A stretch of DNA of 64,000 nt from a virus (lineage: Duplodnaviria; Caudoviricetes). The notes below the pieces were generated by a model. That model had not been told where the DNA came from, did not search any database, and saw nothing but the letters and a program-made list of their open reading frames with translations. Location of the stretch: positions 128,001 to 192,000 of IMG/VR virus record IMGVR_UViG_3300017766_003100. One strand, 5' to 3'. This document shows, piece after piece, positions 1 through 64,000 of this stretch (the first letter of the stretch is position 1; every line of letters begins with the position of its first letter). Both the position numbers and the translations under genes were made by a program.

Positions 1-1
1 A

Positions 2-1327
2 AGGGAAACAGTTGTTAATGGTACAACAAAAGTATTCAAAAGGGTAATTACACCAAATGATGTAAGACCATTTTATGAATTATTTTTACCTGAAAGAAAT
101 GTATTGGGTGTTACAAGTGTATTATTGAAAGATGGAACACAATATGCGAGTGTACCATCACCACAAGAATTTCAGGGATTAGATAATAGATGGTATGAGG
201 TTAAGGCATTGATTGATGACAGAGTCTTTATTGAAGACCCAACCAAAGTTTCAGATAACCCAGGTATTAAAGTTGGTAGATATATTCAAACTAATACTAA
301 ATTTATTACAGAATTTACACCTGAAGGATTTTTAAAAATGACTTTTGGGGGTGGAACACAATCAGCTGATGAACAACTTGCTGAGTTTGCAAGAAATGGA
401 TTTAAATTAAATCTATATAAGTATTCTGATAATTTGGCATTAGGTAGTACTTTAAAAGCTAATACAACGTTATTCATCCAATACAGAGTTGGAGGTGGAA
501 CTGGTAGTAATTTAGGGGTTAATGTTATTAATAATATTGGTACAGTTTCCTTTGCAGTAAACGGACCATCAACAAGTGTTAATACAAGTGTTGTTAATTC
601 ATTATCTTGTACAAATGTTACGGCCGCAATTGGTGGTGCAGGAGCTCCGACAACTGAGGAAGTTAGAAATTTGGTTACATATAATTTTGCAGCACAGAAT
701 AGAGCGGTAACAATAAACGATTATGAATCTATAATCAGAGGTATGCCATCAGAATTTGGTGCTCCAGCCAAAGTTTCTGTAACTGAAGAGAATAACAAAC
801 TTAAGATTAAAATGTTATCTTATGATGATACTGGAAGATTGACTGAAATCATATCAAATACATTAAAAAGTAATGTTGCCAATTATTTGTCTAACTATAG
901 AATGATTAATGATTATGTTTCAGTTGAGACTGCGAATGTAATTGATTTAGGGTTTAACATTGATGTGGTTTTAGATAATAGTCAGAATCAAGGTGCATTT
1001 GTTACACAAATAATTGATATTGTTTCTCAGTATATGGACCCAGGTAATAGACAAATGGGACAAAACGTAAATGTGTCAGAAATAAGAAGATTAATTCAAT
1101 CTCAGAATGGTGTATTATCATTATCAGATATTCAAGTGTTTAACAAGGTTGGTGGACAATATTCATCATCACAAACATCACAAAGATATTCTGACTCAAC
1201 AACTCGACAAATTGAATTAATTGATGACACAATCTTTGCTGAACCAAGTCAAACTTATCAGGTTAGATTTCCAAACAAAGATATTGTTGTGAGGGTTAAA
1301 AATCTTAAAACTGTTAATTTTTCTTGA
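2..1327 (+). CDS. Baseplate wedge subunit (T4 gp6/baseplate J-like), 5'-truncated by window edge
   Basis: Frame is open from base 2 (RETVVNGTTKVF...), upstream of the called start at 104. Motifs GG...T.EE.R...FAAQNRAVT..DYE and ANYLSNYRMINDYV are typical of gp6-like wedge proteins. Confidence 0.8.
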   Translation, partial: RETVVNGTTKVFKRVITPNDVRPFYELFLPERNVLGVTSVLLKDGTQYASVPSPQEFQGLDNRWYEVKALIDDRVFIEDPTKVSDNPGIKVGRYIQTNTKFITEFTPEGFLKMTFGGGTQSADEQLAEFARNGFKLNLYKYSDNLALGSTLKANTTLFIQYRVGGGTGSNLGVNVINNIGTVSFAVNGPSTSVNTSVVNSLSCTNVTAAIGGAGAPTTEEVRNLVTYNFAAQNRAVTINDYESIIRGMPSEFGAPAKVSVTEENNKLKIKMLSYDDTGRLTEIISNTLKSNVANYLSNYRMINDYVSVETANVIDLGFNIDVVLDNSQNQGAFVTQIIDIVSQYMDPGNRQMGQNVNVSEIRRLIQSQNGVLSLSDIQVFNKVGGQYSSSQTSQRYSDSTTRQIELIDDTIFAEPSQTYQVRFPNKDIVVRVKNLKTVNFS

Positions 1328-1380
1328 TAATTTATTTATTCCAATTCTTGGTTATCTTTTATTGAAAATAGCAAATAAAC

Positions 1381-1387
1381 TATTTAT
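1381..1387 (+). promoter_or_regulatory. Putative late promoter TATTTAT
   Basis: 16 nt upstream of ATG 1404; recurrent motif before structural genes. Confidence 0.5.
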
Positions 1388-1403
1388 CTAAAAAAGATAA
1401 TTA

Positions 1404-4400
1404 ATGTCCAACTCATATAGAATAAGAACCCAAGTCGGGGTTGATAAGTCAATTAATGTACATTTAGAACAAGATTTTGAATCATTAGAAATCCTTTCAC
1501 TTAAGATATTACAGAGTGAGATTTATACTAGACAATGTGCCGATTATGGTGTTGTTATAGGTAGAATAAGTATTAATAATGGTTTTGGACTTCCAAATTG
1601 CAGGGTTTCAATATTCGTTCCATTAACAACTGAAGATGAAAACAACCCAATTGTTTCTGAAATATATCCATATAAGGCAGTTTCAGATATTAATGACGTT
1701 GGGTATAGATATAACTTATTACCTTATGTAAAATCTTATTCAAATCACGTTCCAACGGGGTCTTTTTTTGATAAGGAAGATATCTTAATTAATCAAAGTT
1801 TTATTGAAGTATTTGACAAATATTATAGATACACCGCAATCACAAATGAGAGTGGTGACTTTATGATTTTTGGTGTACCAGTTGGTGTTCAAACAATTCA
1901 CGTTGATGTTGACTTATCAGATATTGGTGAGTTTTCATTAGCACCGCAAGATTTAATCAGAACTGGTTTGGCTACTGAAGCACAAGTTTCAGGTACAAAA
2001 TTCAAGTCTTCAAGTAATCTTAATGAATTACCACAAATTGTATCTTTAAATAGAGTAATCACAGTTGAACCATTATGGGGTCAGCCTGATTTATGTAATA
2101 TTGGAATCAATAGAACTGATTTTGATTTGTCAGCTGAGGCAAATGTTGTGATTGAACCAACAGCAATTTTTATGGGTTCAATGTTTTCTGATGTAGATAA
2201 TTTAGCTCTAAAAAGTGGTTGTAAACCAAAATTAGCCCAAGGTGAATTATGTAGTTTAGTTACAGGACCTGGTGAAATATTAGCAATACGACAAACAATA
2301 TTTAACGATGATACAGGTAAACCAGTTTTGGAACAATATGAACTTGAAAGTGGGGGGCAAGTTATTGATGATAATGGTACTTGGTTGGTAGATTTACCAA
2401 TGAATTTAGATTATGTTACAACGAATGAGTTTGGTGAAAGAGTTTTTTCAAATGACCCTGAAATTGGTATTCCAACAAGAGGAAAATATAGATTTAAAAT
2501 TAAGTGGAATCAATCACCAAGTTTGGATGATAATGTAAAACGAGCTTACTTTTTAGTTCCAAATGTTAGAGAGTATGGGTGGTCAAACACAGGACCATCC
2601 CCAACAAATTTAACTTTACAGAAAAAATCTTATGCTTTTAGTTTAAGTTGGGATGATTATGCTGACCCACAATCAGCCATTGATGGTGAAGATACTTTTT
2701 ATCAATTCTCATATAATAAAGTTTATACCGTATCACAATTAATTGACCAATATAGAAAGGGAACTTTAGCTAATAGAATAATATCAATTAAAAATATATT
2801 AGATAATAGTTGTGAAACGACAAATAATAAGTTTCCGACTAATGATTCATCATTTAGATGGGATTTTATATACTTGCTTTATACTTTTGCAAGTTATATT
2901 TTTAGACCATTATTAGTTATATTAGTAAGTTTACTTCACTTTTTTTATTTTTTAGTAGGATTGTTAAGAATCGTATTAATACCAATACTTTTAGCTTACT
3001 TAACTTATTTAATAGTAAATCAATCAATACTAATAGGTTTTGCCGCGGCTAATCCATTTACTTTAAATTTACTTCCTGGATTTATAGGTGAATTAGTAAT
3101 ATATATTGTTACCTTTTCAGCATTATTGGCTTTAAATATTTTATTATTTCAAATAAAATTTAGAGGAATAAATTTACCACTATTGTTATATGACCAATGC
3201 GAATTTTGTAAATGTAGTGATGGTGATGAATCAGAAGATAGTGGTGTTAATGGTGGTAGTACAGAATTATTACAAAGTTTTCCAGCACAACAAAACGCAT
3301 CAGGTATTCAAATCACTAACTTTGAAGGTGGAGCGTATAATATTGACTTAATTGAAGATGATATAAATTATGGAATTTATAATCAATTTTTAAGTGGATA
3401 TTTTGTTCAATTAAGGAGTAATAGAGCTAGGTCATATAGTAAAGTTCCAATTAGTATTAATGGACAATATCAATATACTGAAGATGGTTTTGGTAAAGCA
3501 CAATTTTTTACTAGAAGTATTACTTTAGGTGAAAGATTTAATTTATTTAATGTAAAATCAAAATATTTTGATGGAAATTCAGTTACAAATCCAGGTGGGG
3601 GAGTTAATCAAGTATATGTATCTGTTGAACCTATTTTAAATGGGTTACCTTACACCTATAATGGTAATGTGAATCAACCATATATAAATAATAATAATCT
3701 AAAGTATCATACTGATAACGTAATAGTTATGATGATGACACCTGATAGTTTACCACTACTTTCAGGTGGAACTATTTTGAGTTTTGTAAATCCAAATTCA
3801 ACTAAAGATATTAATTATAGTGGGGCTTCATTAAATATATATGATACTAATTCAATTAGTGGTGAAAGTATTTTTGCTAATGTAAATACAACAACAGTAA
3901 ATATTGATGTTCCACATACTTTACCTGATGGAACTAATAGAATTACACAATATACAATTCCAAAACCAAATTCAGGAAATACAAACTATCACAAATTCCC
4001 AACTGATATTGAATATTTCCAAGTAATTACTGCGATGACATATAATGACTTTAATCAAAAAGTAATTTCTGGTAGTGGAGGTGTTTTAGATAATGGATTC
4101 CCAAATAGAGTGTTACAACCCAATATGAGGATAAATATAGTGTATTATGAAGACCCAAGTACAAAAAAAGCAACGTCAGAAGATATACATCCATTAGAAT
4201 CATTAGAGGATTATGAGAATCAAATTATTGTTATATTAAATAGAGGTGTTGACCCATACTCAACTAGAGTCAATATTAGATATGATTTAGGTAGAATATT
4301 TGGTAAACAAGACCCAACCGCAGTTAGTGTTCAAGGTTCGTATAAGTTAAATATACCAATACAAGGTGGATTTAAAAATGTTAGACATAGTGCTATAAAT

Positions 4401-6653
4401 ACACAAACAACACAAGACACTTATTCATCAAGTTATTTATTTTATCCTACATTTGATTATAAACCACTTGGCTTTAGTGCGTATAGTTCAAATTTAACCC
4501 ATTATTATTCTTCATTAGATAGTACTTCCAATCTACAACAAGGACTTGTTAGTGGTGGAGTTATTTGTCAAACTGGAGCACATTGGATAAATTCATATTT
4601 GTCACCTACAAATGGTACTATTACTATAAACAATGATAACCCTTTATTTTCTCAGGGTCAAAATGAATTCATATACAAATATATTGAAATTGGTGAACAA
4701 TTCTATTTAGACTCAACTGACCCAAATATACCAGGAATAAATAGTCCAGCCCCACCATTCACATTAATTGACGAAAGAAGAGGTTATTATCAAGGTGAAA
4801 TTGTTGAAGGTGGGTCAATGATGTCAATAACGGCATCAATAATTAATTTTGGTAGTCAATACTATTATTTTTTAGATACAGCATATAGTAACCCTCAAAC
4901 TTACGAACAAAGAGTATATATTGGTCCAATGTATGATTCGACATTAAGTACTCAATTCGTACTATCTAACGATAGGAGATATGTAATGCGTTCTGATAGA
5001 TTACCAACATCAGATAGATTATTAGAAACTTGTGGTATATCATATAGTTTACAACAAAATCAAAATTTTGCAATATATGTTATACCTGATGAGGGTACAT
5101 TTGATGTCCCAGCTAACACTGGCGGTTCATCTGGTGTGGTACAAGAAAATGATAATGATGATATACCTAATTTTACATCTGAGTTATTACAAACAACTAA
5201 CAATTGTAGAGATAGTAGAAACTTAGCTTGTTATGACTTCGATTCTAACGGACAAATACAAAATCAACAATATCCTGGAGGTGGAAAATATATTGTAAAT
5301 TCAGGACCTTGTCAAGAATTTAGTAATAAACAAATATTTGATAATGGTTGTTATAAATTAGTTACTAAAGTTTTAATATCATTACCTGAAGACATAAGAT
5401 TAATTATTGAATGGGTATCAAGAACTAACATTACTTTTGGGGCTTGTAGAAATGTATTTTCACATTTATTCACTCAAAATTGGGTGAATGGTACATTATA
5501 TGCTTTTGCGTTTAAAAACAATAAATTTTTTGATATTAATAATAATGTACAACCAAATTTTTGTACTGATACTATCTATTATGACCAAGATACTAATAAT
5601 TTTTATTACAGAAGTAGTCCATTTAAAACTGGAACAACAAATAATTTTGGATTTATAGGTAGAATAGCTAACGTTCAACCTAACGATAGAAATTTGTTGT
5701 TTCCGACAACAATAATGGATTTAGGTCCTCGTTCTGATTATTTACAAGAATTAGTGTTTTCTGATGATTATGATGGATATGTAATCAATCGAATTAATAG
5801 TACATCATATCAAGATGTATCAGAACTTTTGAATATATTAATAATAACTAGATTGTTAAATACAAGTTATCGTAGTATATTTAGAGGAACTGCTGGTGGT
5901 AATATTTTTAATTATTTTACTAGAGAAAAATTAACAGTTGATGCCGACTACGCTCAAATGATATCAATTAATTCTGAACTTGGTGTTGTTCCATTTGAAG
6001 CTGAAAATTATCCTAATTTTCCTCAGTTGACACCACCACAATTTGTTATTGACCCTGTTTATTTTAATACTGGAACAAATAAAGACGTTATTTTTGGTAT
6101 TTTTTATTCTTCTGATACACAATTAAGAGATTATATTACACCTAAGAGAACTATTATTAATAGTCAAGGAATATTAAATAATAATTGTGCATTTAACAAT
6201 TTTTATTGTTATTCACAAGAAGTTCCATTTTATCAATGGGAAATAAAACAAAATACAAGTCCATTCCCAAGTCAGAGTATTTTTGGTTCTCAAAAAAATG
6301 ATTGGTATACAAAACCAATAAATGGGTCATTTTTCCATAGCTATAAGTATCAATCAATGGATAGGGCAAATATAAACTCAAGATATTTTAGAACAAATAG
6401 TAGTGTTTTTGCTGGAGATTTCAAAGGATATATATACTCAATCGATAATCCTGTATCAACAACACCACCAACTTCACCATTTTTTACTCAGCCTTCATTG
6501 AACCCCTTGAGGAGTTCTTGGGCGATAAATAATCCAGAACCAACAACAATAACTGTAGGTGCTCCATTTTATTTTTATTTTGGATTAAAAAAAGGAAAGT
6601 CTGCTTGGGATAGATTCGCTAAAAAATGGATAAATTTTGAAAGAATACAATAA
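1404..6653 (+). CDS. Large virion/baseplate-associated protein (1749 aa) with N-terminal carboxypeptidase-regulatory-like beta domain and internal hydrophobic segment
   Basis: GVVIGRISINNGFGLPNCRVSIF and AITNESGDFMIFGVPVG motifs; follows the wedge gene; hydrophobic stretch of about 110 aa. Confidence 0.55.
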   Translation: MSNSYRIRTQVGVDKSINVHLEQDFESLEILSLKILQSEIYTRQCADYGVVIGRISINNGFGLPNCRVSIFVPLTTEDENNPIVSEIYPYKAVSDINDVGYRYNLLPYVKSYSNHVPTGSFFDKEDILINQSFIEVFDKYYRYTAITNESGDFMIFGVPVGVQTIHVDVDLSDIGEFSLAPQDLIRTGLATEAQVSGTKFKSSSNLNELPQIVSLNRVITVEPLWGQPDLCNIGINRTDFDLSAEANVVIEPTAIFMGSMFSDVDNLALKSGCKPKLAQGELCSLVTGPGEILAIRQTIFNDDTGKPVLEQYELESGGQVIDDNGTWLVDLPMNLDYVTTNEFGERVFSNDPEIGIPTRGKYRFKIKWNQSPSLDDNVKRAYFLVPNVREYGWSNTGPSPTNLTLQKKSYAFSLSWDDYADPQSAIDGEDTFYQFSYNKVYTVSQLIDQYRKGTLANRIISIKNILDNSCETTNNKFPTNDSSFRWDFIYLLYTFASYIFRPLLVILVSLLHFFYFLVGLLRIVLIPILLAYLTYLIVNQSILIGFAAANPFTLNLLPGFIGELVIYIVTFSALLALNILLFQIKFRGINLPLLLYDQCEFCKCSDGDESEDSGVNGGSTELLQSFPAQQNASGIQITNFEGGAYNIDLIEDDINYGIYNQFLSGYFVQLRSNRARSYSKVPISINGQYQYTEDGFGKAQFFTRSITLGERFNLFNVKSKYFDGNSVTNPGGGVNQVYVSVEPILNGLPYTYNGNVNQPYINNNNLKYHTDNVIVMMMTPDSLPLLSGGTILSFVNPNSTKDINYSGASLNIYDTNSISGESIFANVNTTTVNIDVPHTLPDGTNRITQYTIPKPNSGNTNYHKFPTDIEYFQVITAMTYNDFNQKVISGSGGVLDNGFPNRVLQPNMRINIVYYEDPSTKKATSEDIHPLESLEDYENQIIVILNRGVDPYSTRVNIRYDLGRIFGKQDPTAVSVQGSYKLNIPIQGGFKNVRHSAINTQTTQDTYSSSYLFYPTFDYKPLGFSAYSSNLTHYYSSLDSTSNLQQGLVSGGVICQTGAHWINSYLSPTNGTITINNDNPLFSQGQNEFIYKYIEIGEQFYLDSTDPNIPGINSPAPPFTLIDERRGYYQGEIVEGGSMMSITASIINFGSQYYYFLDTAYSNPQTYEQRVYIGPMYDSTLSTQFVLSNDRRYVMRSDRLPTSDRLLETCGISYSLQQNQNFAIYVIPDEGTFDVPANTGGSSGVVQENDNDDIPNFTSELLQTTNNCRDSRNLACYDFDSNGQIQNQQYPGGGKYIVNSGPCQEFSNKQIFDNGCYKLVTKVLISLPEDIRLIIEWVSRTNITFGACRNVFSHLFTQNWVNGTLYAFAFKNNKFFDINNNVQPNFCTDTIYYDQDTNNFYYRSSPFKTGTTNNFGFIGRIANVQPNDRNLLFPTTIMDLGPRSDYLQELVFSDDYDGYVINRINSTSYQDVSELLNILIITRLLNTSYRSIFRGTAGGNIFNYFTREKLTVDADYAQMISINSELGVVPFEAENYPNFPQLTPPQFVIDPVYFNTGTNKDVIFGIFYSSDTQLRDYITPKRTIINSQGILNNNCAFNNFYCYSQEVPFYQWEIKQNTSPFPSQSIFGSQKNDWYTKPINGSFFHSYKYQSMDRANINSRYFRTNSSVFAGDFKGYIYSIDNPVSTTPPTSPFFTQPSLNPLRSSWAINNPEPTTITVGAPFYFYFGLKKGKSAWDRFAKKWINFERIQ

Positions 6654-8407
6654 TGGGAAACGTAGATAATTTAAGAGTAGTTTTAGGTTCACTTAGGTAC
6701 AAATCAGCACCTAATACAAACCTATTTTTTCAAGTGCCACTTTTACAAACTCACAAAGAAATGGATGAGTTTGATAGAAGTGTTGATGTATCGTTAGAAC
6801 AAGTTTTTGATGATGAAAGACAAAAATCAGATTTATTTAGACCCACTTGTAAATTCTCATTAATATTCAAGAATAATCTTAGTGGAACAACTAATTACGA
6901 ACCTTTTGAAAACAATCTTTATTACATCAATGCTGAAGTCGCGGCCGCAGCTCAATGTCAATATGGGACATCAACAGCTTGGTCAGGTTATCCTCAATTC
7001 AATGAATTTGATTTTATTAGAAATGACTATAATATATCAGGTTATACAATACCATCAGGTAACACACCACCACATATAAACTTTGTTTCAAAAAGTGCCA
7101 ATTCATACAATTGGAATTTTTATTTAAGTTATCCATATGATAATGTTAATAAACAATTGGAAGTTATTGATGAAAATAATACTTTAATTTCATGGTCAGC
7201 AACAACAGGTATTCCATTTACAATTCAAAAACGAACATCAAATGGTAAACCACTAATCACATTTAATTGTCCTATGAAACATGGATTGAGTGTGGGAGAA
7301 TATGTTTCTTTGAGTATATCTTACAATAATAGAAACACATTCCAAGTTTATACTTTGGGAAATAATTTTTATAACACAGATGAATATTCATTCAATATTA
7401 TAGATACTGGTTTCACTGGGTCAACATTCAATAATGGTGTTATAGGAACACTTAAAAGAATAATTTATCTTTCAAATACAGCTGATACAATATCAAAATA
7501 TTATGTTAGAAGACATAAAATTTTAACAAATCCTGAAGATGCTGTTATGGTCAAAGCTGGATTTGAACAAAATATTTTTGGTTCTAAAAAGAAATATGAA
7601 AGTTCAGGATTTACACCAAATAAAGTGGCGAGGGTTTCAATACTTGAAGGTTCACAATCATATACGTTATCATTTAATTCGGATATTAGAATAAGTCCAT
7701 TATTGGATAACCAAAAACGACCTATAACTGAGTTATTCTTTACAGTTTTATGGAAGGGTTATTTTGGATGGACATTGGGGGTTGATGGTAATAATGACCC
7801 AAGAAAACTTAAACAAGGTTACCAATTTAATTTACCAAATGGGGGTGTACCTACAAATTGGTGGAGTTATACTAATTCAAAATCAAATACGGATTTCACT
7901 TATACCACTTTTACAAGAGACAATTATACCTTTACCTATGTAAATTCTTTAAAATCAGGTGATATTGTTGATGGTGCATTTTGTGAATGGAATGATTATG
8001 AACAAAAAGAAAGAATCATATCACCATTATATCACAAAATAACATACAATTCATCGGTGTTTAACTTAAATGATACCTCAGTGAATACAAATCCTAAAGG
8101 TTATTATTTTGAACCACATTATCCTTTAACAATAAGTGTATATTCAAATTATATTGAAGAAGCACCACCACAAAACAATTATGATATACCAAATTACGCA
8201 TATTTTTCAGTAAATGACAATGCTTTTAAATGGAGAGATATATATTCATATGGATATATTGATACTGCAGGTTTAGGCGTTAACTATCCATTTTTAAATG
8301 GTTCACATTATCCTTATGGTAATTTTATGTTTAGAATCATACCTGAAGGAAGTGACTTTGTTGACCAAACCATAATCGAAGACCCAACTATTGACCCTTG
8401 TGAGTAA
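6653..8407 (+). CDS. Putative virion structural protein (584 aa)
   Basis: Long ORF with TAATG coupling to the previous gene; N/T/S/Y-rich; in tail operon. Confidence 0.55.
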   Translation: MGNVDNLRVVLGSLRYKSAPNTNLFFQVPLLQTHKEMDEFDRSVDVSLEQVFDDERQKSDLFRPTCKFSLIFKNNLSGTTNYEPFENNLYYINAEVAAAAQCQYGTSTAWSGYPQFNEFDFIRNDYNISGYTIPSGNTPPHINFVSKSANSYNWNFYLSYPYDNVNKQLEVIDENNTLISWSATTGIPFTIQKRTSNGKPLITFNCPMKHGLSVGEYVSLSISYNNRNTFQVYTLGNNFYNTDEYSFNIIDTGFTGSTFNNGVIGTLKRIIYLSNTADTISKYYVRRHKILTNPEDAVMVKAGFEQNIFGSKKKYESSGFTPNKVARVSILEGSQSYTLSFNSDIRISPLLDNQKRPITELFFTVLWKGYFGWTLGVDGNNDPRKLKQGYQFNLPNGGVPTNWWSYTNSKSNTDFTYTTFTRDNYTFTYVNSLKSGDIVDGAFCEWNDYEQKERIISPLYHKITYNSSVFNLNDTSVNTNPKGYYFEPHYPLTISVYSNYIEEAPPQNNYDIPNYAYFSVNDNAFKWRDIYSYGYIDTAGLGVNYPFLNGSHYPYGNFMFRIIPEGSDFVDQTIIEDPTIDPCE

Positions 8408-9218
8408 CTATTATTATTTAAAACTTCCGATAACTAATCAAACTATTCAATTACCCATTGAAATACAATGGGATTTTTTGGATAGGTCAGATAGTATTGA
8501 GATTTACCAAGATGAAATTGTAAAACAAGTTATTGGTTCACCTGAAGATTTTGAAATTAAACAATTTACTCACGATGTTGTATCACCACTAAGTCCAAAA
8601 ACTGACGTGAACTATGAGTTTTATTTTTATAACACTGGTTCATCAACAAGTATTTCTGCAACTACAGCATCAACTGATTGGGTAAATTCTTATGTTACTG
8701 AAGGATTTACTACAAAAGAAATATATTATTTTAGTAATCCATTTACAAAATCTTTTTTCAAATTGGATTTCTATGATTCTCCTGACCCAAAAAACCAAAT
8801 AAATTATTTTACAATAATAATACCAACACAACAAGGTTTTACGATGACCACATCAACATCACCAAGTTTACCAAATGTATTGATTAAGAAACCTAAATTC
8901 AAATTAGATTATGTTGGTGATAAAGAAGGGTTTTTTATTTATTGGTTAAGAAGTAGAACATATTTGAATATTGATACTTTTTATATGAGTGCTAAATTTT
9001 TTGATGCAAAAATTGGTGTATTTGTAAAGATGATGAATGAACCGCAATCTTCATTACCCATTGGTGTTGGAAGATTTAACTTTTCGGGTTCTACATATTT
9101 TTATAATAAGGTCGTTTTGGATTACGATGAAAAAACCTATCAAATTTTTAATAGTTCAAATCAAAGAATAGGTTTTGAAAACAACCCAATAAAATGGTAT
9201 GAATATGTAAATCAATAA
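8391..9218 (+). CDS. Putative virion structural protein (275 aa)
   Basis: Overlaps the previous gene; tail operon context. Confidence 0.5.
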   Translation: MTLVSNYYYLKLPITNQTIQLPIEIQWDFLDRSDSIEIYQDEIVKQVIGSPEDFEIKQFTHDVVSPLSPKTDVNYEFYFYNTGSSTSISATTASTDWVNSYVTEGFTTKEIYYFSNPFTKSFFKLDFYDSPDPKNQINYFTIIIPTQQGFTMTTSTSPSLPNVLIKKPKFKLDYVGDKEGFFIYWLRSRTYLNIDTFYMSAKFFDAKIGVFVKMMNEPQSSLPIGVGRFNFSGSTYFYNKVVLDYDEKTYQIFNSSNQRIGFENNPIKWYEYVNQ

Positions 9219-10396
9219 TGCAAGATAGAAATTTTCATATAAGAATTTCACCTGAATTTATCAATGGAGATAAATTTTTTGTTAGGTACAATGCTGGTAA
9301 TTCACCAACTGGTAATACTTTTGACCCTTGTTGTGAAATAACAACCACAACAACCACTCAAAACTATACAGGATTTACAATAGCATATTCAGCATTTACT
9401 GATATACTTTCAGGTGGAACTGATGGTTCATCGTTATTAACTGGATTAACCATACCAATTTTTTTAACCCAAACTGCGGTTGATTTTGGTTACTATTCAG
9501 TATTTGATGGATTTGTTTTACAGAAAGATACAATGTTGAATTTCTTATTTTCAGGTAATTCAATATCACCATATACTTGTTATGTTTACAACACATCCGA
9601 ATTAGAATTTAAAAAATATTTGAGTTTCTCAAATTATTATTTGGATTGGGGAGATGGTACAAATGTTCAAATAATTGGGCCTAATATTCCAATGCCATTT
9701 CAACATACATATCCACCTTCTCCTGCTGAATATACGATAACATTCAGTGGTATGAGTCCTTGGGGTAATAATCTTATTAAGAAAAAGGTATATGTACCAT
9801 TTACTGGAGTCACAATAGATAATCCAAATGGTACGGCATATTTTACTCCACAAGGAGGCAGTTGGTCAGGTTCAGCATTACAATATGATTTTATATATAG
9901 TGGTGATACCACTTGTGAAATTTATCAAGGAGGAAATAATCCTTTCTTATCAGGACCATTAATCATCACGGGATATACAAAGTCCTCAATTGAGGATTTA
10001 AGTCAGTATGGCCCTAAAAGTGGATTATATGGGGGTAAATTCAAGGCAAATCAACAAGTCACAGGTTCTACTGGTGTTGTCGGAATTGTTTATTCAGGTA
10101 ATTCATCATTACCATATACAGCATACACAATTAATGGTATGGACTATTATGATTATGATGATGGTAAAACTATCTTTATAATTTCAGGCGTCACACCAAT
10201 TGATGTTGTATGTTCTGCAATAACCAAACAAGAATTCTTATTAAATGTTGTTGACGAGCCTGAAATTCAATCGGATGTTTACATTGAAAGAGGTAAAAAT
10301 TCGGCATTAGAAAGATTGATGAGACTTGGTGAAGTTGATAATGTTGGGGACTTAACAAAATATGGATACGGATTCTTTAATGTTATAAAAACATAA
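9218..10396 (+). CDS. Putative virion structural protein with PKD-like motif (392 aa)
   Basis: YYLDWGDGT...HTY PKD-like motif; poly-Thr run CCEITTTTTTQ; TAATG coupling. Confidence 0.55.
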   Translation: MQDRNFHIRISPEFINGDKFFVRYNAGNSPTGNTFDPCCEITTTTTTQNYTGFTIAYSAFTDILSGGTDGSSLLTGLTIPIFLTQTAVDFGYYSVFDGFVLQKDTMLNFLFSGNSISPYTCYVYNTSELEFKKYLSFSNYYLDWGDGTNVQIIGPNIPMPFQHTYPPSPAEYTITFSGMSPWGNNLIKKKVYVPFTGVTIDNPNGTAYFTPQGGSWSGSALQYDFIYSGDTTCEIYQGGNNPFLSGPLIITGYTKSSIEDLSQYGPKSGLYGGKFKANQQVTGSTGVVGIVYSGNSSLPYTAYTINGMDYYDYDDGKTIFIISGVTPIDVVCSAITKQEFLLNVVDEPEIQSDVYIERGKNSALERLMRLGEVDNVGDLTKYGYGFFNVIKT

Positions 10397-10402
10397 AAAT
10401 GA

Positions 10403-10409
10403 TATTTAT
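10403..10409 (+). promoter_or_regulatory. Putative late promoter TATTTAT
   Basis: 20 nt upstream of ATG 10430. Confidence 0.5.
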
Positions 10410-10429
10410 TAAAAAACAAATTATAGAAA

Positions 10430-11338
10430 ATGGCAATTGGTAATTATGGTACAATTAGACCCTCAGATGTTTCACCCGAAGATGTTGAAATAATCTTAAA
10501 CTATACTCCATCTAGAGATGAGACTCAGAATTTTGTATTGACGAAATTAGATGCTAAATCAATATTACGACCATATTTTAATAATTCGGACACTGGCGGT
10601 AATGCGGGTGTTGAAATATTAGGAGGACTTTATAATTTAACATTACCTGCTGAACAATTTAATAGATTGGGTATATACACATTAATGATAAGACCAGCTC
10701 AGATAAGAACTACAATATTAGATTGTGGTATATTATCAGCATTACCAAATGTCAAAGGACTTGTAATTGATTTAAATTCAGTTTCAAATGAATATAGAAA
10801 CAAATTTGTTAATCAAGGTTTGGTTGGATTTAGAGTTGAATATTTGAATGATGATGGGTCAAAAATACCTAATTTTTTCAGGATTATTACATCATCATTT
10901 TTTTGTGAACCAGTTGTTCAAAATTTAACAAATACGTCACAAAAATCTGTAAGATACAGATATACAGACTCAAGTACTAATTTAATATTTTGTACTTTAT
11001 CACCATCAACAGCACCAACATACAAACCAAATGCTATTCCTTTTATAGGACAACCAAATCAAAATATAATAATAACTAATACTTTTTTTAATCCGATAGT
11101 TTTGGATATTGAGGTAGCTGAACACGACTTCTCAACATTGGCGATAGGTCTATTTGGTAATCAGACCAAATCTATTGATGATGGTATTTACACACTTTAC
11201 GATAGTGATAATAACATATATAAACAATATAACTTATACGAAATCAGAGACCAATTTAATGACTTACTTTACGAGGTTAGACAAGATAGAGGGGATAATA
11301 TTGATTTCAGTAAAAACTTTACAAATATTACTCAATAA
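10430..11338 (+). CDS. Conserved-looking virion structural protein (302 aa)
   Basis: Long ORF in baseplate/tail operon. Confidence 0.5.
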   Translation: MAIGNYGTIRPSDVSPEDVEIILNYTPSRDETQNFVLTKLDAKSILRPYFNNSDTGGNAGVEILGGLYNLTLPAEQFNRLGIYTLMIRPAQIRTTILDCGILSALPNVKGLVIDLNSVSNEYRNKFVNQGLVGFRVEYLNDDGSKIPNFFRIITSSFFCEPVVQNLTNTSQKSVRYRYTDSSTNLIFCTLSPSTAPTYKPNAIPFIGQPNQNIIITNTFFNPIVLDIEVAEHDFSTLAIGLFGNQTKSIDDGIYTLYDSDNNIYKQYNLYEIRDQFNDLLYEVRQDRGDNIDFSKNFTNITQ

Positions 11339-14300
11339 TGGCCAATAAATTTACTTGTCCGCCACAAGGGGCTTCAGGTTCGGATACTTTTTCAGATAAT
11401 CTAGTTGGGGTTCAATTAGTTGCTGGTGGGGGTTTAACACAAGGTAATTTTAATTTTACTACGGCAGTAACGGAGAAGGTTAATCGTACTTTTAGTACGG
11501 GTGTATTCTCAAACCCTATGAGTTTAGACTCAATGGGCGTGAGTGATATTAATCAGGCTAAAGCAATTGTTGAGAATAACTTTAAAGTTTATCCAAATTT
11601 TGATTTATCTCAAGTATTAAATTATGCTACATATGGTTCATTATCCAAAAGGATTTCAGCATCAATAACAACAATCATTAGTTATTTTCCTGCTGCGATT
11701 GAATCTACAGCAATTGGTTTAAATTACACATCAGGAACAACAGCAACAAATATAATTTACAATGAGATTTCAAATGAAACTTCATTTGATTTGGATGTGT
11801 CAAGATTAAGAAATCCATTTGAAGTTGATTTTACAGTAAATTCGACAAGAAATTTACAACTTAGGGAAATTGAAGTGTCGCCATTGAGGGATATGACAGT
11901 TCAATATGCAAATTACTCATTATATTATTTAGATAATGGTTATAATGTTACTCGAATAATACCAACAAATAGTTTAACATCTGGAACATTAAAAATATAT
12001 GTTGCGGGTAATCCGTTTTCAGGTTCAAGTGAAAGTTATAATGATATTATTATTAGACCAAATGACTCAGTTGTTGCTAAAACATTCAATGAAGATTTAG
12101 ATGAAATTGAAAACTTTTTATTAAATAGAAATATTGTTCCGATATACACTTCTTCCTTTAAAGTTCCTGTTGAAGCTGAAGATGGTTCATTTTATATTGA
12201 AAATAGACTTGTAACTTGGCCACTATATGGTAGATGGAATCTTGACATTTTAACAGCAAATTTCCAATTATACCTATCCTCGCTTAATCAAATTAGTGAG
12301 TATTATGATGAATATAAAACAAATTTAATTTCAAGATTTTTAACCACTGGTGCTTTTAATGATTTTGACACTGATGGTAGAAAAATGGAAAAAGTACTTC
12401 AAATCTATGGTAGAAGTTTTGATGAAGTACAAAAATTTATTACAGCATTGTCTTTTATGACATCTGTAAATTACAATGTAGGAAATGATATCCCATCACA
12501 ATTATTAAGAAACTTAGCATTAACTTTAGGATGGAACACAAATATTACACCAATATCTAATGAGGATTTCCTTAAATCAGTATTTGGTGAAACAAATTAC
12601 GATAAATCAAATTATAGTGGTGTTGCCGTACAACCAACACCTGATGAACTAAATTATCAATATTATAGAAATGTAATATTGAATTCAGCTTTTCTTTTTA
12701 AATCTAAAGGAACAAGAAAATCAATTGAAGGTTTATTAAGAATGATTGGCGCTCCTGAAGCCTTAACTGAATTTAATGAATATGTTTATTTAGCCGACCA
12801 AAGAATAAATTTGGATGAATTTGATACGTATTGGGCTAATTTATCAGGTGGGACATCAATTACAGAAACACCAACATTAGAGGAAGGAAATGTATTTTCA
12901 ATACAAGGTATTGAATATACTGGTTTCACAACAACAAATACAATCCAAAGTGTAAATCTTTCATTATCAGATTATCCAATAGATAGTGAAGGATATCCAT
13001 CAGCACCAGTTGATTCGGAGAGTTACTTCTTCCAAATTGGGGGTGGTTGGTTTGAACAAACACCTCAACATAGAGGACCTGAAGTTGTTGATACTACATT
13101 CAGTGTATTCACAGGTCAAAGTACTGTATTACAAACAAGTTTACTACCACCAACTTACGGACAAATTTATTTAAATAGATTCAGAAAATTTCCATTTATG
13201 AATCTTGGGTTTGTATTGAAGTCTCAAATTGATAACAATAAAAGTTGGTATGATAATGAGGTAGGCTTAAGAAGTAATTTGGATGGAAATATTAATGCGA
13301 GATATTTTACTACCGATGACAGATTGGTGTTAAATGTCAAGAATGTTGACATATTTATGAACCCTGCTCAAGGTATTTTATATGATGTTTGGGCGATGTC
13401 TAGACAATATAATTACCCAATTCCAAACGAAGGATTAAATTATGTTCCACCAACTTATTGTGACCCTAATCCATATACTATCTACCCTGATAAAGGTGGT
13501 GTTGACTGGACAATAATTAATCCACAACCAGCACGTAAAACATTTTTTGAATTTGCTCAAACTTTTTGGCAAAATACAATTAATGTAAGAAATAGACAAT
13601 ATTCATCAAATGGTAAAACTGGGGGGTATCCAACATTAGAATCAATCTATTGGAAATATATTCAGTCTGAAGAATTTGCTGAAATACCTAATAACAATTT
13701 CAAGTATGATAATATGATTGAATATGTTAATGGTATGGGTGATTATTGGATTAGATTAATTGAACAAATGATACCCGCAACAACAATATGGAATACGGGT
13801 ATTAAAATGGAAAATTCAATTTTTCATAGACAAAAATTTGTATGGAGAAGACAAGAGGGATGTCAGTTAGTTCCAGGTGATAAGGGTGGAAGTCAAAGTA
13901 TACCACCAACAAAAGAAACTCAAGGAGGACCATTAGTTTCAACTCCACCTGCAGGATTTAGTGTTCCAACAATCAAAAATAAACCAGGTGGTGAAGGTAA
14001 AAGTGGAGGTGGAACTGGATATAAAGGTATGCCACCACTTTGTAGACCTTGTGCATTAATAACTAATATATTTGAATATGATTGTAATGTGGAATCTATT
14101 GAGTGTCCAATTTATCCTTGGGAATCTGACCCACAAGTTACATCACTTTCGGGTGTTTTAGGTAAAGTATTGAATACATATTTAGCCAATAATGGTTATG
14201 ATTTAAATGATTGTGTTCAGAATACTTTAACTAGTGAATGGTATATTGAACTTAAAGTGAGTGGTGTTACTATGGTTCAGACATCATTCTTTAATGGTGT

Positions 14301-14514
14301 TACCTTTTCATTCGCACCATTCAACGCGCCAACAGAAACTCAGTACTTTAATGCTTTAATTTCTTCTTTGGACTCTTTGAAAAATATGGGATATGATTAT
14401 TATTTAACAGACAACAATACAGTTGTTGTGTATAATCAAACTTGTCAAACGAATGACAATGGTTTGTTATTTACAATTGATATTGGTATAAACTTTCAAA
14501 TATATTGTAGTTAA
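11338..14514 (+). CDS. Baseplate wedge-like protein (P2 gpI/T4 gp7-like segment), 1058 aa
   Basis: LALTLGW...FLFKSKGTRKSIEGLLRMIG resembles the KGT motif of P2_I-type wedge proteins; TAATG coupling. Confidence 0.5.
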   Translation: MANKFTCPPQGASGSDTFSDNLVGVQLVAGGGLTQGNFNFTTAVTEKVNRTFSTGVFSNPMSLDSMGVSDINQAKAIVENNFKVYPNFDLSQVLNYATYGSLSKRISASITTIISYFPAAIESTAIGLNYTSGTTATNIIYNEISNETSFDLDVSRLRNPFEVDFTVNSTRNLQLREIEVSPLRDMTVQYANYSLYYLDNGYNVTRIIPTNSLTSGTLKIYVAGNPFSGSSESYNDIIIRPNDSVVAKTFNEDLDEIENFLLNRNIVPIYTSSFKVPVEAEDGSFYIENRLVTWPLYGRWNLDILTANFQLYLSSLNQISEYYDEYKTNLISRFLTTGAFNDFDTDGRKMEKVLQIYGRSFDEVQKFITALSFMTSVNYNVGNDIPSQLLRNLALTLGWNTNITPISNEDFLKSVFGETNYDKSNYSGVAVQPTPDELNYQYYRNVILNSAFLFKSKGTRKSIEGLLRMIGAPEALTEFNEYVYLADQRINLDEFDTYWANLSGGTSITETPTLEEGNVFSIQGIEYTGFTTTNTIQSVNLSLSDYPIDSEGYPSAPVDSESYFFQIGGGWFEQTPQHRGPEVVDTTFSVFTGQSTVLQTSLLPPTYGQIYLNRFRKFPFMNLGFVLKSQIDNNKSWYDNEVGLRSNLDGNINARYFTTDDRLVLNVKNVDIFMNPAQGILYDVWAMSRQYNYPIPNEGLNYVPPTYCDPNPYTIYPDKGGVDWTIINPQPARKTFFEFAQTFWQNTINVRNRQYSSNGKTGGYPTLESIYWKYIQSEEFAEIPNNNFKYDNMIEYVNGMGDYWIRLIEQMIPATTIWNTGIKMENSIFHRQKFVWRRQEGCQLVPGDKGGSQSIPPTKETQGGPLVSTPPAGFSVPTIKNKPGGEGKSGGGTGYKGMPPLCRPCALITNIFEYDCNVESIECPIYPWESDPQVTSLSGVLGKVLNTYLANNGYDLNDCVQNTLTSEWYIELKVSGVTMVQTSFFNGVTFSFAPFNAPTETQYFNALISSLDSLKNMGYDYYLTDNNTVVVYNQTCQTNDNGLLFTIDIGINFQIYCS

Positions 14515-17500
14515 TGGCTTGTAGTTTATTTGTAACATTAACTGGTTATACGGGTGATTGTTCAAACACAAATAGTGGTGCTTTTGGTTTAACCATTGAT
14601 GGTACAGCACCTGATTACACAATTCAGTGGATAAACCCTTCCTATGGTACAATTCCATTAGGTGCTGGTGTTACAGGATATAGTGTTAATTCACTCTCAG
14701 CAGGAACATATTCATTATATGTTGTTGATAGTTGTCCTTCGGGAAATACTTATTCATTATTAAATGTTTATATTTCATCAGGTTCTTGTGTATCTATTTT
14801 AGATAGTTCAAATACATCTTGTGGATTTGATAATGGGTCAATAACCACAGCAACTTCAAATCTTTATTTTGCGTCAACTTATTATTTATATGAACTCAAT
14901 GATGGATTTATATCATCAGGAGTTACCCAAAATACTAGTTATGAATTCAATTCTCTATCTGCAGGAACTTATTATGTTATTGCTGATGATGGTGGTGGTT
15001 GTAGTGGAAAATCTGAATCTTGTATTATAAAGAGTTCATCAACATTAAATTTTGGATTATATCAGATTAATAACTCAGCTTGTGTTAATAGTCTTGGTTC
15101 TTTATATGTTACAGGGTTAACTGGAACTCCCCCATATACTTATTCTTGGTTACCAAATGGTGAAACAACTTCTTTCATTACTGGGTTAACCAATGGTTCA
15201 TATTCAGTTGTAGTTACTGATGGATTAGGGTGTACAACATCTCAAGGTGCTATAATTGGACAAGTCCCAACTTTGGGTACTATTTTATTGAATGATGTAC
15301 AACCATCTTGTTTTTCAGCAACTGGTGAAACAACTTTATATATTTCAGGGGGTACAGCACCTTACCACATTCAAGGTTCTAATGGTGAAATTGCAATAAC
15401 TTTTTCAACAATTTATACATTTACTGGATTACCTGCAGGATATTTTTCAGTAGTAGTTACTGATGCGGGTCTTTGTCAATCAACAGCATATACCACATTA
15501 TTAACACCAAGTGCATTATCTGTTGTTACAATTAATGTTACTAATTCTAATTGTAATAATACAGATGGTGAAATATCAGTATCCGTATTTGGTGGGGCTG
15601 CCCCATACACATATACGTTAATTGACTCAAGTACCAATTCACAAATAGGAATACAACCAGTTCAAAATGCGGGTTTCATCTTTACTTCATTGAGTTCAGA
15701 TACTTACACGTTATTAATTAATGATTCATCAAATTTATGTCCATATTCAGGTACAGTTGTTGTTAGTAATAATGTGTTATTTACATTAACAGCACAAACA
15801 ACAAGTACAACTTGTGACCAACCTAATGGTTCAGTTACTTTGGGTATTACAACTGGTGGAACAGCACCATATAGATACCAAATCAATGGATTTGATATTT
15901 TAAATGTGACTGGTTTAACTTATAGTTTTACAAATCTATCATCAGGAAATTATACAGCAATTGTAACTGATGCTAATTTATGTTCACAAACATTACCATT
16001 TACAATTACAAATTTAGGGTCTCTTGATTTTGTTTTATCATCAACAAATCCTACTTTTGGAAATAATGGTGAAATAAGTACGTTAATAACAGATGGAACT
16101 CCACCATTTACATTAAATTGGAGTTCAAATGTTAATGGCCAAACTGGTTTAACAGTGACAGCATTAACTGCGGGAACTTATGTTTTAAGTATTACGGATT
16201 CTTTGGGTTGTACACAAACAAGAAGTTCAATATTAACTGGTTTTAATTTGGTTTCATCTTTTGAAACTTACAATATATGTGAAGGGGCATTAATAGATAA
16301 TGGTTCAAATGTTAGAAAAGGACCTCAACAAATGTTAATAGAAGGATTTACTGATTTAACATCAGGTGATACTAATTGTATATTAAATCAAGCTATTTTT
16401 GAAGTTGAAGTTACTTTATCAGGTGTTAGTGCGACAACGACAGCAACAACATTCTACACTGGAACAAGTATAAATGATTTCCCTGGTGATGACGATTATT
16501 ATTATGCCGTAAGGTCATTATTACTTGGATTTTCAGGTATAACTGATGTTATTATTGAACCTGTCCAAAATCAAATTACAATAGCAACAATTTGTAATCC
16601 ATCAGCGGAATATGTTGATGCTGAAATAATAATTGGAATAAAAATATATTACGATATAAGTTGTGAAGATACTGCACCACCAGTATTAGTACCATTTATA
16701 TTTACAATCGATACTACTAAATTATCGGCAGGTTCAAGTTTAGTTGACCAATTCCAATTACCTACAGTATCAGGTGGATATTATGATTTTGATGTTGATT
16801 GGGGTGATGGAAATACTGATGTTATAACAACTTGGAATGATTCAAATACTTTACATACATATACAGCAACTGGTATTTATCAAATTACTATTAATGGTCA
16901 ATTTAGTGGATTTTCATTCAATAATAGCGGAGACGTTGCTAAAATTTCATCTATTGAACAATGGGGTATATTAGAATTAGGTGATTCTCCTGGACATTTT
17001 TATGGTTGTGTTAATTTAGACTTGAGTGGAACTACAGATGTTATTGATTTGTCAACGACAACAACATTCCTCCAAACATTTAGGAATTGTACATCAATCA
17101 CAACAATTAATAATGCTGAGTTTTGGGATGTATCAACAATTACAGATATGACCGAAACATTTAGAAATGCAACATCATTTAATCATCCAATTGGTTCTTG
17201 GGATGTGTCAAATGTTACAACCACATTTAGAATGTTCCAAACTGCATTTGATTTCAATCAAGATATAAGTGGATGGGATGTATCTAATTTAGTTAACGCT
17301 TTTAATATGTTTACATCTGCAACATCATTTAATCAACCATTGAATAGTTGGAATGTATCTAATATTACAAATATGTCTGGTATGTTTCAAAGTGCGTTAC
17401 TATTTAATCAACCTTTAAGTGGATGGAATGTTTCTAACGTAACTAATATGAGTAATATGTTTTCAAACGCCTCTGTATTCAATCAAGATATTAGTGGATG

Positions 17501-18107
17501 GGATGTATCAAATGTTACAAATATGTCTGGTATGTTTAGTAGTACATTAGCGTTCAACCAACCTTTAAGTGGATGGAATGTTTCTAATGCAACTAATATG
17601 AGTAGTATGTTTTCAAATACTGCAGTATTTAATCAAGATATTAGTGGATGGGATGTATCAAATGTTACAAATATGCTTAGTATGTTTGGTAGTGCCTCAG
17701 CATTCAATCAACCTTTAAATGGGTGGAATGTATCGAGTGTAATAACTATGTTTGGTATGTTCCAAAACGCATCATCATTTGACCAACCAATAGACCTTTG
17801 GAATGTTTCTAATGTTACAGTTATGACTGGAATGTTCAATAACGCAATAACCTTTAATCAAGATATTAGTACTTGGAATATATCTAACGTTACTGATATG
17901 ACATCAATGTTAGATAATTGTGGAATGAATCAAAGTAAATATGAGGCATTATTAGTTAATTGGAATTTATTACCATCATTACAACTTAATGTGATTTTTG
18001 GTGTGAGTGGAAGACAATATCAAATAGGAAGTCCTAGTGACATTGCAAGGTCAAATATCATTGGAACATACGCTTGGACATTTATAGGAGACACCGCAGT
18101 ACCATAA
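14514..18107 (+). CDS. Adhesin-like tail protein: SprB-type repeats, PKD-like domain, BspA/DUF285 repeats (1197 aa)
   Basis: Repeated G.I.V...GGT.PY.Y...L..G.Y.V.VTD..GC units; DVDWGDGNT...HTY; C-terminal FNQxISxWxVSNVTxMxxMF repeats. Confidence 0.8.
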   Translation: MACSLFVTLTGYTGDCSNTNSGAFGLTIDGTAPDYTIQWINPSYGTIPLGAGVTGYSVNSLSAGTYSLYVVDSCPSGNTYSLLNVYISSGSCVSILDSSNTSCGFDNGSITTATSNLYFASTYYLYELNDGFISSGVTQNTSYEFNSLSAGTYYVIADDGGGCSGKSESCIIKSSSTLNFGLYQINNSACVNSLGSLYVTGLTGTPPYTYSWLPNGETTSFITGLTNGSYSVVVTDGLGCTTSQGAIIGQVPTLGTILLNDVQPSCFSATGETTLYISGGTAPYHIQGSNGEIAITFSTIYTFTGLPAGYFSVVVTDAGLCQSTAYTTLLTPSALSVVTINVTNSNCNNTDGEISVSVFGGAAPYTYTLIDSSTNSQIGIQPVQNAGFIFTSLSSDTYTLLINDSSNLCPYSGTVVVSNNVLFTLTAQTTSTTCDQPNGSVTLGITTGGTAPYRYQINGFDILNVTGLTYSFTNLSSGNYTAIVTDANLCSQTLPFTITNLGSLDFVLSSTNPTFGNNGEISTLITDGTPPFTLNWSSNVNGQTGLTVTALTAGTYVLSITDSLGCTQTRSSILTGFNLVSSFETYNICEGALIDNGSNVRKGPQQMLIEGFTDLTSGDTNCILNQAIFEVEVTLSGVSATTTATTFYTGTSINDFPGDDDYYYAVRSLLLGFSGITDVIIEPVQNQITIATICNPSAEYVDAEIIIGIKIYYDISCEDTAPPVLVPFIFTIDTTKLSAGSSLVDQFQLPTVSGGYYDFDVDWGDGNTDVITTWNDSNTLHTYTATGIYQITINGQFSGFSFNNSGDVAKISSIEQWGILELGDSPGHFYGCVNLDLSGTTDVIDLSTTTTFLQTFRNCTSITTINNAEFWDVSTITDMTETFRNATSFNHPIGSWDVSNVTTTFRMFQTAFDFNQDISGWDVSNLVNAFNMFTSATSFNQPLNSWNVSNITNMSGMFQSALLFNQPLSGWNVSNVTNMSNMFSNASVFNQDISGWDVSNVTNMSGMFSSTLAFNQPLSGWNVSNATNMSSMFSNTAVFNQDISGWDVSNVTNMLSMFGSASAFNQPLNGWNVSSVITMFGMFQNASSFDQPIDLWNVSNVTVMTGMFNNAITFNQDISTWNISNVTDMTSMLDNCGMNQSKYEALLVNWNLLPSLQLNVIFGVSGRQYQIGSPSDIARSNIIGTYAWTFIGDTAVP
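17178..17927 (+). repeat. Ten tandem 75-bp (25-aa) DUF285/BspA repeats
   Basis: FNHPIGSWDVSNV through FNQDISTWNISNV; FNQPLSGWNV and FNQDISGWDV units alternate with 150-bp DNA periodicity. Confidence 0.9.
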
Positions 18108-18111
18108 TAAA

Positions 18112-18136
18112 AAACCCCACCTAAAAAGTGGGGTTT
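18112..18136. terminator. Bidirectional intrinsic terminator between convergent operons
   Basis: aaaccccac-ctaaaaa-gtggggttt stem-loop between stops at 18107 (+) and 18141 (-). Confidence 0.8.
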
Positions 18137-18140
18137 AATT

Positions 18141-18740
18141 TTACCATATTTTTTCTTGTTTCATATAACCTAAAACACAACAATAAGCATCACTCATATC
18201 ATAATTTTCTTTTTTGAGTGTATTGTTTTTTGTATAAACCCAATTTATTTGGGGCTCTCTTTTTGCAACTTGTTCCCATATTATTTGTTTCTTATCACAA
18301 TCTTTTGGATGTCCACCAAATAATACGTATTTACCTTTTCCATTATCTTGAACTAACCAAGGGAAGGCATTCTTTCTTGAGTTATACGTTGATATATACT
18401 CAGGAACTATACCTAATATGTCATAGATTTCCTTTGAGATTAAAGTATTATATCTAAGTAGTGTTTGTATTGTATAAACATTATTTGAGTTCAACAGAGG
18501 CTCTTCTATGACCACATTTGTTATACCTAAATTTTTATATTCTGACAATTTAGATTTAAAAATTTCCGTTTTAAGAAATAATTCTTTAATTTTGTTGTCT
18601 TCTTTTGGTTTAACAATTGGTGATACGTGAGTTAATTCCAATAACTCTTTAGTTTCAATATCAAAAAGTGCCCAACCAATTGTTTTGGTGGACACGTCAA
18701 GACCTAGTATTTTAGGATTAGATTCAATTTTTTTGTTCAT
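18141..18740 (-). CDS. RuvC-like Holliday junction resolvase
   Basis: ILGLDVSTKTIGWA, VVIEEP and DMSDAY catalytic motifs of the RuvC/RNase H fold. Confidence 0.8.
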   Translation of the reverse strand: MNKKIESNPKILGLDVSTKTIGWALFDIETKELLELTHVSPIVKPKEDNKIKELFLKTEIFKSKLSEYKNLGITNVVIEEPLLNSNNVYTIQTLLRYNTLISKEIYDILGIVPEYISTYNSRKNAFPWLVQDNGKGKYVLFGGHPKDCDKKQIIWEQVAKREPQINWVYTKNNTLKKENYDMSDAYCCVLGYMKQEKIW

Positions 18741-18743
18741 ATA

Positions 18744-21700
18744 TTAGAAATCAAATTTCACTACAAATTGTTGAATACCCGTTCTTGGATAAGGTGATTG
18801 TAGCTTAGAAACAATCATAAGTGTTTTATCAGAATCGTAAAGACCTATTTCACTTATATGAACTTTTTTGGTATTATCCCAAGTTGGATTTGATGATGCT
18901 AAAAATTCAGATTGGCCTAAATTTATTTTATATCTCATCTCATAAATTGTTGCTTGAATATCAGTTTCAATGTTACCATAAAAATAATATTCATCACCAA
19001 AATTAAGATTTGTTGTAGTACCTGTTGGCAAGTGAATATAATCAGTTAAGACATATGTATCGGCATTATCATATAAATCTTGAGTAATAACAAAAGTATT
19101 ACCAGTTAACCCTGATTGGGTTAAGAAACCATTTATTGTTGAACCACTTAATTGGTCTGTAAAATCAATAATTTTCCATTCTGTTGGTTCTGGTCTACCA
19201 TTACCATCAATTTTTTGACATATAATTTCAAACTTATTTGCAATAAATCCGTTTTGTACATTACAGAATTCAGAACAAATTGTACTTGCGGTAACAGCTG
19301 AATATGTCGGACAAGTTCCAGTATAACTTCCATAAGTAGTTTCCTCTGAGACTTGAACAATTGCAGAATCTAAAGAACCATCCAAAGTTATAGCACAACC
19401 ACTATATGTAATTCCTGAAGTTATAATTGTTTCATCTGAAATAATAAAACTACAATCAACGACTTTAATTGTTGCACTATTTGCAGTTGTACTTGCCGAG
19501 TAACTACTACAAGTAATATCTACACAACTTTCAAATAAACTTGTTGTTAAACCAGTAACAGGAACAACATCAGGTGTCCAAGTTCCAATTGGAATATCAT
19601 TTTCAGTTAATCCTGTTAAAATGGCTATTCTAGTGTCTGCTGAATAAATCTCCCAAGTAGAATTATAATAAACCAATCTTTCAGCTAAATCAAAATTTGA
19701 TAAATAAAGATTTGTTGACCCACTCAAAGTATTATAATAAGGTATTGTTAAACAAGATTCATTTTCAACACATAATGTGACACATAATAAAGGATTATAA
19801 TTACATTCAGTATAACCTGTTATACCTCCTTCAAAATCAATTGTAAAGTCACCTATTAATCCACCATTTGTAAAATTAATTATTAGGTCAGTACTATTAT
19901 TGTTGGTTCTAATTACCCAATCATTACCATCATAAAAAATATTAGATATCAGTCCCTCGCCAAGAAAACTTCTAAATATTGGGTAACCATTCAAATTTTG
20001 GTCTGTGTTAATAAATGGATAAGCACTATAAGCGTTAGGGGATGTGTCTGGTTGTGGTAAAAACCAAAATGTGAAACCAGAATACCAACAAGGAGTAATA
20101 GATGTGTTAGCCGTAGCTAAACATGAAAATTCATCACCGAATCTTACACTAACATTTTGTGAAGATATTGGATTACAAGAAACATTAGGACCTTGAATAC
20201 TTTGATAGTAATTACAATGTAATGAATTTGTAAATCCTAAATCGTTTGATAATCTGTATGTCACATAAAAATATTCTGTATTACCAGTTAAAATGCCCTC
20301 AACTGAATTATTGTCTAGACCACAAATATTTGGTGTTATTAATGAAACTTTTGGTGCTGGTAAAGTCCAATTTCGATTTGACTTATATGACATTGCCGCG
20401 AGTAATTCTTCGTCATCAATAACAATTATTTTCAAGTCAGGAAATACTTTACCAACTCTATTTGGAATATTAGGCGTTGGTGCATTAGGATTTGGATTGT
20501 CATCCCACAAATGGAAATATCTTATACCAGGGTCATTCATATCAACATTCTTTGTTGATTTTAAATAATTAACTTGGAATAATTCCAAATCTTCAAAACC
20601 TGGTGGGTCAACCCAAAATGTTTGTCCTAAACAACAATTTGGATTTTTGTGCCACATAATCCAAGGTAAATGTATTTTGAAGTTTCTACCTTGACCAGTG
20701 GTGTCATTTGTTGTATCGTCAAATGGTTGCATTGCAAACTTTTCACCATAGAATAAATCAATTGTCTGATTTGTATAATGTATAATACCAATAGCTTTTT
20801 GGTCTTCAGGTAACACATTTACAACTTCATCAAATGAATTAAAATAAAAAGTTGAGCTAGTATCAGTTTGTCCACTACTTGAAGCATAACCCAAATATTC
20901 TTTAGTACCTAAGTAATTAACTGAACCAAATTTTGTATAATCATTTGAAACTGATGAGTCTAATCCTGCAGGACTTTCAGACCAAGGAATATTCATATTC
21001 CAAATCTTAACATCAAATTGGTCTGTATAACAAACAGATTCAAAGTTTATTACATTATCATTCCAATGTCTGAATGGAGTTATACTATCGTATATTTCAG
21101 TCATTTTTGGAGGGTATATAATAGTTCTTGCATAACAATCATTACCCAAATATGAGAAGTCAGGAGTTGGTCTATCTAATGTAATTGTATTCAAACAAAC
21201 TCCAACAATTCTATATGTTAAAATTGGGAAACAACTTTGTAAAGTCACTACACAATCTGGTGGTGCTGGTTGTGGACAAGCATTACTTGGTGTTGGTGTT
21301 GGACAAAACGTTGCACTAGGTGTTGGAGTTGGTGTAGGACTATCACAAGGAAATAAATTTGTGCTTGTGGGTGTTGGGGTTTGTGACACTGGGAACGATG
21401 GTGTCATTGATGGTGTTGGCGACACTGTTGGAGTTGGTGTAGGTGTTGGAAGATTTGAACAATTACAATCAACCAAACCAGTACCATCATAATAAATTGT
21501 TATTATATCACCAACGGCAAATCCTCTAACAACACTTGGATTACAACTATTAAAAACTAAATCAATTGTATTAGTACCATTCAATGTGTTCATCTGAACA
21601 ACATAGTTTGAATTAATAGTGTATAAATTATTTGTTAATGCACTCCAAGTATAATAGTTGGTATCATCTATTGGAGTTCCACTGAAAAACCCTCTTTCTG

Positions 21701-22022
21701 CGGCAGTATTATAGACCGAATCAATAATAGAATCCATAAAAGGAACACCATATGTGTTACCCCCAATGTTATCTACATAGATTGGGTATTTTACATTTTC
21801 TTTATTTGATTGTGGTGAACCTGCAATATTTTGAGCATTGAAACTTGGTTCGAAGACAAAGTAATTTGTCGGATTAAAATTAGGTATAACATTATAACTT
21901 ACTTCACTATCACCAATTTGGAAATAAGAAATATTGAAGTTACCTTCAGATAGTTTTTGTCTACCAGCATCTGTTAACCTTGTGTTTATTAAACCTGATG
22001 TATTTTTAAGAATATATCCCAT
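18744..22022 (-). CDS. Large virion/tail protein with Cys- and (PT)n-rich linker (1092 aa)
   Basis: PTPTPT region near the N-terminus; C-terminal ISEIGLYDSDKTLMIVSKL resembles tail-collar/fibre attachment domains. Confidence 0.55.
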   Translation of the reverse strand: MGYILKNTSGLINTRLTDAGRQKLSEGNFNISYFQIGDSEVSYNVIPNFNPTNYFVFEPSFNAQNIAGSPQSNKENVKYPIYVDNIGGNTYGVPFMDSIIDSVYNTAAERGFFSGTPIDDTNYYTWSALTNNLYTINSNYVVQMNTLNGTNTIDLVFNSCNPSVVRGFAVGDIITIYYDGTGLVDCNCSNLPTPTPTPTVSPTPSMTPSFPVSQTPTPTSTNLFPCDSPTPTPTPSATFCPTPTPSNACPQPAPPDCVVTLQSCFPILTYRIVGVCLNTITLDRPTPDFSYLGNDCYARTIIYPPKMTEIYDSITPFRHWNDNVINFESVCYTDQFDVKIWNMNIPWSESPAGLDSSVSNDYTKFGSVNYLGTKEYLGYASSSGQTDTSSTFYFNSFDEVVNVLPEDQKAIGIIHYTNQTIDLFYGEKFAMQPFDDTTNDTTGQGRNFKIHLPWIMWHKNPNCCLGQTFWVDPPGFEDLELFQVNYLKSTKNVDMNDPGIRYFHLWDDNPNPNAPTPNIPNRVGKVFPDLKIIVIDDEELLAAMSYKSNRNWTLPAPKVSLITPNICGLDNNSVEGILTGNTEYFYVTYRLSNDLGFTNSLHCNYYQSIQGPNVSCNPISSQNVSVRFGDEFSCLATANTSITPCWYSGFTFWFLPQPDTSPNAYSAYPFINTDQNLNGYPIFRSFLGEGLISNIFYDGNDWVIRTNNNSTDLIINFTNGGLIGDFTIDFEGGITGYTECNYNPLLCVTLCVENESCLTIPYYNTLSGSTNLYLSNFDLAERLVYYNSTWEIYSADTRIAILTGLTENDIPIGTWTPDVVPVTGLTTSLFESCVDITCSSYSASTTANSATIKVVDCSFIISDETIITSGITYSGCAITLDGSLDSAIVQVSEETTYGSYTGTCPTYSAVTASTICSEFCNVQNGFIANKFEIICQKIDGNGRPEPTEWKIIDFTDQLSGSTINGFLTQSGLTGNTFVITQDLYDNADTYVLTDYIHLPTGTTTNLNFGDEYYFYGNIETDIQATIYEMRYKINLGQSEFLASSNPTWDNTKKVHISEIGLYDSDKTLMIVSKLQSPYPRTGIQQFVVKFDF

Positions 22023-22027
22023 ACAGT

Positions 22028-22034
22028 ATAAATA
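22028..22034 (-). promoter_or_regulatory. Putative late promoter TATTTAT
   Basis: 5 nt upstream of the 22022 start on the minus strand. Confidence 0.4.
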
Positions 22035-22048
22035 TGTTAATTCATTTT

Positions 22049-22774
22049 TTATGATGTTATTACGTTACAACAATTACAACCAGTAATAACTAAATCAGAT
22101 AAAGAAAATGTATGTTGACTATTTCCTATATAACAATCAACGAATTCATTTTTATATAAAATATCTGTGGTTGTGAGTGTAAAATCTGTGTTATTTGTTA
22201 ATGAAATGTTTGACCATTCTTCATTATATGTTGTTAAATACAATGTTTGATTTTGACATCCAGGTATTGAGTTATAAGTTGAACCAGTACTTGTACCTGA
22301 AGTTGTTATTGAAATTGGAATTGTATCAATAACTAAACTTGAATTTGTAATTGCTGAAACGGAATTCAAATTTGGGGAGGATTTTACTAAATTAGAATGA
22401 CTCAATTTAAAATTTATTGTCACACCATCTGATAATTTAGGAAAAACTGAAACCTTAGTTACGTATTCTTCAGTTTTTTGTGATGGTGATGAATTAATTG
22501 TTTGAGAAGTAGTGTTTAAATATATTGTATATGTTATTGGATTTTGTGGTGGGTTAAGTGTTACAAAATTTGTAAAACTTCCACCTGAAATATCTGTAGT
22601 TGTCACAACATAATTACCTTTACACAAATTTGTGAATATTGGAAATGGTTTAGATGTAATACCATTATCAATTGAATATTGATAAGGAGGATATCCATCA
22701 AATGCTGAGATTGTTATTGCTCCATCACAACCACAAATTGTTTGATTAACTGTTATCGTTGAGTTTAATGACAT
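22049..22774 (-). CDS. SprB-repeat-containing virion protein (241 aa)
   Basis: CDGAITISAFDGYPPYQYSIDNG...FTNLCKGNYVVTTTD SprB-like unit. Confidence 0.6.
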   Translation of the reverse strand: MSLNSTITVNQTICGCDGAITISAFDGYPPYQYSIDNGITSKPFPIFTNLCKGNYVVTTTDISGGSFTNFVTLNPPQNPITYTIYLNTTSQTINSSPSQKTEEYVTKVSVFPKLSDGVTINFKLSHSNLVKSSPNLNSVSAITNSSLVIDTIPISITTSGTSTGSTYNSIPGCQNQTLYLTTYNEEWSNISLTNNTDFTLTTTDILYKNEFVDCYIGNSQHTFSLSDLVITGCNCCNVITS

Positions 22775-22790
22775 AAATTATTTTTATATT

Positions 22791-24284
22791 TTATATTCCA
22801 CAAATACCATTTATTGTTGTTGTACAATAGATAAAATAAATTGTATTGGTTAGTGGTGGTCCTGATGAAAGATTTGCTGTTAAAGTAATACTATAATTTG
22901 TTGGAGAACAAGGTCCTTGCCATCCTTGACTATTCATCAAACCAGGACCACCAATTGTATTATTTATTGTTGCCCCACCAATCCAAAGTGAAGAACTATT
23001 AATACTTAATTGAGATGGACTTATGTTTGTTACATCTAAATAAACATCTAATGTAGACATATTAATACACAATATATCAAAACTTGTAACTGAAACACCT
23101 ACAGGTAAATTATACGTATTCCAAACAAAATTTGGTATAAGATTTTGACCACCACAAGAAGAACCTCTATACTGATTTGGTATATTAGAACCCCAAGTTT
23201 GCCACCATCCTTCATTAATTATAAAGTTAAGAGTTGGTACACTACATATATTTCTGATTGCCGTTATTGTATAACTTGGGTACAAATTAGCATTAGATAC
23301 AAACCAATTATTCAATGGTACATTACTTGCTGTGAATGTATTTGGTGGTGTTGGTAATGGATATGTTGAAACAATATCAATAGGTGGATTAAATTGAGTT
23401 ACCAACTGACTTGATGGTGAACCAGATAAAATCCAATATTGATTCCAATAAATTAATTCATTTCCTGATGGGGATTTCCAAACTGGATGAATAACTCCAT
23501 TATTAGTTTCAAAATAGGCAATAATAAATGGAATTTGTATTAATGTTTTAGGTGCTTGTATTGTTATACACATATTATATTCCATAAACGATGGGTTTGA
23601 TGGAAGTTGTGCTAACGTGGTTGTTGTGGTTGTTGTAGGTTCAACAATTGTACAATTTATTAATAAACTAAAATCACCAAATTGGTCAGTTATCTGAACA
23701 AAATAAGTTCCTGATTCTAAATTTGTGAAGTTAGTACTTGATGAATTTAATGGTGGTATTGACCTTACAGTATTACCTTCATCATCTAATAATATCACTT
23801 GATATGGTGGAGTACCACCAGTAATTTTAACACCCAAACTTCCGTAACCACCACTAACTATTGGTGACGTTGGTTCACATATTGCACCCATAGGATATAT
23901 GGTTAAGACACCACATTCATTTGATTGTAGATAGTTTAGTTGGTCATATTTTCTTGGTTCAGGACAAGTTATTGCGGCAGTTTCAAAAACATCCATCACA
24001 GCATCCAAATTAGCCCAAGTTGTACCAGTTGGACATTGTAATTCACCTAAAATATAACTTACTAAATTATTATCGTAAAAAATTTCCCATTGTGAATCTA
24101 CTAAATCATAAACTATTTTAATTTCTAAATTTTGTCCACAACAAGGGTCATACCCAACATAGGATTTTCTACCATTAACATAACCACCTGGTTTAAGTGT
24201 TGTCTTAAATACACCACCAAAAGATTCAGAGGTTGCTGATAATGATATACAACTACAAGGAGAGACAGTTACAGATGTGGACAT
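22791..24284 (-). CDS. Cys-rich virion protein with SprB-like unit and poly-Thr linker (497 aa)
   Basis: GSLGVKITGGTPPYQV...FTNLESGTYFVQITD; EPTTTTTTTL. Confidence 0.55.
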   Translation of the reverse strand: MSTSVTVSPCSCISLSATSESFGGVFKTTLKPGGYVNGRKSYVGYDPCCGQNLEIKIVYDLVDSQWEIFYDNNLVSYILGELQCPTGTTWANLDAVMDVFETAAITCPEPRKYDQLNYLQSNECGVLTIYPMGAICEPTSPIVSGGYGSLGVKITGGTPPYQVILLDDEGNTVRSIPPLNSSSTNFTNLESGTYFVQITDQFGDFSLLINCTIVEPTTTTTTTLAQLPSNPSFMEYNMCITIQAPKTLIQIPFIIAYFETNNGVIHPVWKSPSGNELIYWNQYWILSGSPSSQLVTQFNPPIDIVSTYPLPTPPNTFTASNVPLNNWFVSNANLYPSYTITAIRNICSVPTLNFIINEGWWQTWGSNIPNQYRGSSCGGQNLIPNFVWNTYNLPVGVSVTSFDILCINMSTLDVYLDVTNISPSQLSINSSSLWIGGATINNTIGGPGLMNSQGWQGPCSPTNYSITLTANLSSGPPLTNTIYFIYCTTTINGICGI

Positions 24285-24322
24285 AAATTTTTAAAAAAAT
24301 AAGTTTATTATACTAATCAACA

Positions 24323-24329
24323 ATAAATA
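24323..24329 (-). promoter_or_regulatory. Putative late promoter TATTTAT
   Basis: 38 nt upstream of the 24284 start. Confidence 0.35.
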
Positions 24330-24332
24330 CAA

Positions 24333-25313
24333 TTAAGAATGTTTTTCTATTATACTTTTCATAACCTCTATGTATTTAATTGTTGAACTATTCTTATCGA
24401 TGTAATCGAAGTAATTAATATTTTCTTTTAATTTTTCTAATGGATTTACGTTTATAAATTCACCTTTATAAAATTTTGACCTTTTTAAATCATCGGTAAC
24501 TCCAGCCATATGTAAAATAGGATGTTTTTCATAAGTTGAAATAGTATCAGTTGCCCAAGAAAAACTTAAATCCTCAACTATTTTTGTTTCGTGGCTAGTT
24601 AACCAAAGATTCCATAAAACCGCCCACATATCAGCTGTCCACATTTGTATTTCTCCCGATGGGACACTATGTCTTTGATTAAATTCAAAAACATTTTTAT
24701 AAAGTAATTGACAATCATTAAAAACTTTTTCCCAAAATGTGTAATCGGTATTTTTGATTAAATATTGAGCACCACCTGAGTTCTTATTATTCTGTTTTAT
24801 TGTATCAACAGAAATACCAATAACATCAGCCATTAATTGAATTAAATGTCCTTTTTGTAGTGATGGGTGTATAGATTCATATCTTTCACAACAAGTCATA
24901 ATATAATCATAATTGATATAACTTAAGGTATCAGATAGATACACAATATCATCTTGTAACAATTTGTTGAAATCAGGGAGTTCTCTAAAAATGATATCAG
25001 AATCGTGGTAAAAGTAACATTTCCCTAAATCAGGATATTCTTTCAACCATCTTGATAAGGCCATTGGTCTTAAACTTGGAATATATTTTTTATCTTTTCT
25101 ATCATCCAAATAATGATGTACGTTAATACCAATCTCTTTTAATTTAATTGACTCATCTGAAGGAAATGTATTTCCATTAACCATAACAAACAAAACGTGA
25201 ATATTTTCAGGTTTAATTCCTTTCTCAATAAAGTTTGTTGTATATATTTTTGTTTGCCAATGGAAGTAAGGGATGTCAGGATGAGCTGATACAAATACCA
25301 AATTATTGTCCAT
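24333..25313 (-). CDS. GT-A fold glycosyltransferase, resembling plant peptidyl-serine galactosyltransferase / hydroxyproline arabinosyltransferase families
   Basis: YFHWQ, YIPSLRP...W, DxD motif (YFYHDSDIIFR), GGAQY, WTADMWA and PILHMAG occur in the same order as motifs recalled from SERGT1/HPAT. Confidence 0.65.
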   Translation of the reverse strand: MDNNLVFVSAHPDIPYFHWQTKIYTTNFIEKGIKPENIHVLFVMVNGNTFPSDESIKLKEIGINVHHYLDDRKDKKYIPSLRPMALSRWLKEYPDLGKCYFYHDSDIIFRELPDFNKLLQDDIVYLSDTLSYINYDYIMTCCERYESIHPSLQKGHLIQLMADVIGISVDTIKQNNKNSGGAQYLIKNTDYTFWEKVFNDCQLLYKNVFEFNQRHSVPSGEIQMWTADMWAVLWNLWLTSHETKIVEDLSFSWATDTISTYEKHPILHMAGVTDDLKRSKFYKGEFINVNPLEKLKENINYFDYIDKNSSTIKYIEVMKSIIEKHS

Positions 25314-25349
25314 ACTTTTTTATAAAAAAATATAGAGAATAATTTGACT

Positions 25350-26567
25350 TTATAAATAATATAGAATATCCGCAGTTCCATTAAATGTTGCATTAGCACC
25401 TAATGGTGTAATACATAACCACATTTCATCTAAAGTACCATTAACATTAGAACCAACTCTAATTTGGTTATCATCAAGTTTCGTTGTAGTTAATGCCGAA
25501 GTACCCGCTTGACCAATCAAAGAAGTCATAATGTGACCAGGGGATGTTATTGTATGTGTATTACCAGTACCCAAACTATATTGGAATGGTGAATTTGGAA
25601 TATCTACCCAAGTTGGGGTATAAGATAAAGTTGGATTGAATTCCATTGTTAATAAATAATTGTCATTAGATGTATTAAGAATACTAATTGCATCGTATTG
25701 TGATGAAACCGATGTATAAGACTCCTTCAATCTATAACCAATATAAGGATATTTTTCACCAGAAGTAGCTAATGTTGTTGTTGCTGTATATGGTACTGAA
25801 ACTGTTGAATATAAACCATTTAAAGCACCTTCAGAAGCTGTTTGAGAACATATCATATCAAAATAACCAGAACCAACACCAACTTGTCTTATTTCATATC
25901 TTATTGGTTGATTAGGTGAGGCCATATAAACTGTTGATATATTATTTGCAGCAGTATAATCAATAAAATAAATTGTTTGACCTGATAATACCATTCCAAA
26001 TCTTAGTCTACCAACACCTAACCATTGATAATCTACAGTCATCAAATTGGTTTTAGTCCAATCAAAATTGTTGGGGTCAAATTGAGTATTAGTCCAAACA
26101 GAAGTATCTGCACTATAAGTACAAGAACCGCTCAAATATATGTTAAAAGTTATTGCACTTGTAACACCATTACTTTCCAAAAAGAAACCATCAAAAACTG
26201 AATTATATGGTGTTCCTGTCGTTGATTGAAACATACCAACCCTTTTAATAACATTAGTTTCAATGGCAAAGTTATTAAAACTAGCTTCAAATAATTGACT
26301 TTTACCTGGTTGATAAATTGGATGTGTTTTTGATTGACGTATAACTAAATCGTTATTAGCTGAAGTAGACATTCTAACTCTTGCATATTGTTGGTCAAAA
26401 ATTGATGTAGCAGTTCCAGCTGTCATTTCATTGACTTGAAGTGGATTTTTATCATAAACGTGTTTGATATCTAAAAGATTAGTTACTGCTGCAGTTCTTA
26501 ATCTACCAAACGCATCTAAGTTTGGGCTATCTGAGTATTTTATCGAATTATTAAAAATGTATGCCAT
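25350..26567 (-). CDS. Putative virion structural protein (405 aa)
   Basis: N-terminal DAFGRLR motif seen in phage virion proteins; beta-rich; structural cluster. Confidence 0.55.
   Translation of the reverse strand: MAYIFNNSIKYSDSPNLDAFGRLRTAAVTNLLDIKHVYDKNPLQVNEMTAGTATSIFDQQYARVRMSTSANNDLVIRQSKTHPIYQPGKSQLFEASFNNFAIETNVIKRVGMFQSTTGTPYNSVFDGFFLESNGVTSAITFNIYLSGSCTYSADTSVWTNTQFDPNNFDWTKTNLMTVDYQWLGVGRLRFGMVLSGQTIYFIDYTAANNISTVYMASPNQPIRYEIRQVGVGSGYFDMICSQTASEGALNGLYSTVSVPYTATTTLATSGEKYPYIGYRLKESYTSVSSQYDAISILNTSNDNYLLTMEFNPTLSYTPTWVDIPNSPFQYSLGTGNTHTITSPGHIMTSLIGQAGTSALTTTKLDDNQIRVGSNVNGTLDEMWLCITPLGANATFNGTADILYYL
25352..25358 (-). promoter_or_regulatory. Putative late promoter TATTTAT(A)
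   Basis: 38 nt upstream of the glycosyltransferase start; overlaps the stop of the upstream gene. Confidence 0.4.
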
Positions 26568-26568
26568 A

Positions 26569-27213
26569 TTATATTATCCACCAATTATTATTTCTTGCCA
26601 CCAATGTAAGTGACATATAGTTTATGTTCATATCAACGTAGGAATTTCCATCAATTGTACCACTTGTTGGGGTTATTCTTATTCTATAAGAACCAGAATT
26701 ACCACCTTCGTCTTTTATAGTTACTTTTAATCCATCCAAAGAATTTGGTGAAAACAGAGTTAAATCGACATCCCCCAAATAACTTATTCCATTATAACTA
26801 AAACCTGATGATAAGGTTACTGCGGAGGTAGTAATACCTGTTGTTGCCTCATAGAATGTGACACCAGTAACCGAATCAATTGTTGCGGTAAATGTTGAAC
26901 CATCACTTTCACCAATTGTAAATGTGTTATTATTATATGTAAAACTCGTAACACTTGTATCTGTAAATCCAGTAACGAAACCTGAAACTGTAAAAGTCCC
27001 ACCCGAAGTATTAGTAAATGTAATAGTACCTGTAGTCGCATCATAAGTCCCACCTGATATGTACACTGATTGTACTAAGTCAGTTACTTGTTGTATTGTT
27101 GCCTTAAATGATGACCCAGCTGGATTTTGTGAAGTGTCATTTGGATTTACAATATGAATTAAATCCGTAAATGTCACAGCTGTTGCAGATGTCCTATCGG
27201 TAAGAAATGCCAT
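26569..27213 (-). CDS. Putative short tail fibre/baseplate protein (214 aa)
   Basis: Fibre-like N-terminus (DLIHIV...SFKATI), Thr-rich shaft, C-terminal VTIKD.GG...IDG...NWWII module. Confidence 0.5.
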   Translation of the reverse strand: MAFLTDRTSATAVTFTDLIHIVNPNDTSQNPAGSSFKATIQQVTDLVQSVYISGGTYDATTGTITFTNTSGGTFTVSGFVTGFTDTSVTSFTYNNNTFTIGESDGSTFTATIDSVTGVTFYEATTGITTSAVTLSSGFSYNGISYLGDVDLTLFSPNSLDGLKVTIKDEGGNSGSYRIRITPTSGTIDGNSYVDMNINYMSLTLVARNNNWWII

Positions 27214-27227
27214 TTAATATTTTATTT

Positions 27228-27234
27228 ATAAATA
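27228..27234 (-). promoter_or_regulatory. Putative late promoter TATTTAT
   Basis: 14 nt upstream of the 27213 start. Confidence 0.5.
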
Positions 27235-27235
27235 G

Positions 27236-27535
27236 TTAGGACATAAAGAAATAACCAACACCATCCATAAAAAAGAAATCCTCTAAATCCATAAATTCTT
27301 TTATATCTTCACTACAATATAATACCTTAAACTTTTCACAACCATCACTTGTTATAACTTTCACACCAATTGCAGGTGCGGAATCAAATTGAGGTGGTAA
27401 AACCATTAAATTGGTAATGGGTACTGTTGTTGATATATATGCTAATAAAATACATTGATTACCGAATACATCACAAACGTAAACAGTGTAAGGTGGATTT
27501 AATCCCCATATATTACTAAAGGAAAGTAAGTTCAT
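27236..27535 (-). CDS. Small Cys-containing virion protein (99 aa), paralog of 29600-29815
   Basis: PYTVYVCDVFGNQCI...VKVITSDGCE parallels PFDIYLCDDPLTTCV...LKVVDDNNCE. Confidence 0.55.
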   Translation of the reverse strand: MNLLSFSNIWGLNPPYTVYVCDVFGNQCILLAYISTTVPITNLMVLPPQFDSAPAIGVKVITSDGCEKFKVLYCSEDIKEFMDLEDFFFMDGVGYFFMS

Positions 27536-27554
27536 ATTATAACTTTATGTAGTT

Positions 27555-27561
27555 ATAAATA
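27555..27561 (-). promoter_or_regulatory. Putative late promoter TATTTAT
   Basis: 19 nt upstream of the 27535 start. Confidence 0.5.
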
Positions 27562-27568
27562 TTACGTA

Positions 27569-29596
27569 TTATAAACTACCCAAACATGTGGCACAATTAT
27601 CAAAGAAAGTATTTCCAGTTGATGGGAAAAAACTTCCTGAGATGTATGTAAATGTTGAACCTAAAGGTAAAGTTGGATAAGTTGATGAGTAGTACATAAA
27701 CTCCCAACAATAATCATTGGTGATAGTTTTAAATATTGTTCCTGGTGTAAATGTAGGAATAGCCAAAGTTTGAATAATATATTCTGTTGGATTTCCACAT
27801 TGTCTGAAAACATAATAACCTATGGCCATAGATGGTGTTGGTGATGGTGTATTTGTTGGTGTTAATGTTGGTGTAACGGTTGGTGTTGGAGTAGGTGAAA
27901 CATCAGGTGTACATAATGAACATTCACCTAAATTTGAATAACCTAAAGGTCCATCAATTAAACTTATTTCATCAATACCAATAACATCCAAATTATAACC
28001 CAAGAAAGAAATACATTTTGAATTTCCATTAACATTTCCTTTAAAAATCATAAATTGGTCAATAGTACCACCTGAAGGTAATGGTATTGAATTGGTTGTA
28101 TAATACATTTCACCAGTATAACAATCTTGGAATTGTTTACTATTCGGACATTTTATTTCTCCATTTACAGTATTAAATGTTACATTACCTAATATGTTTA
28201 TTGGCCTTGTTACATCAGGTGTTGGTGTAGGTGTTGGTGTTAATGTTGCCGTTGGTGTTGGTGTATATCCAGTTATTGTTACATCTATAGCTACATCACC
28301 ACAAGGATTACTAGGTGTTGGTGTTGGTGTACTTGTTGGAGAAGTTGTTATCGTTGGTGTAGGTGTTGGTGTTGGAATATATTCACAATCAAAAACTGCG
28401 GTAAAGTCTAATACGGAACAATTCACAGTTGGCGTTGGAGTAGGTGTAGGACAAGCTCCACTAAATACATATTCATCACATAAATCAGGACAAGTTGAAA
28501 TACAAGGATAAGGTCCTTCTAATAAACAAGTACCATCCAATACTGATGACATACACCAAGTTCCTCCAGTTGTGAAATAAATAACATTACCAGTGTTTAC
28601 CCCTAACCAATATGGTTGGGAATTATGTATACCAGCGTATTTGTAATTGTCATCATAACCCAATCCTGTATCACTAATACAATAATTAACAATATCGGTT
28701 TTATCTATTAGAATACAATATGGTGTACCACTACAAGTATATAATGAATAACCATCAGGACAAGTATATCCAGTTCCAGTTGTTGCCCCACTTGAAGATA
28801 AAGGAACGTCTTGACCAATAAAACTTAATGTTGTAAACAAAGTATCCGCGCTTAATTGTGAATAACTAGTATAACCACTAAGAGTTGAAACAGAACCACT
28901 ATATATTTCAGCAACAAAACTCGCAGGACCTGAATCATTCAGGTTCTCCATTTCAATTATGTTCAAACCTGATGAGAAAGTATATGGGAAAACACTTAAA
29001 AATAGTGTTCCATAACCTTGAGCGATTGATGTACCTGGAAATGTTGATATTGTATCATAAATTAAATTACCATTTATTTTAAATCTAAAATAGTCATCAC
29101 CTGAAATCGCGATAAAATATGTACCTGAAACTGGTATGTCTAAACAATAGGAAAATCCCACATATTCATCTTGTGGGTCAGGATTGTTAGTTGTCCATAT
29201 ACCCGCATTATTTAATCTACCTGTAATTGTAGTTCCAGTACCCCAAAGAGAATTTCTTAAACTAGTCGGACCATAGTATGGTGATGTAGTAAATCCTTGA
29301 CCACCTGCTTGAATATTTAAAATTCTTCCACTATTATCTACTAAAAATTGAGTATTAAAAAGTAATGTACCATTCTCAGTGAATGCTGATGTTGTTGACC
29401 CAGTATTTGTTATTGGGAATGAAAGATTTGTAATGTCTTCATAAAAAATAACACCATAAGCATTATATGCTGTATTAACACTACCTGTTGTTGCAGTATA
29501 AAAAAATGAACCACCACTTGTTGCTGCGGTTACAGTATATATACAAGCATCAGAATCGATGGTTGGGGTATAACCCGATGGACAAGGACAACTCAT
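27569..29596 (-). CDS. Cys-rich virion protein with PA14-like domain and four (PT)n linkers (675 aa)
   Basis: YFIAISGDDYFRFKING PA14-like motif; CPSGY/CPDGY modules; several PTPTPT tracts. Confidence 0.6.
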   Translation of the reverse strand: MSCPCPSGYTPTIDSDACIYTVTAATSGGSFFYTATTGSVNTAYNAYGVIFYEDITNLSFPITNTGSTTSAFTENGTLLFNTQFLVDNSGRILNIQAGGQGFTTSPYYGPTSLRNSLWGTGTTITGRLNNAGIWTTNNPDPQDEYVGFSYCLDIPVSGTYFIAISGDDYFRFKINGNLIYDTISTFPGTSIAQGYGTLFLSVFPYTFSSGLNIIEMENLNDSGPASFVAEIYSGSVSTLSGYTSYSQLSADTLFTTLSFIGQDVPLSSSGATTGTGYTCPDGYSLYTCSGTPYCILIDKTDIVNYCISDTGLGYDDNYKYAGIHNSQPYWLGVNTGNVIYFTTGGTWCMSSVLDGTCLLEGPYPCISTCPDLCDEYVFSGACPTPTPTPTVNCSVLDFTAVFDCEYIPTPTPTPTITTSPTSTPTPTPSNPCGDVAIDVTITGYTPTPTATLTPTPTPTPDVTRPINILGNVTFNTVNGEIKCPNSKQFQDCYTGEMYYTTNSIPLPSGGTIDQFMIFKGNVNGNSKCISFLGYNLDVIGIDEISLIDGPLGYSNLGECSLCTPDVSPTPTPTVTPTLTPTNTPSPTPSMAIGYYVFRQCGNPTEYIIQTLAIPTFTPGTIFKTITNDYCWEFMYYSSTYPTLPLGSTFTYISGSFFPSTGNTFFDNCATCLGSL

Positions 29597-29599
29597 TTC

Positions 29600-29815
29600 T
29601 TAAACTACTAAATTAGAGATTATTTCACAATTATTATCATCAACAACTTTTAAATTATAAGATAATTGACCATCCAAAATTGATGGAACATCAAATGAAT
29701 ATGTACCACCTGTTATGGTATCTACATATACACAAGTAGTTAAGGGGTCATCACATAGATAAATGTCGAAAGGTGTTGAACCTGAAACTCCATTTATAGT
29801 TATTGTTGTTGGCAT
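29600..29815 (-). CDS. Small Cys-containing virion protein (71 aa)
   Basis: First gene of the minus-strand block; paralog of 27236-27535. Confidence 0.55.
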   Translation of the reverse strand: MPTTITINGVSGSTPFDIYLCDDPLTTCVYVDTITGGTYSFDVPSILDGQLSYNLKVVDDNNCEIISNLVV

Positions 29816-29833
29816 TTGACAAAATTGTTTTTA

Positions 29834-29840
29834 ATAAATA
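29834..29840 (-). promoter_or_regulatory. Putative late promoter TATTTAT
   Basis: 18 nt upstream of the 29815 start, in the divergent intergenic region. Confidence 0.5.
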
Positions 29841-29868
29841 TATTAGGTAAGAAAACTTTGTGAATATT

Positions 29869-30771
29869 ATGTCTGACGATAATGAAATAATCGTAGAATT
29901 ACTACGTGATATATTTGGGGATGAAAAACAACATTATGAATCTAAAGGCCAAATTAGTCATAATTGCCCCCTTTGTGATGAGGGGAGGAAAAAAGGAAAT
30001 TTGGAGATAAATTATTTCCAACATCTATTTCATTGTTGGAGCTGTGGTGATACAAATGATATGCACGGCTCACTTCATAAGTTAATTAAAAAATATGGTA
30101 AAAAATCACACCTTAAAACTTATTCTGTACTAGCACCAGAAGAAAACCTACCCAAAGAAAAGAAAAAAGTTAACAAACTTGAACTACCGAGTTTTTATCG
30201 GAAGTTCAATGAGGTCTCATCAATATACCCAGTAAGAAGACAAGCATATAATTATTTAATGAATAGGGGTATTACCGATGAAATAATTGAAAGATATGGA
30301 ATTGGGTTTTGTGATAATGGTAGTCACGCTGGTAGAATAATAATTCCATCTTATGATAAAAATAACAAATTAAATTACTATATTGCCAGAAGTTGGGATT
30401 TACATACAAAAGCAAAATATAAAAACCCTGAAGCTGAAAAAGATAAGATTATTTTCTTTGAAAGTTTGATTGATTGGAATAAAGATATTACTCTAGTTGA
30501 AGGAGCATTTGATTCCATATTCATCCCAAATAGTATTCCAATGTTGGGGAAACATATGAGTTCATTATTGTTTGATACCTTATATGAAAAGGCCAACAAC
30601 AATATAACAATCGCCTTGGATGGTGATGCTTGGGACAATGCGGTTAAATTGTATCATGAGTTAAATGGTGGGAATTTATATGGAAAAATTAAAATAGTAA
30701 AACTACCTTTGGATAAGGATATTGCCGATTTGAGGGGACAAATAAATGAATATTATATTGAAATAAAATGA
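29869..30771 (+). CDS. DNA primase (Zn finger plus Toprim)
   Basis: CPLC...HCWSC zinc finger; LVEGAFD and ALDGDA Toprim motifs; ATG 29869 preferred over GTG 29860. Confidence 0.85.
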   Translation: MSDDNEIIVELLRDIFGDEKQHYESKGQISHNCPLCDEGRKKGNLEINYFQHLFHCWSCGDTNDMHGSLHKLIKKYGKKSHLKTYSVLAPEENLPKEKKKVNKLELPSFYRKFNEVSSIYPVRRQAYNYLMNRGITDEIIERYGIGFCDNGSHAGRIIIPSYDKNNKLNYYIARSWDLHTKAKYKNPEAEKDKIIFFESLIDWNKDITLVEGAFDSIFIPNSIPMLGKHMSSLLFDTLYEKANNNITIALDGDAWDNAVKLYHELNGGNLYGKIKIVKLPLDKDIADLRGQINEYYIEIK

Positions 30772-31616
30772 CAGATTTATATAAAGTAAGAGATGAAATA
30801 CTAGAAATAGTTAAAAAAAGACAACAAGAATTACAATTAACTTTTGAAGAAGAAAAACACCAATACACAATGTTGGATAATAATTCTGTATTGAAAGATG
30901 ATTGGTATTCTGTATCAAAAATAATAAAAAAGTATTATGATGAATTTCCAGCTGAAGAAGTTGCGTTAAAGAAAGCCAAAGGTGATATTGAAGAACAACA
31001 AAAATTGTTAAAAGAATGGGCTGGAGCTGGAACATACTCAACTAACTTAGGTAGTAGAACCCACTTTTTATTGGAACAAAAATCCCTTGATATGTTTAAT
31101 ATTAAGAAAGAGGTTAGACAACCAATTTTTGATTGCGATTTTGAACAAATATTAAAGAGTGATAGAATGGTCAGTGCTGGGATTAAATGTTTGGAATTGA
31201 TGAAAGAACGAGGTGCTGTATTATTAGATACGGAAATGGTATTAGGTGATAATGAATTATGTTATGTAGGACAACCAGATAAAATGTGGTTAATTGAGAA
31301 TAAGGAAAAGAGTCAAATTGGGATATTTTGTACAGATTGGAAAACCAATAAGGTTAAGAACTTTGAATCCAATCATTTTACAAAACCGATGAAATACCCC
31401 TTCAATAAATTACCCAATAATGCTTTAGGTCACTATTATGTTCAATTACCATTATATTTAAGATTATTATTTAAAATGTTGGAAGGAAGTAAGTATGAAA
31501 AAATTGGACTTTTTGGAGCAATTATAGTATTGTTGAAAGAAGATGGGACATTTGAAGAGTTTAGAATTCCTATGAATGTAATTACTCAAGTTTTTAATTT
31601 AAAATTAGATTTATGA
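30768..31616 (+). CDS. PD-(D/E)xK exonuclease (RecB/Cas4-like, no Fe-S cysteines)
   Basis: GSRTH, GQPD, TDWKT and HYYVQLPLY motifs; ATGA overlap with primase. Confidence 0.75.
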   Translation: MTDLYKVRDEILEIVKKRQQELQLTFEEEKHQYTMLDNNSVLKDDWYSVSKIIKKYYDEFPAEEVALKKAKGDIEEQQKLLKEWAGAGTYSTNLGSRTHFLLEQKSLDMFNIKKEVRQPIFDCDFEQILKSDRMVSAGIKCLELMKERGAVLLDTEMVLGDNELCYVGQPDKMWLIENKEKSQIGIFCTDWKTNKVKNFESNHFTKPMKYPFNKLPNNALGHYYVQLPLYLRLLFKMLEGSKYEKIGLFGAIIVLLKEDGTFEEFRIPMNVITQVFNLKLDL

Positions 31617-31825
31617 CACCACTACAAGAATTATTAAATTGGGTTGACCAAGAACTAAGATTAGATGGTTATGAACATAAAGAAATTATGTTGAAAATAC
31701 TGGAACTGAAAGAGAAGGAAGAAAGAATGGTTGTTGATGCTTGGCAAGATGGAAAATTATCTGAAATTGGATATTCTGATACATTAAACGGAAATGATTT
31801 TTATAACAATTTAAATAAAAAATAA
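31613..31825 (+). CDS. Small hypothetical protein (MTPLQEL/MTAVEW family)
   Basis: KEERMVVDAWQDG...FYN resembles 33864 and 34269. Confidence 0.5.
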   Translation: MTPLQELLNWVDQELRLDGYEHKEIMLKILELKEKEERMVVDAWQDGKLSEIGYSDTLNGNDFYNNLNKK

Positions 31826-32017
31826 ATGGACTTAGTAATCACCAAAAACACAAAAACAAATCACAACAAACCTGATACGGATGAGTATTTAATAGAAACT
31901 TTAAGAACGAGAAAGAAATACTATTTTATTTATGATGGTATAAAGTTCGTATCTGACAAAGAAATAATTGGTGTTGAACCAAAAACATACAAATTAATTT
32001 ATAAAAACAATAACTAA
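31826..32017 (+). CDS. Hypothetical protein
   Basis: Tightly packed ORF. Confidence 0.45.
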   Translation: MDLVITKNTKTNHNKPDTDEYLIETLRTRKKYYFIYDGIKFVSDKEIIGVEPKTYKLIYKNNN

Positions 32018-32021
32018 AAAA

Positions 32022-32294
32022 ATGGAAAACCAAAAATTAGAATCAGTTGAAGTCTCAGTCTATGAATCTTATACTGCCTACACAAGAAAAAAACCATTGA
32101 TAATTAATATCGTGGATTACCCTGAATTAGAAGGAATGAATGAAGATGAAATCCAAGAATACATTCTTGAAAATGGTAATAGTATGAAACCTATAAACAA
32201 TGATGTTTATGAAAATTTATTAGATGAACTAACAAACCAAGATATAGATTGGGATAAATATGATAATGAAGATTTTAATATAATTGTAGAATAA
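32022..32294 (+). CDS. Acidic hypothetical protein
   Basis: Tightly packed ORF. Confidence 0.5.
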   Translation: MENQKLESVEVSVYESYTAYTRKKPLIINIVDYPELEGMNEDEIQEYILENGNSMKPINNDVYENLLDELTNQDIDWDKYDNEDFNIIVE

Positions 32295-32295
32295 T

Positions 32296-32541
32296 ATGGA
32301 TAATTTATTTAATGAAAAACCAAATATTGATTTGAAAAAACAACCTACAGTAAGTTGTGAAAAATGTGGGTCAATATATTTCAAAGAAGTTACATTGATA
32401 AAAAAAGTATCAAAATTGTTACTTGGTACTCCTAATGATACTATGGTACCATTCCCAACATATATGTGTAATGATTGTGGACACGTAAATGATGACTTTA
32501 GATTATTTGATGAAGATAATAAAACAAATTTAATATCGTGA
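32296..32541 (+). CDS. Zn-ribbon protein
   Basis: CEKC...CNDCGH. Confidence 0.6.
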   Translation: MDNLFNEKPNIDLKKQPTVSCEKCGSIYFKEVTLIKKVSKLLLGTPNDTMVPFPTYMCNDCGHVNDDFRLFDEDNKTNLIS

Positions 32542-33314
32542 TAAAAACTTTAGTACACTTCTCAGATTTACATTTGAGATTAATAAAAGACCACGATTTA
32601 TACAAATCAATATTGATTGATATGTTTAATCAATTCAAAGATATTAAACCTGATAGAATTGTCTTCAGCGGGGATTTAGTCCATAGTAAAAACCAAGTCA
32701 GTCCAGAACTTATTGAAATGGTTAGATGGACATTAGATGAATGTTCCAAGATTGCAAAAACAATCATCATTGTTGGAAATCACGATATGCTTGAAAACAA
32801 TTTATCAAGATTGGATACATTAACCCCCATCATTGAATCAATGAATAATGATAACATTGTCTATTATAAAGATAGAGGTGTTTATACTGATGAGAATATT
32901 GATTGGGTTGTATATTCTTTATTTGAACACAATATTCCCCCAACAATTGAGAAATCTAATAACCTTAAAATTGGATTGTTTCACGGACCTATTATAGGGT
33001 TATATACAGACATTGGATATAAGTTTGAGACAGGATATGAGGTGAGTAAATTTGAGGGATGTGATATCGTTCTATGCGGAGATATACACAAGCGTCAAAT
33101 TATTTATTTGGATAAAACTCCAATAATTCAAGTAGGCTCAACAATCCAACAGAACTATGGGGAGTCAATTAAGAAACACGGATTTGGAATTTATAATGTG
33201 GTTAAGGATGAATATTCATTTGTTGATTTGGATAATCCAAAACCTTTTCTTAAATTTGCAATAAATTCATTTGAAGATATAATTGATGGAAAAGAAAAAC
33301 TCACTAACGCTTAA
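32538..33314 (+). CDS. Mre11/SbcD/gp47-like metallophosphoesterase (nuclease domain only)
   Basis: SDLH, GDLVH, GNHD, FHG and GDIHK phosphoesterase motifs; GSTIQQNYGE. Confidence 0.85.
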   Translation: MIKTLVHFSDLHLRLIKDHDLYKSILIDMFNQFKDIKPDRIVFSGDLVHSKNQVSPELIEMVRWTLDECSKIAKTIIIVGNHDMLENNLSRLDTLTPIIESMNNDNIVYYKDRGVYTDENIDWVVYSLFEHNIPPTIEKSNNLKIGLFHGPIIGLYTDIGYKFETGYEVSKFEGCDIVLCGDIHKRQIIYLDKTPIIQVGSTIQQNYGESIKKHGFGIYNVVKDEYSFVDLDNPKPFLKFAINSFEDIIDGKEKLTNA

Positions 33315-33867
33315 CAAACAAACTCAAAAAGATTTAACTGATTATTGTAAGTTAAACAATATTGAAGATGTTGAGATATTTTTCCAACAATGTTTCAAAC
33401 AAGGATTTGATATAAAAAAATATGGATTAATAGGAGAAAATAATGAGAGAGTTATCGAATACATTGAAAAGGAAGTTCCGATTGAGGTTATCAAATATGT
33501 TGAGAAGGAGATTATCAAGGAAGTCCCCATCGAGATTATTAAAGAGATTGAAAAGGAAGTCATTGTTGAGGTAATAAAAGAAGTCCCAATTGAGTCGAAA
33601 ATTTTTGTACCAAATGAGGTTATAGTAGAAAAAATTGTGCAAGTTCCAGTTGAAGTTGAGAAGATAGTGGAAAAAATTGTACAAGTTGAAAAACCAAATG
33701 ATAAGATGGGAATGCTACAAGAGACATTGATGAAACTAAGAAAAGAGATTGGGGAGAAAGATAAAACAATAACTGAATTAAATAACAAGATTGAACAACT
33801 TGAAAAATTGTTATCCAATACTGGTGCTGTATTTATGAAGGGTTCAAATTTATTAAATAACTTATGA
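33283..33867 (+). CDS. Protein with VEKIVEVP/IKEVP repeats and C-terminal coiled coil
   Basis: Repeats at about 33455-33690. Confidence 0.65.
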   Translation: MMEKKNSLTLNKQTQKDLTDYCKLNNIEDVEIFFQQCFKQGFDIKKYGLIGENNERVIEYIEKEVPIEVIKYVEKEIIKEVPIEIIKEIEKEVIVEVIKEVPIESKIFVPNEVIVEKIVQVPVEVEKIVEKIVQVEKPNDKMGMLQETLMKLRKEIGEKDKTITELNNKIEQLEKLLSNTGAVFMKGSNLLNNL

Positions 33868-34082
33868 CAGCAGTAGAATGGTTAGCAAATGAAATTGATG
33901 GTTTAGATACAGCCATATCTTATGATTTTTTTCAAAAAAAAGTACAACAAGCCAACGAACTTTTTGAGCACCAGATAAAAGATGCTTGGAAAGATGGAGC
34001 TTATGGTGGTGGACAATTTACAACTACATTTGATAATGCAGAACAATACTACAATGAAACCTATAAAAACGAAACAAAATGA
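33864..34082 (+). CDS. Small hypothetical protein, MTAVE family
   Basis: Paralog of 34269-34493. Confidence 0.6.
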   Translation: MTAVEWLANEIDGLDTAISYDFFQKKVQQANELFEHQIKDAWKDGAYGGGQFTTTFDNAEQYYNETYKNETK

Positions 34083-34249
34083 CATTGGAAGAAATAAAAA
34101 ATAGAATGGAATACTTAGACGATATATTTTCAGATATTGGTAGGTGTGGCTATACTGATGATGAAATTGAAACTCAACAAGCTGAAATAGCTGAAGAGTG
34201 GTTAAAGTTAAATGAAATGAAAAAGAATCTTGAAAGTCAAATTAAGTAA
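34079..34249 (+). CDS. Small hypothetical protein (56 aa, not in ORF track)
   Basis: MTLEEIKNRMEYLDDIF...; ATGA overlap with the previous stop. Confidence 0.55.
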   Translation: MTLEEIKNRMEYLDDIFSDIGRCGYTDDEIETQQAEIAEEWLKLNEMKKNLESQIK

Positions 34250-34268
34250 TAATAACATAGAAAATAAA

Positions 34269-34493
34269 ATGACAGCAGTAGAATTTTTAATTAAGCAGAT
34301 ATTTAGCGAAGAAGATAAATCATTTTTAGAGTTTTACAATGGTGAAATTCAACGAGCTAATAAACTTTTTGAACAACAAATTAATGATGCTTTTAATGCA
34401 GGAGTAAATAGTGAAGATTATTATTATCCTAATTCAATGTTTACAGAAAGTGAAACCTATTACAATGAAACCTATAAAGAAGATAACTTATAA
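34269..34493 (+). CDS. Small hypothetical protein, MTAVE family
   Basis: ATG 34269 gives MTAVEF; shares YYNETYK end with 33864. Confidence 0.6.
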   Translation: MTAVEFLIKQIFSEEDKSFLEFYNGEIQRANKLFEQQINDAFNAGVNSEDYYYPNSMFTESETYYNETYKEDNL

Positions 34494-34500
34494 TATTTAT
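34494..34500 (+). promoter_or_regulatory. Putative late promoter TATTTAT
   Basis: 12 nt upstream of ATG 34513. Confidence 0.5.
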
Positions 34501-34512
34501 TGAAAAAATATT

Positions 34513-35016
34513 ATGAAAAAAATTGTAAGATTAACTGAATCAAATTTAATTAGATTGATAAAAAGAGTAGTTAATGAAAACGAAGAAAGTTTAAGAACTA
34601 AAATAAGTAAAGAGAGGCAAGGAATTGGTAATTTTGATAAAACTAAGGACTATAAAATTAAAGTTCTAAAAAGATTTCCTAAATATTTGATTGATATTCA
34701 TGATACTGCAGTTAATTATTGGGAAGATACTTTAGAGTCTTTTCCGTACACAAAAGAAGAATTAGATAAAGATAAACAGATTTACTCAACTCAAGAATAT
34801 GTATCTAAATCTTTTATAGATAGTATTACAGATAAAATATATGAAAAATCAGATATAATATTATGTGAAGATAAACAAGGTAAACTTTGGTTGTTAGATG
34901 GACATCATAGATTAGTTTATGATAGAATGAATAACCGAAATTCTAAAGTTTATATTATACCTTTTGAAGATGTTGTTGAAATACAAGACACTTTCTATTC
35001 TGGAGGAGATGATTAA
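34513..35016 (+). CDS. ParB/Srx-like domain protein with N-terminal head-targeting-like peptide
   Basis: LWLLDGHHRL motif; N-terminus MKKIVRLTESNLIRLIKRVVNE. Confidence 0.6.
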   Translation: MKKIVRLTESNLIRLIKRVVNENEESLRTKISKERQGIGNFDKTKDYKIKVLKRFPKYLIDIHDTAVNYWEDTLESFPYTKEELDKDKQIYSTQEYVSKSFIDSITDKIYEKSDIILCEDKQGKLWLLDGHHRLVYDRMNNRNSKVYIIPFEDVVEIQDTFYSGGDD

Positions 35017-35037
35017 AAAACAATAAAAATTAATAAT

Positions 35038-35256
35038 ATGGCAGATAGAAGAAGTACAGAAATATTTGAAAGAATATTCGAAGTGTTGGCAAACAATCCA
35101 GTTCAAGAAAACATTGATATTGCCAATGAAATGTGGTCAATGATTGGTGATTATGATATTCCACTCAGTAATTTGGAATATGAAAATCTAATAACACTTG
35201 GTTTGGCGAGTGTTGATGAAGATGGTGAAATAAAATATAAAGAAGTTTCATATTAA
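35038..35256 (+). CDS. Hypothetical protein
   Basis: ORF with A-rich leader. Confidence 0.5.
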   Translation: MADRRSTEIFERIFEVLANNPVQENIDIANEMWSMIGDYDIPLSNLEYENLITLGLASVDEDGEIKYKEVSY

Positions 35257-35258
35257 CA

Positions 35259-35265
35259 TATTTAT
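35259..35265 (+). promoter_or_regulatory. Putative late promoter TATTTAT
   Basis: 12 nt upstream of ATG 35278. Confidence 0.5.
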
Positions 35266-35277
35266 AGTTAAAAACAT

Positions 35278-35652
35278 ATGGAAAAGTTAATAAGAAGAAT
35301 CTTAAAAGAAATTAGAGAAGAAAATCCCCATCATCAACTTAAAAAGTTTTTGGAAGATAGGATTAGTTTTGAAGGTTATGATTTGGATAAAAATCCACGT
35401 AACAAAATTAGTCAATTATATGATGTTTTTGAAGATGAATATGGTTGGGCTATCAAAAGAATGGGTGAAAGAAAAGCTATAATTGAATGGTTACAAGGAT
35501 TACCAAGTACAATTGATATTCCTTATTATTATGATGAAATCAGTAATTTATTGTATGCTTTAGGTTTTGATGAGGTCAAAGAAATGGAAGATGATGAAGT
35601 TAGTGAATTTTATTATGATTTAATTGCAAAAACTATTCTAAAAAACAAGTAA
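35278..35652 (+). CDS. Hypothetical protein with IRRILKE N-terminus (putative head-internal protein)
   Basis: MEKLIRRILKEIRE. Confidence 0.5.
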   Translation: MEKLIRRILKEIREENPHHQLKKFLEDRISFEGYDLDKNPRNKISQLYDVFEDEYGWAIKRMGERKAIIEWLQGLPSTIDIPYYYDEISNLLYALGFDEVKEMEDDEVSEFYYDLIAKTILKNK

Positions 35653-35673
35653 ATTAATTAACATTTAACTTTT

Positions 35674-35717
35674 ACAAAGTCCCACTATTTTTAACTAAAA
35701 AAGATAGTGGGATTTGT
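35674..35717 (+). promoter_or_regulatory. Hairpin sequestering the GTG start of the downstream nuclease
   Basis: acaaagtcccactat ... atagtgggatttgt inverted repeat with one bulge; GTG 35707 lies in the 3' arm. Confidence 0.6.
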
Positions 35718-36003
35718 TTACTTTGTCAAAGACAATTCTGACCAAGTTAAAATAGGGTACACAAAAAGAGATGTACAAAAGAGGGTAAAAGAGTTGAATT
35801 CACCAAATTTAAGTGTTATTCTTGAATTTGAGTCAAAGTACCCCACCCAACTAGAAAAAGCCTTACATTTTAGATTCAAACAACATAATATTGAGAGGGA
35901 GTGGTTTAATTTAACTGACTTCACTATTGATGATTTGAAAAATATTTGTCATATTTTGGATGAAGGAATTTGTATAATAAATGATAAAACAAAAATAATT
36001 TAA
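35707..36003 (+). CDS. T5orf172/GIY-YIG-like nuclease
   Basis: GFVYFV...VKIGYT...KRVKELN...LEKALH..F......EWF. Confidence 0.8.
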   Translation: MGFVYFVKDNSDQVKIGYTKRDVQKRVKELNSPNLSVILEFESKYPTQLEKALHFRFKQHNIEREWFNLTDFTIDDLKNICHILDEGICIINDKTKII

Positions 36004-36005
36004 CA

Positions 36006-36440
36006 ATGGAAAACGAGTTAACAGAAAAATTAATGAACTCCAAAAGAATTATGGATATCGTATCCAAGGGAGATACTATTAAGAAGTTCCCAATCTCAAG
36101 TCAAGGTGGACCATTCTTTTACGTTGACAAATCTGAACCAAACCCAGTGTTAAAAAAATATGAAGTCCCAGTGGGGTTAGTTGAAAAATTCAGACAAACA
36201 TTTGGAGATGAAGATGGTAATGTCGGACTTTATCTAACTGAAGAAGACATAAATAATTTTGTAAAAACAAATGAAATTCCAAAAAGAATAGTAGAATGTG
36301 TTCAATGTACTCTTAATCGTCTTGGAAACGATTTTACAATAACGCCAAAATTAATTAATCCTAAAGATTTAAGTGTTACTTGGGATATATTAGGTGATAA
36401 TGGTTTAAAATATAAAATTTCAATAAACATACAAAAATAA
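36006..36440 (+). CDS. Hypothetical protein
   Basis: ORF, 144 aa. Confidence 0.55.
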   Translation: MENELTEKLMNSKRIMDIVSKGDTIKKFPISSQGGPFFYVDKSEPNPVLKKYEVPVGLVEKFRQTFGDEDGNVGLYLTEEDINNFVKTNEIPKRIVECVQCTLNRLGNDFTITPKLINPKDLSVTWDILGDNGLKYKISINIQK

Positions 36441-36468
36441 TACTCAATAAACGAAAATAAATTTTAAT

Positions 36469-37074
36469 ATGAAATTAAAAGAATTAATTAAGAATGAAAT
36501 TATCAAAGGAGATGAATTATCAGTAATGATTGATTTATTAAAAGAATGTGAGGAATTGCAAAATTGTGATGAATTAATTATCATAAAAGAACCAGTGTTT
36601 CTTGATGAAAATGGGAAAACAAAGATGGTTCAAACTTTTAAGGTTGACGATAATAACTCTTTTAAAGGTAAATGTTATCTCTATTCAATTGGGTTAACAC
36701 CTGAAATGTTTGACCCAAATAAAATTAATGATTTGGTTAAAGATGGTGCATCAATCACTCCTGCAATAGTTGACCCATCAACATTGACATTAAAAAAGAA
36801 AATTATCATAGAGTTTGAACCTGAAACATTACAAGACGAAGCAATTTATGGTCTTGGAAGTCCTAGTATGATTGAGGATGCTGAAAATGAAAAAAATAAA
36901 AGTATAAGAAAAAAATTACATCAAACACTAGATAATATTTTGGATTCACCACAAGATTATCAAATTAAAGGTGAAAGGGGTGTAATGATTAGAGGGGTGT
37001 TTGAAACCAAAAAAAATGATGAGGTAGAATTAACTCAGATGCCACTTTGTTCAATGTTAATTCCACCTGAATAA
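36469..37074 (+). CDS. Hypothetical protein (possible in-frame extension to 37164)
   Basis: ORF, 201 aa; frame stays open for 29 codons past the TAA. Confidence 0.55.
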   Translation: MKLKELIKNEIIKGDELSVMIDLLKECEELQNCDELIIIKEPVFLDENGKTKMVQTFKVDDNNSFKGKCYLYSIGLTPEMFDPNKINDLVKDGASITPAIVDPSTLTLKKKIIIEFEPETLQDEAIYGLGSPSMIEDAENEKNKSIRKKLHQTLDNILDSPQDYQIKGERGVMIRGVFETKKNDEVELTQMPLCSMLIPPE

Positions 37075-37167
37075 GGTAGTAAATATATCGAAGAGTTAGG
37101 TCATAAAGGAATTAATGTTACAAGACAAGAAATAAATGAATTTTTAAATAAACATAAAAAATAAATT

Positions 37168-37452
37168 ATGATTTGGTTATTTAAAGTTGATGAAGTTTTT
37201 TGGAATGATAAACCAAAAATAAATGACTACTTTACATTTGACACTAATGATAATGAGTTTGATGTAACTAAATATGATATATCACTTTATTTCCCGACAG
37301 CAGATTACTATTTACATAGCGATTCCAACTTGGAAGAAATATATCAGTTGAGATATGTTGGTACTCAAAATCCAATGAGAATATTAGTACCCAAAGACAA
37401 CGAAATTTATAATATGATTAGAGAATTTCACATAAACATACAAAAAGATTAA
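37168..37452 (+). CDS. Hypothetical protein
   Basis: ORF, 94 aa. Confidence 0.5.
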   Translation: MIWLFKVDEVFWNDKPKINDYFTFDTNDNEFDVTKYDISLYFPTADYYLHSDSNLEEIYQLRYVGTQNPMRILVPKDNEIYNMIREFHINIQKD

Positions 37453-37456
37453 ACTT

Positions 37457-37621
37457 ATGAAAAACATTTTAGTAAAAATTGGATTTAGAATAGCAAGTTG
37501 GCTATACAAACAAGGAATTATCGCACCACAACTTTTATCCCACGAAGATGGAACTTCTGTTAGAAACATTAAAATTCTTACTCCTGAAGAGAGTGAACAA
37601 CTTAAAAACAATTTAGCATGA
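37457..37621 (+). CDS. Small hypothetical protein (54 aa, not in ORF track)
   Basis: MKNILVKIGFRIASWL...; ATGA overlap with the next gene. Confidence 0.5.
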   Translation: MKNILVKIGFRIASWLYKQGIIAPQLLSHEDGTSVRNIKILTPEESEQLKNNLA

Positions 37622-37971
37622 TTACAATTCAAATTTTAACTTGGTTTGTTATGGCCTATGGGTTCACAAACATTATGGTTTATGGAAGTATTTTTCAAGG
37701 ATTAAGAGATACAATTAAAGGTTTTGGGAATCACCCATATTTTCCACTTAACTTCCTATTCAAATTTATAGATGGTATTTTGTCCTGTGTAATGTGTTGC
37801 TCAACATGGATTGGATTTTTTATTGGATTGGTTATTTGGTCACCAAATTATCATTTATTTGGAATGCCGATTTACACATCTTGGTTTTTTGATGGATTAA
37901 TTGCATCAGGAGCAGTATGGGCAATCAATGCCATTGTTGAATATTATGAAGAAAATAGACCATCTAAATGA
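37618..37971 (+). CDS. Membrane protein, DUF1360-like
   Basis: Three hydrophobic segments with a CVMCCSTWIG motif. Confidence 0.55.
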   Translation: MITIQILTWFVMAYGFTNIMVYGSIFQGLRDTIKGFGNHPYFPLNFLFKFIDGILSCVMCCSTWIGFFIGLVIWSPNYHLFGMPIYTSWFFDGLIASGAVWAINAIVEYYEENRPSK

Positions 37972-38591
37972 AAAAAGTATTAGAGTTATTTGCTGGTAGT
38001 CGTTCTATTGGTAAAGCCGCAGAATCACTTGGAATGGAAGTATTTTCAGTTGATTGGGAACAATATGAGGGGATAAATTTATCAAAAGATATTGGTGAAT
38101 TAACAATGGAAGATGTTCCATTCACCCCTGATATTGTTTGGGCTTCACCAGATTGTACAACATATACAATTGCTGCAATATCACACCACAGAAACGGAAC
38201 TGAACCCAAAAGTGAATATGCAAAAAAATGTGATATGGTTAATCAACATTTTATTTCATTGATAAAACAATGGTTAACCATTAATCCAAATATGGTATTC
38301 TTTATTGAAAATCCAAGGGGTATGTTAAGAAAGATGCCTTGGATGTTAGAATTCACAAGACATACAATATGGTATTGCAAATATGGTGATGAAAGAGCCA
38401 AACCAACTGATATATGGACAAATAGTACAACTTGGATAGCAAGACCTGTTTGCAAGAATGGTAATACGGAATGTCATCACCAACCAGCACCAAGGGGAAG
38501 TAAAACTGGAACTCAAGGTAGAAAAGGAAGTTATGAAAGAAGTAAAATACCTGAACAACTTTGCAATGAAATATTAACATCAACATTATGA
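37968..38591 (+). CDS. DNA (cytosine-5) methyltransferase, compact
   Basis: LELFAG (motif I), WASPDC (IV), IENP (VI), YCKYG...KPT (VIII-like). Confidence 0.8.
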   Translation: MKKVLELFAGSRSIGKAAESLGMEVFSVDWEQYEGINLSKDIGELTMEDVPFTPDIVWASPDCTTYTIAAISHHRNGTEPKSEYAKKCDMVNQHFISLIKQWLTINPNMVFFIENPRGMLRKMPWMLEFTRHTIWYCKYGDERAKPTDIWTNSTTWIARPVCKNGNTECHHQPAPRGSKTGTQGRKGSYERSKIPEQLCNEILTSTL

Positions 38592-39220
38592 AAGTATTAA
38601 ATCTATATGCAGGTATTGGTGGGAATAGAAAATATTGGGAAGATGTTGAAGTAACAGCGGTTGAATATAATGAAGAAATCGCAAATGTATATCAACATTT
38701 TTTCCCCAATGATAATGTTATTGTTGATGATGCCCACGAATATCTTGCAAAGAATTGGAGAAACTTTGATTTTATATGGAGCAGTCCCCCTTGTCAAAGT
38801 CATAGCAAAGTTAGGATGATGGCAAGCAAGGGTGGAAGTTATGATTCAGTAATGCCAGATATGAAATTATGGGCGGAGATAATCTTCTTACAAAACTTCA
38901 CAAAGAATACCAATATAAAGTTTGTTGTTGAGAATGTTAAACCCTATTATGAACCATTTGTTAAACCATCATTGAAATTGGGAAGACATTTATTTTGGAC
39001 AAACTTTGATATTCCAATTATTGATATTAAGGATGGTTTAACCCATAATGAGAGGGGAAGTTCAGAGAAGGGTTATTTTGATTTGAGGGAGTTTAAATTA
39101 AAACATAGGAAAGACCAAATTATTAGAAATTGTGTTGACCCCAATGTTGGAAAATATATATTTGACATTGTTAAAAAAAATAATTATGATGGAGAAAAAA
39201 TTGGTGAGATTTCCCAATGA
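38588..39220 (+). CDS. DNA (cytosine-5) methyltransferase, compact
   Basis: LNLYAGIGG (I), WSSPPCQ (IV), VENV (VI), GRHLFW (VIII). Confidence 0.85.
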   Translation: MKVLNLYAGIGGNRKYWEDVEVTAVEYNEEIANVYQHFFPNDNVIVDDAHEYLAKNWRNFDFIWSSPPCQSHSKVRMMASKGGSYDSVMPDMKLWAEIIFLQNFTKNTNIKFVVENVKPYYEPFVKPSLKLGRHLFWTNFDIPIIDIKDGLTHNERGSSEKGYFDLREFKLKHRKDQIIRNCVDPNVGKYIFDIVKKNNYDGEKIGEISQ

Positions 39221-39332
39221 AAGTGAGTTCATTGAAATGGAAATCAATATGGATGAATTTGATAATGATAAAACATTTGAACAAGAAATGTTTGGATGGT
39301 ACAAAGGAATTTACATTTCAATTAAATTATAA
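39186..39332 (+). CDS. Small hypothetical protein
   Basis: ATG 39186 (MMEKKLVRFP...); TAATG coupling to the next gene. Confidence 0.45.
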   Translation: MMEKKLVRFPNESEFIEMEINMDEFDNDKTFEQEMFGWYKGIYISIKL

Positions 39333-39763
39333 TGGAACTAATAACAACTTATATTTGTAAATTATCTGACACTGGTGTTCACGATAATATATTTGGTGGA
39401 ACAATACTTGGATTGATTGACCAAAGTGCTGGTGCTTATGCCGCACAGATATGTGATACACCAAGAATGGTGACAGTTAAAATTGATGAATTGGTTTTTA
39501 AGAATCCAGTTAAAGCTGGAACAATTATAAAAATATATGGTAAAGTTTTGGAATTTGGTAATACTTCCATAACTTTATACATTGAAGTTAGAAAACATAA
39601 TGTTTACACTGGTAAACAAGAGGTTGTGGTTTCAACTAATATCAAGTTTGTTAGAATTGATGAAGAAGGTTATCCAATTCCAATCTCGGAAAGAGTTAAG
39701 ATTAGATACAATGAAAGAATTGAAAAATATGGTAAAGGATTATTAAACCCTGATGAAAGATAA
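39332..39763 (+). CDS. Acyl-CoA thioesterase (YciA-type hotdog fold)
   Basis: DTGVHDNIFGGTILGLIDQSAG, VTVKIDELVFKNPV, FGNTSI, FVRIDEEG.P. Confidence 0.85.
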   Translation: MELITTYICKLSDTGVHDNIFGGTILGLIDQSAGAYAAQICDTPRMVTVKIDELVFKNPVKAGTIIKIYGKVLEFGNTSITLYIEVRKHNVYTGKQEVVVSTNIKFVRIDEEGYPIPISERVKIRYNERIEKYGKGLLNPDER

Positions 39764-39769
39764 ATTAAT

Positions 39770-40240
39770 ATGGAAGATTTTGATTCATTAAATGAAAAAC
39801 AATTGGAATCCCTTGAAAGGGGACTCTCCGATTTAAAAAATAATAGAGTTATGACAAGTGATGAGTTTTGGAAGGAATTGTTATCAAAAAAAGAACAACA
39901 AGTACTAATTGATGAGGCTTATGAGAATTATTGTAAGTCATTTGAAAATCAAACACTAATTGAACAATACTCTTTTGATACAGACCCAATGACTCAATTT
40001 ATGTTCATCAACAAATGTAAAACAGATTCTGAGTTCTCTGAGAAATGGGGTCTAACCATTGAAGAACGAGAGTTGAGTTTGGAAGAACGATATGATTGGT
40101 TTATAAAAACATATAACACAAATTTAACAAGAAGTAGTAATCAATATAATATGGAAGATATATTGAGTAGTAATAATTGTTCAAATAAACTAATCACAAT
40201 ATCTTATCACGATAAAACAATAGAAAGTTATGAAAGTTAA
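39770..40240 (+). CDS. Chimeric hypothetical protein (antitoxin-like N-terminus; thyA-like internal segment)
   Basis: LERGLSDLKNNRVMTSDEFW; FINKCKTDSEFSEKWG matches thyA FINKIKTDDEFAQKWG. Confidence 0.5.
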   Translation: MEDFDSLNEKQLESLERGLSDLKNNRVMTSDEFWKELLSKKEQQVLIDEAYENYCKSFENQTLIEQYSFDTDPMTQFMFINKCKTDSEFSEKWGLTIEERELSLEERYDWFIKTYNTNLTRSSNQYNMEDILSSNNCSNKLITISYHDKTIESYES

Positions 40241-40511
40241 AATTAATGAAAAATGGTTTGAGGGAAGATATAATGATGAGCGAAAATTTATTATACCCCT
40301 ATCTGAAGAGCAAGATATTATATTTTTTTATAAATGGCAAAAAAAACATAATAAGTTTGGTATGCCAAAATCAGATTACACAGAAGATATTGAATATAAA
40401 ACAATATGTGAGTCTGGTACTTTAATTAGTTGTTACCCGATACTAAACCTAAATGAAGATGAGGTTTGGTTAAAATTTGATAGTTATAAACCAATTGAAT
40501 CTTATGAATGA
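40230..40511 (+). CDS. Hypothetical protein
   Basis: Overlapping packed ORF. Confidence 0.45.
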   Translation: MKVKINEKWFEGRYNDERKFIIPLSEEQDIIFFYKWQKKHNKFGMPKSDYTEDIEYKTICESGTLISCYPILNLNEDEVWLKFDSYKPIESYE

Positions 40512-40665
40512 TAAAATTTTAATTGGAAAAAAAGGGAAATCTGATAATGGTTATGTTTTTGCTGCTTACATTAAAATATTAGAACTACAACTCCCTATAA
40601 AATTCGTCCGACTTGATGAAAAAGGTCAACCAATCTTTATTAAAATAAACAATAACGAATTATGA
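40504..40665 (+). CDS. Small chimeric ORF with thioesterase-like C-terminal segment
   Basis: IKFVRLDEKGQPIFI vs thioesterase IKFVRIDEEGYPIPI. Confidence 0.45.
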   Translation: MNDKILIGKKGKSDNGYVFAAYIKILELQLPIKFVRLDEKGQPIFIKINNNEL

Positions 40666-40871
40666 AAATTAACATTGATGGAAATGATTTACTCAAACAC
40701 TTAACATTTTGGCATAATAAAACCGATGATGAGTGCATTGAGTTGGCAACCAACGAATTTGGATTAGATGCTCAAGAAGCATTAATGAATATGCTTGAGA
40801 GGGATTTCTGTACCCAAGTAAACAATAATATCATTGAAGATTTAAAAAAATGGATTAACGATTATGAATAA
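40662..40871 (+). CDS. Hypothetical protein
   Basis: ATGA overlap. Confidence 0.45.
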   Translation: MKINIDGNDLLKHLTFWHNKTDDECIELATNEFGLDAQEALMNMLERDFCTQVNNNIIEDLKKWINDYE

Positions 40872-41067
40872 AAGAGATATTATAGAATCAATGTTGAATA
40901 TGGAAGACCCAATTACCAAACAACATTGGATGAGTTGGGATAAAGGTGATTGCTCAGAAATAGGATTGTGTGAGATATTATTAGCACAACTTATTAGAGA
41001 ACATAAAGAAGCAAATGAACTATATTATGATACAGACTACGATAAAATAACATTAAGATATGAATAA
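40864..41067 (+). CDS. Hypothetical protein
   Basis: Overlapping packed ORF. Confidence 0.45.
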   Translation: MNKRDIIESMLNMEDPITKQHWMSWDKGDCSEIGLCEILLAQLIREHKEANELYYDTDYDKITLRYE

Positions 41068-41197
41068 AGAACAACAAACACTCTATTCAGAAATTGAAAC
41101 ACTTATTATTAAGTGGAATATTGATGGAACTAAAACTGCAGGTTCTCTCACTAGAGATATAATGAAACTAATAGAAAGTAAAAATGAAAATCAATAA
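41060..41197 (+). CDS. Small hypothetical protein (45 aa, not in track)
   Basis: MNKEQQTLYSEIETLIIKWNIDGTKTAG... Confidence 0.45.
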   Translation: MNKEQQTLYSEIETLIIKWNIDGTKTAGSLTRDIMKLIESKNENQ

Positions 41198-41336
41198 AGA
41201 AGAACTATATAAACTCTATATGGAGTGGGTAGATGGAGTTGCCGAAGAATGTGATTGGAAAACTTCATTTACACCAGAAGAAATAGTTGGAGCAATCTCT
41301 ACCATTTTAGAAAATAATCCACAATTATATGAGTAA
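41184..41336 (+). CDS. Small hypothetical protein (50 aa, not in track)
   Basis: MKINKEELYKLYMEWVDGVAEECDWKT... Confidence 0.5.
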   Translation: MKINKEELYKLYMEWVDGVAEECDWKTSFTPEEIVGAISTILENNPQLYE

Positions 41337-41490
41337 AGAAGATACATATTCAATACCTATTTACGAAAACGGAGTGAAGACAGAATGGAGTGTTGATGGA
41401 ATAATTGGTGATGAGAAATACTTTAAATTATTAGAGTTGGGTAATGGGAAAGATTTACCTGATATGATTAACACAACAACGAAACAATAG
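41329..41490 (+). CDS. Small hypothetical protein (53 aa, not in track)
   Basis: MSKEDTYSIPIYENGVKTEW... Confidence 0.45.
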   Translation: MSKEDTYSIPIYENGVKTEWSVDGIIGDEKYFKLLELGNGKDLPDMINTTTKQ

Positions 41491-41496
41491 ATTAGT

Positions 41497-41625
41497 ATGA
41501 ACAAACTAGATAAACTAATAGAATGGGTTAGTTGGGAAACATCCACACACTACTGCATTTCTCAATGGGATGTAGCCTCTTCAATTAAAATCAAATGGAT
41601 TAAAAAAAATGAACAAACTAGATAA
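41497..41625 (+). CDS. Small ORF (42 aa) starting MNKLDKLIE
   Basis: Open frame from ATG 41497 to TAA 41625. Confidence 0.35.
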   Translation: MNKLDKLIEWVSWETSTHYCISQWDVASSIKIKWIKKNEQTR

Positions 41626-41637
41626 ACTAATAGAATG
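41497..41637 (+). repeat. 29-bp perfect direct repeat of a gene start (41497-41525 and 41609-41637); near-copy at thyA start 41817
   Basis: atgaacaaactagataaactaatagaatg occurs twice; thyA begins atgaataaactagataaa. Confidence 0.9.
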
Positions 41638-41824
41638 CGGTGCTGAACTAGCACGTAAGCATGAAGAAAAGAGTGATGAAATATTAAATAATCCTGATGT
41701 ACCGCAGGAATTAAAAGATATCATTATTGAAAGTAGAATACCTGATGATAAGATAGTTGATTTAACAGGAGGTAAAAGAATAAAATATATTAATCCCAAC
41801 ACATTCGAAATTGAATATGAATAA
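41609..41824 (+). CDS. Hypothetical protein starting MNKLDKLIE
   Basis: ORF, 71 aa. Confidence 0.5.
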   Translation: MNKLDKLIECGAELARKHEEKSDEILNNPDVPQELKDIIIESRIPDDKIVDLTGGKRIKYINPNTFEIEYE

Positions 41825-43121
41825 ACTAGATAAAGATTACACAGCACTCCTACAAGACATACTTGATAATGGAGTTACAAAAAAAGACAGAACTGGCACT
41901 GGTACTATCTCAGTATTCGGTAGACAAATTCGTCATCGAATGAGTGATGGATTTCCATTATTAACTTCCAAAAAAATGTATTTCAAAGGTATTGTAACCG
42001 AACTTATATGGTTTTTAAGGGGTGATACAAATATCAAATACCTTGTTGATAATAATTGTCATATATGGGATGGGGATGCTTATAAGAGGTTTTCTCAAAT
42101 TAGAAAATCCATGTTAATGTTAAAACCACCTGCATCGGAAGATAAATTAAGAGAATATATTGAGTGGTATGAGCAAGTAACAACACAAGAAGAATTCATT
42201 AACAAAATCAAAACAGATGATGAGTTTGCTCAGAAGTGGGGTGAACTCGGCTCCATCTATGGTAAGCAATGGAGAAGTTGGAATAAAAAGAAAATGTATC
42301 TATCGACAGATGGTTCATACGAAAACATTTATGATGAGGCTGACCAAACAGTTATAGACCAAATTGCAAACCTAATCAACGACCTTAAAACAAATCCAGA
42401 TTCAAGACGCCTACTTGTGTCAGCTTGGAATGTTGGAGAATTGGATTCAATGACACTTCCACCTTGTCATTATGGATTTCAAGTTTATACAAGAGAGTTG
42501 AGTAATGAGGAAGTTGCATTTGAAGCAAATAAAAGAGGTTTTAATCTTAAAGGAATGACTGTAATGGGTAAATTATTGATTGACCCTAAAGAAGTCAAAG
42601 AATACAACTTACCAACCAGAGCAATCTCTTTAATGTATAATACCAGAAGCCAAGATTTACCATTAGGTACGCCATTCAATATAGCTTCTTACGGACTTTT
42701 ATTAACAATACTTGGTAAGATGGTTAATATGGTTCCAGATGAATTAATTGCTAATATGGGTGATTGTCATATCTACTTAAATCAAGTTGAGGGTGTGAAA
42801 GAACAGATTGGTAGAGCAATGACCACTGAAGAAAGAATGGATTGGTGGTTTAAGAATTGTAAACCGAATAAAGAAGTTTGCGATAGTGTTGATGAAATGC
42901 CTGACTATGGTAAACACACTATTTTTGATTTGTGTTTACCAAGAACACCAACACGAACAAGAGAACCATATCCCCTACCAACATTAAAGATTAATTCAGG
43001 TAATGAGAATTGGCATTTGTTAGAGTTAGATGAAGTATTGAATACAATAGACCCAGACATTACATTCAAGGTTGAAAACTATCAATCACATCCAACAATT
43101 AAATTTCCATTATCAAATTAA
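41817..43121 (+). CDS. thyA: Thymidylate synthase with two in-frame insertions
   Basis: DRTGTGT, FPLLTSKK, YGKQWR, PDSRR, catalytic LPPCH, RSQD, PFNIASY (dUMP-type Asn), GDCHIY; ATG 41817. Confidence 0.95.
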   Translation: MNKLDKDYTALLQDILDNGVTKKDRTGTGTISVFGRQIRHRMSDGFPLLTSKKMYFKGIVTELIWFLRGDTNIKYLVDNNCHIWDGDAYKRFSQIRKSMLMLKPPASEDKLREYIEWYEQVTTQEEFINKIKTDDEFAQKWGELGSIYGKQWRSWNKKKMYLSTDGSYENIYDEADQTVIDQIANLINDLKTNPDSRRLLVSAWNVGELDSMTLPPCHYGFQVYTRELSNEEVAFEANKRGFNLKGMTVMGKLLIDPKEVKEYNLPTRAISLMYNTRSQDLPLGTPFNIASYGLLLTILGKMVNMVPDELIANMGDCHIYLNQVEGVKEQIGRAMTTEERMDWWFKNCKPNKEVCDSVDEMPDYGKHTIFDLCLPRTPTRTREPYPLPTLKINSGNENWHLLELDEVLNTIDPDITFKVENYQSHPTIKFPLSN

Positions 43122-43125
43122 GAAT

Positions 43126-43368
43126 ATGAAAACAATCAAAATTAGATTTATCTATTATCCAAATCGTGATAGATACACTATCCAAAGAAAAACTTTATTT
43201 GGTTGGAAAGATATTACACGTAGAATAGATTTTGGGTATGGTAGTGGTATTGAGTATTACGCTGGAAGTACAAAAGAAGATTTATTGAATGTTGTATTGG
43301 ATGATTATTATATAGTTAATAAAAAACATATTAGAATTGTTGAATATCCCGAATTAAAATTTTATTAA
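43126..43368 (+). CDS. Hypothetical protein
   Basis: ATG 43126, MKTIKIRFIY... Confidence 0.5.
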   Translation: MKTIKIRFIYYPNRDRYTIQRKTLFGWKDITRRIDFGYGSGIEYYAGSTKEDLLNVVLDDYYIVNKKHIRIVEYPELKFY

Positions 43369-43369
43369 T

Positions 43370-43633
43370 ATGAAAACAGAAACATTAAAAAAACTAATAC
43401 AAAATGTCTTTGATAAAACAGATGACAAAGAAGAAATATATAGTGAAATTATGGCGTTGATTACATTATACGAATTAGATGAACCAGAACCAAAATTTCT
43501 AAACAACGCGTTCCCCTATAAAACATTTGAAAATCCATATTACATTAATTGTATGTGTAATCCATTGAATGGTGGTGATGGAATCTGTAATTGTACAAAA
43601 GGGGGACAGTATTATTCAACAACAACAATATAA
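43370..43633 (+). CDS. Hypothetical protein with C-terminal Cys cluster
   Basis: CMCNPLNGGDGICNC. Confidence 0.5.
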   Translation: MKTETLKKLIQNVFDKTDDKEEIYSEIMALITLYELDEPEPKFLNNAFPYKTFENPYYINCMCNPLNGGDGICNCTKGGQYYSTTTI

Positions 43634-43639
43634 AAACAA

Positions 43640-44203
43640 ATGGGAATAGTAGAACATTCAAAATTAGAATTACAAATGGCTGGATACTTTGATGAAGATT
43701 CAGATTATGGTGGAGCTTTAGGTGATGCCGTTATGGAACTTATTGAAGTATTTGCCAAACAAGGACATTCAGGTATGTCAGCATCAATGGTAAGAGCATT
43801 ATTTGCAAAATTAGGAAATTATGAACCCCTATTACCAATCACAGGGAAAGATGAAGAGTGGGGTGATATAAGAGATTATAGTAATAATCCTTATTATCAA
43901 AACAAAAGAGAAAGTGCTTTATTCAAGTATAGTGATGGTAGTGTTCATTACATAAAAGCTATTGTTAAAAGAACTCCTGATGGAATTACTTGGACTGGTC
44001 CATTATATCTTACAAGAGAAGATGCTATTAATTGTGTAGATAGAATTGGTAGTAATTTAGAAATCAAAGGATTTCCATTCATACCAAAGACATTTTACAT
44101 TGATGTATTAGAAGAAGAAATTGAAAAGGATGATTGGATTATGTGGTGTAAAGACCCCTCTCAATTAGATGAAGTTTGGGAATACTATAAAAAACCTTAT
44201 TAA
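43640..44203 (+). CDS. Conserved phage hypothetical protein
   Basis: ELIEVFAKQGHSGMSA...PLLPITGKDEEW motif typical of a widespread phage family. Confidence 0.55.
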   Translation: MGIVEHSKLELQMAGYFDEDSDYGGALGDAVMELIEVFAKQGHSGMSASMVRALFAKLGNYEPLLPITGKDEEWGDIRDYSNNPYYQNKRESALFKYSDGSVHYIKAIVKRTPDGITWTGPLYLTREDAINCVDRIGSNLEIKGFPFIPKTFYIDVLEEEIEKDDWIMWCKDPSQLDEVWEYYKKPY

Positions 44204-44445
44204 TGAATATGAAAAAACTATTATTTTTATTATTAGTCATTTTAATGACATCTTGTGTTGACCAAGTAAATAGACAAAAACATTTGGAAAAATTATATCC
44301 AAATTGTAAAGTTGAACCAGCAACAGGATTAGTTCAACAAAACGGATTTGATTTTATTGTAATTGATTCAACAAACCAAATCATTGCTGTAAACTTCTAT
44401 ATGTTCAGTGAAACAAAAATATGGTCATTAAGAAATATTAGATAA
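44203..44445 (+). CDS. Putative lipoprotein
   Basis: MKKLLFLLLVILMTS-C lipobox-type signal. Confidence 0.65.
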   Translation: MNMKKLLFLLLVILMTSCVDQVNRQKHLEKLYPNCKVEPATGLVQQNGFDFIVIDSTNQIIAVNFYMFSETKIWSLRNIR

Positions 44446-44458
44446 AATTATTAATCAA

Positions 44459-44465
44459 TATTTAT
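44459..44465 (+). promoter_or_regulatory. Putative late promoter TATTTAT
   Basis: 15 nt upstream of ATG 44481. Confidence 0.5.
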
Positions 44466-44480
44466 TTGATAAAAATCACA

Positions 44481-44906
44481 ATGAGAAATATTATAAAAAA
44501 AATATTGAGAGAAGAATCTGAACTAAACGAATTAAAACGTTTAGTTGATTCATATCAACCAAATAATGTACAATTAGCTTTAATAATGTCAGAAGGATTT
44601 GGACTTAAAAAAGAAGTTTTAGAACTTATTCTTAATCGGATATTAGAAGAAATTAAAACATTAGTTGAAGAAAATCCTGATGAATATAGTGATGAAGTTT
44701 TAGATTTGATTGAATATGTTAATGAGATTAAAATAAATAAGATAACAGAAAATTTTAGTAAAAGTACTAAATATGTTATATATGTTGACGTTTATTACTC
44801 TAATTCAACTGAAGAAGATTTTGATTCTTTATTTGGAGAAATTGAGTGGGACTTTCAAAAATTAACTGGAGAACGTCTTATGTTAGAGTTAACAAAAATA
44901 GATTAA
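44481..44906 (+). CDS. Acidic protein with IIKKILRE N-terminus (putative head-internal protein)
   Basis: ATG 44481: MRNIIKKILREESELNE. Confidence 0.5.
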   Translation: MRNIIKKILREESELNELKRLVDSYQPNNVQLALIMSEGFGLKKEVLELILNRILEEIKTLVEENPDEYSDEVLDLIEYVNEIKINKITENFSKSTKYVIYVDVYYSNSTEEDFDSLFGEIEWDFQKLTGERLMLELTKID

Positions 44907-44916
44907 AATTGGTAAT

Positions 44917-45039
44917 ATGAATACATTTGTAGTTGTCAAAGAATTGGAAAATGGTTATATTATAATGGCACCAGATGGTGAAACTAGTTATATAACAGAA
45001 GATACTTATCAAAAACTAAAATCCAAAGGTAAAATATAG
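44917..45039 (+). CDS. Small hypothetical protein (40 aa, not in track)
   Basis: MNTFVVVKELENGYII...; abuts GTG 45039. Confidence 0.4.
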   Translation: MNTFVVVKELENGYIIMAPDGETSYITEDTYQKLKSKGKI

Positions 45040-45275
45040 TGAAAACCTACATTCACGTTAATCAACATCACATCCGTTCCAATAAAACAAAAGGAACGGA
45101 TTTACCTGTTATAACAATCAAACAAGGTAAAAAGAACACCTATTGTAATGAGGTTGAAATATTGGGACCCAGTAAGATTATATATGGTGGTGAGGGTTGT
45201 GATGCAAAACCAATCTTATCTTGTGGTGCAAGGGTGGTTATTGTAACTGAATCGGAGATTAATATTATTAAATGA
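45039..45275 (+). CDS. Conserved phage hypothetical protein
   Basis: IHVNQH.I..N...PVITIK...Y..EVEILGPS...LSCGARV motif. Confidence 0.6.
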   Translation: MKTYIHVNQHHIRSNKTKGTDLPVITIKQGKKNTYCNEVEILGPSKIIYGGEGCDAKPILSCGARVVIVTESEINIIK

Positions 45276-45277
45276 GA

Positions 45278-45309
45278 TTTGACAATCCAAGGTTGATTTT
45301 CTATATTAT
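45278..45309 (+). promoter_or_regulatory. Host-type early promoter TTTG(ACA)-N20-TATATTAT
   Basis: Fits Bacteroidota -33/-7 spacing with a variant -7 element; also reads as TTGACA-N17-TATATT. Confidence 0.55.
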
Positions 45310-45340
45310 CTTAAATTAACAATTTAAAATTTACAAGACA

Positions 45341-45601
45341 ATGATAGTTTATGAATACACAATGAAGGGTAATGATAAACCCATCCATTATTTAACTCCA
45401 TTTGAAAATATGGCCGAAACTGATTGTGATGATTGGATAATAATATGGGAAGCTGAAGTTGCCCCTATTGAATTCCAAAATGATGAATCAGAGGAAAAAA
45501 CAAAAGAATGTAAAGATGCTGGATATTCTTATTGTCAAGGTATTGGGTGGGTTAAACTTATTAATCAAATAAACAAAATTAATTTAAAGAAGGGACTATG
45601 A
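45341..45601 (+). CDS. Hypothetical protein
   Basis: ORF downstream of promoter. Confidence 0.5.
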   Translation: MIVYEYTMKGNDKPIHYLTPFENMAETDCDDWIIIWEAEVAPIEFQNDESEEKTKECKDAGYSYCQGIGWVKLINQINKINLKKGL

Positions 45602-45816
45602 TGACACTTTTAAAATTCACAATTAATAATGAACCGATTTATATAAATCCAGGAATGATATTATCATTAAGTCCAAGAGAAAATGGAACTGAAATAACAA
45701 CGATGAATCCTAATGAATTCTATCACGTTGACCAAAATATTGAAACAATAATTCAACATTTAAAAGCATATTCAATAACTAAACAAATAATTAATATTAC
45801 AGATGGGAAAGGCTAA
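45598..45816 (+). CDS. Hypothetical protein (FlbD-like small beta domain possible)
   Basis: PIYINPGMILSL...TEITT...YHVDQNIETI pattern. Confidence 0.4.
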   Translation: MMTLLKFTINNEPIYINPGMILSLSPRENGTEITTMNPNEFYHVDQNIETIIQHLKAYSITKQIINITDGKG

Positions 45817-46063
45817 AAAAGAACACAGAAAAAAAGTTGCAAAAAGAAATGAAAAAATTGCTGCAGAAAAGAAAAAATTCCAAAAACAATACACACAATT
45901 GTTGGAACAAAAATTGAAAGAATATCAAGCAAAATTAACTGAAAACGAACAATTAGAAAACGAGTTGAAAGTTACTCTAGGTGGACAAGAACTTGGATTT
46001 TCAGTTGTTGACCCAAGTGAATTGGAAAACAATACTGAACCTGAATCACAAAATGAAAATTGA
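45803..46063 (+). CDS. Basic coiled-coil hypothetical protein
   Basis: MGKAKKEHRKKVAKRN... Confidence 0.55.
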   Translation: MGKAKKEHRKKVAKRNEKIAAEKKKFQKQYTQLLEQKLKEYQAKLTENEQLENELKVTLGGQELGFSVVDPSELENNTEPESQNEN

Positions 46064-46226
46064 ATTTGATAATTGTCCAAAATGTGGGTCTGAAATAAAA
46101 CGAGAGGACAATTCTCTTCACGTATGGGAAATGGAGTATCAATGTGGACTTACAATGGTGGGCGCTATTGATACTCAAACCCACGGAGATGAAATTGAAA
46201 TAATTTCTGAGTGTTCTAAAAATTAA
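46053..46226 (+). CDS. Small Zn-finger protein
   Basis: ATG 46053; CPKCG...YQCG...C. Confidence 0.45.
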   Translation: MKIEFDNCPKCGSEIKREDNSLHVWEMEYQCGLTMVGAIDTQTHGDEIEIISECSKN

Positions 46227-46231
46227 AACAA

Positions 46232-46495
46232 ATGGTAAATAGAAAACTGAACGGCTTTTTTGTCTATGTGTTGTTAGCAGTAGTGTTTTCTTCTTGTGAT
46301 GTAGAAACTAAATTCCCTAATACCCAATCAAAATTTGTAGTAAAAAGAATTCAAACTAACAAAACAAAAGGAACTAATCTTTACTTAGTCGAGCCTATTG
46401 ATAAAATGGATTTGAATATGAAAGGAACTTGGTTTGTGGATAGTGTTGGCAGGTTCAATCCAGGTGATACATTGTCTTTTCAACATTACCGCTAA
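46232..46495 (+). CDS. Putative lipoprotein
   Basis: FFVYVLLAVVFSS-C lipobox-type signal. Confidence 0.55.
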   Translation: MVNRKLNGFFVYVLLAVVFSSCDVETKFPNTQSKFVVKRIQTNKTKGTNLYLVEPIDKMDLNMKGTWFVDSVGRFNPGDTLSFQHYR

Positions 46496-46541
46496 CAAAA
46501 ATATATACAACTCACCCCCAAAATCAATTAAAAGATTCACA

Positions 46542-48911
46542 ATGGATTTATTCAATCCACCAATAGAATACAATTACAATTATATGATTAAAGATATAGA
46601 TTTTACCAAGTTTGATAATCCATACATCCAGGTAATATGGGAAGATTATGCTGAAAACTTTACACAAGAAAAAATAAAGAGCATCAAACATTACTTCCAA
46701 AAAAAATACAATTCAACCAATGTTAATGTAATTACCAAAACAAAAATATCAGAAACAACCAATCACTCGGTTGATGTTTCCTTTAATATCTTGGATAAAA
46801 ATTATCAATATGAATTGGTAAAATCATATCTTGATTCCAAAAATCAAAATCAATTATCTGATGAAATCTTTAATCTAGATAGAATTGTTGATAATAGATT
46901 ATTGACAGATGAAGATATTACCCCATTCAAAAAATGGTATATCAAAAATATTGAATTCTCCAATTTCTTATCTTATGGACAAAATCAAAAAATAGATTTT
47001 GAAAAATGTAATGGAATATCGGTTGTTGAATCTGACCCACCAAATTTTGGTGGAAAGACAGTTTTAACCGTTGACCTATTGTTATTCCTATTCTTCAATG
47101 AAACCACCAAGACAACAAAAGCTGAAGAAATCTTTAATAGATTCTCAACTCAAGATAAAGTCCACGTAAAAGGTGAAATTATCATTGATGGGGATGAATA
47201 TGTAATCATTAGAAACATTGAAAGAAAGAAGAAGAAAGATGATACTTGGAATGTAAAAACCGAATTGGATTTTTATAAGAAATTATCCGATGGGTCATTA
47301 CAAAACTTCACTGGTGAACAAAGGAGGGAAACAGAGAATTTCATCAAAACATCAATTGGGACAAAAGATGATTTCTTGATGACAATCTTAACAACAGCAA
47401 CAAATCTTGAAGATTTGATTGACTCCAAACCAACAGCAAGAGGTCAAGTATTATCAAAATTTATGGGGTTAGACTTTCTCAAAAAGAAAGAAGAACTTGC
47501 AAAAGAAATATATTCTGACTTCTCAAAATCAATGTTGTCAAATGTATATTCTAGTGATAAATTGAAATCAGATAATGATGGTTATAATTCAAGAATACAA
47601 GAATTAACCACAGATAATATAACCCAACAAAACAATCTTATTGATGTTCAAAACAGAATAATCAAAGGACAAGAATATAGAGATGGATTATTAAAATCCA
47701 AACACACGGATATTGATGTTGAAATCTCCAATATTGTTCCTGAACGTATTGAAAGTGAAATTATGGGAATAAAAACCCAAAAACAAAGTGTTGAAAGACA
47801 ATTAAAAGAACTCAAGGTAGTTGAACCTACAGAGTTTTACTCGGAACAAGAACACGACTGGATAAAAGATGAACACAAACTATACTACAAAAAGATTGTT
47901 CAAGTTGAACAAACAATCAATTCGATTGAAGAACTAAAGTCTTCAGTTGATGGGGGAATTAAATGTGAACATTGTGGAATTGAATTAATAACCGCATCAA
48001 TAACTCAAAACAAGATAGCAGAACTTGACTATTATAATATTCAAAAAGTCGAATTTGAGGGGTTAATGTCTAATATAATAGACAGAGAAGCTAAGTATGT
48101 TCTATTGAAAAAAGAATTTGATGAGTATGAGAAAAACAAACTTATCAAAGAAAAATATGAACTTACAATTGAGGGTTATGAGATGAAAATCAAAGGGTTG
48201 GAAGATAAGTTGGAAAAATTCAATTTGTTACAGGATAAAATATCCACCAATAACAAAATTGAAACCCAACTTATCAAAGCCAATCTGAGAATTGATGAAT
48301 TGGATAGAGAAAAAGTATCTGTACAAAGAATCATTGATTCTAACAATTATCAAATTGAAAGTTTAAAAGATAAGATTAAAGATAATCTTCAAAAGATTGA
48401 AAAAATAAAGGAAGAATCTGAAAAGGAAAAAATATATAAGTTATATTTGGAAATATTTGGAAAGAATGGAATATCAAAGACAATAATGAAAACAATGATT
48501 CCAATGTTGAATTCTGAGTTACAGAGGTTATTGGAAGATAGTTGTCATTTTAGATTGGAGATTAATATTAATGATAAGAATGAGGTTGAATTTTTAATGA
48601 TTGATAATAATACCCAGGTTGAGAAACTTATGTCATCAGGGTCGGGTTATGAAAGAACTATTGCTTCATTAGCATTGAGAGCGGTGTTAAGTAAGATTAG
48701 TTCACTACCAAAACCCAACTTAGTGGTTTTTGATGAAATCTTTGGTAAAATCTCAAATGATAACTTGGATATGGTTGGAGAATTTTTTACTAAAATAAAG
48801 AACTATTTTGAGAAGATATTCGTTATTACCCATAATCCTTTAGTTAGTAATTGGGCGGATAATATTGTTAAAATCACGAAAGAGAATAACATCAGTAGTG
48901 TAAAACAATAA
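46542..48911 (+). CDS. Rad50/SbcC/gp46-like ATPase with an N-terminal extension of about 130 aa
   Basis: IKNIEFSNFLSYG, Walker A NFGGKT, Zn hook CEHC, signature SSGSGYE, Walker B VVFDE, H-loop ITHN; ATG 46542 preferred. Confidence 0.9.
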   Translation: MDLFNPPIEYNYNYMIKDIDFTKFDNPYIQVIWEDYAENFTQEKIKSIKHYFQKKYNSTNVNVITKTKISETTNHSVDVSFNILDKNYQYELVKSYLDSKNQNQLSDEIFNLDRIVDNRLLTDEDITPFKKWYIKNIEFSNFLSYGQNQKIDFEKCNGISVVESDPPNFGGKTVLTVDLLLFLFFNETTKTTKAEEIFNRFSTQDKVHVKGEIIIDGDEYVIIRNIERKKKKDDTWNVKTELDFYKKLSDGSLQNFTGEQRRETENFIKTSIGTKDDFLMTILTTATNLEDLIDSKPTARGQVLSKFMGLDFLKKKEELAKEIYSDFSKSMLSNVYSSDKLKSDNDGYNSRIQELTTDNITQQNNLIDVQNRIIKGQEYRDGLLKSKHTDIDVEISNIVPERIESEIMGIKTQKQSVERQLKELKVVEPTEFYSEQEHDWIKDEHKLYYKKIVQVEQTINSIEELKSSVDGGIKCEHCGIELITASITQNKIAELDYYNIQKVEFEGLMSNIIDREAKYVLLKKEFDEYEKNKLIKEKYELTIEGYEMKIKGLEDKLEKFNLLQDKISTNNKIETQLIKANLRIDELDREKVSVQRIIDSNNYQIESLKDKIKDNLQKIEKIKEESEKEKIYKLYLEIFGKNGISKTIMKTMIPMLNSELQRLLEDSCHFRLEININDKNEVEFLMIDNNTQVEKLMSSGSGYERTIASLALRAVLSKISSLPKPNLVVFDEIFGKISNDNLDMVGEFFTKIKNYFEKIFVITHNPLVSNWADNIVKITKENNISSVKQ

Positions 48912-48920
48912 AATGATTAA

Positions 48921-48948
48921 GCCCACCAAAAAAAAGGTGGGTTTTTTT
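48921..48948 (+). terminator. Intrinsic terminator
   Basis: gcccacc-aaaaaaaa-ggtgggt followed by a T tract. Confidence 0.8.
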
Positions 48949-48976
48949 GTTAGAATCAAAATTTGACTTATCTTTG
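48946..48976 (+). promoter_or_regulatory. Bacteroidota-type promoter TTTG-N19-TATCTTTG
   Basis: Exact consensus upstream of the 49001/sigma operon. Confidence 0.75.
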
Positions 48977-49000
48977 TCTTCACAAAAAAAATAATAAAAT

Positions 49001-49540
49001 ATGAAGTACTTACTCAACGTTTTTATTCAACACGACAAACAAGAAATGTTCACACATAGTCTTGCAACTGAAATTAGAGATTCAATACCTGTGGGTAACT
49101 CAATCAAATATTTTTATGGTGAACAAACAATTTTGATTACCTTTGAAACCAAGTTAGGATTTGATAAGGTTAAAAATTTATTTGACGCAATCTTGGCTGA
49201 TTTATCCATAACTTTTATCCTCACCCCAATAAAACCTGACAAAATGTCATATTGGTTTCCAAAAGAGTATGAACAACATCTATTTGGTACGGATTTGTGT
49301 AAGACAAATGATGAGTACACAGAGGAAGAACAAAAAATGGTTCAAGATGCAATGTATATGAGTATGGATGAACCCATTGATGAATTAAAAATGGAAAGAA
49401 TATCAATTGACATTAAGAAAAAATTATTCGGTGAACCAAAAATACCAACTTTGGATGAACTTTTGGATAAGATTAATGTTAGTGGTATGAGTTCACTTAC
49501 AGCTGATGAAAAAAATTTGTTAACACAATATTCAAAATAA
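49001..49540 (+). CDS. Hypothetical protein with C-terminal DUF6576-like motif
   Basis: LDELLDKINVSGMSSLTADEKNLL. Confidence 0.55.
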   Translation: MKYLLNVFIQHDKQEMFTHSLATEIRDSIPVGNSIKYFYGEQTILITFETKLGFDKVKNLFDAILADLSITFILTPIKPDKMSYWFPKEYEQHLFGTDLCKTNDEYTEEEQKMVQDAMYMSMDEPIDELKMERISIDIKKKLFGEPKIPTLDELLDKINVSGMSSLTADEKNLLTQYSK

Positions 49541-49541
49541 A

Positions 49542-50342
49542 ATGAAAGAAAAAAATTCAGGTATTCCAATCAATCAAGAAGAAATCCAATCTTATCTTAA
49601 AGACATAAGAAAGAAAAAGGTAATGACCCCAGAGAGGGAGAAACAACTATCAGAACTAATGAAGTCTGACACCTTGACTCTTGAAGAAAGGGAAAAAGTA
49701 AACAAAGAACTATTGGAGGGTAATCTACGATTTGTAATTACCGTGGCCAAACAATACCAAAATCAAGGATTGGATTTACCTGACCTTATCGCTGAAGGTA
49801 ATCTTGGTCTTATGAAAGCCATCAAAAACTTTGATTGGAACAAAGACCTACGTTTTATATCTTATGCGGTATGGTGGGTTAAACAATCAATCCTTCAAAG
49901 TTTGAATGATAATGCAAGAACAATTCGACTCCCAGTTAATGTTGTTCAAGATTTACATAGGGCTAAAAAAGAAGTTGATAAAAGAGGGGGTGAACTAGAT
50001 GAAAGATTTGTTGGTTTACCATCAATGATTGACCTTGATATGGACATCAATGAAGAAGGTGACACACTATTCGATGTGTTGAAGAATGATGATGCGGATA
50101 TGCCTGATGAATCATTTAATACGAAAGATATCCTTAAAACCAAATTACTTGGATTGTTGACTTGTTTGGATGAACGCGAGAAAACCATTATTGAAGATTA
50201 TTTTGGTCTTACAGGTTCACCAAGAACATTGGAAGATATTGGTGGGGACTTTAATCTTACGAAAGAAAGAGTACGTCAAATAAAAGAAAAATCATTGAGA
50301 AAGTTGAGAAACTTATCTAGTGATTTATTTGAATGGATGTAA
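49542..50342 (+). CDS. rpoD: RpoD/SigA-type sigma70 factor lacking region 1.1 (Bacteroidota-like)
   Basis: Region 1.2 QSYLKDI; region 2 NLRFVITVAKQYQNQG...DLIAEGNLGL...FISYAVWWVKQSIL; region 4 TLEDIG..FNLTKERVRQIKEK. Confidence 0.9.
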   Translation: MKEKNSGIPINQEEIQSYLKDIRKKKVMTPEREKQLSELMKSDTLTLEEREKVNKELLEGNLRFVITVAKQYQNQGLDLPDLIAEGNLGLMKAIKNFDWNKDLRFISYAVWWVKQSILQSLNDNARTIRLPVNVVQDLHRAKKEVDKRGGELDERFVGLPSMIDLDMDINEEGDTLFDVLKNDDADMPDESFNTKDILKTKLLGLLTCLDEREKTIIEDYFGLTGSPRTLEDIGGDFNLTKERVRQIKEKSLRKLRNLSSDLFEWM

Positions 50343-50377
50343 TGTTCACGGAACGTTAACAATAAAAAAATAAACAA

Positions 50378-50384
50378 TATTTAT
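50378..50384 (+). promoter_or_regulatory. Putative late promoter TATTTAT
   Basis: 13 nt upstream of ATG 50398. Confidence 0.5.
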
Positions 50385-50397
50385 TAAATAAAAAAAT

Positions 50398-50691
50398 ATG
50401 AAAAAAGTAATAGATTTTATTGAAAAATATGGATTAATAATTTTGGTTGTCTTAATCGTAACCAGCACTTGTTCTAGTAATATGAGTAAACGAAGAAGTG
50501 AGAAAAAAATAAGTGACCAATTTGATAGTTTGAAAACTGAAATAAAAACTTTGAAGAATGAGTTGAAAAAAGAAATCAAAGTTGAAGGATTGAAAGCTGA
50601 AAAAAGAATGATTCAAGCGAGTGATAGAAAGATTATGGACTTGCAAAGACAAATTGAAATTGATAAAGAACTGAAGACACTAGATAAATGA
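50398..50691 (+). CDS. Membrane-anchored coiled-coil protein (spanin-like candidate)
   Basis: N-terminal TM/lipobox-like segment LIILVVLIVTSTC followed by a coiled coil; first gene of the putative lysis cassette. Confidence 0.45.
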   Translation: MKKVIDFIEKYGLIILVVLIVTSTCSSNMSKRRSEKKISDQFDSLKTEIKTLKNELKKEIKVEGLKAEKRMIQASDRKIMDLQRQIEIDKELKTLDK

Positions 50692-51521
50692 ATAACCTAT
50701 TAACCTGGATTAAAGAAAACCCCATTCGTTCAATGTTTCTTGTACCCATATTTTTGGTTGCGGGAATATCAATATCTCACGTTGTTGCGTGGTATGATAT
50801 AACAAACCCATTCAGTTGGGCAATTTATCTATCAGTAGCAATTGAGATTGGTGCCATAACAGCACTGATTGCCGCCACACAGAAGATTAAAGGTGGGGTG
50901 TGGTTTATGTTCGGATTGGTAACATTCGTTCAAATGGTGGGAAATATATTCTATTCATATAAAGAGATTGACCCAACTGGAGATTTGTTTAAAGCGTGGG
51001 TTGAACTTACATCTCCAATCTTTGAATTGTTTGGAACAGAACCAACGGATATAATATCACATAAAAGATGGTTGGCAATATTGGGTGGAGGATTACTTCC
51101 AATTATATCTTTGACTTCATTACACTTCTTTGTAAAATATGAAAAACCACAAGAAGAGATTATTGAAAACGATAGAGATTTGGAAATTGTTTCATTAATG
51201 GATTTGGAGACTTTAGAGAAAGAAGAACAAAAAGAAGTTGAAAAACCAAAAACTAAAAAAGGTAGAAAGAAAAAAGAAGTTGTTGAAGAACCTCAATTAT
51301 TAAATGAAGAAAAAGAAGTTAAAATGATTGATGATTGGTTAGACCAATATGGTAACCCAGCAATTACTGAGAAAGTATTAAAAGAGTCGGAAAAAATTGA
51401 AAATGAAAAAGTTGAAGAAGAAATAGTCCCAATACCTCTTGAACCAAAAATAGAACAACCACCTATACGTCCATCAAAATTGACATACACCAAACCAAAT
51501 GTTTCAATAGATAGATTATGA
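50688..51521 (+). CDS. Multi-TM membrane protein (holin candidate) with charged C-terminal tail
   Basis: About four hydrophobic helices; adjacent to the amidase. Confidence 0.45.
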   Translation: MNNLLTWIKENPIRSMFLVPIFLVAGISISHVVAWYDITNPFSWAIYLSVAIEIGAITALIAATQKIKGGVWFMFGLVTFVQMVGNIFYSYKEIDPTGDLFKAWVELTSPIFELFGTEPTDIISHKRWLAILGGGLLPIISLTSLHFFVKYEKPQEEIIENDRDLEIVSLMDLETLEKEEQKEVEKPKTKKGRKKKEVVEEPQLLNEEKEVKMIDDWLDQYGNPAITEKVLKESEKIENEKVEEEIVPIPLEPKIEQPPIRPSKLTYTKPNVSIDRL

Positions 51522-52114
51522 TTGACATAATCAAATATGGGGACTTTAAACCTTTGGGGAAACAAAAGAAGAAACACCAAATAATTCTCACACATACAGG
51601 AAGAAATGTGGAGAATTATTTGGCTTCTTTACGTTATAGGTACAATGGAAAATATGATAGAATTCCAAATTATGTAATTAAAAAAGATGGAACAATAATT
51701 AAACTTCTTGAGAATATTGAACACACAAATTATTACAAAAAGATTAATGTAAATCGAAATGGTATTTTTATATGTTTGGAAAATTTAGGATGGCTTGAAA
51801 AACAACCATTAAAAGACTATTACATTAATTGGATAGGAGATATTTATAAGGGTGAGGTATTTGAGAGGAAATGGAGAGATTATTTCTTTTGGGATAAATA
51901 CACTAACGAACAGATTGATAGTTTAACAATACTTTGTAAAACTATAATCAAGGAAAAAAGAATGAGTAAAGACATAATAGGTCATAATACAAAGGTTAGA
52001 AATGTTGAATTGTTTGAAGGAATAGTAACTAGAAGTAATTTTGATTCAAACATAACTGATGTAAGTCCCGCCTTTGATTTTGAAAAATTTAGAAAAAAAA
52101 TAGAAAATGAGTAA
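51518..52114 (+). CDS. N-acetylmuramoyl-L-alanine amidase (Amidase_2-like)
   Basis: IILTHT, PNYVIKKDGTI, GIFICLEN, YTNEQIDSLTIL, GHNT, DVSPAF. Confidence 0.7.
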   Translation: MIDIIKYGDFKPLGKQKKKHQIILTHTGRNVENYLASLRYRYNGKYDRIPNYVIKKDGTIIKLLENIEHTNYYKKINVNRNGIFICLENLGWLEKQPLKDYYINWIGDIYKGEVFERKWRDYFFWDKYTNEQIDSLTILCKTIIKEKRMSKDIIGHNTKVRNVELFEGIVTRSNFDSNITDVSPAFDFEKFRKKIENE

Positions 52115-52718
52115 CAAACACGATGAAATAAAAAATTTAATAAAGGCATCAAGAAATATGTTGTCTAATAAAAATACAATTTCTGAAAACTTAGAAATTA
52201 AAAAACAATATAATATTATATCAGAACAAGGTGTTGTTCCAACATCAGGTAATATAACTAAAAAAATTAATGTTGGTCAAGCAATAGAAGATGAAATTGA
52301 AACTGATGAAGAAGGTACAAAAAAATCATCAAGAGATAAAAAACAATCTTTTAGAATATCTGGTGGTATTTTAGTTCTTCATGGTAAAAAACAATCCGAA
52401 CTAGAATTAACTACTGATGAAAAAATTGCATTCCAAGAAACTATGAATGAATTTGTATCTGAGGTATCTGATTTAGCTGAGTTTAATCAGTTGAATGTAT
52501 ATCCAAATACTGTTGAATGGTCAGGTAAAATTTTGGAATTCAATGTTGATTTTATTTTTATGATTGGTGAAGAAAATGGAATTTACATGAAAGGTGATAT
52601 GATAAATACTGATGATGATTTCTTAGAGTTTGTACAAAAGTTAAAATCCTATTATGAGAAATTCAAATCAAAATGGGCTAAAGTTTTAGGAAGTCGTAAA
52701 TTAACAAAAGTATCTTAA
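52107..52718 (+). CDS. Hypothetical protein (head-core cluster)
   Basis: ORF, 203 aa; operon context. Confidence 0.5.
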   Translation: MSNKHDEIKNLIKASRNMLSNKNTISENLEIKKQYNIISEQGVVPTSGNITKKINVGQAIEDEIETDEEGTKKSSRDKKQSFRISGGILVLHGKKQSELELTTDEKIAFQETMNEFVSEVSDLAEFNQLNVYPNTVEWSGKILEFNVDFIFMIGEENGIYMKGDMINTDDDFLEFVQKLKSYYEKFKSKWAKVLGSRKLTKVS

Positions 52719-52719
52719 T

Positions 52720-53475
52720 ATGAATTTAAACGTTGATTTAGCTAAAAAAATAAATAATATGATTGGTACTGAAATCGGCAATACTGCGGATTCGGGAGAA
52801 TTTTTGAAATCAATGAATAATATTTCATCAAGTCTTGAACAAAAGGAAGAAACTATTATAAAGAAAAAAATAAAAAAATCAGACATCATAAATCAATTAT
52901 CTAATACTAAAACTAAAATGGATAAACCAATTGGTAAACTATTTTCAATGGGAAAGAAAGGTGAAACTAAGGAAGCAACTGGCGCTGGAAGTGCTGGTGG
53001 ATTCGCGCCCTCTTTGTCAGGTGAAATGAAAGAGAAATGGTCTCAGAAATATAAAGATTCAATCAATTGTGATAACCCAAAAGGTTTCAGTCAGAGAGCT
53101 CATTGTGCTGGAAAGAAAAAGAAATTGAAAGAGGATGAAACATTGGAGAAAGAAAAAAGTGATAAAAAAGAATTCAAAGAGGCTACAGGTTCAGGTTCAG
53201 CTGGAGCTTATGTAACTCCTGCAGCTTGGGCTAAATCAACTAGTAAAAAAGATTGGAGAGGTAAGAGTAAAACTTTATTTCCTGGTGGAAAATTTGTCCA
53301 AGTAAAAAGTAAATGTAAAAAATTCCCATATTGTAATCAAGGTGATATAAAGGCACTTAAGTTAACAAATGAAGAATCTATGAATAAAATTGTCAAAGAT
53401 TTAAGTAAAAAACATAACGTTAGCGAAGAAACAATTAAAGGTATTTTGAGAAAAGATTATTTCAAACACAAATAA
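52720..53475 (+). CDS. Basic modular protein (putative head-internal polyprotein)
   Basis: Duplicated KEATG(A/S)GSAG module; SINCDNPKGFSQRAHCAG module. Confidence 0.5.
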   Translation: MNLNVDLAKKINNMIGTEIGNTADSGEFLKSMNNISSSLEQKEETIIKKKIKKSDIINQLSNTKTKMDKPIGKLFSMGKKGETKEATGAGSAGGFAPSLSGEMKEKWSQKYKDSINCDNPKGFSQRAHCAGKKKKLKEDETLEKEKSDKKEFKEATGSGSAGAYVTPAAWAKSTSKKDWRGKSKTLFPGGKFVQVKSKCKKFPYCNQGDIKALKLTNEESMNKIVKDLSKKHNVSEETIKGILRKDYFKHK

Positions 53476-53478
53476 AGA

Positions 53479-53485
53479 TATTTAT
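53479..53485 (+). promoter_or_regulatory. Putative late promoter TATTTAT
   Basis: 14 nt upstream of ATG 53500. Confidence 0.5.
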
Positions 53486-53499
53486 ATTAAAAACTTAAA

Positions 53500-55152
53500 A
53501 TGAAAAATTCAGAACAATACTTAAAAAGATTATTAAGAAAATCTATCAATGAAACTTTGGAAGAAAAAGCTGATAAATTGATGGGTAAAATAAAAGGATA
53601 TGAAATGGGTGAAGGTTTTGATTCACCTGAAATAAAATCAATGAGAGGTGGTAAAGATTTCAATCCTGATGAATTTAAAAAAATTAGATTTCCTCGTGAA
53701 AAGTTCAAAGGATTTGATGACGATTCAATGACTCAAGATGAATTTGATTATAGAGAATCAATGAGAGATTTTGAAGATGAATATGACCAAGAACAAATGC
53801 GAAAAGAATTGTCCCCTGAAGAAGAACCATATATCAAAGATGATGAAGAAGTTGAGGATGATTTAAGTTGGTTAGATGATGATGATGATGATGATGAAGA
53901 CGATGACGATGATATGGATACTGAATTTGGAGGTGGTGATATGGAAACTATCATGGAAGGTGAAATGTGTGAACAATGTGGTTCAGGTAGTATAAGAGAA
54001 GGAGAGTGTAATGAATGTGGTTATAGAAGAATGGATGAAGACATATATGATGAATCTGAAGATTGGGGCAAAGGTACTCAAGACTTTGACTATGTTCAAG
54101 CTGAAGATGAAGAAAGAACGGAAGAAAATGATGATATTCTTGAGGGATATTGTAGTAAAAGTAGTCATAAATATGACGCACGTAGATGTCAAATACATAA
54201 AGAAATGATGAAAGAAGAAATCAATGAAAAATTACATGGAAAACAACATAAATTAGATAAAAATAAAAATGGTAAAATTGATTCAGGAGATTTCAAACTT
54301 TTACGTAAGAAAAAACAAAAATCTGAAGTTGATGAGGAAGAGATGGAAGAAGGTAATAAATTTACTGGTATGTTAGCCAAAGCTCGTAAAGGTGATAAAT
54401 TTACATTAGATGGTAAAACTTATACTGATACCTCTGATTATGATATTAACGAAAGTATTGAATATCGTATAAAAGATAGTTCAGGTGATTTTATTAGACT
54501 TAATGAGAGTGAAATGGTTGATTTTATTGAAAACATTGTTAATGAACAGAAAACGAGATTAAAAGTTATGGGTAAACCAAAAGGATTAACAACATACGAA
54601 AAAGCTCATAAAGAATCTGGTAAAGAAAATGAAGAATATTTCAAGTCATTAAATAAGAAGATGAAAGACTATCTTAAAGATGGGTCAAAGGGTAAATATG
54701 AAATGGAACCAAAACATTTCCCTAAAGGTAATGGTGAATTGGCCAAAATGGATAAGAAAGCCTATAAAATGACTGATGACCTTGAAGACTTCAACTACGA
54801 AATTGCTGGACAAAACTTCCCCATTCCTGATGCTATAGATTATAATGAAGAATGGATGGATAAATTGTTCCAAGGTGATTCTATGACAGGTAATGCACCA
54901 GGTGGTAATGCTTTAGATTCTGAAACTAATAAGAGATTCAATAAGATGAGAAAGAAAAACACTCTTAAGAAAATCAAAGACCAATCATACAAAAGAGTAC
55001 CACAACCAGTCTTCAATGAAAAACCAGGTAATGATACTGGAAAAGGTTTAGGTTTAAAACTTGAAACTGTTGAAACTAAAAAAGTTATTAAATTGAATGA
55101 AGAGTTTGATAGAATTAAAAATTTATTTTCATACGATAGAAAAACTCAATAA
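53500..55152 (+). CDS. Acidic scaffold/head-core-like protein with Zn-ribbon and EF-hand-like modules
   Basis: LKRLLRKSINE N-terminus; poly-Asp; CEQC...CNEC; DKNKNGKIDSGD; C-terminal LNEEFDRIKNLF. Confidence 0.5.
   Translation: MKNSEQYLKRLLRKSINETLEEKADKLMGKIKGYEMGEGFDSPEIKSMRGGKDFNPDEFKKIRFPREKFKGFDDDSMTQDEFDYRESMRDFEDEYDQEQMRKELSPEEEPYIKDDEEVEDDLSWLDDDDDDDEDDDDDMDTEFGGGDMETIMEGEMCEQCGSGSIREGECNECGYRRMDEDIYDESEDWGKGTQDFDYVQAEDEERTEENDDILEGYCSKSSHKYDARRCQIHKEMMKEEINEKLHGKQHKLDKNKNGKIDSGDFKLLRKKKQKSEVDEEEMEEGNKFTGMLAKARKGDKFTLDGKTYTDTSDYDINESIEYRIKDSSGDFIRLNESEMVDFIENIVNEQKTRLKVMGKPKGLTTYEKAHKESGKENEEYFKSLNKKMKDYLKDGSKGKYEMEPKHFPKGNGELAKMDKKAYKMTDDLEDFNYEIAGQNFPIPDAIDYNEEWMDKLFQGDSMTGNAPGGNALDSETNKRFNKMRKKNTLKKIKDQSYKRVPQPVFNEKPGNDTGKGLGLKLETVETKKVIKLNEEFDRIKNLFSYDRKTQ
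53875..53913 (+). repeat. (GAT)n trinucleotide tract encoding a poly-Asp run
   Basis: (GAT)7 followed by GAA GAC GAT GAC GAT GAT. Confidence 0.85.
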
Positions 55153-55200
55153 TATACATTCTGAATTTTATTATTATCATTTCTCCATAAGTTTATTCTT

Positions 55201-55668
55201 ATGGAGAATTTTTTTAATTATATATCAAAACCTATTCCTTCTGAGGATTTGGAAATATGGTTCAGGGTAAATAACATTATTCCTGAAAAAATGGATTTGT
55301 TTTCTGATTTTTGTCAGTCACTAACTATGTTAATTCTTGAAACTTATTTAGGTGAACAAAAAGATAGAAATGAAACCAAAATACATCTATCATCTGAAGA
55401 CAATTCAAAACATTTAGAATGGTGTTTAAATAAAACAATAGATAATTTCCAAAAAGAGGGTATAAAATTTAACAAAAAAGGTGAACACATAGATTACTTC
55501 AAAAGTTTTTATAATGATGTCTTCTATAATCAGAAAGAAGAAAAAGTAAAAAACTCAATTAAAACATTTTTTAAACAAATATTTGACATAGATACACCAT
55601 TTTCAAAATCTGATTTGGATATAGTATTATTATTATACAAAAAATTGGATAAGAATATGTCAATTTAA
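55201..55668 (+). CDS. Hypothetical protein
   Basis: ORF, 155 aa. Confidence 0.55.
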   Translation: MENFFNYISKPIPSEDLEIWFRVNNIIPEKMDLFSDFCQSLTMLILETYLGEQKDRNETKIHLSSEDNSKHLEWCLNKTIDNFQKEGIKFNKKGEHIDYFKSFYNDVFYNQKEEKVKNSIKTFFKQIFDIDTPFSKSDLDIVLLLYKKLDKNMSI

Positions 55669-55725
55669 CGTTTTTGTATTTACAAACAAAAAAAATAAAA
55701 TTAAACTTATAAAAAAAATAAACAA

Positions 55726-55908
55726 ATGGATACACTAGAAAAAATCAAAATCTTAACTGAAGAACTATCAGTAGACACTACAAAATTTTTCAAAGGGAAT
55801 AATAGTGCTGGAACTAGAGCAAGAAAATTGGCTCAAGAATTAAAAAATGAGTTACAAAACCTTAGAAATGAAATTTTGAAAGAAAGAAACAAACCAGAAA
55901 ATGTTTAG
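55726..55908 (+). CDS. Hc1/'histone H1'-like small DNA-binding protein (Bacteroidota type)
   Basis: KFFKGNNSAGTRARK matches the GNK.AGTRARK family motif. Confidence 0.7.
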   Translation: MDTLEKIKILTEELSVDTTKFFKGNNSAGTRARKLAQELKNELQNLRNEILKERNKPENV

Positions 55909-56089
55909 TTTAGATAGTTTATTTTTGTTCGTTTTTATCTTCTCAATTCTAACAATAGTTAGAACTTGTGTAAGGTTTATTAGCTCTCTATTCCAAAATC
56001 CACCACAAAGGTTCATTTTAAACAATAGAGAGCTATTATTTTTGGGGTTTGCCATATCATACATTATAACATATCTAATAAAATTATGA
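55901..56089 (+). CDS. Small two-TM membrane protein
   Basis: Two hydrophobic segments. Confidence 0.55.
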   Translation: MFSLDSLFLFVFIFSILTIVRTCVRFISSLFQNPPQRFILNNRELLFLGFAISYIITYLIKL

Positions 56090-56514
56090 GTTTATATAAA
56101 GAATTTTCAACATTATTCCCTTATTTACAATCCGTAAGAAAAATTGAAAACTATCTATCATTTGATATTAGTTTCCCTAACACTTGGAAATTACCCAAAA
56201 AATATGTGGATGAGAACAGGATTATGGAACAACAAAGTAATATACAAGATGAAAGATTGTTCTCATATGTGAGTGAAATAACTGAAAGTGAAATTGAACG
56301 TGTTTACCATAATCTATGTGGTATCATAAAATACAATAAAGAAAGAGAAGAAAAAGATAAATTGTTTGAAAGTAAAGTTGAAGAACTTAAAAAACTTTTT
56401 GAGAAACAAAATTTGGAAAAACTTAAAAGTCTATATTTTGATATAAATGAACCAAAACAGAAAGTAACACTTGAAGATGATGAAGAACCAATCGACACAG
56501 ACAAAATGGCTTGA
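56086..56514 (+). CDS. Hypothetical protein
   Basis: ATGA overlap; 142 aa. Confidence 0.55.
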   Translation: MSLYKEFSTLFPYLQSVRKIENYLSFDISFPNTWKLPKKYVDENRIMEQQSNIQDERLFSYVSEITESEIERVYHNLCGIIKYNKEREEKDKLFESKVEELKKLFEKQNLEKLKSLYFDINEPKQKVTLEDDEEPIDTDKMA

Positions 56515-56665
56515 GAAAGAAATACTCAAGGATGAAGTTGAATTAATAAAAGAAAAGAATGACTTTATTAATGAAATTAGAAAATTTAATAAAGAAGATA
56601 TTGTACCTAAAAAACCGAAAAAACTAACACTATGGCAACGAATAAAGAAAGTATTAATGGGATAA
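56471..56665 (+). CDS. Hypothetical protein
   Basis: Ends KKLTLWQRIKKVLMG (amphipathic); start uncertain. Confidence 0.45.
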   Translation: MKMMKNQSTQTKWLEKEILKDEVELIKEKNDFINEIRKFNKEDIVPKKPKKLTLWQRIKKVLMG

Positions 56666-56880
56666 TCGAAAAATTGGCATTAATATCTGAAGGTTTGGGT
56701 GATATATTACCCAACGCCAAAGTTGCCGTGGTATATTCACTTAGTAATTATGATTTTACTTTTATGAAAGCACAAGTGAATGATTTTACAGATAATGATA
56801 AATTTAAAATAGACATTTCTGGTACTGAATTCATCTTTTTGAAAGATGAGCTGTTGAATACCTCTGAAGGTAATCAATAG
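56632..56880 (+). CDS. Hypothetical protein
   Basis: ORF, 82 aa. Confidence 0.5.
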   Translation: MATNKESINGIIEKLALISEGLGDILPNAKVAVVYSLSNYDFTFMKAQVNDFTDNDKFKIDISGTEFIFLKDELLNTSEGNQ

Positions 56881-57472
56881 GAAAACCCTCCTCAACTAAT
56901 AATTTATAAAGATATTTTCTATGGATTGTTGAGTAATCATTAACAATAATACAATCCTTTTTTCCTTGTTTAGTAAGTTCCTGATGTAAGCTTTCAGTAA
57001 ACCTAAGACCATCTAATTCTGATTTAAATGTAAATAAATTAATTACATCATCATTTTGAACTATAATTTTATTATTCAATTTAGATACTTGTTTTAAACC
57101 AGGACCTTTAAGATATTTGGTTATGAAATATTTTGTATTAATTTTCTGTTTTGTTCTATAATCCAAAAATAACTCCTCCAACTTGTATTCTTGAATTTTT
57201 AATATATTGAAGTTTTCATCATCAATTTCCACTTTAATATTTCTACCAAGATTATCTTTGATATAAATTTGGTTATTGTTTTTTTTACCAAATTCTAACA
57301 AACCTAGTTCAAAAATACATTCTTTACCATTCTCAGTCCTTTTTTCAAAAATTACTTCAGAACTTTCTTTTATCAAAGAATCGTATTTCTTTTTGGCCTT
57401 ATCCAAGGTCAAAAATTTCTTGATTATTCTTTGTTTTTCTTTATTTTTGAAAAGTACTATTTGATAATTCAT
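56831..57472 (-). CDS. Hypothetical protein (isolated minus-strand gene)
   Basis: 213-aa ORF with TATTTAT (57483-57489) 10 nt upstream. Confidence 0.65.
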   Translation of the reverse strand: MNYQIVLFKNKEKQRIIKKFLTLDKAKKKYDSLIKESSEVIFEKRTENGKECIFELGLLEFGKKNNNQIYIKDNLGRNIKVEIDDENFNILKIQEYKLEELFLDYRTKQKINTKYFITKYLKGPGLKQVSKLNNKIIVQNDDVINLFTFKSELDGLRFTESLHQELTKQGKKDCIIVNDYSTIHRKYLYKLLVEEGFPIDYLQRYSTAHLSKR

Positions 57473-57510
57473 AATTCTTAAAATAAATAATATTAATATC
57501 TAAGTAAAGT

Positions 57511-58445
57511 ATGGAAAACTTATATGAAGTTTTGGGTGTGAATGAAACTTCCACTTCCGATGAAATAAAGAAAGCTTATAGAAAATTGGCAATGGAACAT
57601 CATCCTGATAAAGGAGGAGATGAAGAAAAATTTAAAAAAATTTCAGAAGCTTATGATACTTTGGGTGATGAAAATAAAGAACTCAATATGATAACCAAAG
57701 AAAAAATCCATTTGGTAATATGGGTGGAGTGGGTAGTATGTTTGAAGAATTCTTTAATGGTGGATTCCATCACCAAAGAAAAACTAATGCCCCTGAAAAA
57801 GTAATTAATTTGGAAATTGGTGCTATTGAATCATACTTGGGTGTGGAAAAAATAATTAATTTTGATAGAAAAATTAAATGTGAACCTTGTAATGGTAGAG
57901 GTGGTGAAAAAGTTAAATGTCATGGTTGTAATGGAACAGGATTTAGTGTTATAACTATGGGGTCTGGTTTATTTAAACAAATAATGAGACAAGCCTGTAA
58001 TGTCTGTAGAGGAAGTGGTGAGTTATTTAAGAAAGTTTGTAACACTTGTGGTGGGTCAACAACCAATACAATAAAAGAATCTGTTAAAGTTAAAATACCA
58101 CACGGAATTGGTGATGGACAATTTATGAGATTACATAACTATGGTGACTTCTACAATAATAGTTATGGTAATTTGGTTATAAGATTGTTTGTTGTCCCTG
58201 AAAACAATTTTGAGAAGAGAGAAAACGATTTAGTTTATCACGCATATATGAATTTGGAACAAATCCAAATGGATAGTTTGGATATACCTCACCCAAATGG
58301 AACAATATCAATTAAACTACCAAATGAAATTGATACAACAAAACCTTTAAGAGTTAGATACAAGGGATATAAATCAACTGAACAACATTCAAATGATAAG
58401 GGGGATTTAATTATCAGTTTACACGTAAAGTTTACAAGAAAATAG
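57511..58445 (+). pseudogene. dnaJ: Type I DnaJ chaperone split by a frameshift near 57678
   Basis: J-domain with HPD in frame 57511; G/F segment, four CxxCxGxG repeats and CTD in the -1 frame; adding one A gives [18 protein letters not shown]. Confidence 0.8.
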
Positions 58446-58578
58446 AAATCAAATTCTGTATCAGAATTATAGTACCATAAATTGAAGTACCCAAAATAAA
58501 TAAGGATAATACACCTAAACCAATTTGGGTATTACTCAAACCTTTTTTACAAGAATTACAACTTTTTTCTTTTTTCAT
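58432..58578 (-). CDS. Small membrane protein with CxxC (48 aa, not in track)
   Basis: MKKEKSCNSCKKGLSNTQIGLGVLSLFILGTSIYGTIILIQNLISIFL. Confidence 0.6.
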   Translation of the reverse strand: MKKEKSCNSCKKGLSNTQIGLGVLSLFILGTSIYGTIILIQNLISIFL

Positions 58579-58641
58579 ATTAGTTTTTAAGGTAAAAATA
58601 TTATCTTTGTTTAAATAATCAACAATTTAATTTAATTCTGA

Positions 58642-58648
58642 TATTTAT
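58642..58648 (+). promoter_or_regulatory. Putative late promoter TATTTAT
   Basis: 15 nt upstream of ATG 58664. Confidence 0.5.
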
Positions 58649-58663
58649 ATAAAAAAAATTGAA

Positions 58664-60037
58664 ATGAAATTTAATTCCGTTCTAAAAAAACTAATACTTG
58701 AAAACTCAAGATTTAAGGTATTATATGATAAAATGGTTATTCCATCTCAAAAGGCTTTAGAAAAAAATCCAAATGCAAAAGGATTGATGGCCTTTGATGT
58801 ATTAAAACAAATTATATTTGCCGACCCAGATACTAAAGCTCCTGAAAATTTTGATATTGAAGGTGCTAACATTGATGAAATGGACACTGTTAAAGTTGGT
58901 AAATATTCACAATGGATATTGAAACAATTTGTTATTCCTAATTTACCTGAAGAAGAAAAAAATTTAGACCCACAATCCAAAGAATATAAAGAAGCTATAA
59001 AAAGATATAGAGCATTATTTTTGGAAGATTTGTTCAAAATCAAAGAACGATTGGAATTTTACGAAAAAGTAAAACAATATTTACCTCAAGAACAAAGAGA
59101 TATTAATAAATTGACTTCAGACCAATTGAAGTATATTTTTGCTAATTTTAAACTTCCTGAGAAGAAACAAAAAGAAATTGAAAAGAAACAAGCAAGACAA
59201 ACAAGAGAAGGTTTCAAACATGCTGGTGGTAAAATTATCTTTGAGGGGAATGATTGGGTTCTAATCAAAATAGAAGGTAATAATCCAACTAGTAAAGATG
59301 CAGCCATTTATTATGGTGGATTTAAAGATTATAGAAATGGTGAATCTGATTGGTGTACTTCAGGACCTGGATTAAGTTTTTTTGAGGGATATATTAAAAA
59401 CGGACCTCTCTATGTTATTTTTCCACAAAATGATAATGGTGAAGTTGGGTCAAGAACAGGATTACCAAAAGAAAGATATCAGTTCCATTTCCCATCAAAT
59501 CAATTTATGGATAGACATGACAAACAAATTGATTTAGTTTCATTTTTAAGTCAAAAAGCACCAGAACTAAAAGAACAATTCAAGAGTGAATTTGCGAGAG
59601 GTTTATTTACTGATGGTGGAAAAAAAGTTGAAATTTCATATCCTAATAGTTCTGCAGGTAAATATGTTGCAATATATGGTTTTGATGACTTGTTTGAGAA
59701 TTTACCAGCAGATATTGAAACATTGAAAATTATCAATACAAGTAATTCATCAATTTCATTAGAGTTGCCAAAATCAATTGGGCGATTCAATAAATTAACA
59801 GCATTGGTTTTACAAAATATGGTTAAGAGTATTCCGAATGAAGTTGGGAATATATCAACATTAGAATTTTTATCTTTACCTGATAATAAAAATCTTGTAT
59901 CTTTACCTGAGAATTTAGCCGATTTAGAGTATCTATCATTTATCAATATTAAAGGAACTAGTCCAAATCTTGAAATACCTGAAAGATTAAAAGAAAAAAT
60001 GGTAGACCAAAAAGATGGATTTTATTATGTAATGTAA
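58664..60037 (+). CDS. Protein with central WCT domain and C-terminal leucine-rich repeats
   Basis: LKKLILE N-terminus; DWCTSGPG...RYQFHF; LPKSIGRFNKLTALVL, IPNEVGNISTLEFLSL, LPENLADLEYLSFINI. Confidence 0.7.
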   Translation: MKFNSVLKKLILENSRFKVLYDKMVIPSQKALEKNPNAKGLMAFDVLKQIIFADPDTKAPENFDIEGANIDEMDTVKVGKYSQWILKQFVIPNLPEEEKNLDPQSKEYKEAIKRYRALFLEDLFKIKERLEFYEKVKQYLPQEQRDINKLTSDQLKYIFANFKLPEKKQKEIEKKQARQTREGFKHAGGKIIFEGNDWVLIKIEGNNPTSKDAAIYYGGFKDYRNGESDWCTSGPGLSFFEGYIKNGPLYVIFPQNDNGEVGSRTGLPKERYQFHFPSNQFMDRHDKQIDLVSFLSQKAPELKEQFKSEFARGLFTDGGKKVEISYPNSSAGKYVAIYGFDDLFENLPADIETLKIINTSNSSISLELPKSIGRFNKLTALVLQNMVKSIPNEVGNISTLEFLSLPDNKNLVSLPENLADLEYLSFINIKGTSPNLEIPERLKEKMVDQKDGFYYVM

Positions 60038-60055
60038 CCCCCAAAATTTACAATT

Positions 60056-60340
60056 ATGAACATCGATGTTGAAATATACATTAAGAATTTTATAAACTTC
60101 TTTGAGAATAATCCAAATGAACTACTTGAGTTAATTGGTGACACACTCAAAGAAGTTTTTTATGATAAAGTAAAAGAACAATGTTATAAAAACCATGATA
60201 ATGGTGATGAGATAACATTAACACAAAAACAACTGATTGACATTGTTGTTAAAATTAAGAAAGGAAAACCTAATATAAATGTACTCCTTACCAATGGGGT
60301 TTTCCAACAAACAAAATTCGGATTAATTTCTTTGAATTAA
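60056..60340 (+). CDS. Hypothetical protein
   Basis: ORF, 94 aa. Confidence 0.55.
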   Translation: MNIDVEIYIKNFINFFENNPNELLELIGDTLKEVFYDKVKEQCYKNHDNGDEITLTQKQLIDIVVKIKKGKPNINVLLTNGVFQQTKFGLISLN

Positions 60341-60341
60341 A

Positions 60342-60373
60342 TTTGGAAATTATAAAATGAGTTTGTAATTTTG
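60342..60373 (+). promoter_or_regulatory. Bacteroidota-type promoter TTTG-N20-TAATTTTG
   Basis: Exact consensus; repeated cassette 1. Confidence 0.8.
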
Positions 60374-60403
60374 ACCCATCGTTAACAAATAAGAATACAA
60401 GCT

Positions 60404-60619
60404 ATGACAAAAGGACAAAAATTTGAAGCGGTAAGAGATACTGATTTTTTGTATACTCGTAAATTAGGTGGAGGTCTTTTGGGCAGAAAAGTCAAAAAAG
60501 GTGATGTTGTTACTTTTTTGACCGAAGAAATGAGTTTTGGCACTCGTATGGTTAGTTGTTATGAATTACTATTATGTATGACCAAAAATGAGTTCATAAG
60601 TAATTTTAAGGCAATCTAA
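60404..60619 (+). CDS. Small early hypothetical protein
   Basis: Downstream of promoter cassette 1. Confidence 0.55.
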   Translation: MTKGQKFEAVRDTDFLYTRKLGGGLLGRKVKKGDVVTFLTEEMSFGTRMVSCYELLLCMTKNEFISNFKAI

Positions 60620-60635
60620 AAAATCTCATCCAAAC

Positions 60636-60667
60636 TTTGGAAATTAGAAAAGTAGTTTGTAATTTTG
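60636..60667 (+). promoter_or_regulatory. Bacteroidota-type promoter TTTG-N20-TAATTTTG
   Basis: Exact consensus; repeated cassette 2. Confidence 0.8.
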
Positions 60668-60705
60668 ACCCATCGTTAACCAATAAAAATATAACAATAT
60701 TAAAT

Positions 60706-60876
60706 ATGGGAAATAAAAAATTAACAACAGAAGAAGCAACAAAAATGTTGTTGGAAGTAAATTTGAGTAATAAGTATGACAGATTGAAAACTCTCTATCA
60801 ATATGTGAAAGGTGGTTGGATAGACCAACAACAATTTTGTGTATTAATTGAAGATGTATTTGGTTTAAAAATTTAA
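60706..60876 (+). CDS. Small early hypothetical protein
   Basis: ATG 60706 (the track start at 60637 runs through the promoter). Confidence 0.55.
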   Translation: MGNKKLTTEEATKMLLEVNLSNKYDRLKTLYQYVKGGWIDQQQFCVLIEDVFGLKI

Positions 60877-60904
60877 TTACCTCTAAAAAAAATCTCATCC
60901 AAAG

Positions 60905-60936
60905 TTTGGAAATTAGAAATTTAATCCGTAATTTTG
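60905..60936 (+). promoter_or_regulatory. Bacteroidota-type promoter TTTG-N20-TAATTTTG
   Basis: Exact consensus; repeated cassette 3. Confidence 0.8.
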
Positions 60937-60972
60937 TACCTATCAATTATTCACCAATAAAAATATAACAAT

Positions 60973-61722
60973 ATGACAATCCAAGAAATTAAGTCTATCG
61001 CCCCAGCAGTATTCACAACTTCAGCTGACCCTAAGATGTCTAAAAGATATTCATTCGTACCAACGATTGATATTATGGAGAAATTCACCAACGAGGGTTG
61101 GGAGCTTAAATCCGTAAAACAAAATGGTACTGGTCTTTATGGTGTGCACGAATTGAGATTTAGAAATGGTGAACTACCTGCGGTTGGAGACACCTTGGTT
61201 GAAGCCATTGTTAGAAACTCACATAATGGTATGACCACTCTATCTGTAAGTGCTGGACTACACCGATTAGTTTGTTCTAATGGTTTGACTGTACCCACTT
61301 CTACAGCTGAACAATTCAATGTGAGACATATGGGATTTGACTCAGAAGAAGTCAAAAGATTGACCGAGAGTTTTGCAACGAAACTCCCCATCATACAAAA
61401 CTCAGTTGATAAGATGATGGATAGAATGTTGACCGAAGGTGAGAAAATCGACTTTGCAAAAAGTGCTTCAATCATCAAGTGGGGAATGGGTTCAGTACCA
61501 TACCTTGATTATGAGGAATTGATTACTCCTCAAAGACTTGGAGACAACAACGATGACCTTTGGACAACATTCAATATCCTTCAGGAGAGATTTGTTAGAG
61601 GTGGTCTTGAGTACAGAAGTCAAACTGGTCGTAAGACATCCCTAAAAGGTTTGAAAAACATTATGGCGACAAACCAAATGAACACCAAACTTTGGGAATT
61701 GGCCGAAACATTTGTCTACTAA
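60973..61722 (+). CDS. DUF932/DUF945 family protein
   Basis: APAVF...SKRYSFVPT, NSHNG, AGLHRLVCSNGL, LWTTFNILQE, N..LW motifs. Confidence 0.8.
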   Translation: MTIQEIKSIAPAVFTTSADPKMSKRYSFVPTIDIMEKFTNEGWELKSVKQNGTGLYGVHELRFRNGELPAVGDTLVEAIVRNSHNGMTTLSVSAGLHRLVCSNGLTVPTSTAEQFNVRHMGFDSEEVKRLTESFATKLPIIQNSVDKMMDRMLTEGEKIDFAKSASIIKWGMGSVPYLDYEELITPQRLGDNNDDLWTTFNILQERFVRGGLEYRSQTGRKTSLKGLKNIMATNQMNTKLWELAETFVY

Positions 61723-61731
61723 AATTAAAAT

Positions 61732-61759
61732 TGGGGAGTTTACACTCCCCATTTTTTTT
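61732..61759 (+). terminator. Intrinsic terminator
   Basis: tggggagt-ttac-actcccca followed by T8. Confidence 0.85.
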
Positions 61760-61781
61760 ATTATAGTTAGGAAAAAAATAT

Positions 61782-63512
61782 ATGGAAACTTTATTTGATT
61801 TTATAAAGATAAGCAAAGGTGTTGTAATACACAAAGATGTGTGTGAGTTAAGTGAAGAAGAAATTCTAGGTCATCATAGTTCAGATGACTCTGATTTGGG
61901 TTTCTATCTATATAAAAACCGAAATATGTTTAGACACGAATATGATGTCTCAAGTAGAAGTTTTGGTGATGAAACTTATAGTGAAAACAAAAAAAACATT
62001 TTAGCTAGAGTTAGTTTTGATAAGATACGTTTGATGGTCACAAAAACTGATGAAAAAGTTTCATTGAAATATTTTACATATAACTTAAATAAAAATGTTG
62101 GGGTTAAGTTTTTCACAAAAAACACAACCTGTCAATTCATTACGTTTAATTTTAAAACCAACACAAAATATACTGGTACTATAATAAATCATCATAAGAA
62201 AAGATGTGGAAAAAGTTTCTCAAAAAACAAATGGAATCATAAAAGTTTAAAAAATTTTTCCGTACTTATATCTTCAGCATTAAGACAATTAAAGTCGGAT
62301 AATTTTGATGATTTACATAATTGGCAACTTGAAATTAATAGAGCTTTTGAAATATTCTTTAACAATATACCAGGATTAGATAATTCCATAAAAGACCCAG
62401 ACGATAGATTATATAAAAAATATTTGGATGGACATAACATTAAAACACCAAACAATTGGATGTGTTTTGAGAGAACTTATCCCCAGATTACATTAAAGGA
62501 CTTTAGAAAGCACAAAAACAAGTTTGTAGACACTTATATGGCATTCAATGAACTAAGTGGTGATAAGATAAAAAGAGTTCTCCATATGGTCAATTCAACG
62601 TCAGGTGTTCTTATGTTTAGATTTGCTTTAAGACTATTTGGGAATGATTTTATATTATCACAAAATGATGAAATAATTAAAAACATTATTGAATCAAATT
62701 GTAATTCCAATTTACAAGGATGGAATATACTTTGGCATCTTAAAAATTTTACCAAGAGAGAAATCAAAAATTGTTTTGAGGTTTTTAAGATGGTTTTGAT
62801 TGGTGAAATAAATTTTAGCACATTTATAGACCACGTAATGACCAAGAATAGATTACATAATTTAGAACCAGTAAGTTGGCAATCAAACACATATGAAAAA
62901 TTTATGGAAGAACATTTTGAATGGTCAGAGAAATTTGGTTCATATCAAACCGCAACATATAATAGATATTACAATGAAGAATTCAAAAAAATTATAGAAG
63001 AACCAATATTAGGATATCACCCAGTCATACTAGTTAATAATAAAGAATATAACGTTGAAAGTTTTATCCAATCAAACTGTGTTAGAACTTATGCAAGTAG
63101 ACCAGAATCAATTATAATATCAATAATAAGAATGGAAGATAAAGAACGAGCATCAGTTGAATATAGAATAACTGGGGACAATGATGATATTAATTTAATC
63201 AGAGTTCAATCACTAGGCAGATTCAATAAAGTTTTGGATGTTAGTTGGGATGAAATATTAAAAGTATTGGATAATAGAGTTGAATATTGTTTAATAAATG
63301 ATATTTTTAAATTACCCACCTTTGAAGTTAATTTCGGTAAAAAAACATTGTATAGTGAATTGGAGTTTAGAGATAGTCTTGAATATGCAATGAGACCAGG
63401 ACAGAGGGGAATAAAAACAATTAATAAAGCCTTATATTTTTCTAATAGAGAAATTTATGATATTAAAGGAACAAAATTACCAACATTAGAAATTGATGAA
63501 ACACCATTCTAA
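61782..63512 (+). CDS. PcfJ-like domain protein
   Basis: C-terminal EYNVESFIQSNCVRTY...IISI...ASVEY...QSLGRFN. Confidence 0.65.
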   Translation: METLFDFIKISKGVVIHKDVCELSEEEILGHHSSDDSDLGFYLYKNRNMFRHEYDVSSRSFGDETYSENKKNILARVSFDKIRLMVTKTDEKVSLKYFTYNLNKNVGVKFFTKNTTCQFITFNFKTNTKYTGTIINHHKKRCGKSFSKNKWNHKSLKNFSVLISSALRQLKSDNFDDLHNWQLEINRAFEIFFNNIPGLDNSIKDPDDRLYKKYLDGHNIKTPNNWMCFERTYPQITLKDFRKHKNKFVDTYMAFNELSGDKIKRVLHMVNSTSGVLMFRFALRLFGNDFILSQNDEIIKNIIESNCNSNLQGWNILWHLKNFTKREIKNCFEVFKMVLIGEINFSTFIDHVMTKNRLHNLEPVSWQSNTYEKFMEEHFEWSEKFGSYQTATYNRYYNEEFKKIIEEPILGYHPVILVNNKEYNVESFIQSNCVRTYASRPESIIISIIRMEDKERASVEYRITGDNDDINLIRVQSLGRFNKVLDVSWDEILKVLDNRVEYCLINDIFKLPTFEVNFGKKTLYSELEFRDSLEYAMRPGQRGIKTINKALYFSNREIYDIKGTKLPTLEIDETPF

Positions 63513-63807
63513 AATACAAGATATTTTTAAAGAAAGATACAAACAAATACCATCTTCTTTATATATAAAAAATGAAAAAATATCCAAAGAAAACTTGGAT
63601 AAATTTTTAAGTAAATCTCATTTAATATTTACCAATAAGAAAGTTATTGATAACAAAATAGTTGAATTTGAAAAATTGGTTGAATATGACCCAAGTGGAA
63701 TTCTTATTTACATAGAAGAAGGTATTGATATATTTATTTTTACCACAACAGATAGATTGAATGTTGCGGAGTTTACATTACATAATTTAATAAAACTTAA
63801 CAAATAA
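63493..63807 (+). CDS. Hypothetical protein
   Basis: ORF, 104 aa. Confidence 0.5.
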   Translation: MMKHHSKIQDIFKERYKQIPSSLYIKNEKISKENLDKFLSKSHLIFTNKKVIDNKIVEFEKLVEYDPSGILIYIEEGIDIFIFTTTDRLNVAEFTLHNLIKLNK

Positions 63808-63832
63808 AATGGTTTTTTATACTACTTGGTGA

Positions 63833-63839
63833 TATTTAT
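63833..63839 (+). promoter_or_regulatory. Putative late promoter TATTTAT
   Basis: 17 nt upstream of ATG 63857. Confidence 0.45.
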
Positions 63840-63856
63840 AATAAACACTATGTCGT

Positions 63857-64000
63857 ATGGAAAATGGAAAAATTTATAAGATAACAAATACCGAAAATAA
63901 TAGTTTGTATATTGGTTGTACGATAAACACCCTAAAACATAGATTTGAAGAACATTGTTATCGTTGTTTAAAAACAAATATTAATACTAAATTATGTAAT
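63857..64000 (+). CDS. GIY-YIG homing endonuclease, N-terminus (truncated by window end; not in track)
   Basis: MENGKIYKITNTENNSLYIGCTINTLKHRFEEH. Confidence 0.75.
   Translation, partial: MENGKIYKITNTENNSLYIGCTINTLKHRFEEHCYRCLKTNINTKLCN

Follow-up and report, generated by a model that had tools for sequence, protein, structure and literature searches.

A predicted GT-A glycosyltransferase of tailed phages, related to plant GT95/GT96 enzymes and linked to threonine-tract virion proteins

In the 64,000-nt stretch of DNA analysed here, which comes from a large uncultured tailed phage (hereafter, the window), one enzyme gene lies in a minus-strand block among genes whose products carry proline-threonine repeats and poly-threonine runs, which raises the question of whether the enzyme attaches sugars to these tracts. 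A preliminary description of the sequence had proposed exactly this, on the basis of motifs recalling plant glycosyltransferases that modify Pro-rich proteins. We address the question by considering, in turn, the enzyme itself, the tracts that surround it and its relatives, and the acceptor that it may use.

The enzyme encoded at 24333-25313

The features relevant to the enzyme gene (GT) are as follows.

24333..25313, minus strand: putative soluble GT-A glycosyltransferase of 326 aa, phrog_4417 family, remote relative of GT95/GT96
24996..25007, minus strand: HDSD, the DxD metal/nucleotide-sugar motif (D104, D106), residues 103-106
24465..24512, minus strand: C-terminal HxxG...K segment with H268, G271 and K283, invariant columns of a 65-sequence alignment
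25352..25358, minus strand: TATTTAT, a promoter-like motif in the sequence 39 nt upstream of the GT start

The open reading frame and its HDSD motif, both reported in the preliminary description, were confirmed, and the motif proved to be conserved across an alignment of 65 diverse relatives, in which D106 is invariant and D104 is conserved in at least 90%. The segment carrying H268, G271 and K283 likely supplies a third metal ligand and a phosphate contact, a role that is inferred from GT8-type enzymes and untested. No N-terminal hydrophobic segment is present, and the first beta-strand begins at residue 6. The phrog_4417 profile matches the protein with an E-value of 1.5e-67, aligning residues 7-320 with profile positions 3-290 of 293; this PHROG is labelled as of unknown function. 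The family comprises 2292 clusters at 90% identity and occurs in at least 593 IMG/VR loci. Its carriers include both large environmental phages and phages infecting Enterococcus, Staphylococcus, Lactobacillus, Lactococcus and Clostridium; Enterococcus phages phiFL1A and VPE25, Clostridium phage phiCTP1, Lacticaseibacillus phage R3.3 and Chryseobacterium phage MA9V-3 are among those in culture. The protein itself had no match in Pfam (scanned to E 1, PF01501 included) or NCBIfam, searches of PDB sequences with either the protein or the family profile returned chance matches only, and megablast of the gene block against GenBank phages found no near-identical phage.

The AlphaFold (AF2) model of the protein (pLDDT 97.6, pTM 0.93) is a single Rossmann-like alpha/beta/alpha domain with a GT-A fold. 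Comparison with solved structures gave 115 chains at Z ≥8, mostly GT-A enzymes, including glycogenin (Z 15.0 over 226 residues, rmsd 3.7), WbbM (Z 14.1), the Skp1 glycan alpha-galactosyltransferase and UGGT (both Z 13.9), and GlyE, which takes part in the glycosylation of pneumococcal serine-rich-repeat proteins (Z 13.2). Among Swiss-Prot models the top match was Arabidopsis SGT1, the peptidyl-serine alpha-galactosyltransferase of GT96 (E 2.8e-11, TM 0.64), followed by the HPATs, hydroxyproline O-arabinosyltransferases of GT95 (TM 0.56-0.63), with GT8 and GT24 enzymes lower (TM 0.42-0.50); likewise, in the AFDB clusters, proteins with an HPAT-like domain rank directly after members of the GT family. 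In the Swiss-Prot and AFDB comparisons the structures are predicted models on both sides. At the level of sequence profiles, hhalign joined the GT family to a bacterial HPAT (PF23452) set with a probability of 94% and an E-value of 1.4e-7 over 250 columns, and the two DxD motifs fall in register. The target set consisted of 23 bacterial relatives of one PF23452 protein (28.1 bits against a cut-off of 23.9 bits), most of them with a recorded PF23452 hit. The Pfam HPAT model alone does not reach the family: it touches only 2 of the 65 GT relatives, with a best E-value of 0.09, and its gathering score is not met.

Taken together, profile alignment and predicted structure establish that GT is homologous to the HPAT/SGT clade and adopts a predicted GT-A fold, while nucleotide-sugar transfer itself is inferred in the absence of an assay. 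The resemblance to GT96 and GT95 that had been suspected from motif order alone is thus upheld, with SGT1 and the HPATs as the best matches outside the family. A best match to a DNA-modifying enzyme, which would have counted against that suspicion, was not obtained.

The preliminary description had noted that the gene has a TATTTAT motif of its own. Of the 45 copies in the window, 16 fall in the 60 nt that precede the start of an ORF on the same strand, where 3.75% would be expected (p 3.5e-12, a test not corrected for the AT-rich composition of intergenic DNA). The motif is indeed present before GT. It precedes GT in only 20 of 104 relatives, compared with 30% of neighbouring genes, and for this reason we rejected an own, conserved late promoter as a feature of the GT family.

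Threonine tracts in the window and across the family

The genes around GT that bear on its possible substrates are listed below; all tract positions come from a tract scan.

22791..24284, minus strand: 497-aa adhesin/fibre protein directly downstream of GT, resembling viral SprB-repeat adhesins
23610-23642, minus strand: T7 run in the 497-aa protein
18744..22022, minus strand: 1092-aa protein with (PT)n linkers at 21306-21458, possible acceptor
27569..29596, minus strand: 675-aa Cys-rich protein with a weak PA14 match, possible acceptor
9218..10396, plus strand: 392-aa protein in the baseplate/fibre block with a T6 run at 9335-9364, possible acceptor
25350..26567, minus strand: 405-aa highly conserved 'virion structural protein' directly upstream of GT (phrog_1645, E 7.8e-48)

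This independent scan recovered the (PT)n and poly-Thr tracts at the places given in the preliminary description, with the (PT)n of the 675-aa protein divided into four segments (27827-28456). All tracts lie to the left of position 29815; the approximately 60 ORFs in the half of the window devoted to replication contain none. They are short internal linkers, unlike the C-terminal tags found in small phages. The 497-aa protein is the clearest candidate acceptor in the window.

The description of the surroundings as an otherwise structural block holds only in part. It is supported by the phrog_1645 match and by the SprB-like 497-aa protein, while the other genes of the minus-strand block gave no informative match, and the virion location of the proteins flanking GT is an inference. 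The virion role of the 405-aa product rests on its PHROG label only, and its fold model is poor (pLDDT 43.7) because the alignment is too shallow. This gene is shared as a neighbour of GT by only 11 close loci. In the nearest cultured phage, Chryseobacterium phage MA9V-3, the gene upstream of GT has no relationship to it, and a conserved pair of phrog_1645 and GT was therefore rejected.

Across the family, the association between GT and threonine tracts can be observed directly. We grouped 308 IMG/VR loci at 70% identity into 72 lineages, and in 61 of these a Thr- or PT-tract protein is encoded within two genes of GT; tract-bearing genes made up 28.9% of genes near GT (81/280) and 4.8% of those far from it (43/890), corresponding to an odds ratio of 8 (p 1.5e-25). 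In the clade of the window's GT (105 loci), a Thr tract is found at position +1 in 50% of cases, and in four other clades the gene directly upstream of GT carries one in 59-100% of loci. Among the tract-bearing neighbours are the major proteins of heads (phrog_10, phrog_29) and of tails (phrog_88, phrog_1407). Presence and absence tell the same story among relatives of an Enterococcus phage head protein: poly-Thr tails occur on both head and tail proteins in all 12 loci with GT and in none of the 10 without it. The co-occurrence anticipated in the preliminary description is therefore found both by position and by presence and absence. It is Thr runs rather than (PT)n that follow the family from phage to phage.

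One reading of this pattern is that the tracts are ordinary flexible linkers, and that GT accompanies them merely because both reside in the structural modules of phages that are related. Linkers of PT or poly-Thr abound in the surface proteins of Bacteroidota, and the lineages that entered the count share ancestry; they lack phylogenetic independence, which inflates the significance of the Fisher test. The comparison genes, however, came from those very loci, and the loci of small phages are mostly structural modules; the tract-bearing neighbours span at least four unrelated head or tail protein families; and the 12/12 versus 0/10 pattern is interleaved by sequence identity among head proteins that are 84-89% identical. 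We accordingly give this reading scarcely any weight.

A second reading would make the structural-gene position of GT incidental and its acceptor something other than protein, such as DNA bases, a host cell-wall polymer, a lipid-linked glycan or a small molecule. Glycosyltransferases that modify DNA or the envelope are common in phages, and the GT-A clan includes LPS/LOS and O-antigen enzymes (LgtC, WbbM). Such an acceptor would nevertheless leave unexplained the frequent tract in the adjacent gene in the four clades and the joint gain and loss of GT and of Thr tails on two different virion proteins. It also sits poorly with the placement of GT either between the genes for the major tail protein and the tail chaperone or right after that for the major head protein, and no match resembling a GT-B DNA-glucosyltransferase was seen. 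We regard a non-protein acceptor as quite improbable.

Acceptor, order of action and the role of GT60

We think it likely that GT is a cytoplasmic O-glycosyltransferase acting on the Thr runs of virion proteins, with the caveat that no sugar has been shown and glycosylation remains unproven. Since the family pairs with Thr-run head, tail and fibre proteins across unrelated phages, the phages that carry it very probably glycosylate their own particles. The product of 24333-25313 would be a soluble, metal-dependent enzyme, probably retaining and probably using a UDP-sugar donor, with both the donor and the anomeric outcome being inferences. It would work in the cytoplasm of the infected cell on newly made virion proteins, attaching the sugar to hydroxyl groups of Thr runs and possibly to Thr or Ser of (PT)n linkers, although the acceptor residue is likewise inferred. 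In the window, the acceptors would be exposed linkers of fibre-like or adhesin-like proteins, the first being the 497-aa protein encoded right after GT and the others the proteins at 9218-10396, 18744-22022 and 27569-29596. The benefit, also a matter of inference, could be protease protection or stiffening of the linkers, altered adhesion, or masking of the particle.

That GT initiates the glycan is inferred as well, and it may instead elongate one, with a GT60 enzyme of the phage clade or a host enzyme adding the first sugar and GT a later one. Several observations speak for this order of action. Some relatives of GT are joined in one protein to a GT60 polypeptide GlcNAc-transferase, a protein O-fucosyltransferase or an F5/8 lectin domain. 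These fusions, one of which belongs to a bacterial cluster that also encodes GT60, HPAT and a prolyl-hydroxylase-type oxygenase, count equally in favour of the preferred reading of GT as a protein glycosyltransferase. A GT60 gene was present in all five large relatives searched, approximately 55-65 kb from GT; it directly follows a (TP)n protein in three of four large relatives inspected, and in one relative the three form a cassette of GT, (TP)n protein and GT60. Close structural matches of GT also include enzymes with sugar acceptors, namely the Skp1 glycan alpha-galactosyltransferase, LgtC and UGGT. On the other hand, in small siphophages GT is the only glycosyltransferase found (phiFL1A of Enterococcus and phiCTP1 of Clostridium lack GT2- and GT1-family genes, searched as PF00535 and PF00534), and yet it co-varies perfectly with the Thr tags; moreover, its nearest outside relatives, GT95 and GT96, are peptide O-glycosyltransferases that initiate. 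We consider an elongating role unlikely, and retain direct action of GT on Thr runs as the preferred interpretation.

GT60 is probably part of the same virion-glycosylation programme as GT. Given its position behind (TP)n proteins in relatives, an enzyme other than GT may be responsible for the (PT)n tracts or for the first sugar. The original proposal that both PT and T linkers are glycosylated is supported with qualifications: Thr runs do track the GT family, (PT)n does not, and the modification itself has yet to be proven.

Known glycosylation systems and implications

The systems with which GT can be compared differ from it in instructive ways. With the plant and algal GT96 enzyme SGT1/SERGT1 and the GT95 enzymes HPAT1-3/RDN/PLENTY (PF23452), its best outside structural matches, it shares collinear profile homology over its full length to PF23452 proteins, and in each case there is a link to acceptor proteins that are extended, exposed at the surface and rich in Pro, Ser or Thr. 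Unlike them, it has no Pfam match, and identity is only 10-15%. GT is soluble and has no membrane anchor, whereas its plant counterparts are type II membrane proteins of the Golgi. Their acceptors are Hyp or Ser and their donors UDP-L-Araf or UDP-Gal, whereas the presumed acceptor of GT is a Thr run, on the strength of genomic linkage only; a phmmer search of the 64-kb window, a test of low sensitivity, found neither a prolyl-hydroxylase-type gene nor a GT60 gene. The retaining enzymes of the GT8 clan (glycogenin, LgtC, GlyE and the Skp1 glycan alpha-galactosyltransferase) and UGGT (GT24) share with GT the GT-A fold (Z 13-15), the DxD motif and a conserved C-terminal His, and several of them act on proteins or protein-bound glycans, but they are structurally further from it than GT95/GT96, and at the sequence level GT matched neither PF01501 nor any PDB chain. 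GT60 (PF11397), which includes Dictyostelium Gnt1 and the trypanosome mucin-type initiating enzymes, is a separate family, fused in some proteins to a GT-family domain and not detectably homologous by sequence.

The closest functional parallel comes from mycobacteriophages Che8, Corndog and Myrna, which encode glycosyltransferases that act on their own capsid and tail-tube proteins, as proven by mass spectrometry (Freeman et al. 2023, Cell Host Microbe 31:1216, via PMC12363180). The two targets there are the same proteins that bear presumed C-terminal tags in the small-phage relatives of GT, while the presumed acceptors in the window are internal linkers of fibre-like proteins; the enzymes appear to belong to a different family, and the glycans there have mass-spectrometric proof that those linked to GT lack. 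GT shares with that system a gene position in or beside the structural module. No Mycobacterium phage was among the names listed for 77 phage records matching GT (tblastn, E ≤1e-3).

GT was previously unannotated. Our literature searches, which did not cover many subscription papers, found no description of the family or of poly-Thr tags on phage proteins, and no biochemical or mass-spectrometric evidence for any family member. To our knowledge, a few mycobacteriophages are the only phages with demonstrated glycosylation of particle proteins, and in them it alters antibody recognition. If our interpretation is true for the GT family, glycosylated virions would be widespread, with a bearing on phage therapy (immunogenicity and clearance), dairy phage biology and the adhesion of fibres to surfaces. 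A short poly-Thr tag and a single enzyme of 300 aa would then constitute a compact, portable system for cytoplasmic O-glycosylation, of biotechnological interest.

As a possible but somewhat doubtful generalization, we suggest a tag-and-enzyme system spanning tailed phages from 38-kb Enterococcus siphophages to freshwater phages of approximately 300 kb, in which a short, genetically encoded Thr run would mark any virion protein for a dedicated cytoplasmic O-glycosylation enzyme, the prokaryotic and viral sister of the plant GT95/GT96 enzymes that modify extensins and arabinogalactan proteins. Large phages would add a GT60-(TP)n pair and further glycosyltransferases to build a mucin-like coat, and the few loci with a neighbouring prolyl-hydroxylase-type oxygenase (such as L266 and the bacterial L322) may even perform plant-like O-glycosylation of Hyp. 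The family also offers soluble relatives for structural work on GT95/GT96, no solved chain of either having been returned by our PDB searches, and its link to them places the origin of these enzymes, regarded as typical of green plants, in a prokaryotic and viral setting.

The enzyme gene and its surroundings

The window has a G+C content of about 30% and appears to derive from a large phage genome; the enzyme it encodes is on record from a 295-kb contig. The SprB and DUF285 modules of its 1197-aa fibre are characteristic of surface proteins in Bacteroidota and Mollicutes and, as far as domain content can indicate, point to a Bacteroidota host.

Features of the window
1-18107, plus strand: baseplate and fibre block
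104-1327, plus strand: Baseplate_J, within the baseplate and fibre block
9335-9364: T6 run in ORF 9218-10396
14514-18107, plus strand: fibre of 1197 aa with SprB repeats (E 2.5e-18) and DUF285 repeats (E 5.4e-105)
18141-29815, minus strand: minus-strand block
21306-21458: (PT)n tract in a 1092-aa protein
23610-23642: T7 run in a 497-aa SprB-like protein
24333-25313, minus strand: putative GT-A glycosyltransferase of 326 aa, HDSD at residues 103-106
27827-28456: (PT)n tract in a 675-aa protein
From 29860: replication genes, primase and exonuclease first
1381, 10403, 22028, 24323, 25352, 27228, 27555: TATTTAT upstream of ORF starts, examples
29834, 34494, 35259, 50378, 53479, 58642: TATTTAT upstream of ORF starts, further examples

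The preliminary description had proposed an enzyme gene with an HDSD motif among Pro-Thr and poly-Thr tracts, and the ORF, its motif and the (PT)n, T7 and T6 tracts were all located as described. Every Thr/PT tract of the window lies in its left, structural half, and the tract scan found none in the approximately 60 ORFs beyond 29860. That the proteins flanking the enzyme belong to the virion is inferred from one PHROG label and adhesin-like domains. The 405-aa protein encoded upstream of the enzyme gene (25350-26567, minus strand), for which only a low-confidence fold model was obtained (pLDDT 43.7), stands out from the adjacent proteins by its much stronger conservation, with at least 75% identity among the best 120 of 2986 relatives, and probably represents a major structural component whose type is unknown. 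Elsewhere in the block, the 675-aa Cys-rich protein (27569-29596, minus strand) has a weak PA14 match (E 3e-4) preceding its PT linkers, a 71-aa ORF (29600-29815, minus strand) gives a borderline match to a Kre9/KNH-like Ig domain (23.2 bits against a 24.6-bit cut-off), and a RuvC-like Holliday junction resolvase (18141-18740, minus strand; phrog_159, E 9.5e-8) closes what is otherwise a fibre-like block.

The TATTTAT motif reported for the enzyme gene is indeed present, 39 nt upstream. This motif, probably a phage promoter element, stands 1-39 nt before the start of 16 ORFs, in each case on the coding strand; six of the ten genes in the minus-strand block are among them. These 16 of its 45 occurrences in the window compare with 3.75% expected just 5' of ORF starts, without correction for AT-rich spacers. 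Of 104 relative loci, only 20 have it ahead of the enzyme gene, compared with 30% of the genes nearby.

Family, fold and kinship with plant glycosyltransferases

Pfam, NCBIfam and PDB sequence searches with the enzyme found nothing; it is a clear member of phrog_4417, a family of unknown function (E 1.5e-67). The family comprises 2292 clusters at 90% identity and 826 at 50%, is carried by at least 593 IMG/VR loci, and matches 77 phage records in GenBank, most of them from phages of Enterococcus, Lactobacillus, Staphylococcus, Lactococcus and Clostridium, with one Chryseobacterium phage. In an alignment of 65 diverse members, D106, H268, G271, K283 and several aromatic residues are invariant and D104 nearly so. 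The AlphaFold2 model derived from this alignment (pLDDT 97.6, pTM 0.93) has a predicted GT-A fold by comparison with solved structures, the best matches being glycogenin (Z 15.0) and WbbM (14.1), followed by the Skp1 glycan alpha-galactosyltransferase and UGGT (both 13.9), LgtC (13.4) and GlyE (13.2). Among predicted structures of reviewed proteins, the top match was the Arabidopsis peptidyl-serine alpha-galactosyltransferase (E 2.8e-11, TM 0.64), then the hydroxyproline O-arabinosyltransferases (HPATs; TM 0.56-0.63), with GT8 and GT24 at only 0.42-0.50. In the AlphaFold cluster library, three enzyme-family members rank first and HPAT-like domain proteins directly next. One cluster hit, A0A6C0AQ52 (431 aa), shares 42% identity and a TM of 0.94 with the enzyme model, and the family therefore extends to proteins beyond the phage contigs studied. 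The enzyme lacks any signal or anchor sequence, which confines its action to the cytoplasm, the site of virion protein synthesis.

A motif parallel with plant GT95 (HPAT) and GT96 (peptidyl-serine galactosyltransferase) had been proposed earlier. The phage family profile matches one bacterial protein, taken by itself, at E 1e-4, namely a 284-aa product of a metagenome contig (L322:1-20502; ENA ERZ4232553) that exceeds the Pfam HPAT threshold (28.1 bits against a 23.9-bit cut-off), and matches a profile of 23 bacterial relatives of that protein over 250 columns (probability 94%, E 1.4e-7). The motifs PYFxWQ, DxD, W(T/E)xDMxA and PI(L/I)H occur in matching order in both. Given this profile alignment and the collinear motifs, the proposed parallel reflects real remote homology, although the window's enzyme does not reach Pfam's own HPAT threshold; relative to plant GT95/GT96, the phage enzymes are classed here as a sister clade. 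The same contig holds a fusion of a phage-type GT domain with GT60. Further genes there are a free-standing GT60, a prolyl-hydroxylase-type 2OG-Fe(II) oxygenase (PF13640) and a sugar epimerase, and the cluster looks like a bacterial counterpart of eukaryotic hydroxyproline O-glycosylation pathways. Bacterial proteins of the HPAT family (PF23452) with a length of about 380 aa (P0345-P0364) carry a fused PqqD domain (PF05402), which serves peptide recognition in RiPP pathways; this suggests peptide-glycosylating enzymes in RiPP-like clusters.

Multi-domain relatives join the enzyme domain to Pfam GlcNAc (GT60), protein O-fucosyltransferase, F5/8 type C lectin and methyltransferase domains. A rival reading, in which the enzyme elongates a glycan rather than initiating it, is favoured by such fusions and by extra glycosyltransferases; the small phages, in which the studied enzyme is the only glycosyltransferase found, argue against it. 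No GT2- or GT1-family gene was found in phiFL1A and phiCTP1, and in these phages the enzyme is the only recognisable candidate glycan starter.

Linkage to threonine tracts across phages

The homologue directly follows the major tail protein gene in phiFL1A, phiCTP1 and LpeD, and the gene for the probable major head protein in R3.3; in all four, the upstream protein ends in, or consists of, threonine runs, which the neighbour in the Chryseobacterium phage likewise carries. We sampled 308 enzyme-carrying IMG/VR loci from four differently centred alignments; grouping their enzymes at a 70% identity cut-off gave 72 lineages. In 61 of these, the enzyme has a Thr or PT tract no more than two genes away, and tracts occur in 28.9% of near genes against 4.8% of same-locus genes at least four positions away (odds ratio 8.0, p 1.5e-25). 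Across the 105 loci of the clade to which the window belongs, Thr and PT tracts occur at position +1 in 50% and 43% of loci, and at +2 in 63% and 67%; in four other major clades, the directly upstream gene bears a tract in 72%, 98%, 100% and 59%. Among the tract-bearing neighbours are members of two major head families, unrelated to each other, and of two major tail families.

Presence and absence were compared among IMG/VR loci that encode a homologue (48-100% identity) of the major head protein of phiFL1A; of 24 such loci, two incomplete ones were left out. In all 12 enzyme-positive loci, the head protein and the major tail protein each end in a poly-Thr tail, whereas none of the 10 assessable enzyme-negative loci has a Thr tail on any protein. 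The two states interleave, with 87%-identity head proteins lacking the tail and 89% and 85% ones carrying it. Together with the lineage counts, this result bears out the association of the glycosyltransferase with tract-rich structural genes. That the tracts are ordinary linkers associated with the enzyme by chance is unlikely in view of the within-locus control and the interleaved co-variation, with the caveat that the lineages share ancestry and that the statistics are phylogenetically uncorrected. An acceptor in DNA or the cell envelope would leave the positional and presence/absence linkage unexplained.

Candidate acceptors and relation to known systems

With virion proteins as the proposed substrates, the donor sugar, its linkage and the residue that accepts it are inferences only, without biochemical evidence. 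Judged from the other clades, the best-supported putative acceptors in the window are the Thr runs of the 497-aa SprB-like protein, encoded immediately downstream of the enzyme gene, and of ORF 9218-10396. It is also plausible, again without biochemical evidence, that the (PT)n linkers in the 1092-aa protein and the 675-aa protein serve as acceptors, with GT60 as a competitor. Each of the five large relatives searched has a GT60 gene (PF11397; E about 1e-60), roughly 55-65 kb away from the enzyme homologue, and the gene directly upstream of it encodes a (TP)n protein in three of the four inspected.

(TP)n protein gene followed by GT60 in large relatives
L355:8931-10697
L356:9214-12574
L357:9085-10899

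One relative has a compact cassette of GT, (TP)n protein and GT60. The pairing of GT60 with (TP)n proteins mirrors the way in which the studied enzyme is paired with proteins that carry Thr runs. It is suggested, but not shown, that the two divide the labour, the studied enzyme modifying Thr runs and GT60 modifying (TP)n. In one phage lineage (L266:4613-13099), a 1778-aa TPPTTPP/PT-repeat protein is followed by the GT homologue, a 298-aa poly-Thr protein and a 405-aa 2OG-Fe(II) oxygenase resembling the prolyl-hydroxylase-type enzyme of the bacterial contig (E 6e-23), a possible extensin-like hydroxyproline glycosylation system in a phage.

No description of the enzyme family or of poly-Thr tags was found in the full-text literature searched, which largely excludes subscription work. 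Phage-encoded virion glycosylation is known in mycobacteriophages (Freeman et al. 2023, as cited in PMC12363180). Among the organism names that were tallied or listed for the 77 enzyme-matching phage records, there is no Mycobacterium phage. The proposed system, for which biochemical evidence is lacking, differs from the mycobacteriophage case in its apparently different enzyme clade, its simple Thr-run tag and the much broader range of hosts.

Follow-up and report, generated by a model that had tools for sequence, protein, structure and literature searches.

Five unrelated genes in the stretch of DNA analysed here (64,000 nucleotides of a large freshwater T4-type phage, hereafter the window) begin with the same kind of short basic peptide ending in Glu. 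In uncultured relatives, thousands of proteins that are unrelated to one another carry this peptide, which makes a label directing proteins into the capsid its most likely role; more precisely, it may be a capsid-targeting propeptide like those of T4, removed after the Glu, a reading to which we assign a probability of about 0.6. The five proteins that carry it, named by the position of their start codon (Table 1), are a mixed set: three small accessory cargos, one conserved protein with leucine-rich repeats (LRR) and one head-core-like protein. Targeting, cleavage after Glu and delivery of the tagged proteins are what we infer from sequence.

Table 1. Tags, tagged proteins and promoter motifs in the window
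Feature	Position	Strand	Remarks
TATTTAT late-type promoter motif	34494..34500	+	12 nt upstream of 34513 ATG
Class A tag, residues 1-22 of 167-aa protein	34513..34578	+	MKKIVRLTESNLIRLIKRVVNE; 48 bits against the tag profile
167-aa cargo, weak ParB-like domain	34513..35016	+	DGHHR at residues ~129-133
TATTTAT motif	35259..35265	+	12 nt upstream of 35278 ATG
Short tag, residues 1-11	35278..35310	+	MEKLIRRILKE
124-aa cargo	35278..35652	+	family phrog_11100
TATTTAT motif	44459..44465	+	15 nt upstream of 44481 ATG
Short tag, residues 1-11	44481..44513	+	MRNIIKKILRE
141-aa acidic cargo	44481..44906	+	no family match
TATTTAT motif	53479..53485	+	14 nt upstream of 53500 ATG
Tag, residues 1-18 of 550-aa protein	53500..53553	+	ends LLRKSINE
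550-aa conserved acidic protein	53500..55152	+	Zn-ribbon; six [ILV]NE sites; model mostly helical/disordered
Internal class-A-like copy, residues 332-350 of 550-aa protein	54493..54549	+	RLNESEMVDFIENIVNEQ
C-terminal helix of 550-aa protein, after LNE	55093..55134	+	LNE/EFDRIKNLF (slash, putative cut)
TATTTAT motif	58642..58648	+	15 nt upstream of 58664 ATG
Tag, residues 1-13 of 457-aa protein	58664..58702	+	MKFNSVLKKLILE; modelled as a detached low-confidence helix
457-aa conserved protein	58664..60037	+	C-terminal LRR domain

A peptide confined to N-termini

An earlier note on this DNA had described five unrelated ORFs with similar basic, Glu-ending N-terminal peptides, and the ATG starts and leaders are all there as it stated. 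In the case of 44481, the usable start is the ATG at that position, because the TTG upstream (44466) abuts the promoter motif. The consensus then proposed, (I/L)xx(I/L)(I/L)xE, is exact for 35278, 44481 and 58664 and inexact for 34513 and 53500. All five fit the N-terminal core [ILVM][ILVM][KR][KR][ILVMS][ILVM]xE, that is, two hydrophobic residues, two Lys or Arg, two further hydrophobic positions, any residue and Glu: LIKRVVNE (34513), LIRRILKE (35278), IIKKILRE (44481), LLRKSINE (53500) and VLKKLILE (58664). Every tag terminates in [ILV]-x-E; with the stricter ending L/I-x-E, LKE, LRE, INE and ILE fit and the VNE of 34513 is a near fit only.

The core occurs five times in the window (~20,000 residues), each time no further in than residue 22 and behind TATTTAT, and a pattern search found it absent from the window's other 17,385 residues. 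Shuffles of the window that keep N-terminal composition predict 0.02 N-terminal matches. Since the core had been derived from these five ORFs, it was tested on four related contigs (G001-G004, 159 kaa), where all 20 matches are N-terminal, against 0.13 expected. With the window and the four contigs pooled, the 25 matches are all N-terminal and none falls in the ~158,000 other residues. These counts support the view that the tag is a position-specific, portable N-terminal peptide on unrelated proteins.

Could the peptide be functionless, a by-product of a recombining promoter-leader DNA cassette or of A/T-rich codon bias at N-termini? The five genes do have in common ATATTTAT, an A-rich leader and starts rich in Lys, Ile and Leu. 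However, their DNA can be aligned over the promoter and leader only, the start of the tag varies among genes from residue 4 to residue 15, and its conserved residues are spelled by differing synonymous codons, including both TCN and AGY for Ser. The varied codons and tag starts point to selection on the peptide, not on the DNA and, together with the composition-preserving shuffles, leave this explanation close to excluded.

Coupling to a late-type promoter motif

The TATTTAT motif ends 12-15 nt before the ATG of each of the five genes, as had been claimed, and the association between motif and tag that was to be expected from this is found as well. Within the window, the motif stands upstream of 5/5 tagged and 8/82 untagged genes. 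When the window and the four related contigs are pooled, and the motif is sought 8-31 nt upstream, the figures are 18/25 for tagged against 102/640 for untagged genes (odds ratio 13.6, Fisher p = 2e-9, with orthologues counted, so that the cases are not fully independent). Virion genes in the window have the same motif 10-20 nt ahead of their ATG, and so do, in G001, the protease gene, the tail genes and the neighbour of the portal-like gene. All of this supports a coupling of the tag to a motif that precedes virion genes.

The label "early" for the neighbours of 34513, 35278 and 44481 is deduced from gene content only, and a scan for promoters of the form TTTG-N17-22-TAnnTTTG gives no clear sign that the region at 30-46 kb is early. 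Two freshwater metatranscriptome runs contain short contigs that match parts of 53500, 58664 and adjacent genes with full identity; these contigs show presence only, transcript starts being invisible in them and DNA carry-over possible. The gene at 49542-50342 is a candidate for the sigma factor that would read TATTTAT.

Tagged proteins of uncultured relatives

The leader of 34513 belongs to a longer version of the tag, class A, with the 22-residue consensus MKKIVRLTESDLxxLVKRVIxE(Q). A word-indexed search with residues 1-40 of this protein lacks the sensitivity that a 22-aa tag requires and yielded no more than 15 candidates, and an exhaustive profile search was used instead. Run over 1.84 billion representatives, it returned 7,850 protein clusters at E<=1e-3. 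The tag starts from Met1 in 138 of the best 150 matches, and 122 bodies taken from these fall into 86 unrelated BLAST clusters. The small, mutually unrelated bodies that carry the tag number in the thousands, and many are encoded in variable islands and tandem arrays. In Flavobacterium phage immuto, the closest cultured phage checked, the profile found no tag. PHROGs and Pfam returned no family for 34513 (a sub-threshold Pfam match aside), 44481, 53500 or most tagged bodies of the relatives, and a literature search on the tag sequence and on capsid targeting in metagenomic T4-like phages found nothing relevant and no description of the tags.

Head genes and the look of a processing site

The window does not include the head module of this phage, and for protease, scaffold and capsid protein the syntenic relative G001 (~75% nucleotide identity) stands in. 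G001 has genes for a capsid protein of gp23 type and for a prohead protease of gp21 type (Peptidase_S77; G001:160136-160858). An S77 protease is present in 5/5 near-complete tag-bearing genomes (240-322 kb), which hold 7-17 class A tagged ORFs each. The capsid protein of the relatives has an invariant propeptide that ends LINE, followed by Ala and then by a variable stretch; the LINE/A junction is probably the maturation site. In the scaffold, the segment EIxxLVKESLxEQ, which borders the acidic region, is invariant. In 179,284 residues, the pattern hydrophobic-hydrophobic-[KR]-x-x-hydrophobic-x-E-Q matches only N-terminal tags and the scaffold; the tag profile itself leaves the scaffold unscored, so that the likeness of tag and scaffold rests on a pattern picked post hoc. 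Within these bounds, the comparison supports a resemblance of the tag to both the likely capsid-protein maturation site and the conserved scaffold segment of a close relative. A complex prediction for scaffold plus tag, run without controls, scored 0.00 and bears neither way on binding.

An amphipathic basic helix might also serve as a docking or oligomerisation peptide of late proteins, with another target (tail or baseplate, a chaperone such as a DnaJ-like protein, or the membrane) and with the head protease unrelated to it. Late expression is compatible with any virion or lysis role, and the tag of 58664 is indeed predicted as a free helix. Against this stand the match to capsid-protein and scaffold motifs and the look of a processing site: the terminal Glu is invariant and is followed by Gln in 115/168 cases. 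In addition, 18 of the best 150 tagged proteins have a further tag in their interior, in many cases with another x-E site ahead of it, which is what polyproteins cut at the tags would show. The tag is also charged, unlike a signal peptide. We regard docking elsewhere as improbable.

Small island proteins and conserved proteins

The 167-aa protein (34513) and the 141-aa protein (44481) are encoded within islands absent from G001. For the former, a ParB/Srx domain had been suggested; this assignment is weak, the evidence being a ParB-type match below threshold (PF08857, E = 0.0038, 17.8 bits, under the 23.6-bit cut-off) and structural leads in the Atlas to ParB clusters at TM 0.47-0.49. Atlas structural matches of both proteins start only at about residue 26-31, with the look-alikes of 44481 aligning from about residue 26. 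The body of 35278 has homologues in E. coli phages that are devoid of the leader, and the alignment begins only at residue 21, which makes its tag an add-on. Swappable cargo, delivered together with the DNA, is best sought among these three small proteins encoded in islands.

The other two are of a different kind: 53500 and 58664 belong to the conserved gene core of the clade, and each has >2,000 homologues. In 58664, the AF2 model (pLDDT 82) sets residues 1-13 apart as a detached helix with pLDDT <50 that ends exactly at the Glu. The LRR domain announced by the earlier note is confirmed as a C-terminal solenoid: PF23598 matches residues 346-431 (E = 4.5e-7, under the curated 40-bit cut-off) and is precomputed on most homologues, and Foldseek retrieves LRR proteins at probability 1.0. 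Outside these C-terminal ~110 residues, neither Pfam nor Foldseek gave a match.

As for the 550-aa protein (53500), all 114 aligned homologues retain the INE site of its tag, in contrast to the weak conservation of residues 30-150. It contains six conserved [ILV]NE sites (p = 2e-5), its AF2 model is poor (pLDDT 54, pTM 0.18), and its C-terminal helix is of a type that also ends two other late proteins of G001. Neither tblastn against cultured phages nor comparison with the G001 scaffold gave a significant match. The sequence and the model suggest for 53500 a role in the core, or one like that of a scaffold, with cuts at several hydrophobic-Asn-Glu sites, rather than that of an effector. Moreover, in the families of 53500 and 58664 conservation continues past the Glu at the level of the tag or close to it, so that these two N-termini may simply belong to the mature proteins.

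These features raise the question of whether the motif is a mere maturation cut site, by which scaffold-like parts of the core are cleaved and then expelled or kept, with no targeting and no delivery of effectors. The multiple sites, disordered or helical model and shared C-terminal helix of 53500 are what one would expect of such a part; the scaffold has the same core, and both 53500 and 58664 are conserved throughout the clade. Yet thousands of small unrelated tagged bodies in islands and arrays fit swappable cargo, not assembly parts, and a bare cut site would need no 11-22 conserved residues fixed at the extreme N-terminus. We consider a cut site without targeting unlikely, though the most serious of the alternatives. 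The idea of a portable promoter plus tag thus stands as regards N-terminal specificity, unrelated bodies and coupling to TATTTAT; it does not hold as a description of five equivalent proteins, and 53500 looks unlike an effector.

A proposed route into the head and its parallels

If the peptide is a capsid-targeting propeptide, the tagged genes would be transcribed from the TATTTAT late-type promoter along with the head genes, and the amphipathic helix would carry each tagged protein into the assembling scaffold core. There, the gp21-type (S77) head protease would cut after the terminal Glu and free the mature protein inside the head. The proteins 34513, 35278 and 44481 would then be swappable cargo delivered with the DNA, the LRR protein a fixed cargo or a head component, and the 550-aa protein, which has motifs at both ends and in its interior, more likely a component of core or scaffold type that is cut at several places. 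A bolder proposal, tentative and in our judgement short of even odds, is that, within freshwater T4-type jumbo phages, a large clade relies on a single family of cleavable N-terminal "zip codes", also placed inside polyproteins, to load dozens of swappable proteins per genome, and that the scaffold LVKESLxEQ is the template they mimic.

What would follow? A true signal for loading into the head and cutting off would make it possible to recognise, from sequence alone, which proteins enter the host with the DNA of large uncultured phages. This class includes anti-restriction and other counter-defence factors and is nearly invisible to homology searches because most tagged bodies are without a family. 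The small capsid-targeting system of T4 would have grown, in these phages, to include polyproteins and to serve dozens of cargos in each genome, and a short natural tag would be available for packaging foreign proteins in phages outside E. coli. Were the zip codes real, the tag alone would list thousands of early-acting proteins delivered by virions, such as anti-defence factors and nucleases.

In T4, capsid-targeting sequences of 10-19 residues stand on the internal proteins IPI, IPII and IPIII and as the propeptide of Alt, and gp21, which cleaves after L/I-x-E, removes them (PMC9026906, PMC3012670). The tags described here are alike in being short N-terminal peptides with a hydrophobic-x-Glu end on unrelated proteins of variable cargo genes, and in the gp21-type protease and gp23-type capsid protein (read in relatives), and the upstream motif suggests that expression may be late here as well; the 11-aa tags also match in length and layout. 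The leader of T4 internal proteins is MKTYQEFIAE. By eye, the tags bear no sequence likeness to it, which makes them analogues, not homologues. They are basic, with a [KR][KR] pair, and include the extra 22-aa class and internal copies in polyproteins; a genome has 7-17 tags of class A, and the clusters number 7,850, whereas T-even phages have a handful.

In the phiKZ-like giant phages (201phi2-1, phiKZ, SPN3US), propeptides of head and ejection proteins are cut after S/A-x-E (PMC9026906, PMC5694885, PMC10052503). As proposed for the tags, a diverged gp21-like protease cuts many proteins of the head interior after Glu, and the propeptides have redundant sites; however, they are long, with no single common portable tag, and belong to another lineage, with an inner body and a virion RNA polymerase. 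A short helix is likewise an address label inside an HK97-fold shell in the cargo-loading peptides of encapsulins and in the C-terminal coat-binding helices of P22-type scaffolds, which differ in that they are usually C-terminal, are uncleaved and belong to other systems.

The N-Terminal Tag

All five genes of the earlier note (named 34513, 35278, 44481, 53500 and 58664 after their ATG positions) were found with their N-terminal peptides, here called tags, and in each of them TATTTAT, a late-type promoter motif, ends 12-15 nt upstream of the ATG. The consensus then proposed, (I/L)xx(I/L)(I/L)xE, fits three tags exactly, while the other two need a revised core that is common to all five: hydrophobic-hydrophobic-[K/R]-[K/R]-hydrophobic-hydrophobic-x-Glu. 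In the window (about 20,000 residues) this core has five matches, all N-terminal, where shuffles predict 0.02. Because the core was built from these genes, the real test is provided by four related contigs (G001-G004, 159 kaa): all 20 matches are N-terminal, against 0.13 expected by shuffles. These contigs contain further tagged genes; in the 98-kb G003 the strict core finds 11 and a looser pattern 3 more, giving at least 14.

The association with TATTTAT also held: the motif precedes 18 of 25 tagged genes and 102 of 640 others (p = 2e-9), and the tagged genes lacking it are mostly second or third in tandem arrays. Of the co-oriented upstream occurrences in the window, 12/16 lie 10-20 nt before an ATG (reverse complement, 1/3). 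The motif is also found upstream of window virion genes and, in G001, of the protease gene, of the gene adjoining the portal-like gene and of tail genes. A 266-aa sigma-like product may be the factor reading it, since its gene lies directly upstream of a TATTTAT-driven gene run.

Is the tag a peptide or a DNA cassette? The DNA alignment of the five genes is confined to the promoter and an A-rich leader, the distance of the core from the N-terminus varies (first residue 4, 4, 6, 11 or 15), and eleven distinct tags of the long type (class A, MKKIVRLTESDLxxLVKRVIxE, 22 residues, which includes the 34513 leader) encode their conserved residues by varied synonymous codons, both Ser codon families included. 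Judged from these patterns the tag is a peptide; an artefact of cassette or composition, against which the shuffles (0.02 versus 5) also speak, is nearly excluded.

A class A profile of 13 leaders, searched against 1.84 billion representative proteins, retrieved 7,850 clusters at E<=1e-3 and 480 at E<=1e-10. The tag begins at Met1 in 138 of the top 150 matches, Gln directly follows its Glu in 115/168 tags, and 122 tagged bodies (the proteins minus their tags) fall into 86 unrelated clusters. The alignment of 35278 with the E. coli phage member of its family does not begin until residue 21 of 35278, and structural look-alikes of 34513 and 44481 begin at about residue 26-31; the tag is thus an add-on to independent bodies, and the portability across diverse cargo claimed earlier is borne out. 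Eighteen of the top 150 proteins have an additional tag in their interior, as a rule after another x-Glu; in P0136-P0158 of the representative library this second tag lacks Met and follows such a site, so that these look like natural polyproteins (tag-body-tag-body).

The tagged members looked up are all unnamed metagenomic proteins, on contigs of up to 400 kb; in each of five near-complete tag-bearing genomes (240-322 kb), one S77 protease is encoded along with 7-17 ORFs bearing class A tags. The class A profile found no tag in the cultured Flavobacterium phage immuto, and a literature search returned no paper on LTESDL-type leaders or ATATTTAT cassettes.

Proposed Relation to Head Maturation

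In T4, internal proteins carry N-terminal capsid targeting sequences (CTSs) of 10-19 residues, which guide their entry into the scaffold core and are later cut off (PMC9026906; PMC3012670); the head protease gp21 cleaves after L/I-x-E, and Asp at the cut position prevents processing, leaving targeting intact (PMC9026906). Four lines, namely terminal site, capsid protein, scaffold and structure model, tie the window tags to head maturation of this type. All tags end in [ILV]-x-E. In the capsid protein, 25 distinct N-termini of relatives have 60 nearly invariant residues up to LINE|A, then a variable stretch and a conserved core; within alignment uncertainty LINE|A occupies the position of T4 gp23 maturation, an ungapped count leading instead to LKE at 42-44. 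The main rival reading, an unlikely one, has the tags cut by the protease but serving neither targeting nor delivery.

In the scaffold, EIxxLVKESLxEQ is invariant in 43 relatives and borders a variable acidic region; hydrophobic-hydrophobic-[KR]-x-x-hydrophobic-x-E-Q matches only N-terminal tags and this segment within 179,284 residues. The likeness is only suggestive, because the pattern was chosen after the likeness had been noticed and the scaffold gets no score from the class A profile. AF2 modelled 58664 (457 aa) well (pLDDT 82), yet its tag, precisely residues 1-13, came out as a helix separate from the rest, at pLDDT below 50. A helix docking elsewhere, in a different role, is somewhat less probable than the main rival.

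The reading preferred here, at a probability of about 0.6, is a T4-CTS-like system, in which a TATTTAT late promoter would be followed by a targeting helix, a protease site and a body, and the tagged proteins would be packaged and cleaved and some may be injected. It departs from T4 in having a new tag sequence and a much larger repertoire of tagged proteins.

Tagged Proteins and Their Setting

The window (G+C ~30%, with no Shine-Dalgarno sequences) is part of a 218,387-bp contig. Virion genes, among them those of a baseplate wedge, a phrog_1645 structural protein and a Hoc-like protein, occupy the first 30 kb of the window, with replication and accessory genes downstream. The IMG/VR relative G001 (194,498 bp) is syntenic, with ~65-83% nucleotide identity across G001:1-49,296, and has a head module: a Peptidase_S77 (T4 gp21-type) protease, a 516-aa acidic scaffold and a gp23-type capsid protein. 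Judged by the capsid protein, Flavobacterium phage immuto and Microcystis phage Mel-JY01 come closest among cultured phages; the part that aligns, half of the protein, is ~41-46% identical. Two window segments containing 34513, 35278 and 44481 are missing from G001, which makes these three accessory island genes.

The five tagged proteins are not alike. In 58664 the LRR domain is C-terminal, and the homologues of this protein begin M-R/K-I/F-T-S-L-L-x-x-L-I-x-E-Q/N. In 53500 conservation is far higher in the N-terminal helix and at the INE site than in the next 130 residues; with its six sites of the form [ILV]NE (Poisson p = 2e-5) it ranks top among window proteins, and helix or disorder makes up most of its predicted model. 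At its C-terminus LNE is followed by a helix, of a type that two late proteins of G001 also end in; the G001 scaffold and protease likewise end in short amphipathic helices. The reading favored for 53500 is a core/scaffold-like or polyprotein substrate and not an effector, so the single set of injected effectors once proposed would not include it. Its DKNKNGKID loop, with Dockerin_1 (PF00404) or EF-hand (PF13499) flags on some homologues, suggests that it may bind calcium.

Coordinates of tagged genes and neighboring features (L001, L002 and L044 are sequence records)
Feature	Location	Length (aa)	Remarks
34513, island gene	window, ATG 34513	167	class A tag, 22 aa; body weak ParB-like
35278, island gene	window, ATG 35278	124	short tag, 11 aa; body phrog_11100
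44481, island gene	window, ATG 44481	141	short tag, 11 aa; body acidic, family not assigned
53500	window 53500-55152	550	tag 18 aa; body acidic, Zn-ribbon; >2,474 homologues
53500, internal	residues about 157-174 and 250-266		conserved CxxC...CxxC zinc-ribbon, DKNKNGKID loop
53500, internal	residues 332-350		class-A-like copy
58664	window, ATG 58664	457	tag 13 aa; C-terminal LRR domain; >2,252 homologues, nearly constant length
Segments absent from G001	window 33,848-35,664 and 37,982-45,688
Tag-like ORF	window 56831-57472 (-)	213	RIIKKFLTLD in the N-terminus, final Asp not Glu; TATTTAT 10 nt upstream
G001 late protein	G001 173866-174537 (-)		ends LKE|EIDRFKQLIK
G001 late protein	G001 178817-179461 (-)		ends LEE|EVQRIKQLIK
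Tagged genes, several in tandem arrays (examples)	G003 (IMGVR_UViG_3300034061_005227) 26459-27742, 60550-62219, 75373-77565
G003 tagged body	L044:1602-2219		HD domain, E = 9e-5
Sigma-like product	window 49542-50342 (+)	266	Sigma70_r2, Sigma70_r4 (precomputed Pfam, identical gene in L001)
Metatranscriptome contigs	window 54270-55102, 56811-57007, 58196-58331, 59062-59258, 59601-59818		short, mismatch-free; two freshwater libraries (2017); presence only, not transcription
Hc1 histone-like product	window 55726-55908 (+)	60	PF07432 (precomputed Pfam, identical gene in L002)
DnaJ-type chaperone	window 57511-58445 (+)		PF00226, PF01556, PF00684 (precomputed Pfam, identical gene in L002)
Probable lysis cassette	window 50398-52114 (+)	97, 277, 198	membrane-like ORF (TATTTAT-driven), membrane-like ORF, Amidase_2 (PF01510) product, in this order
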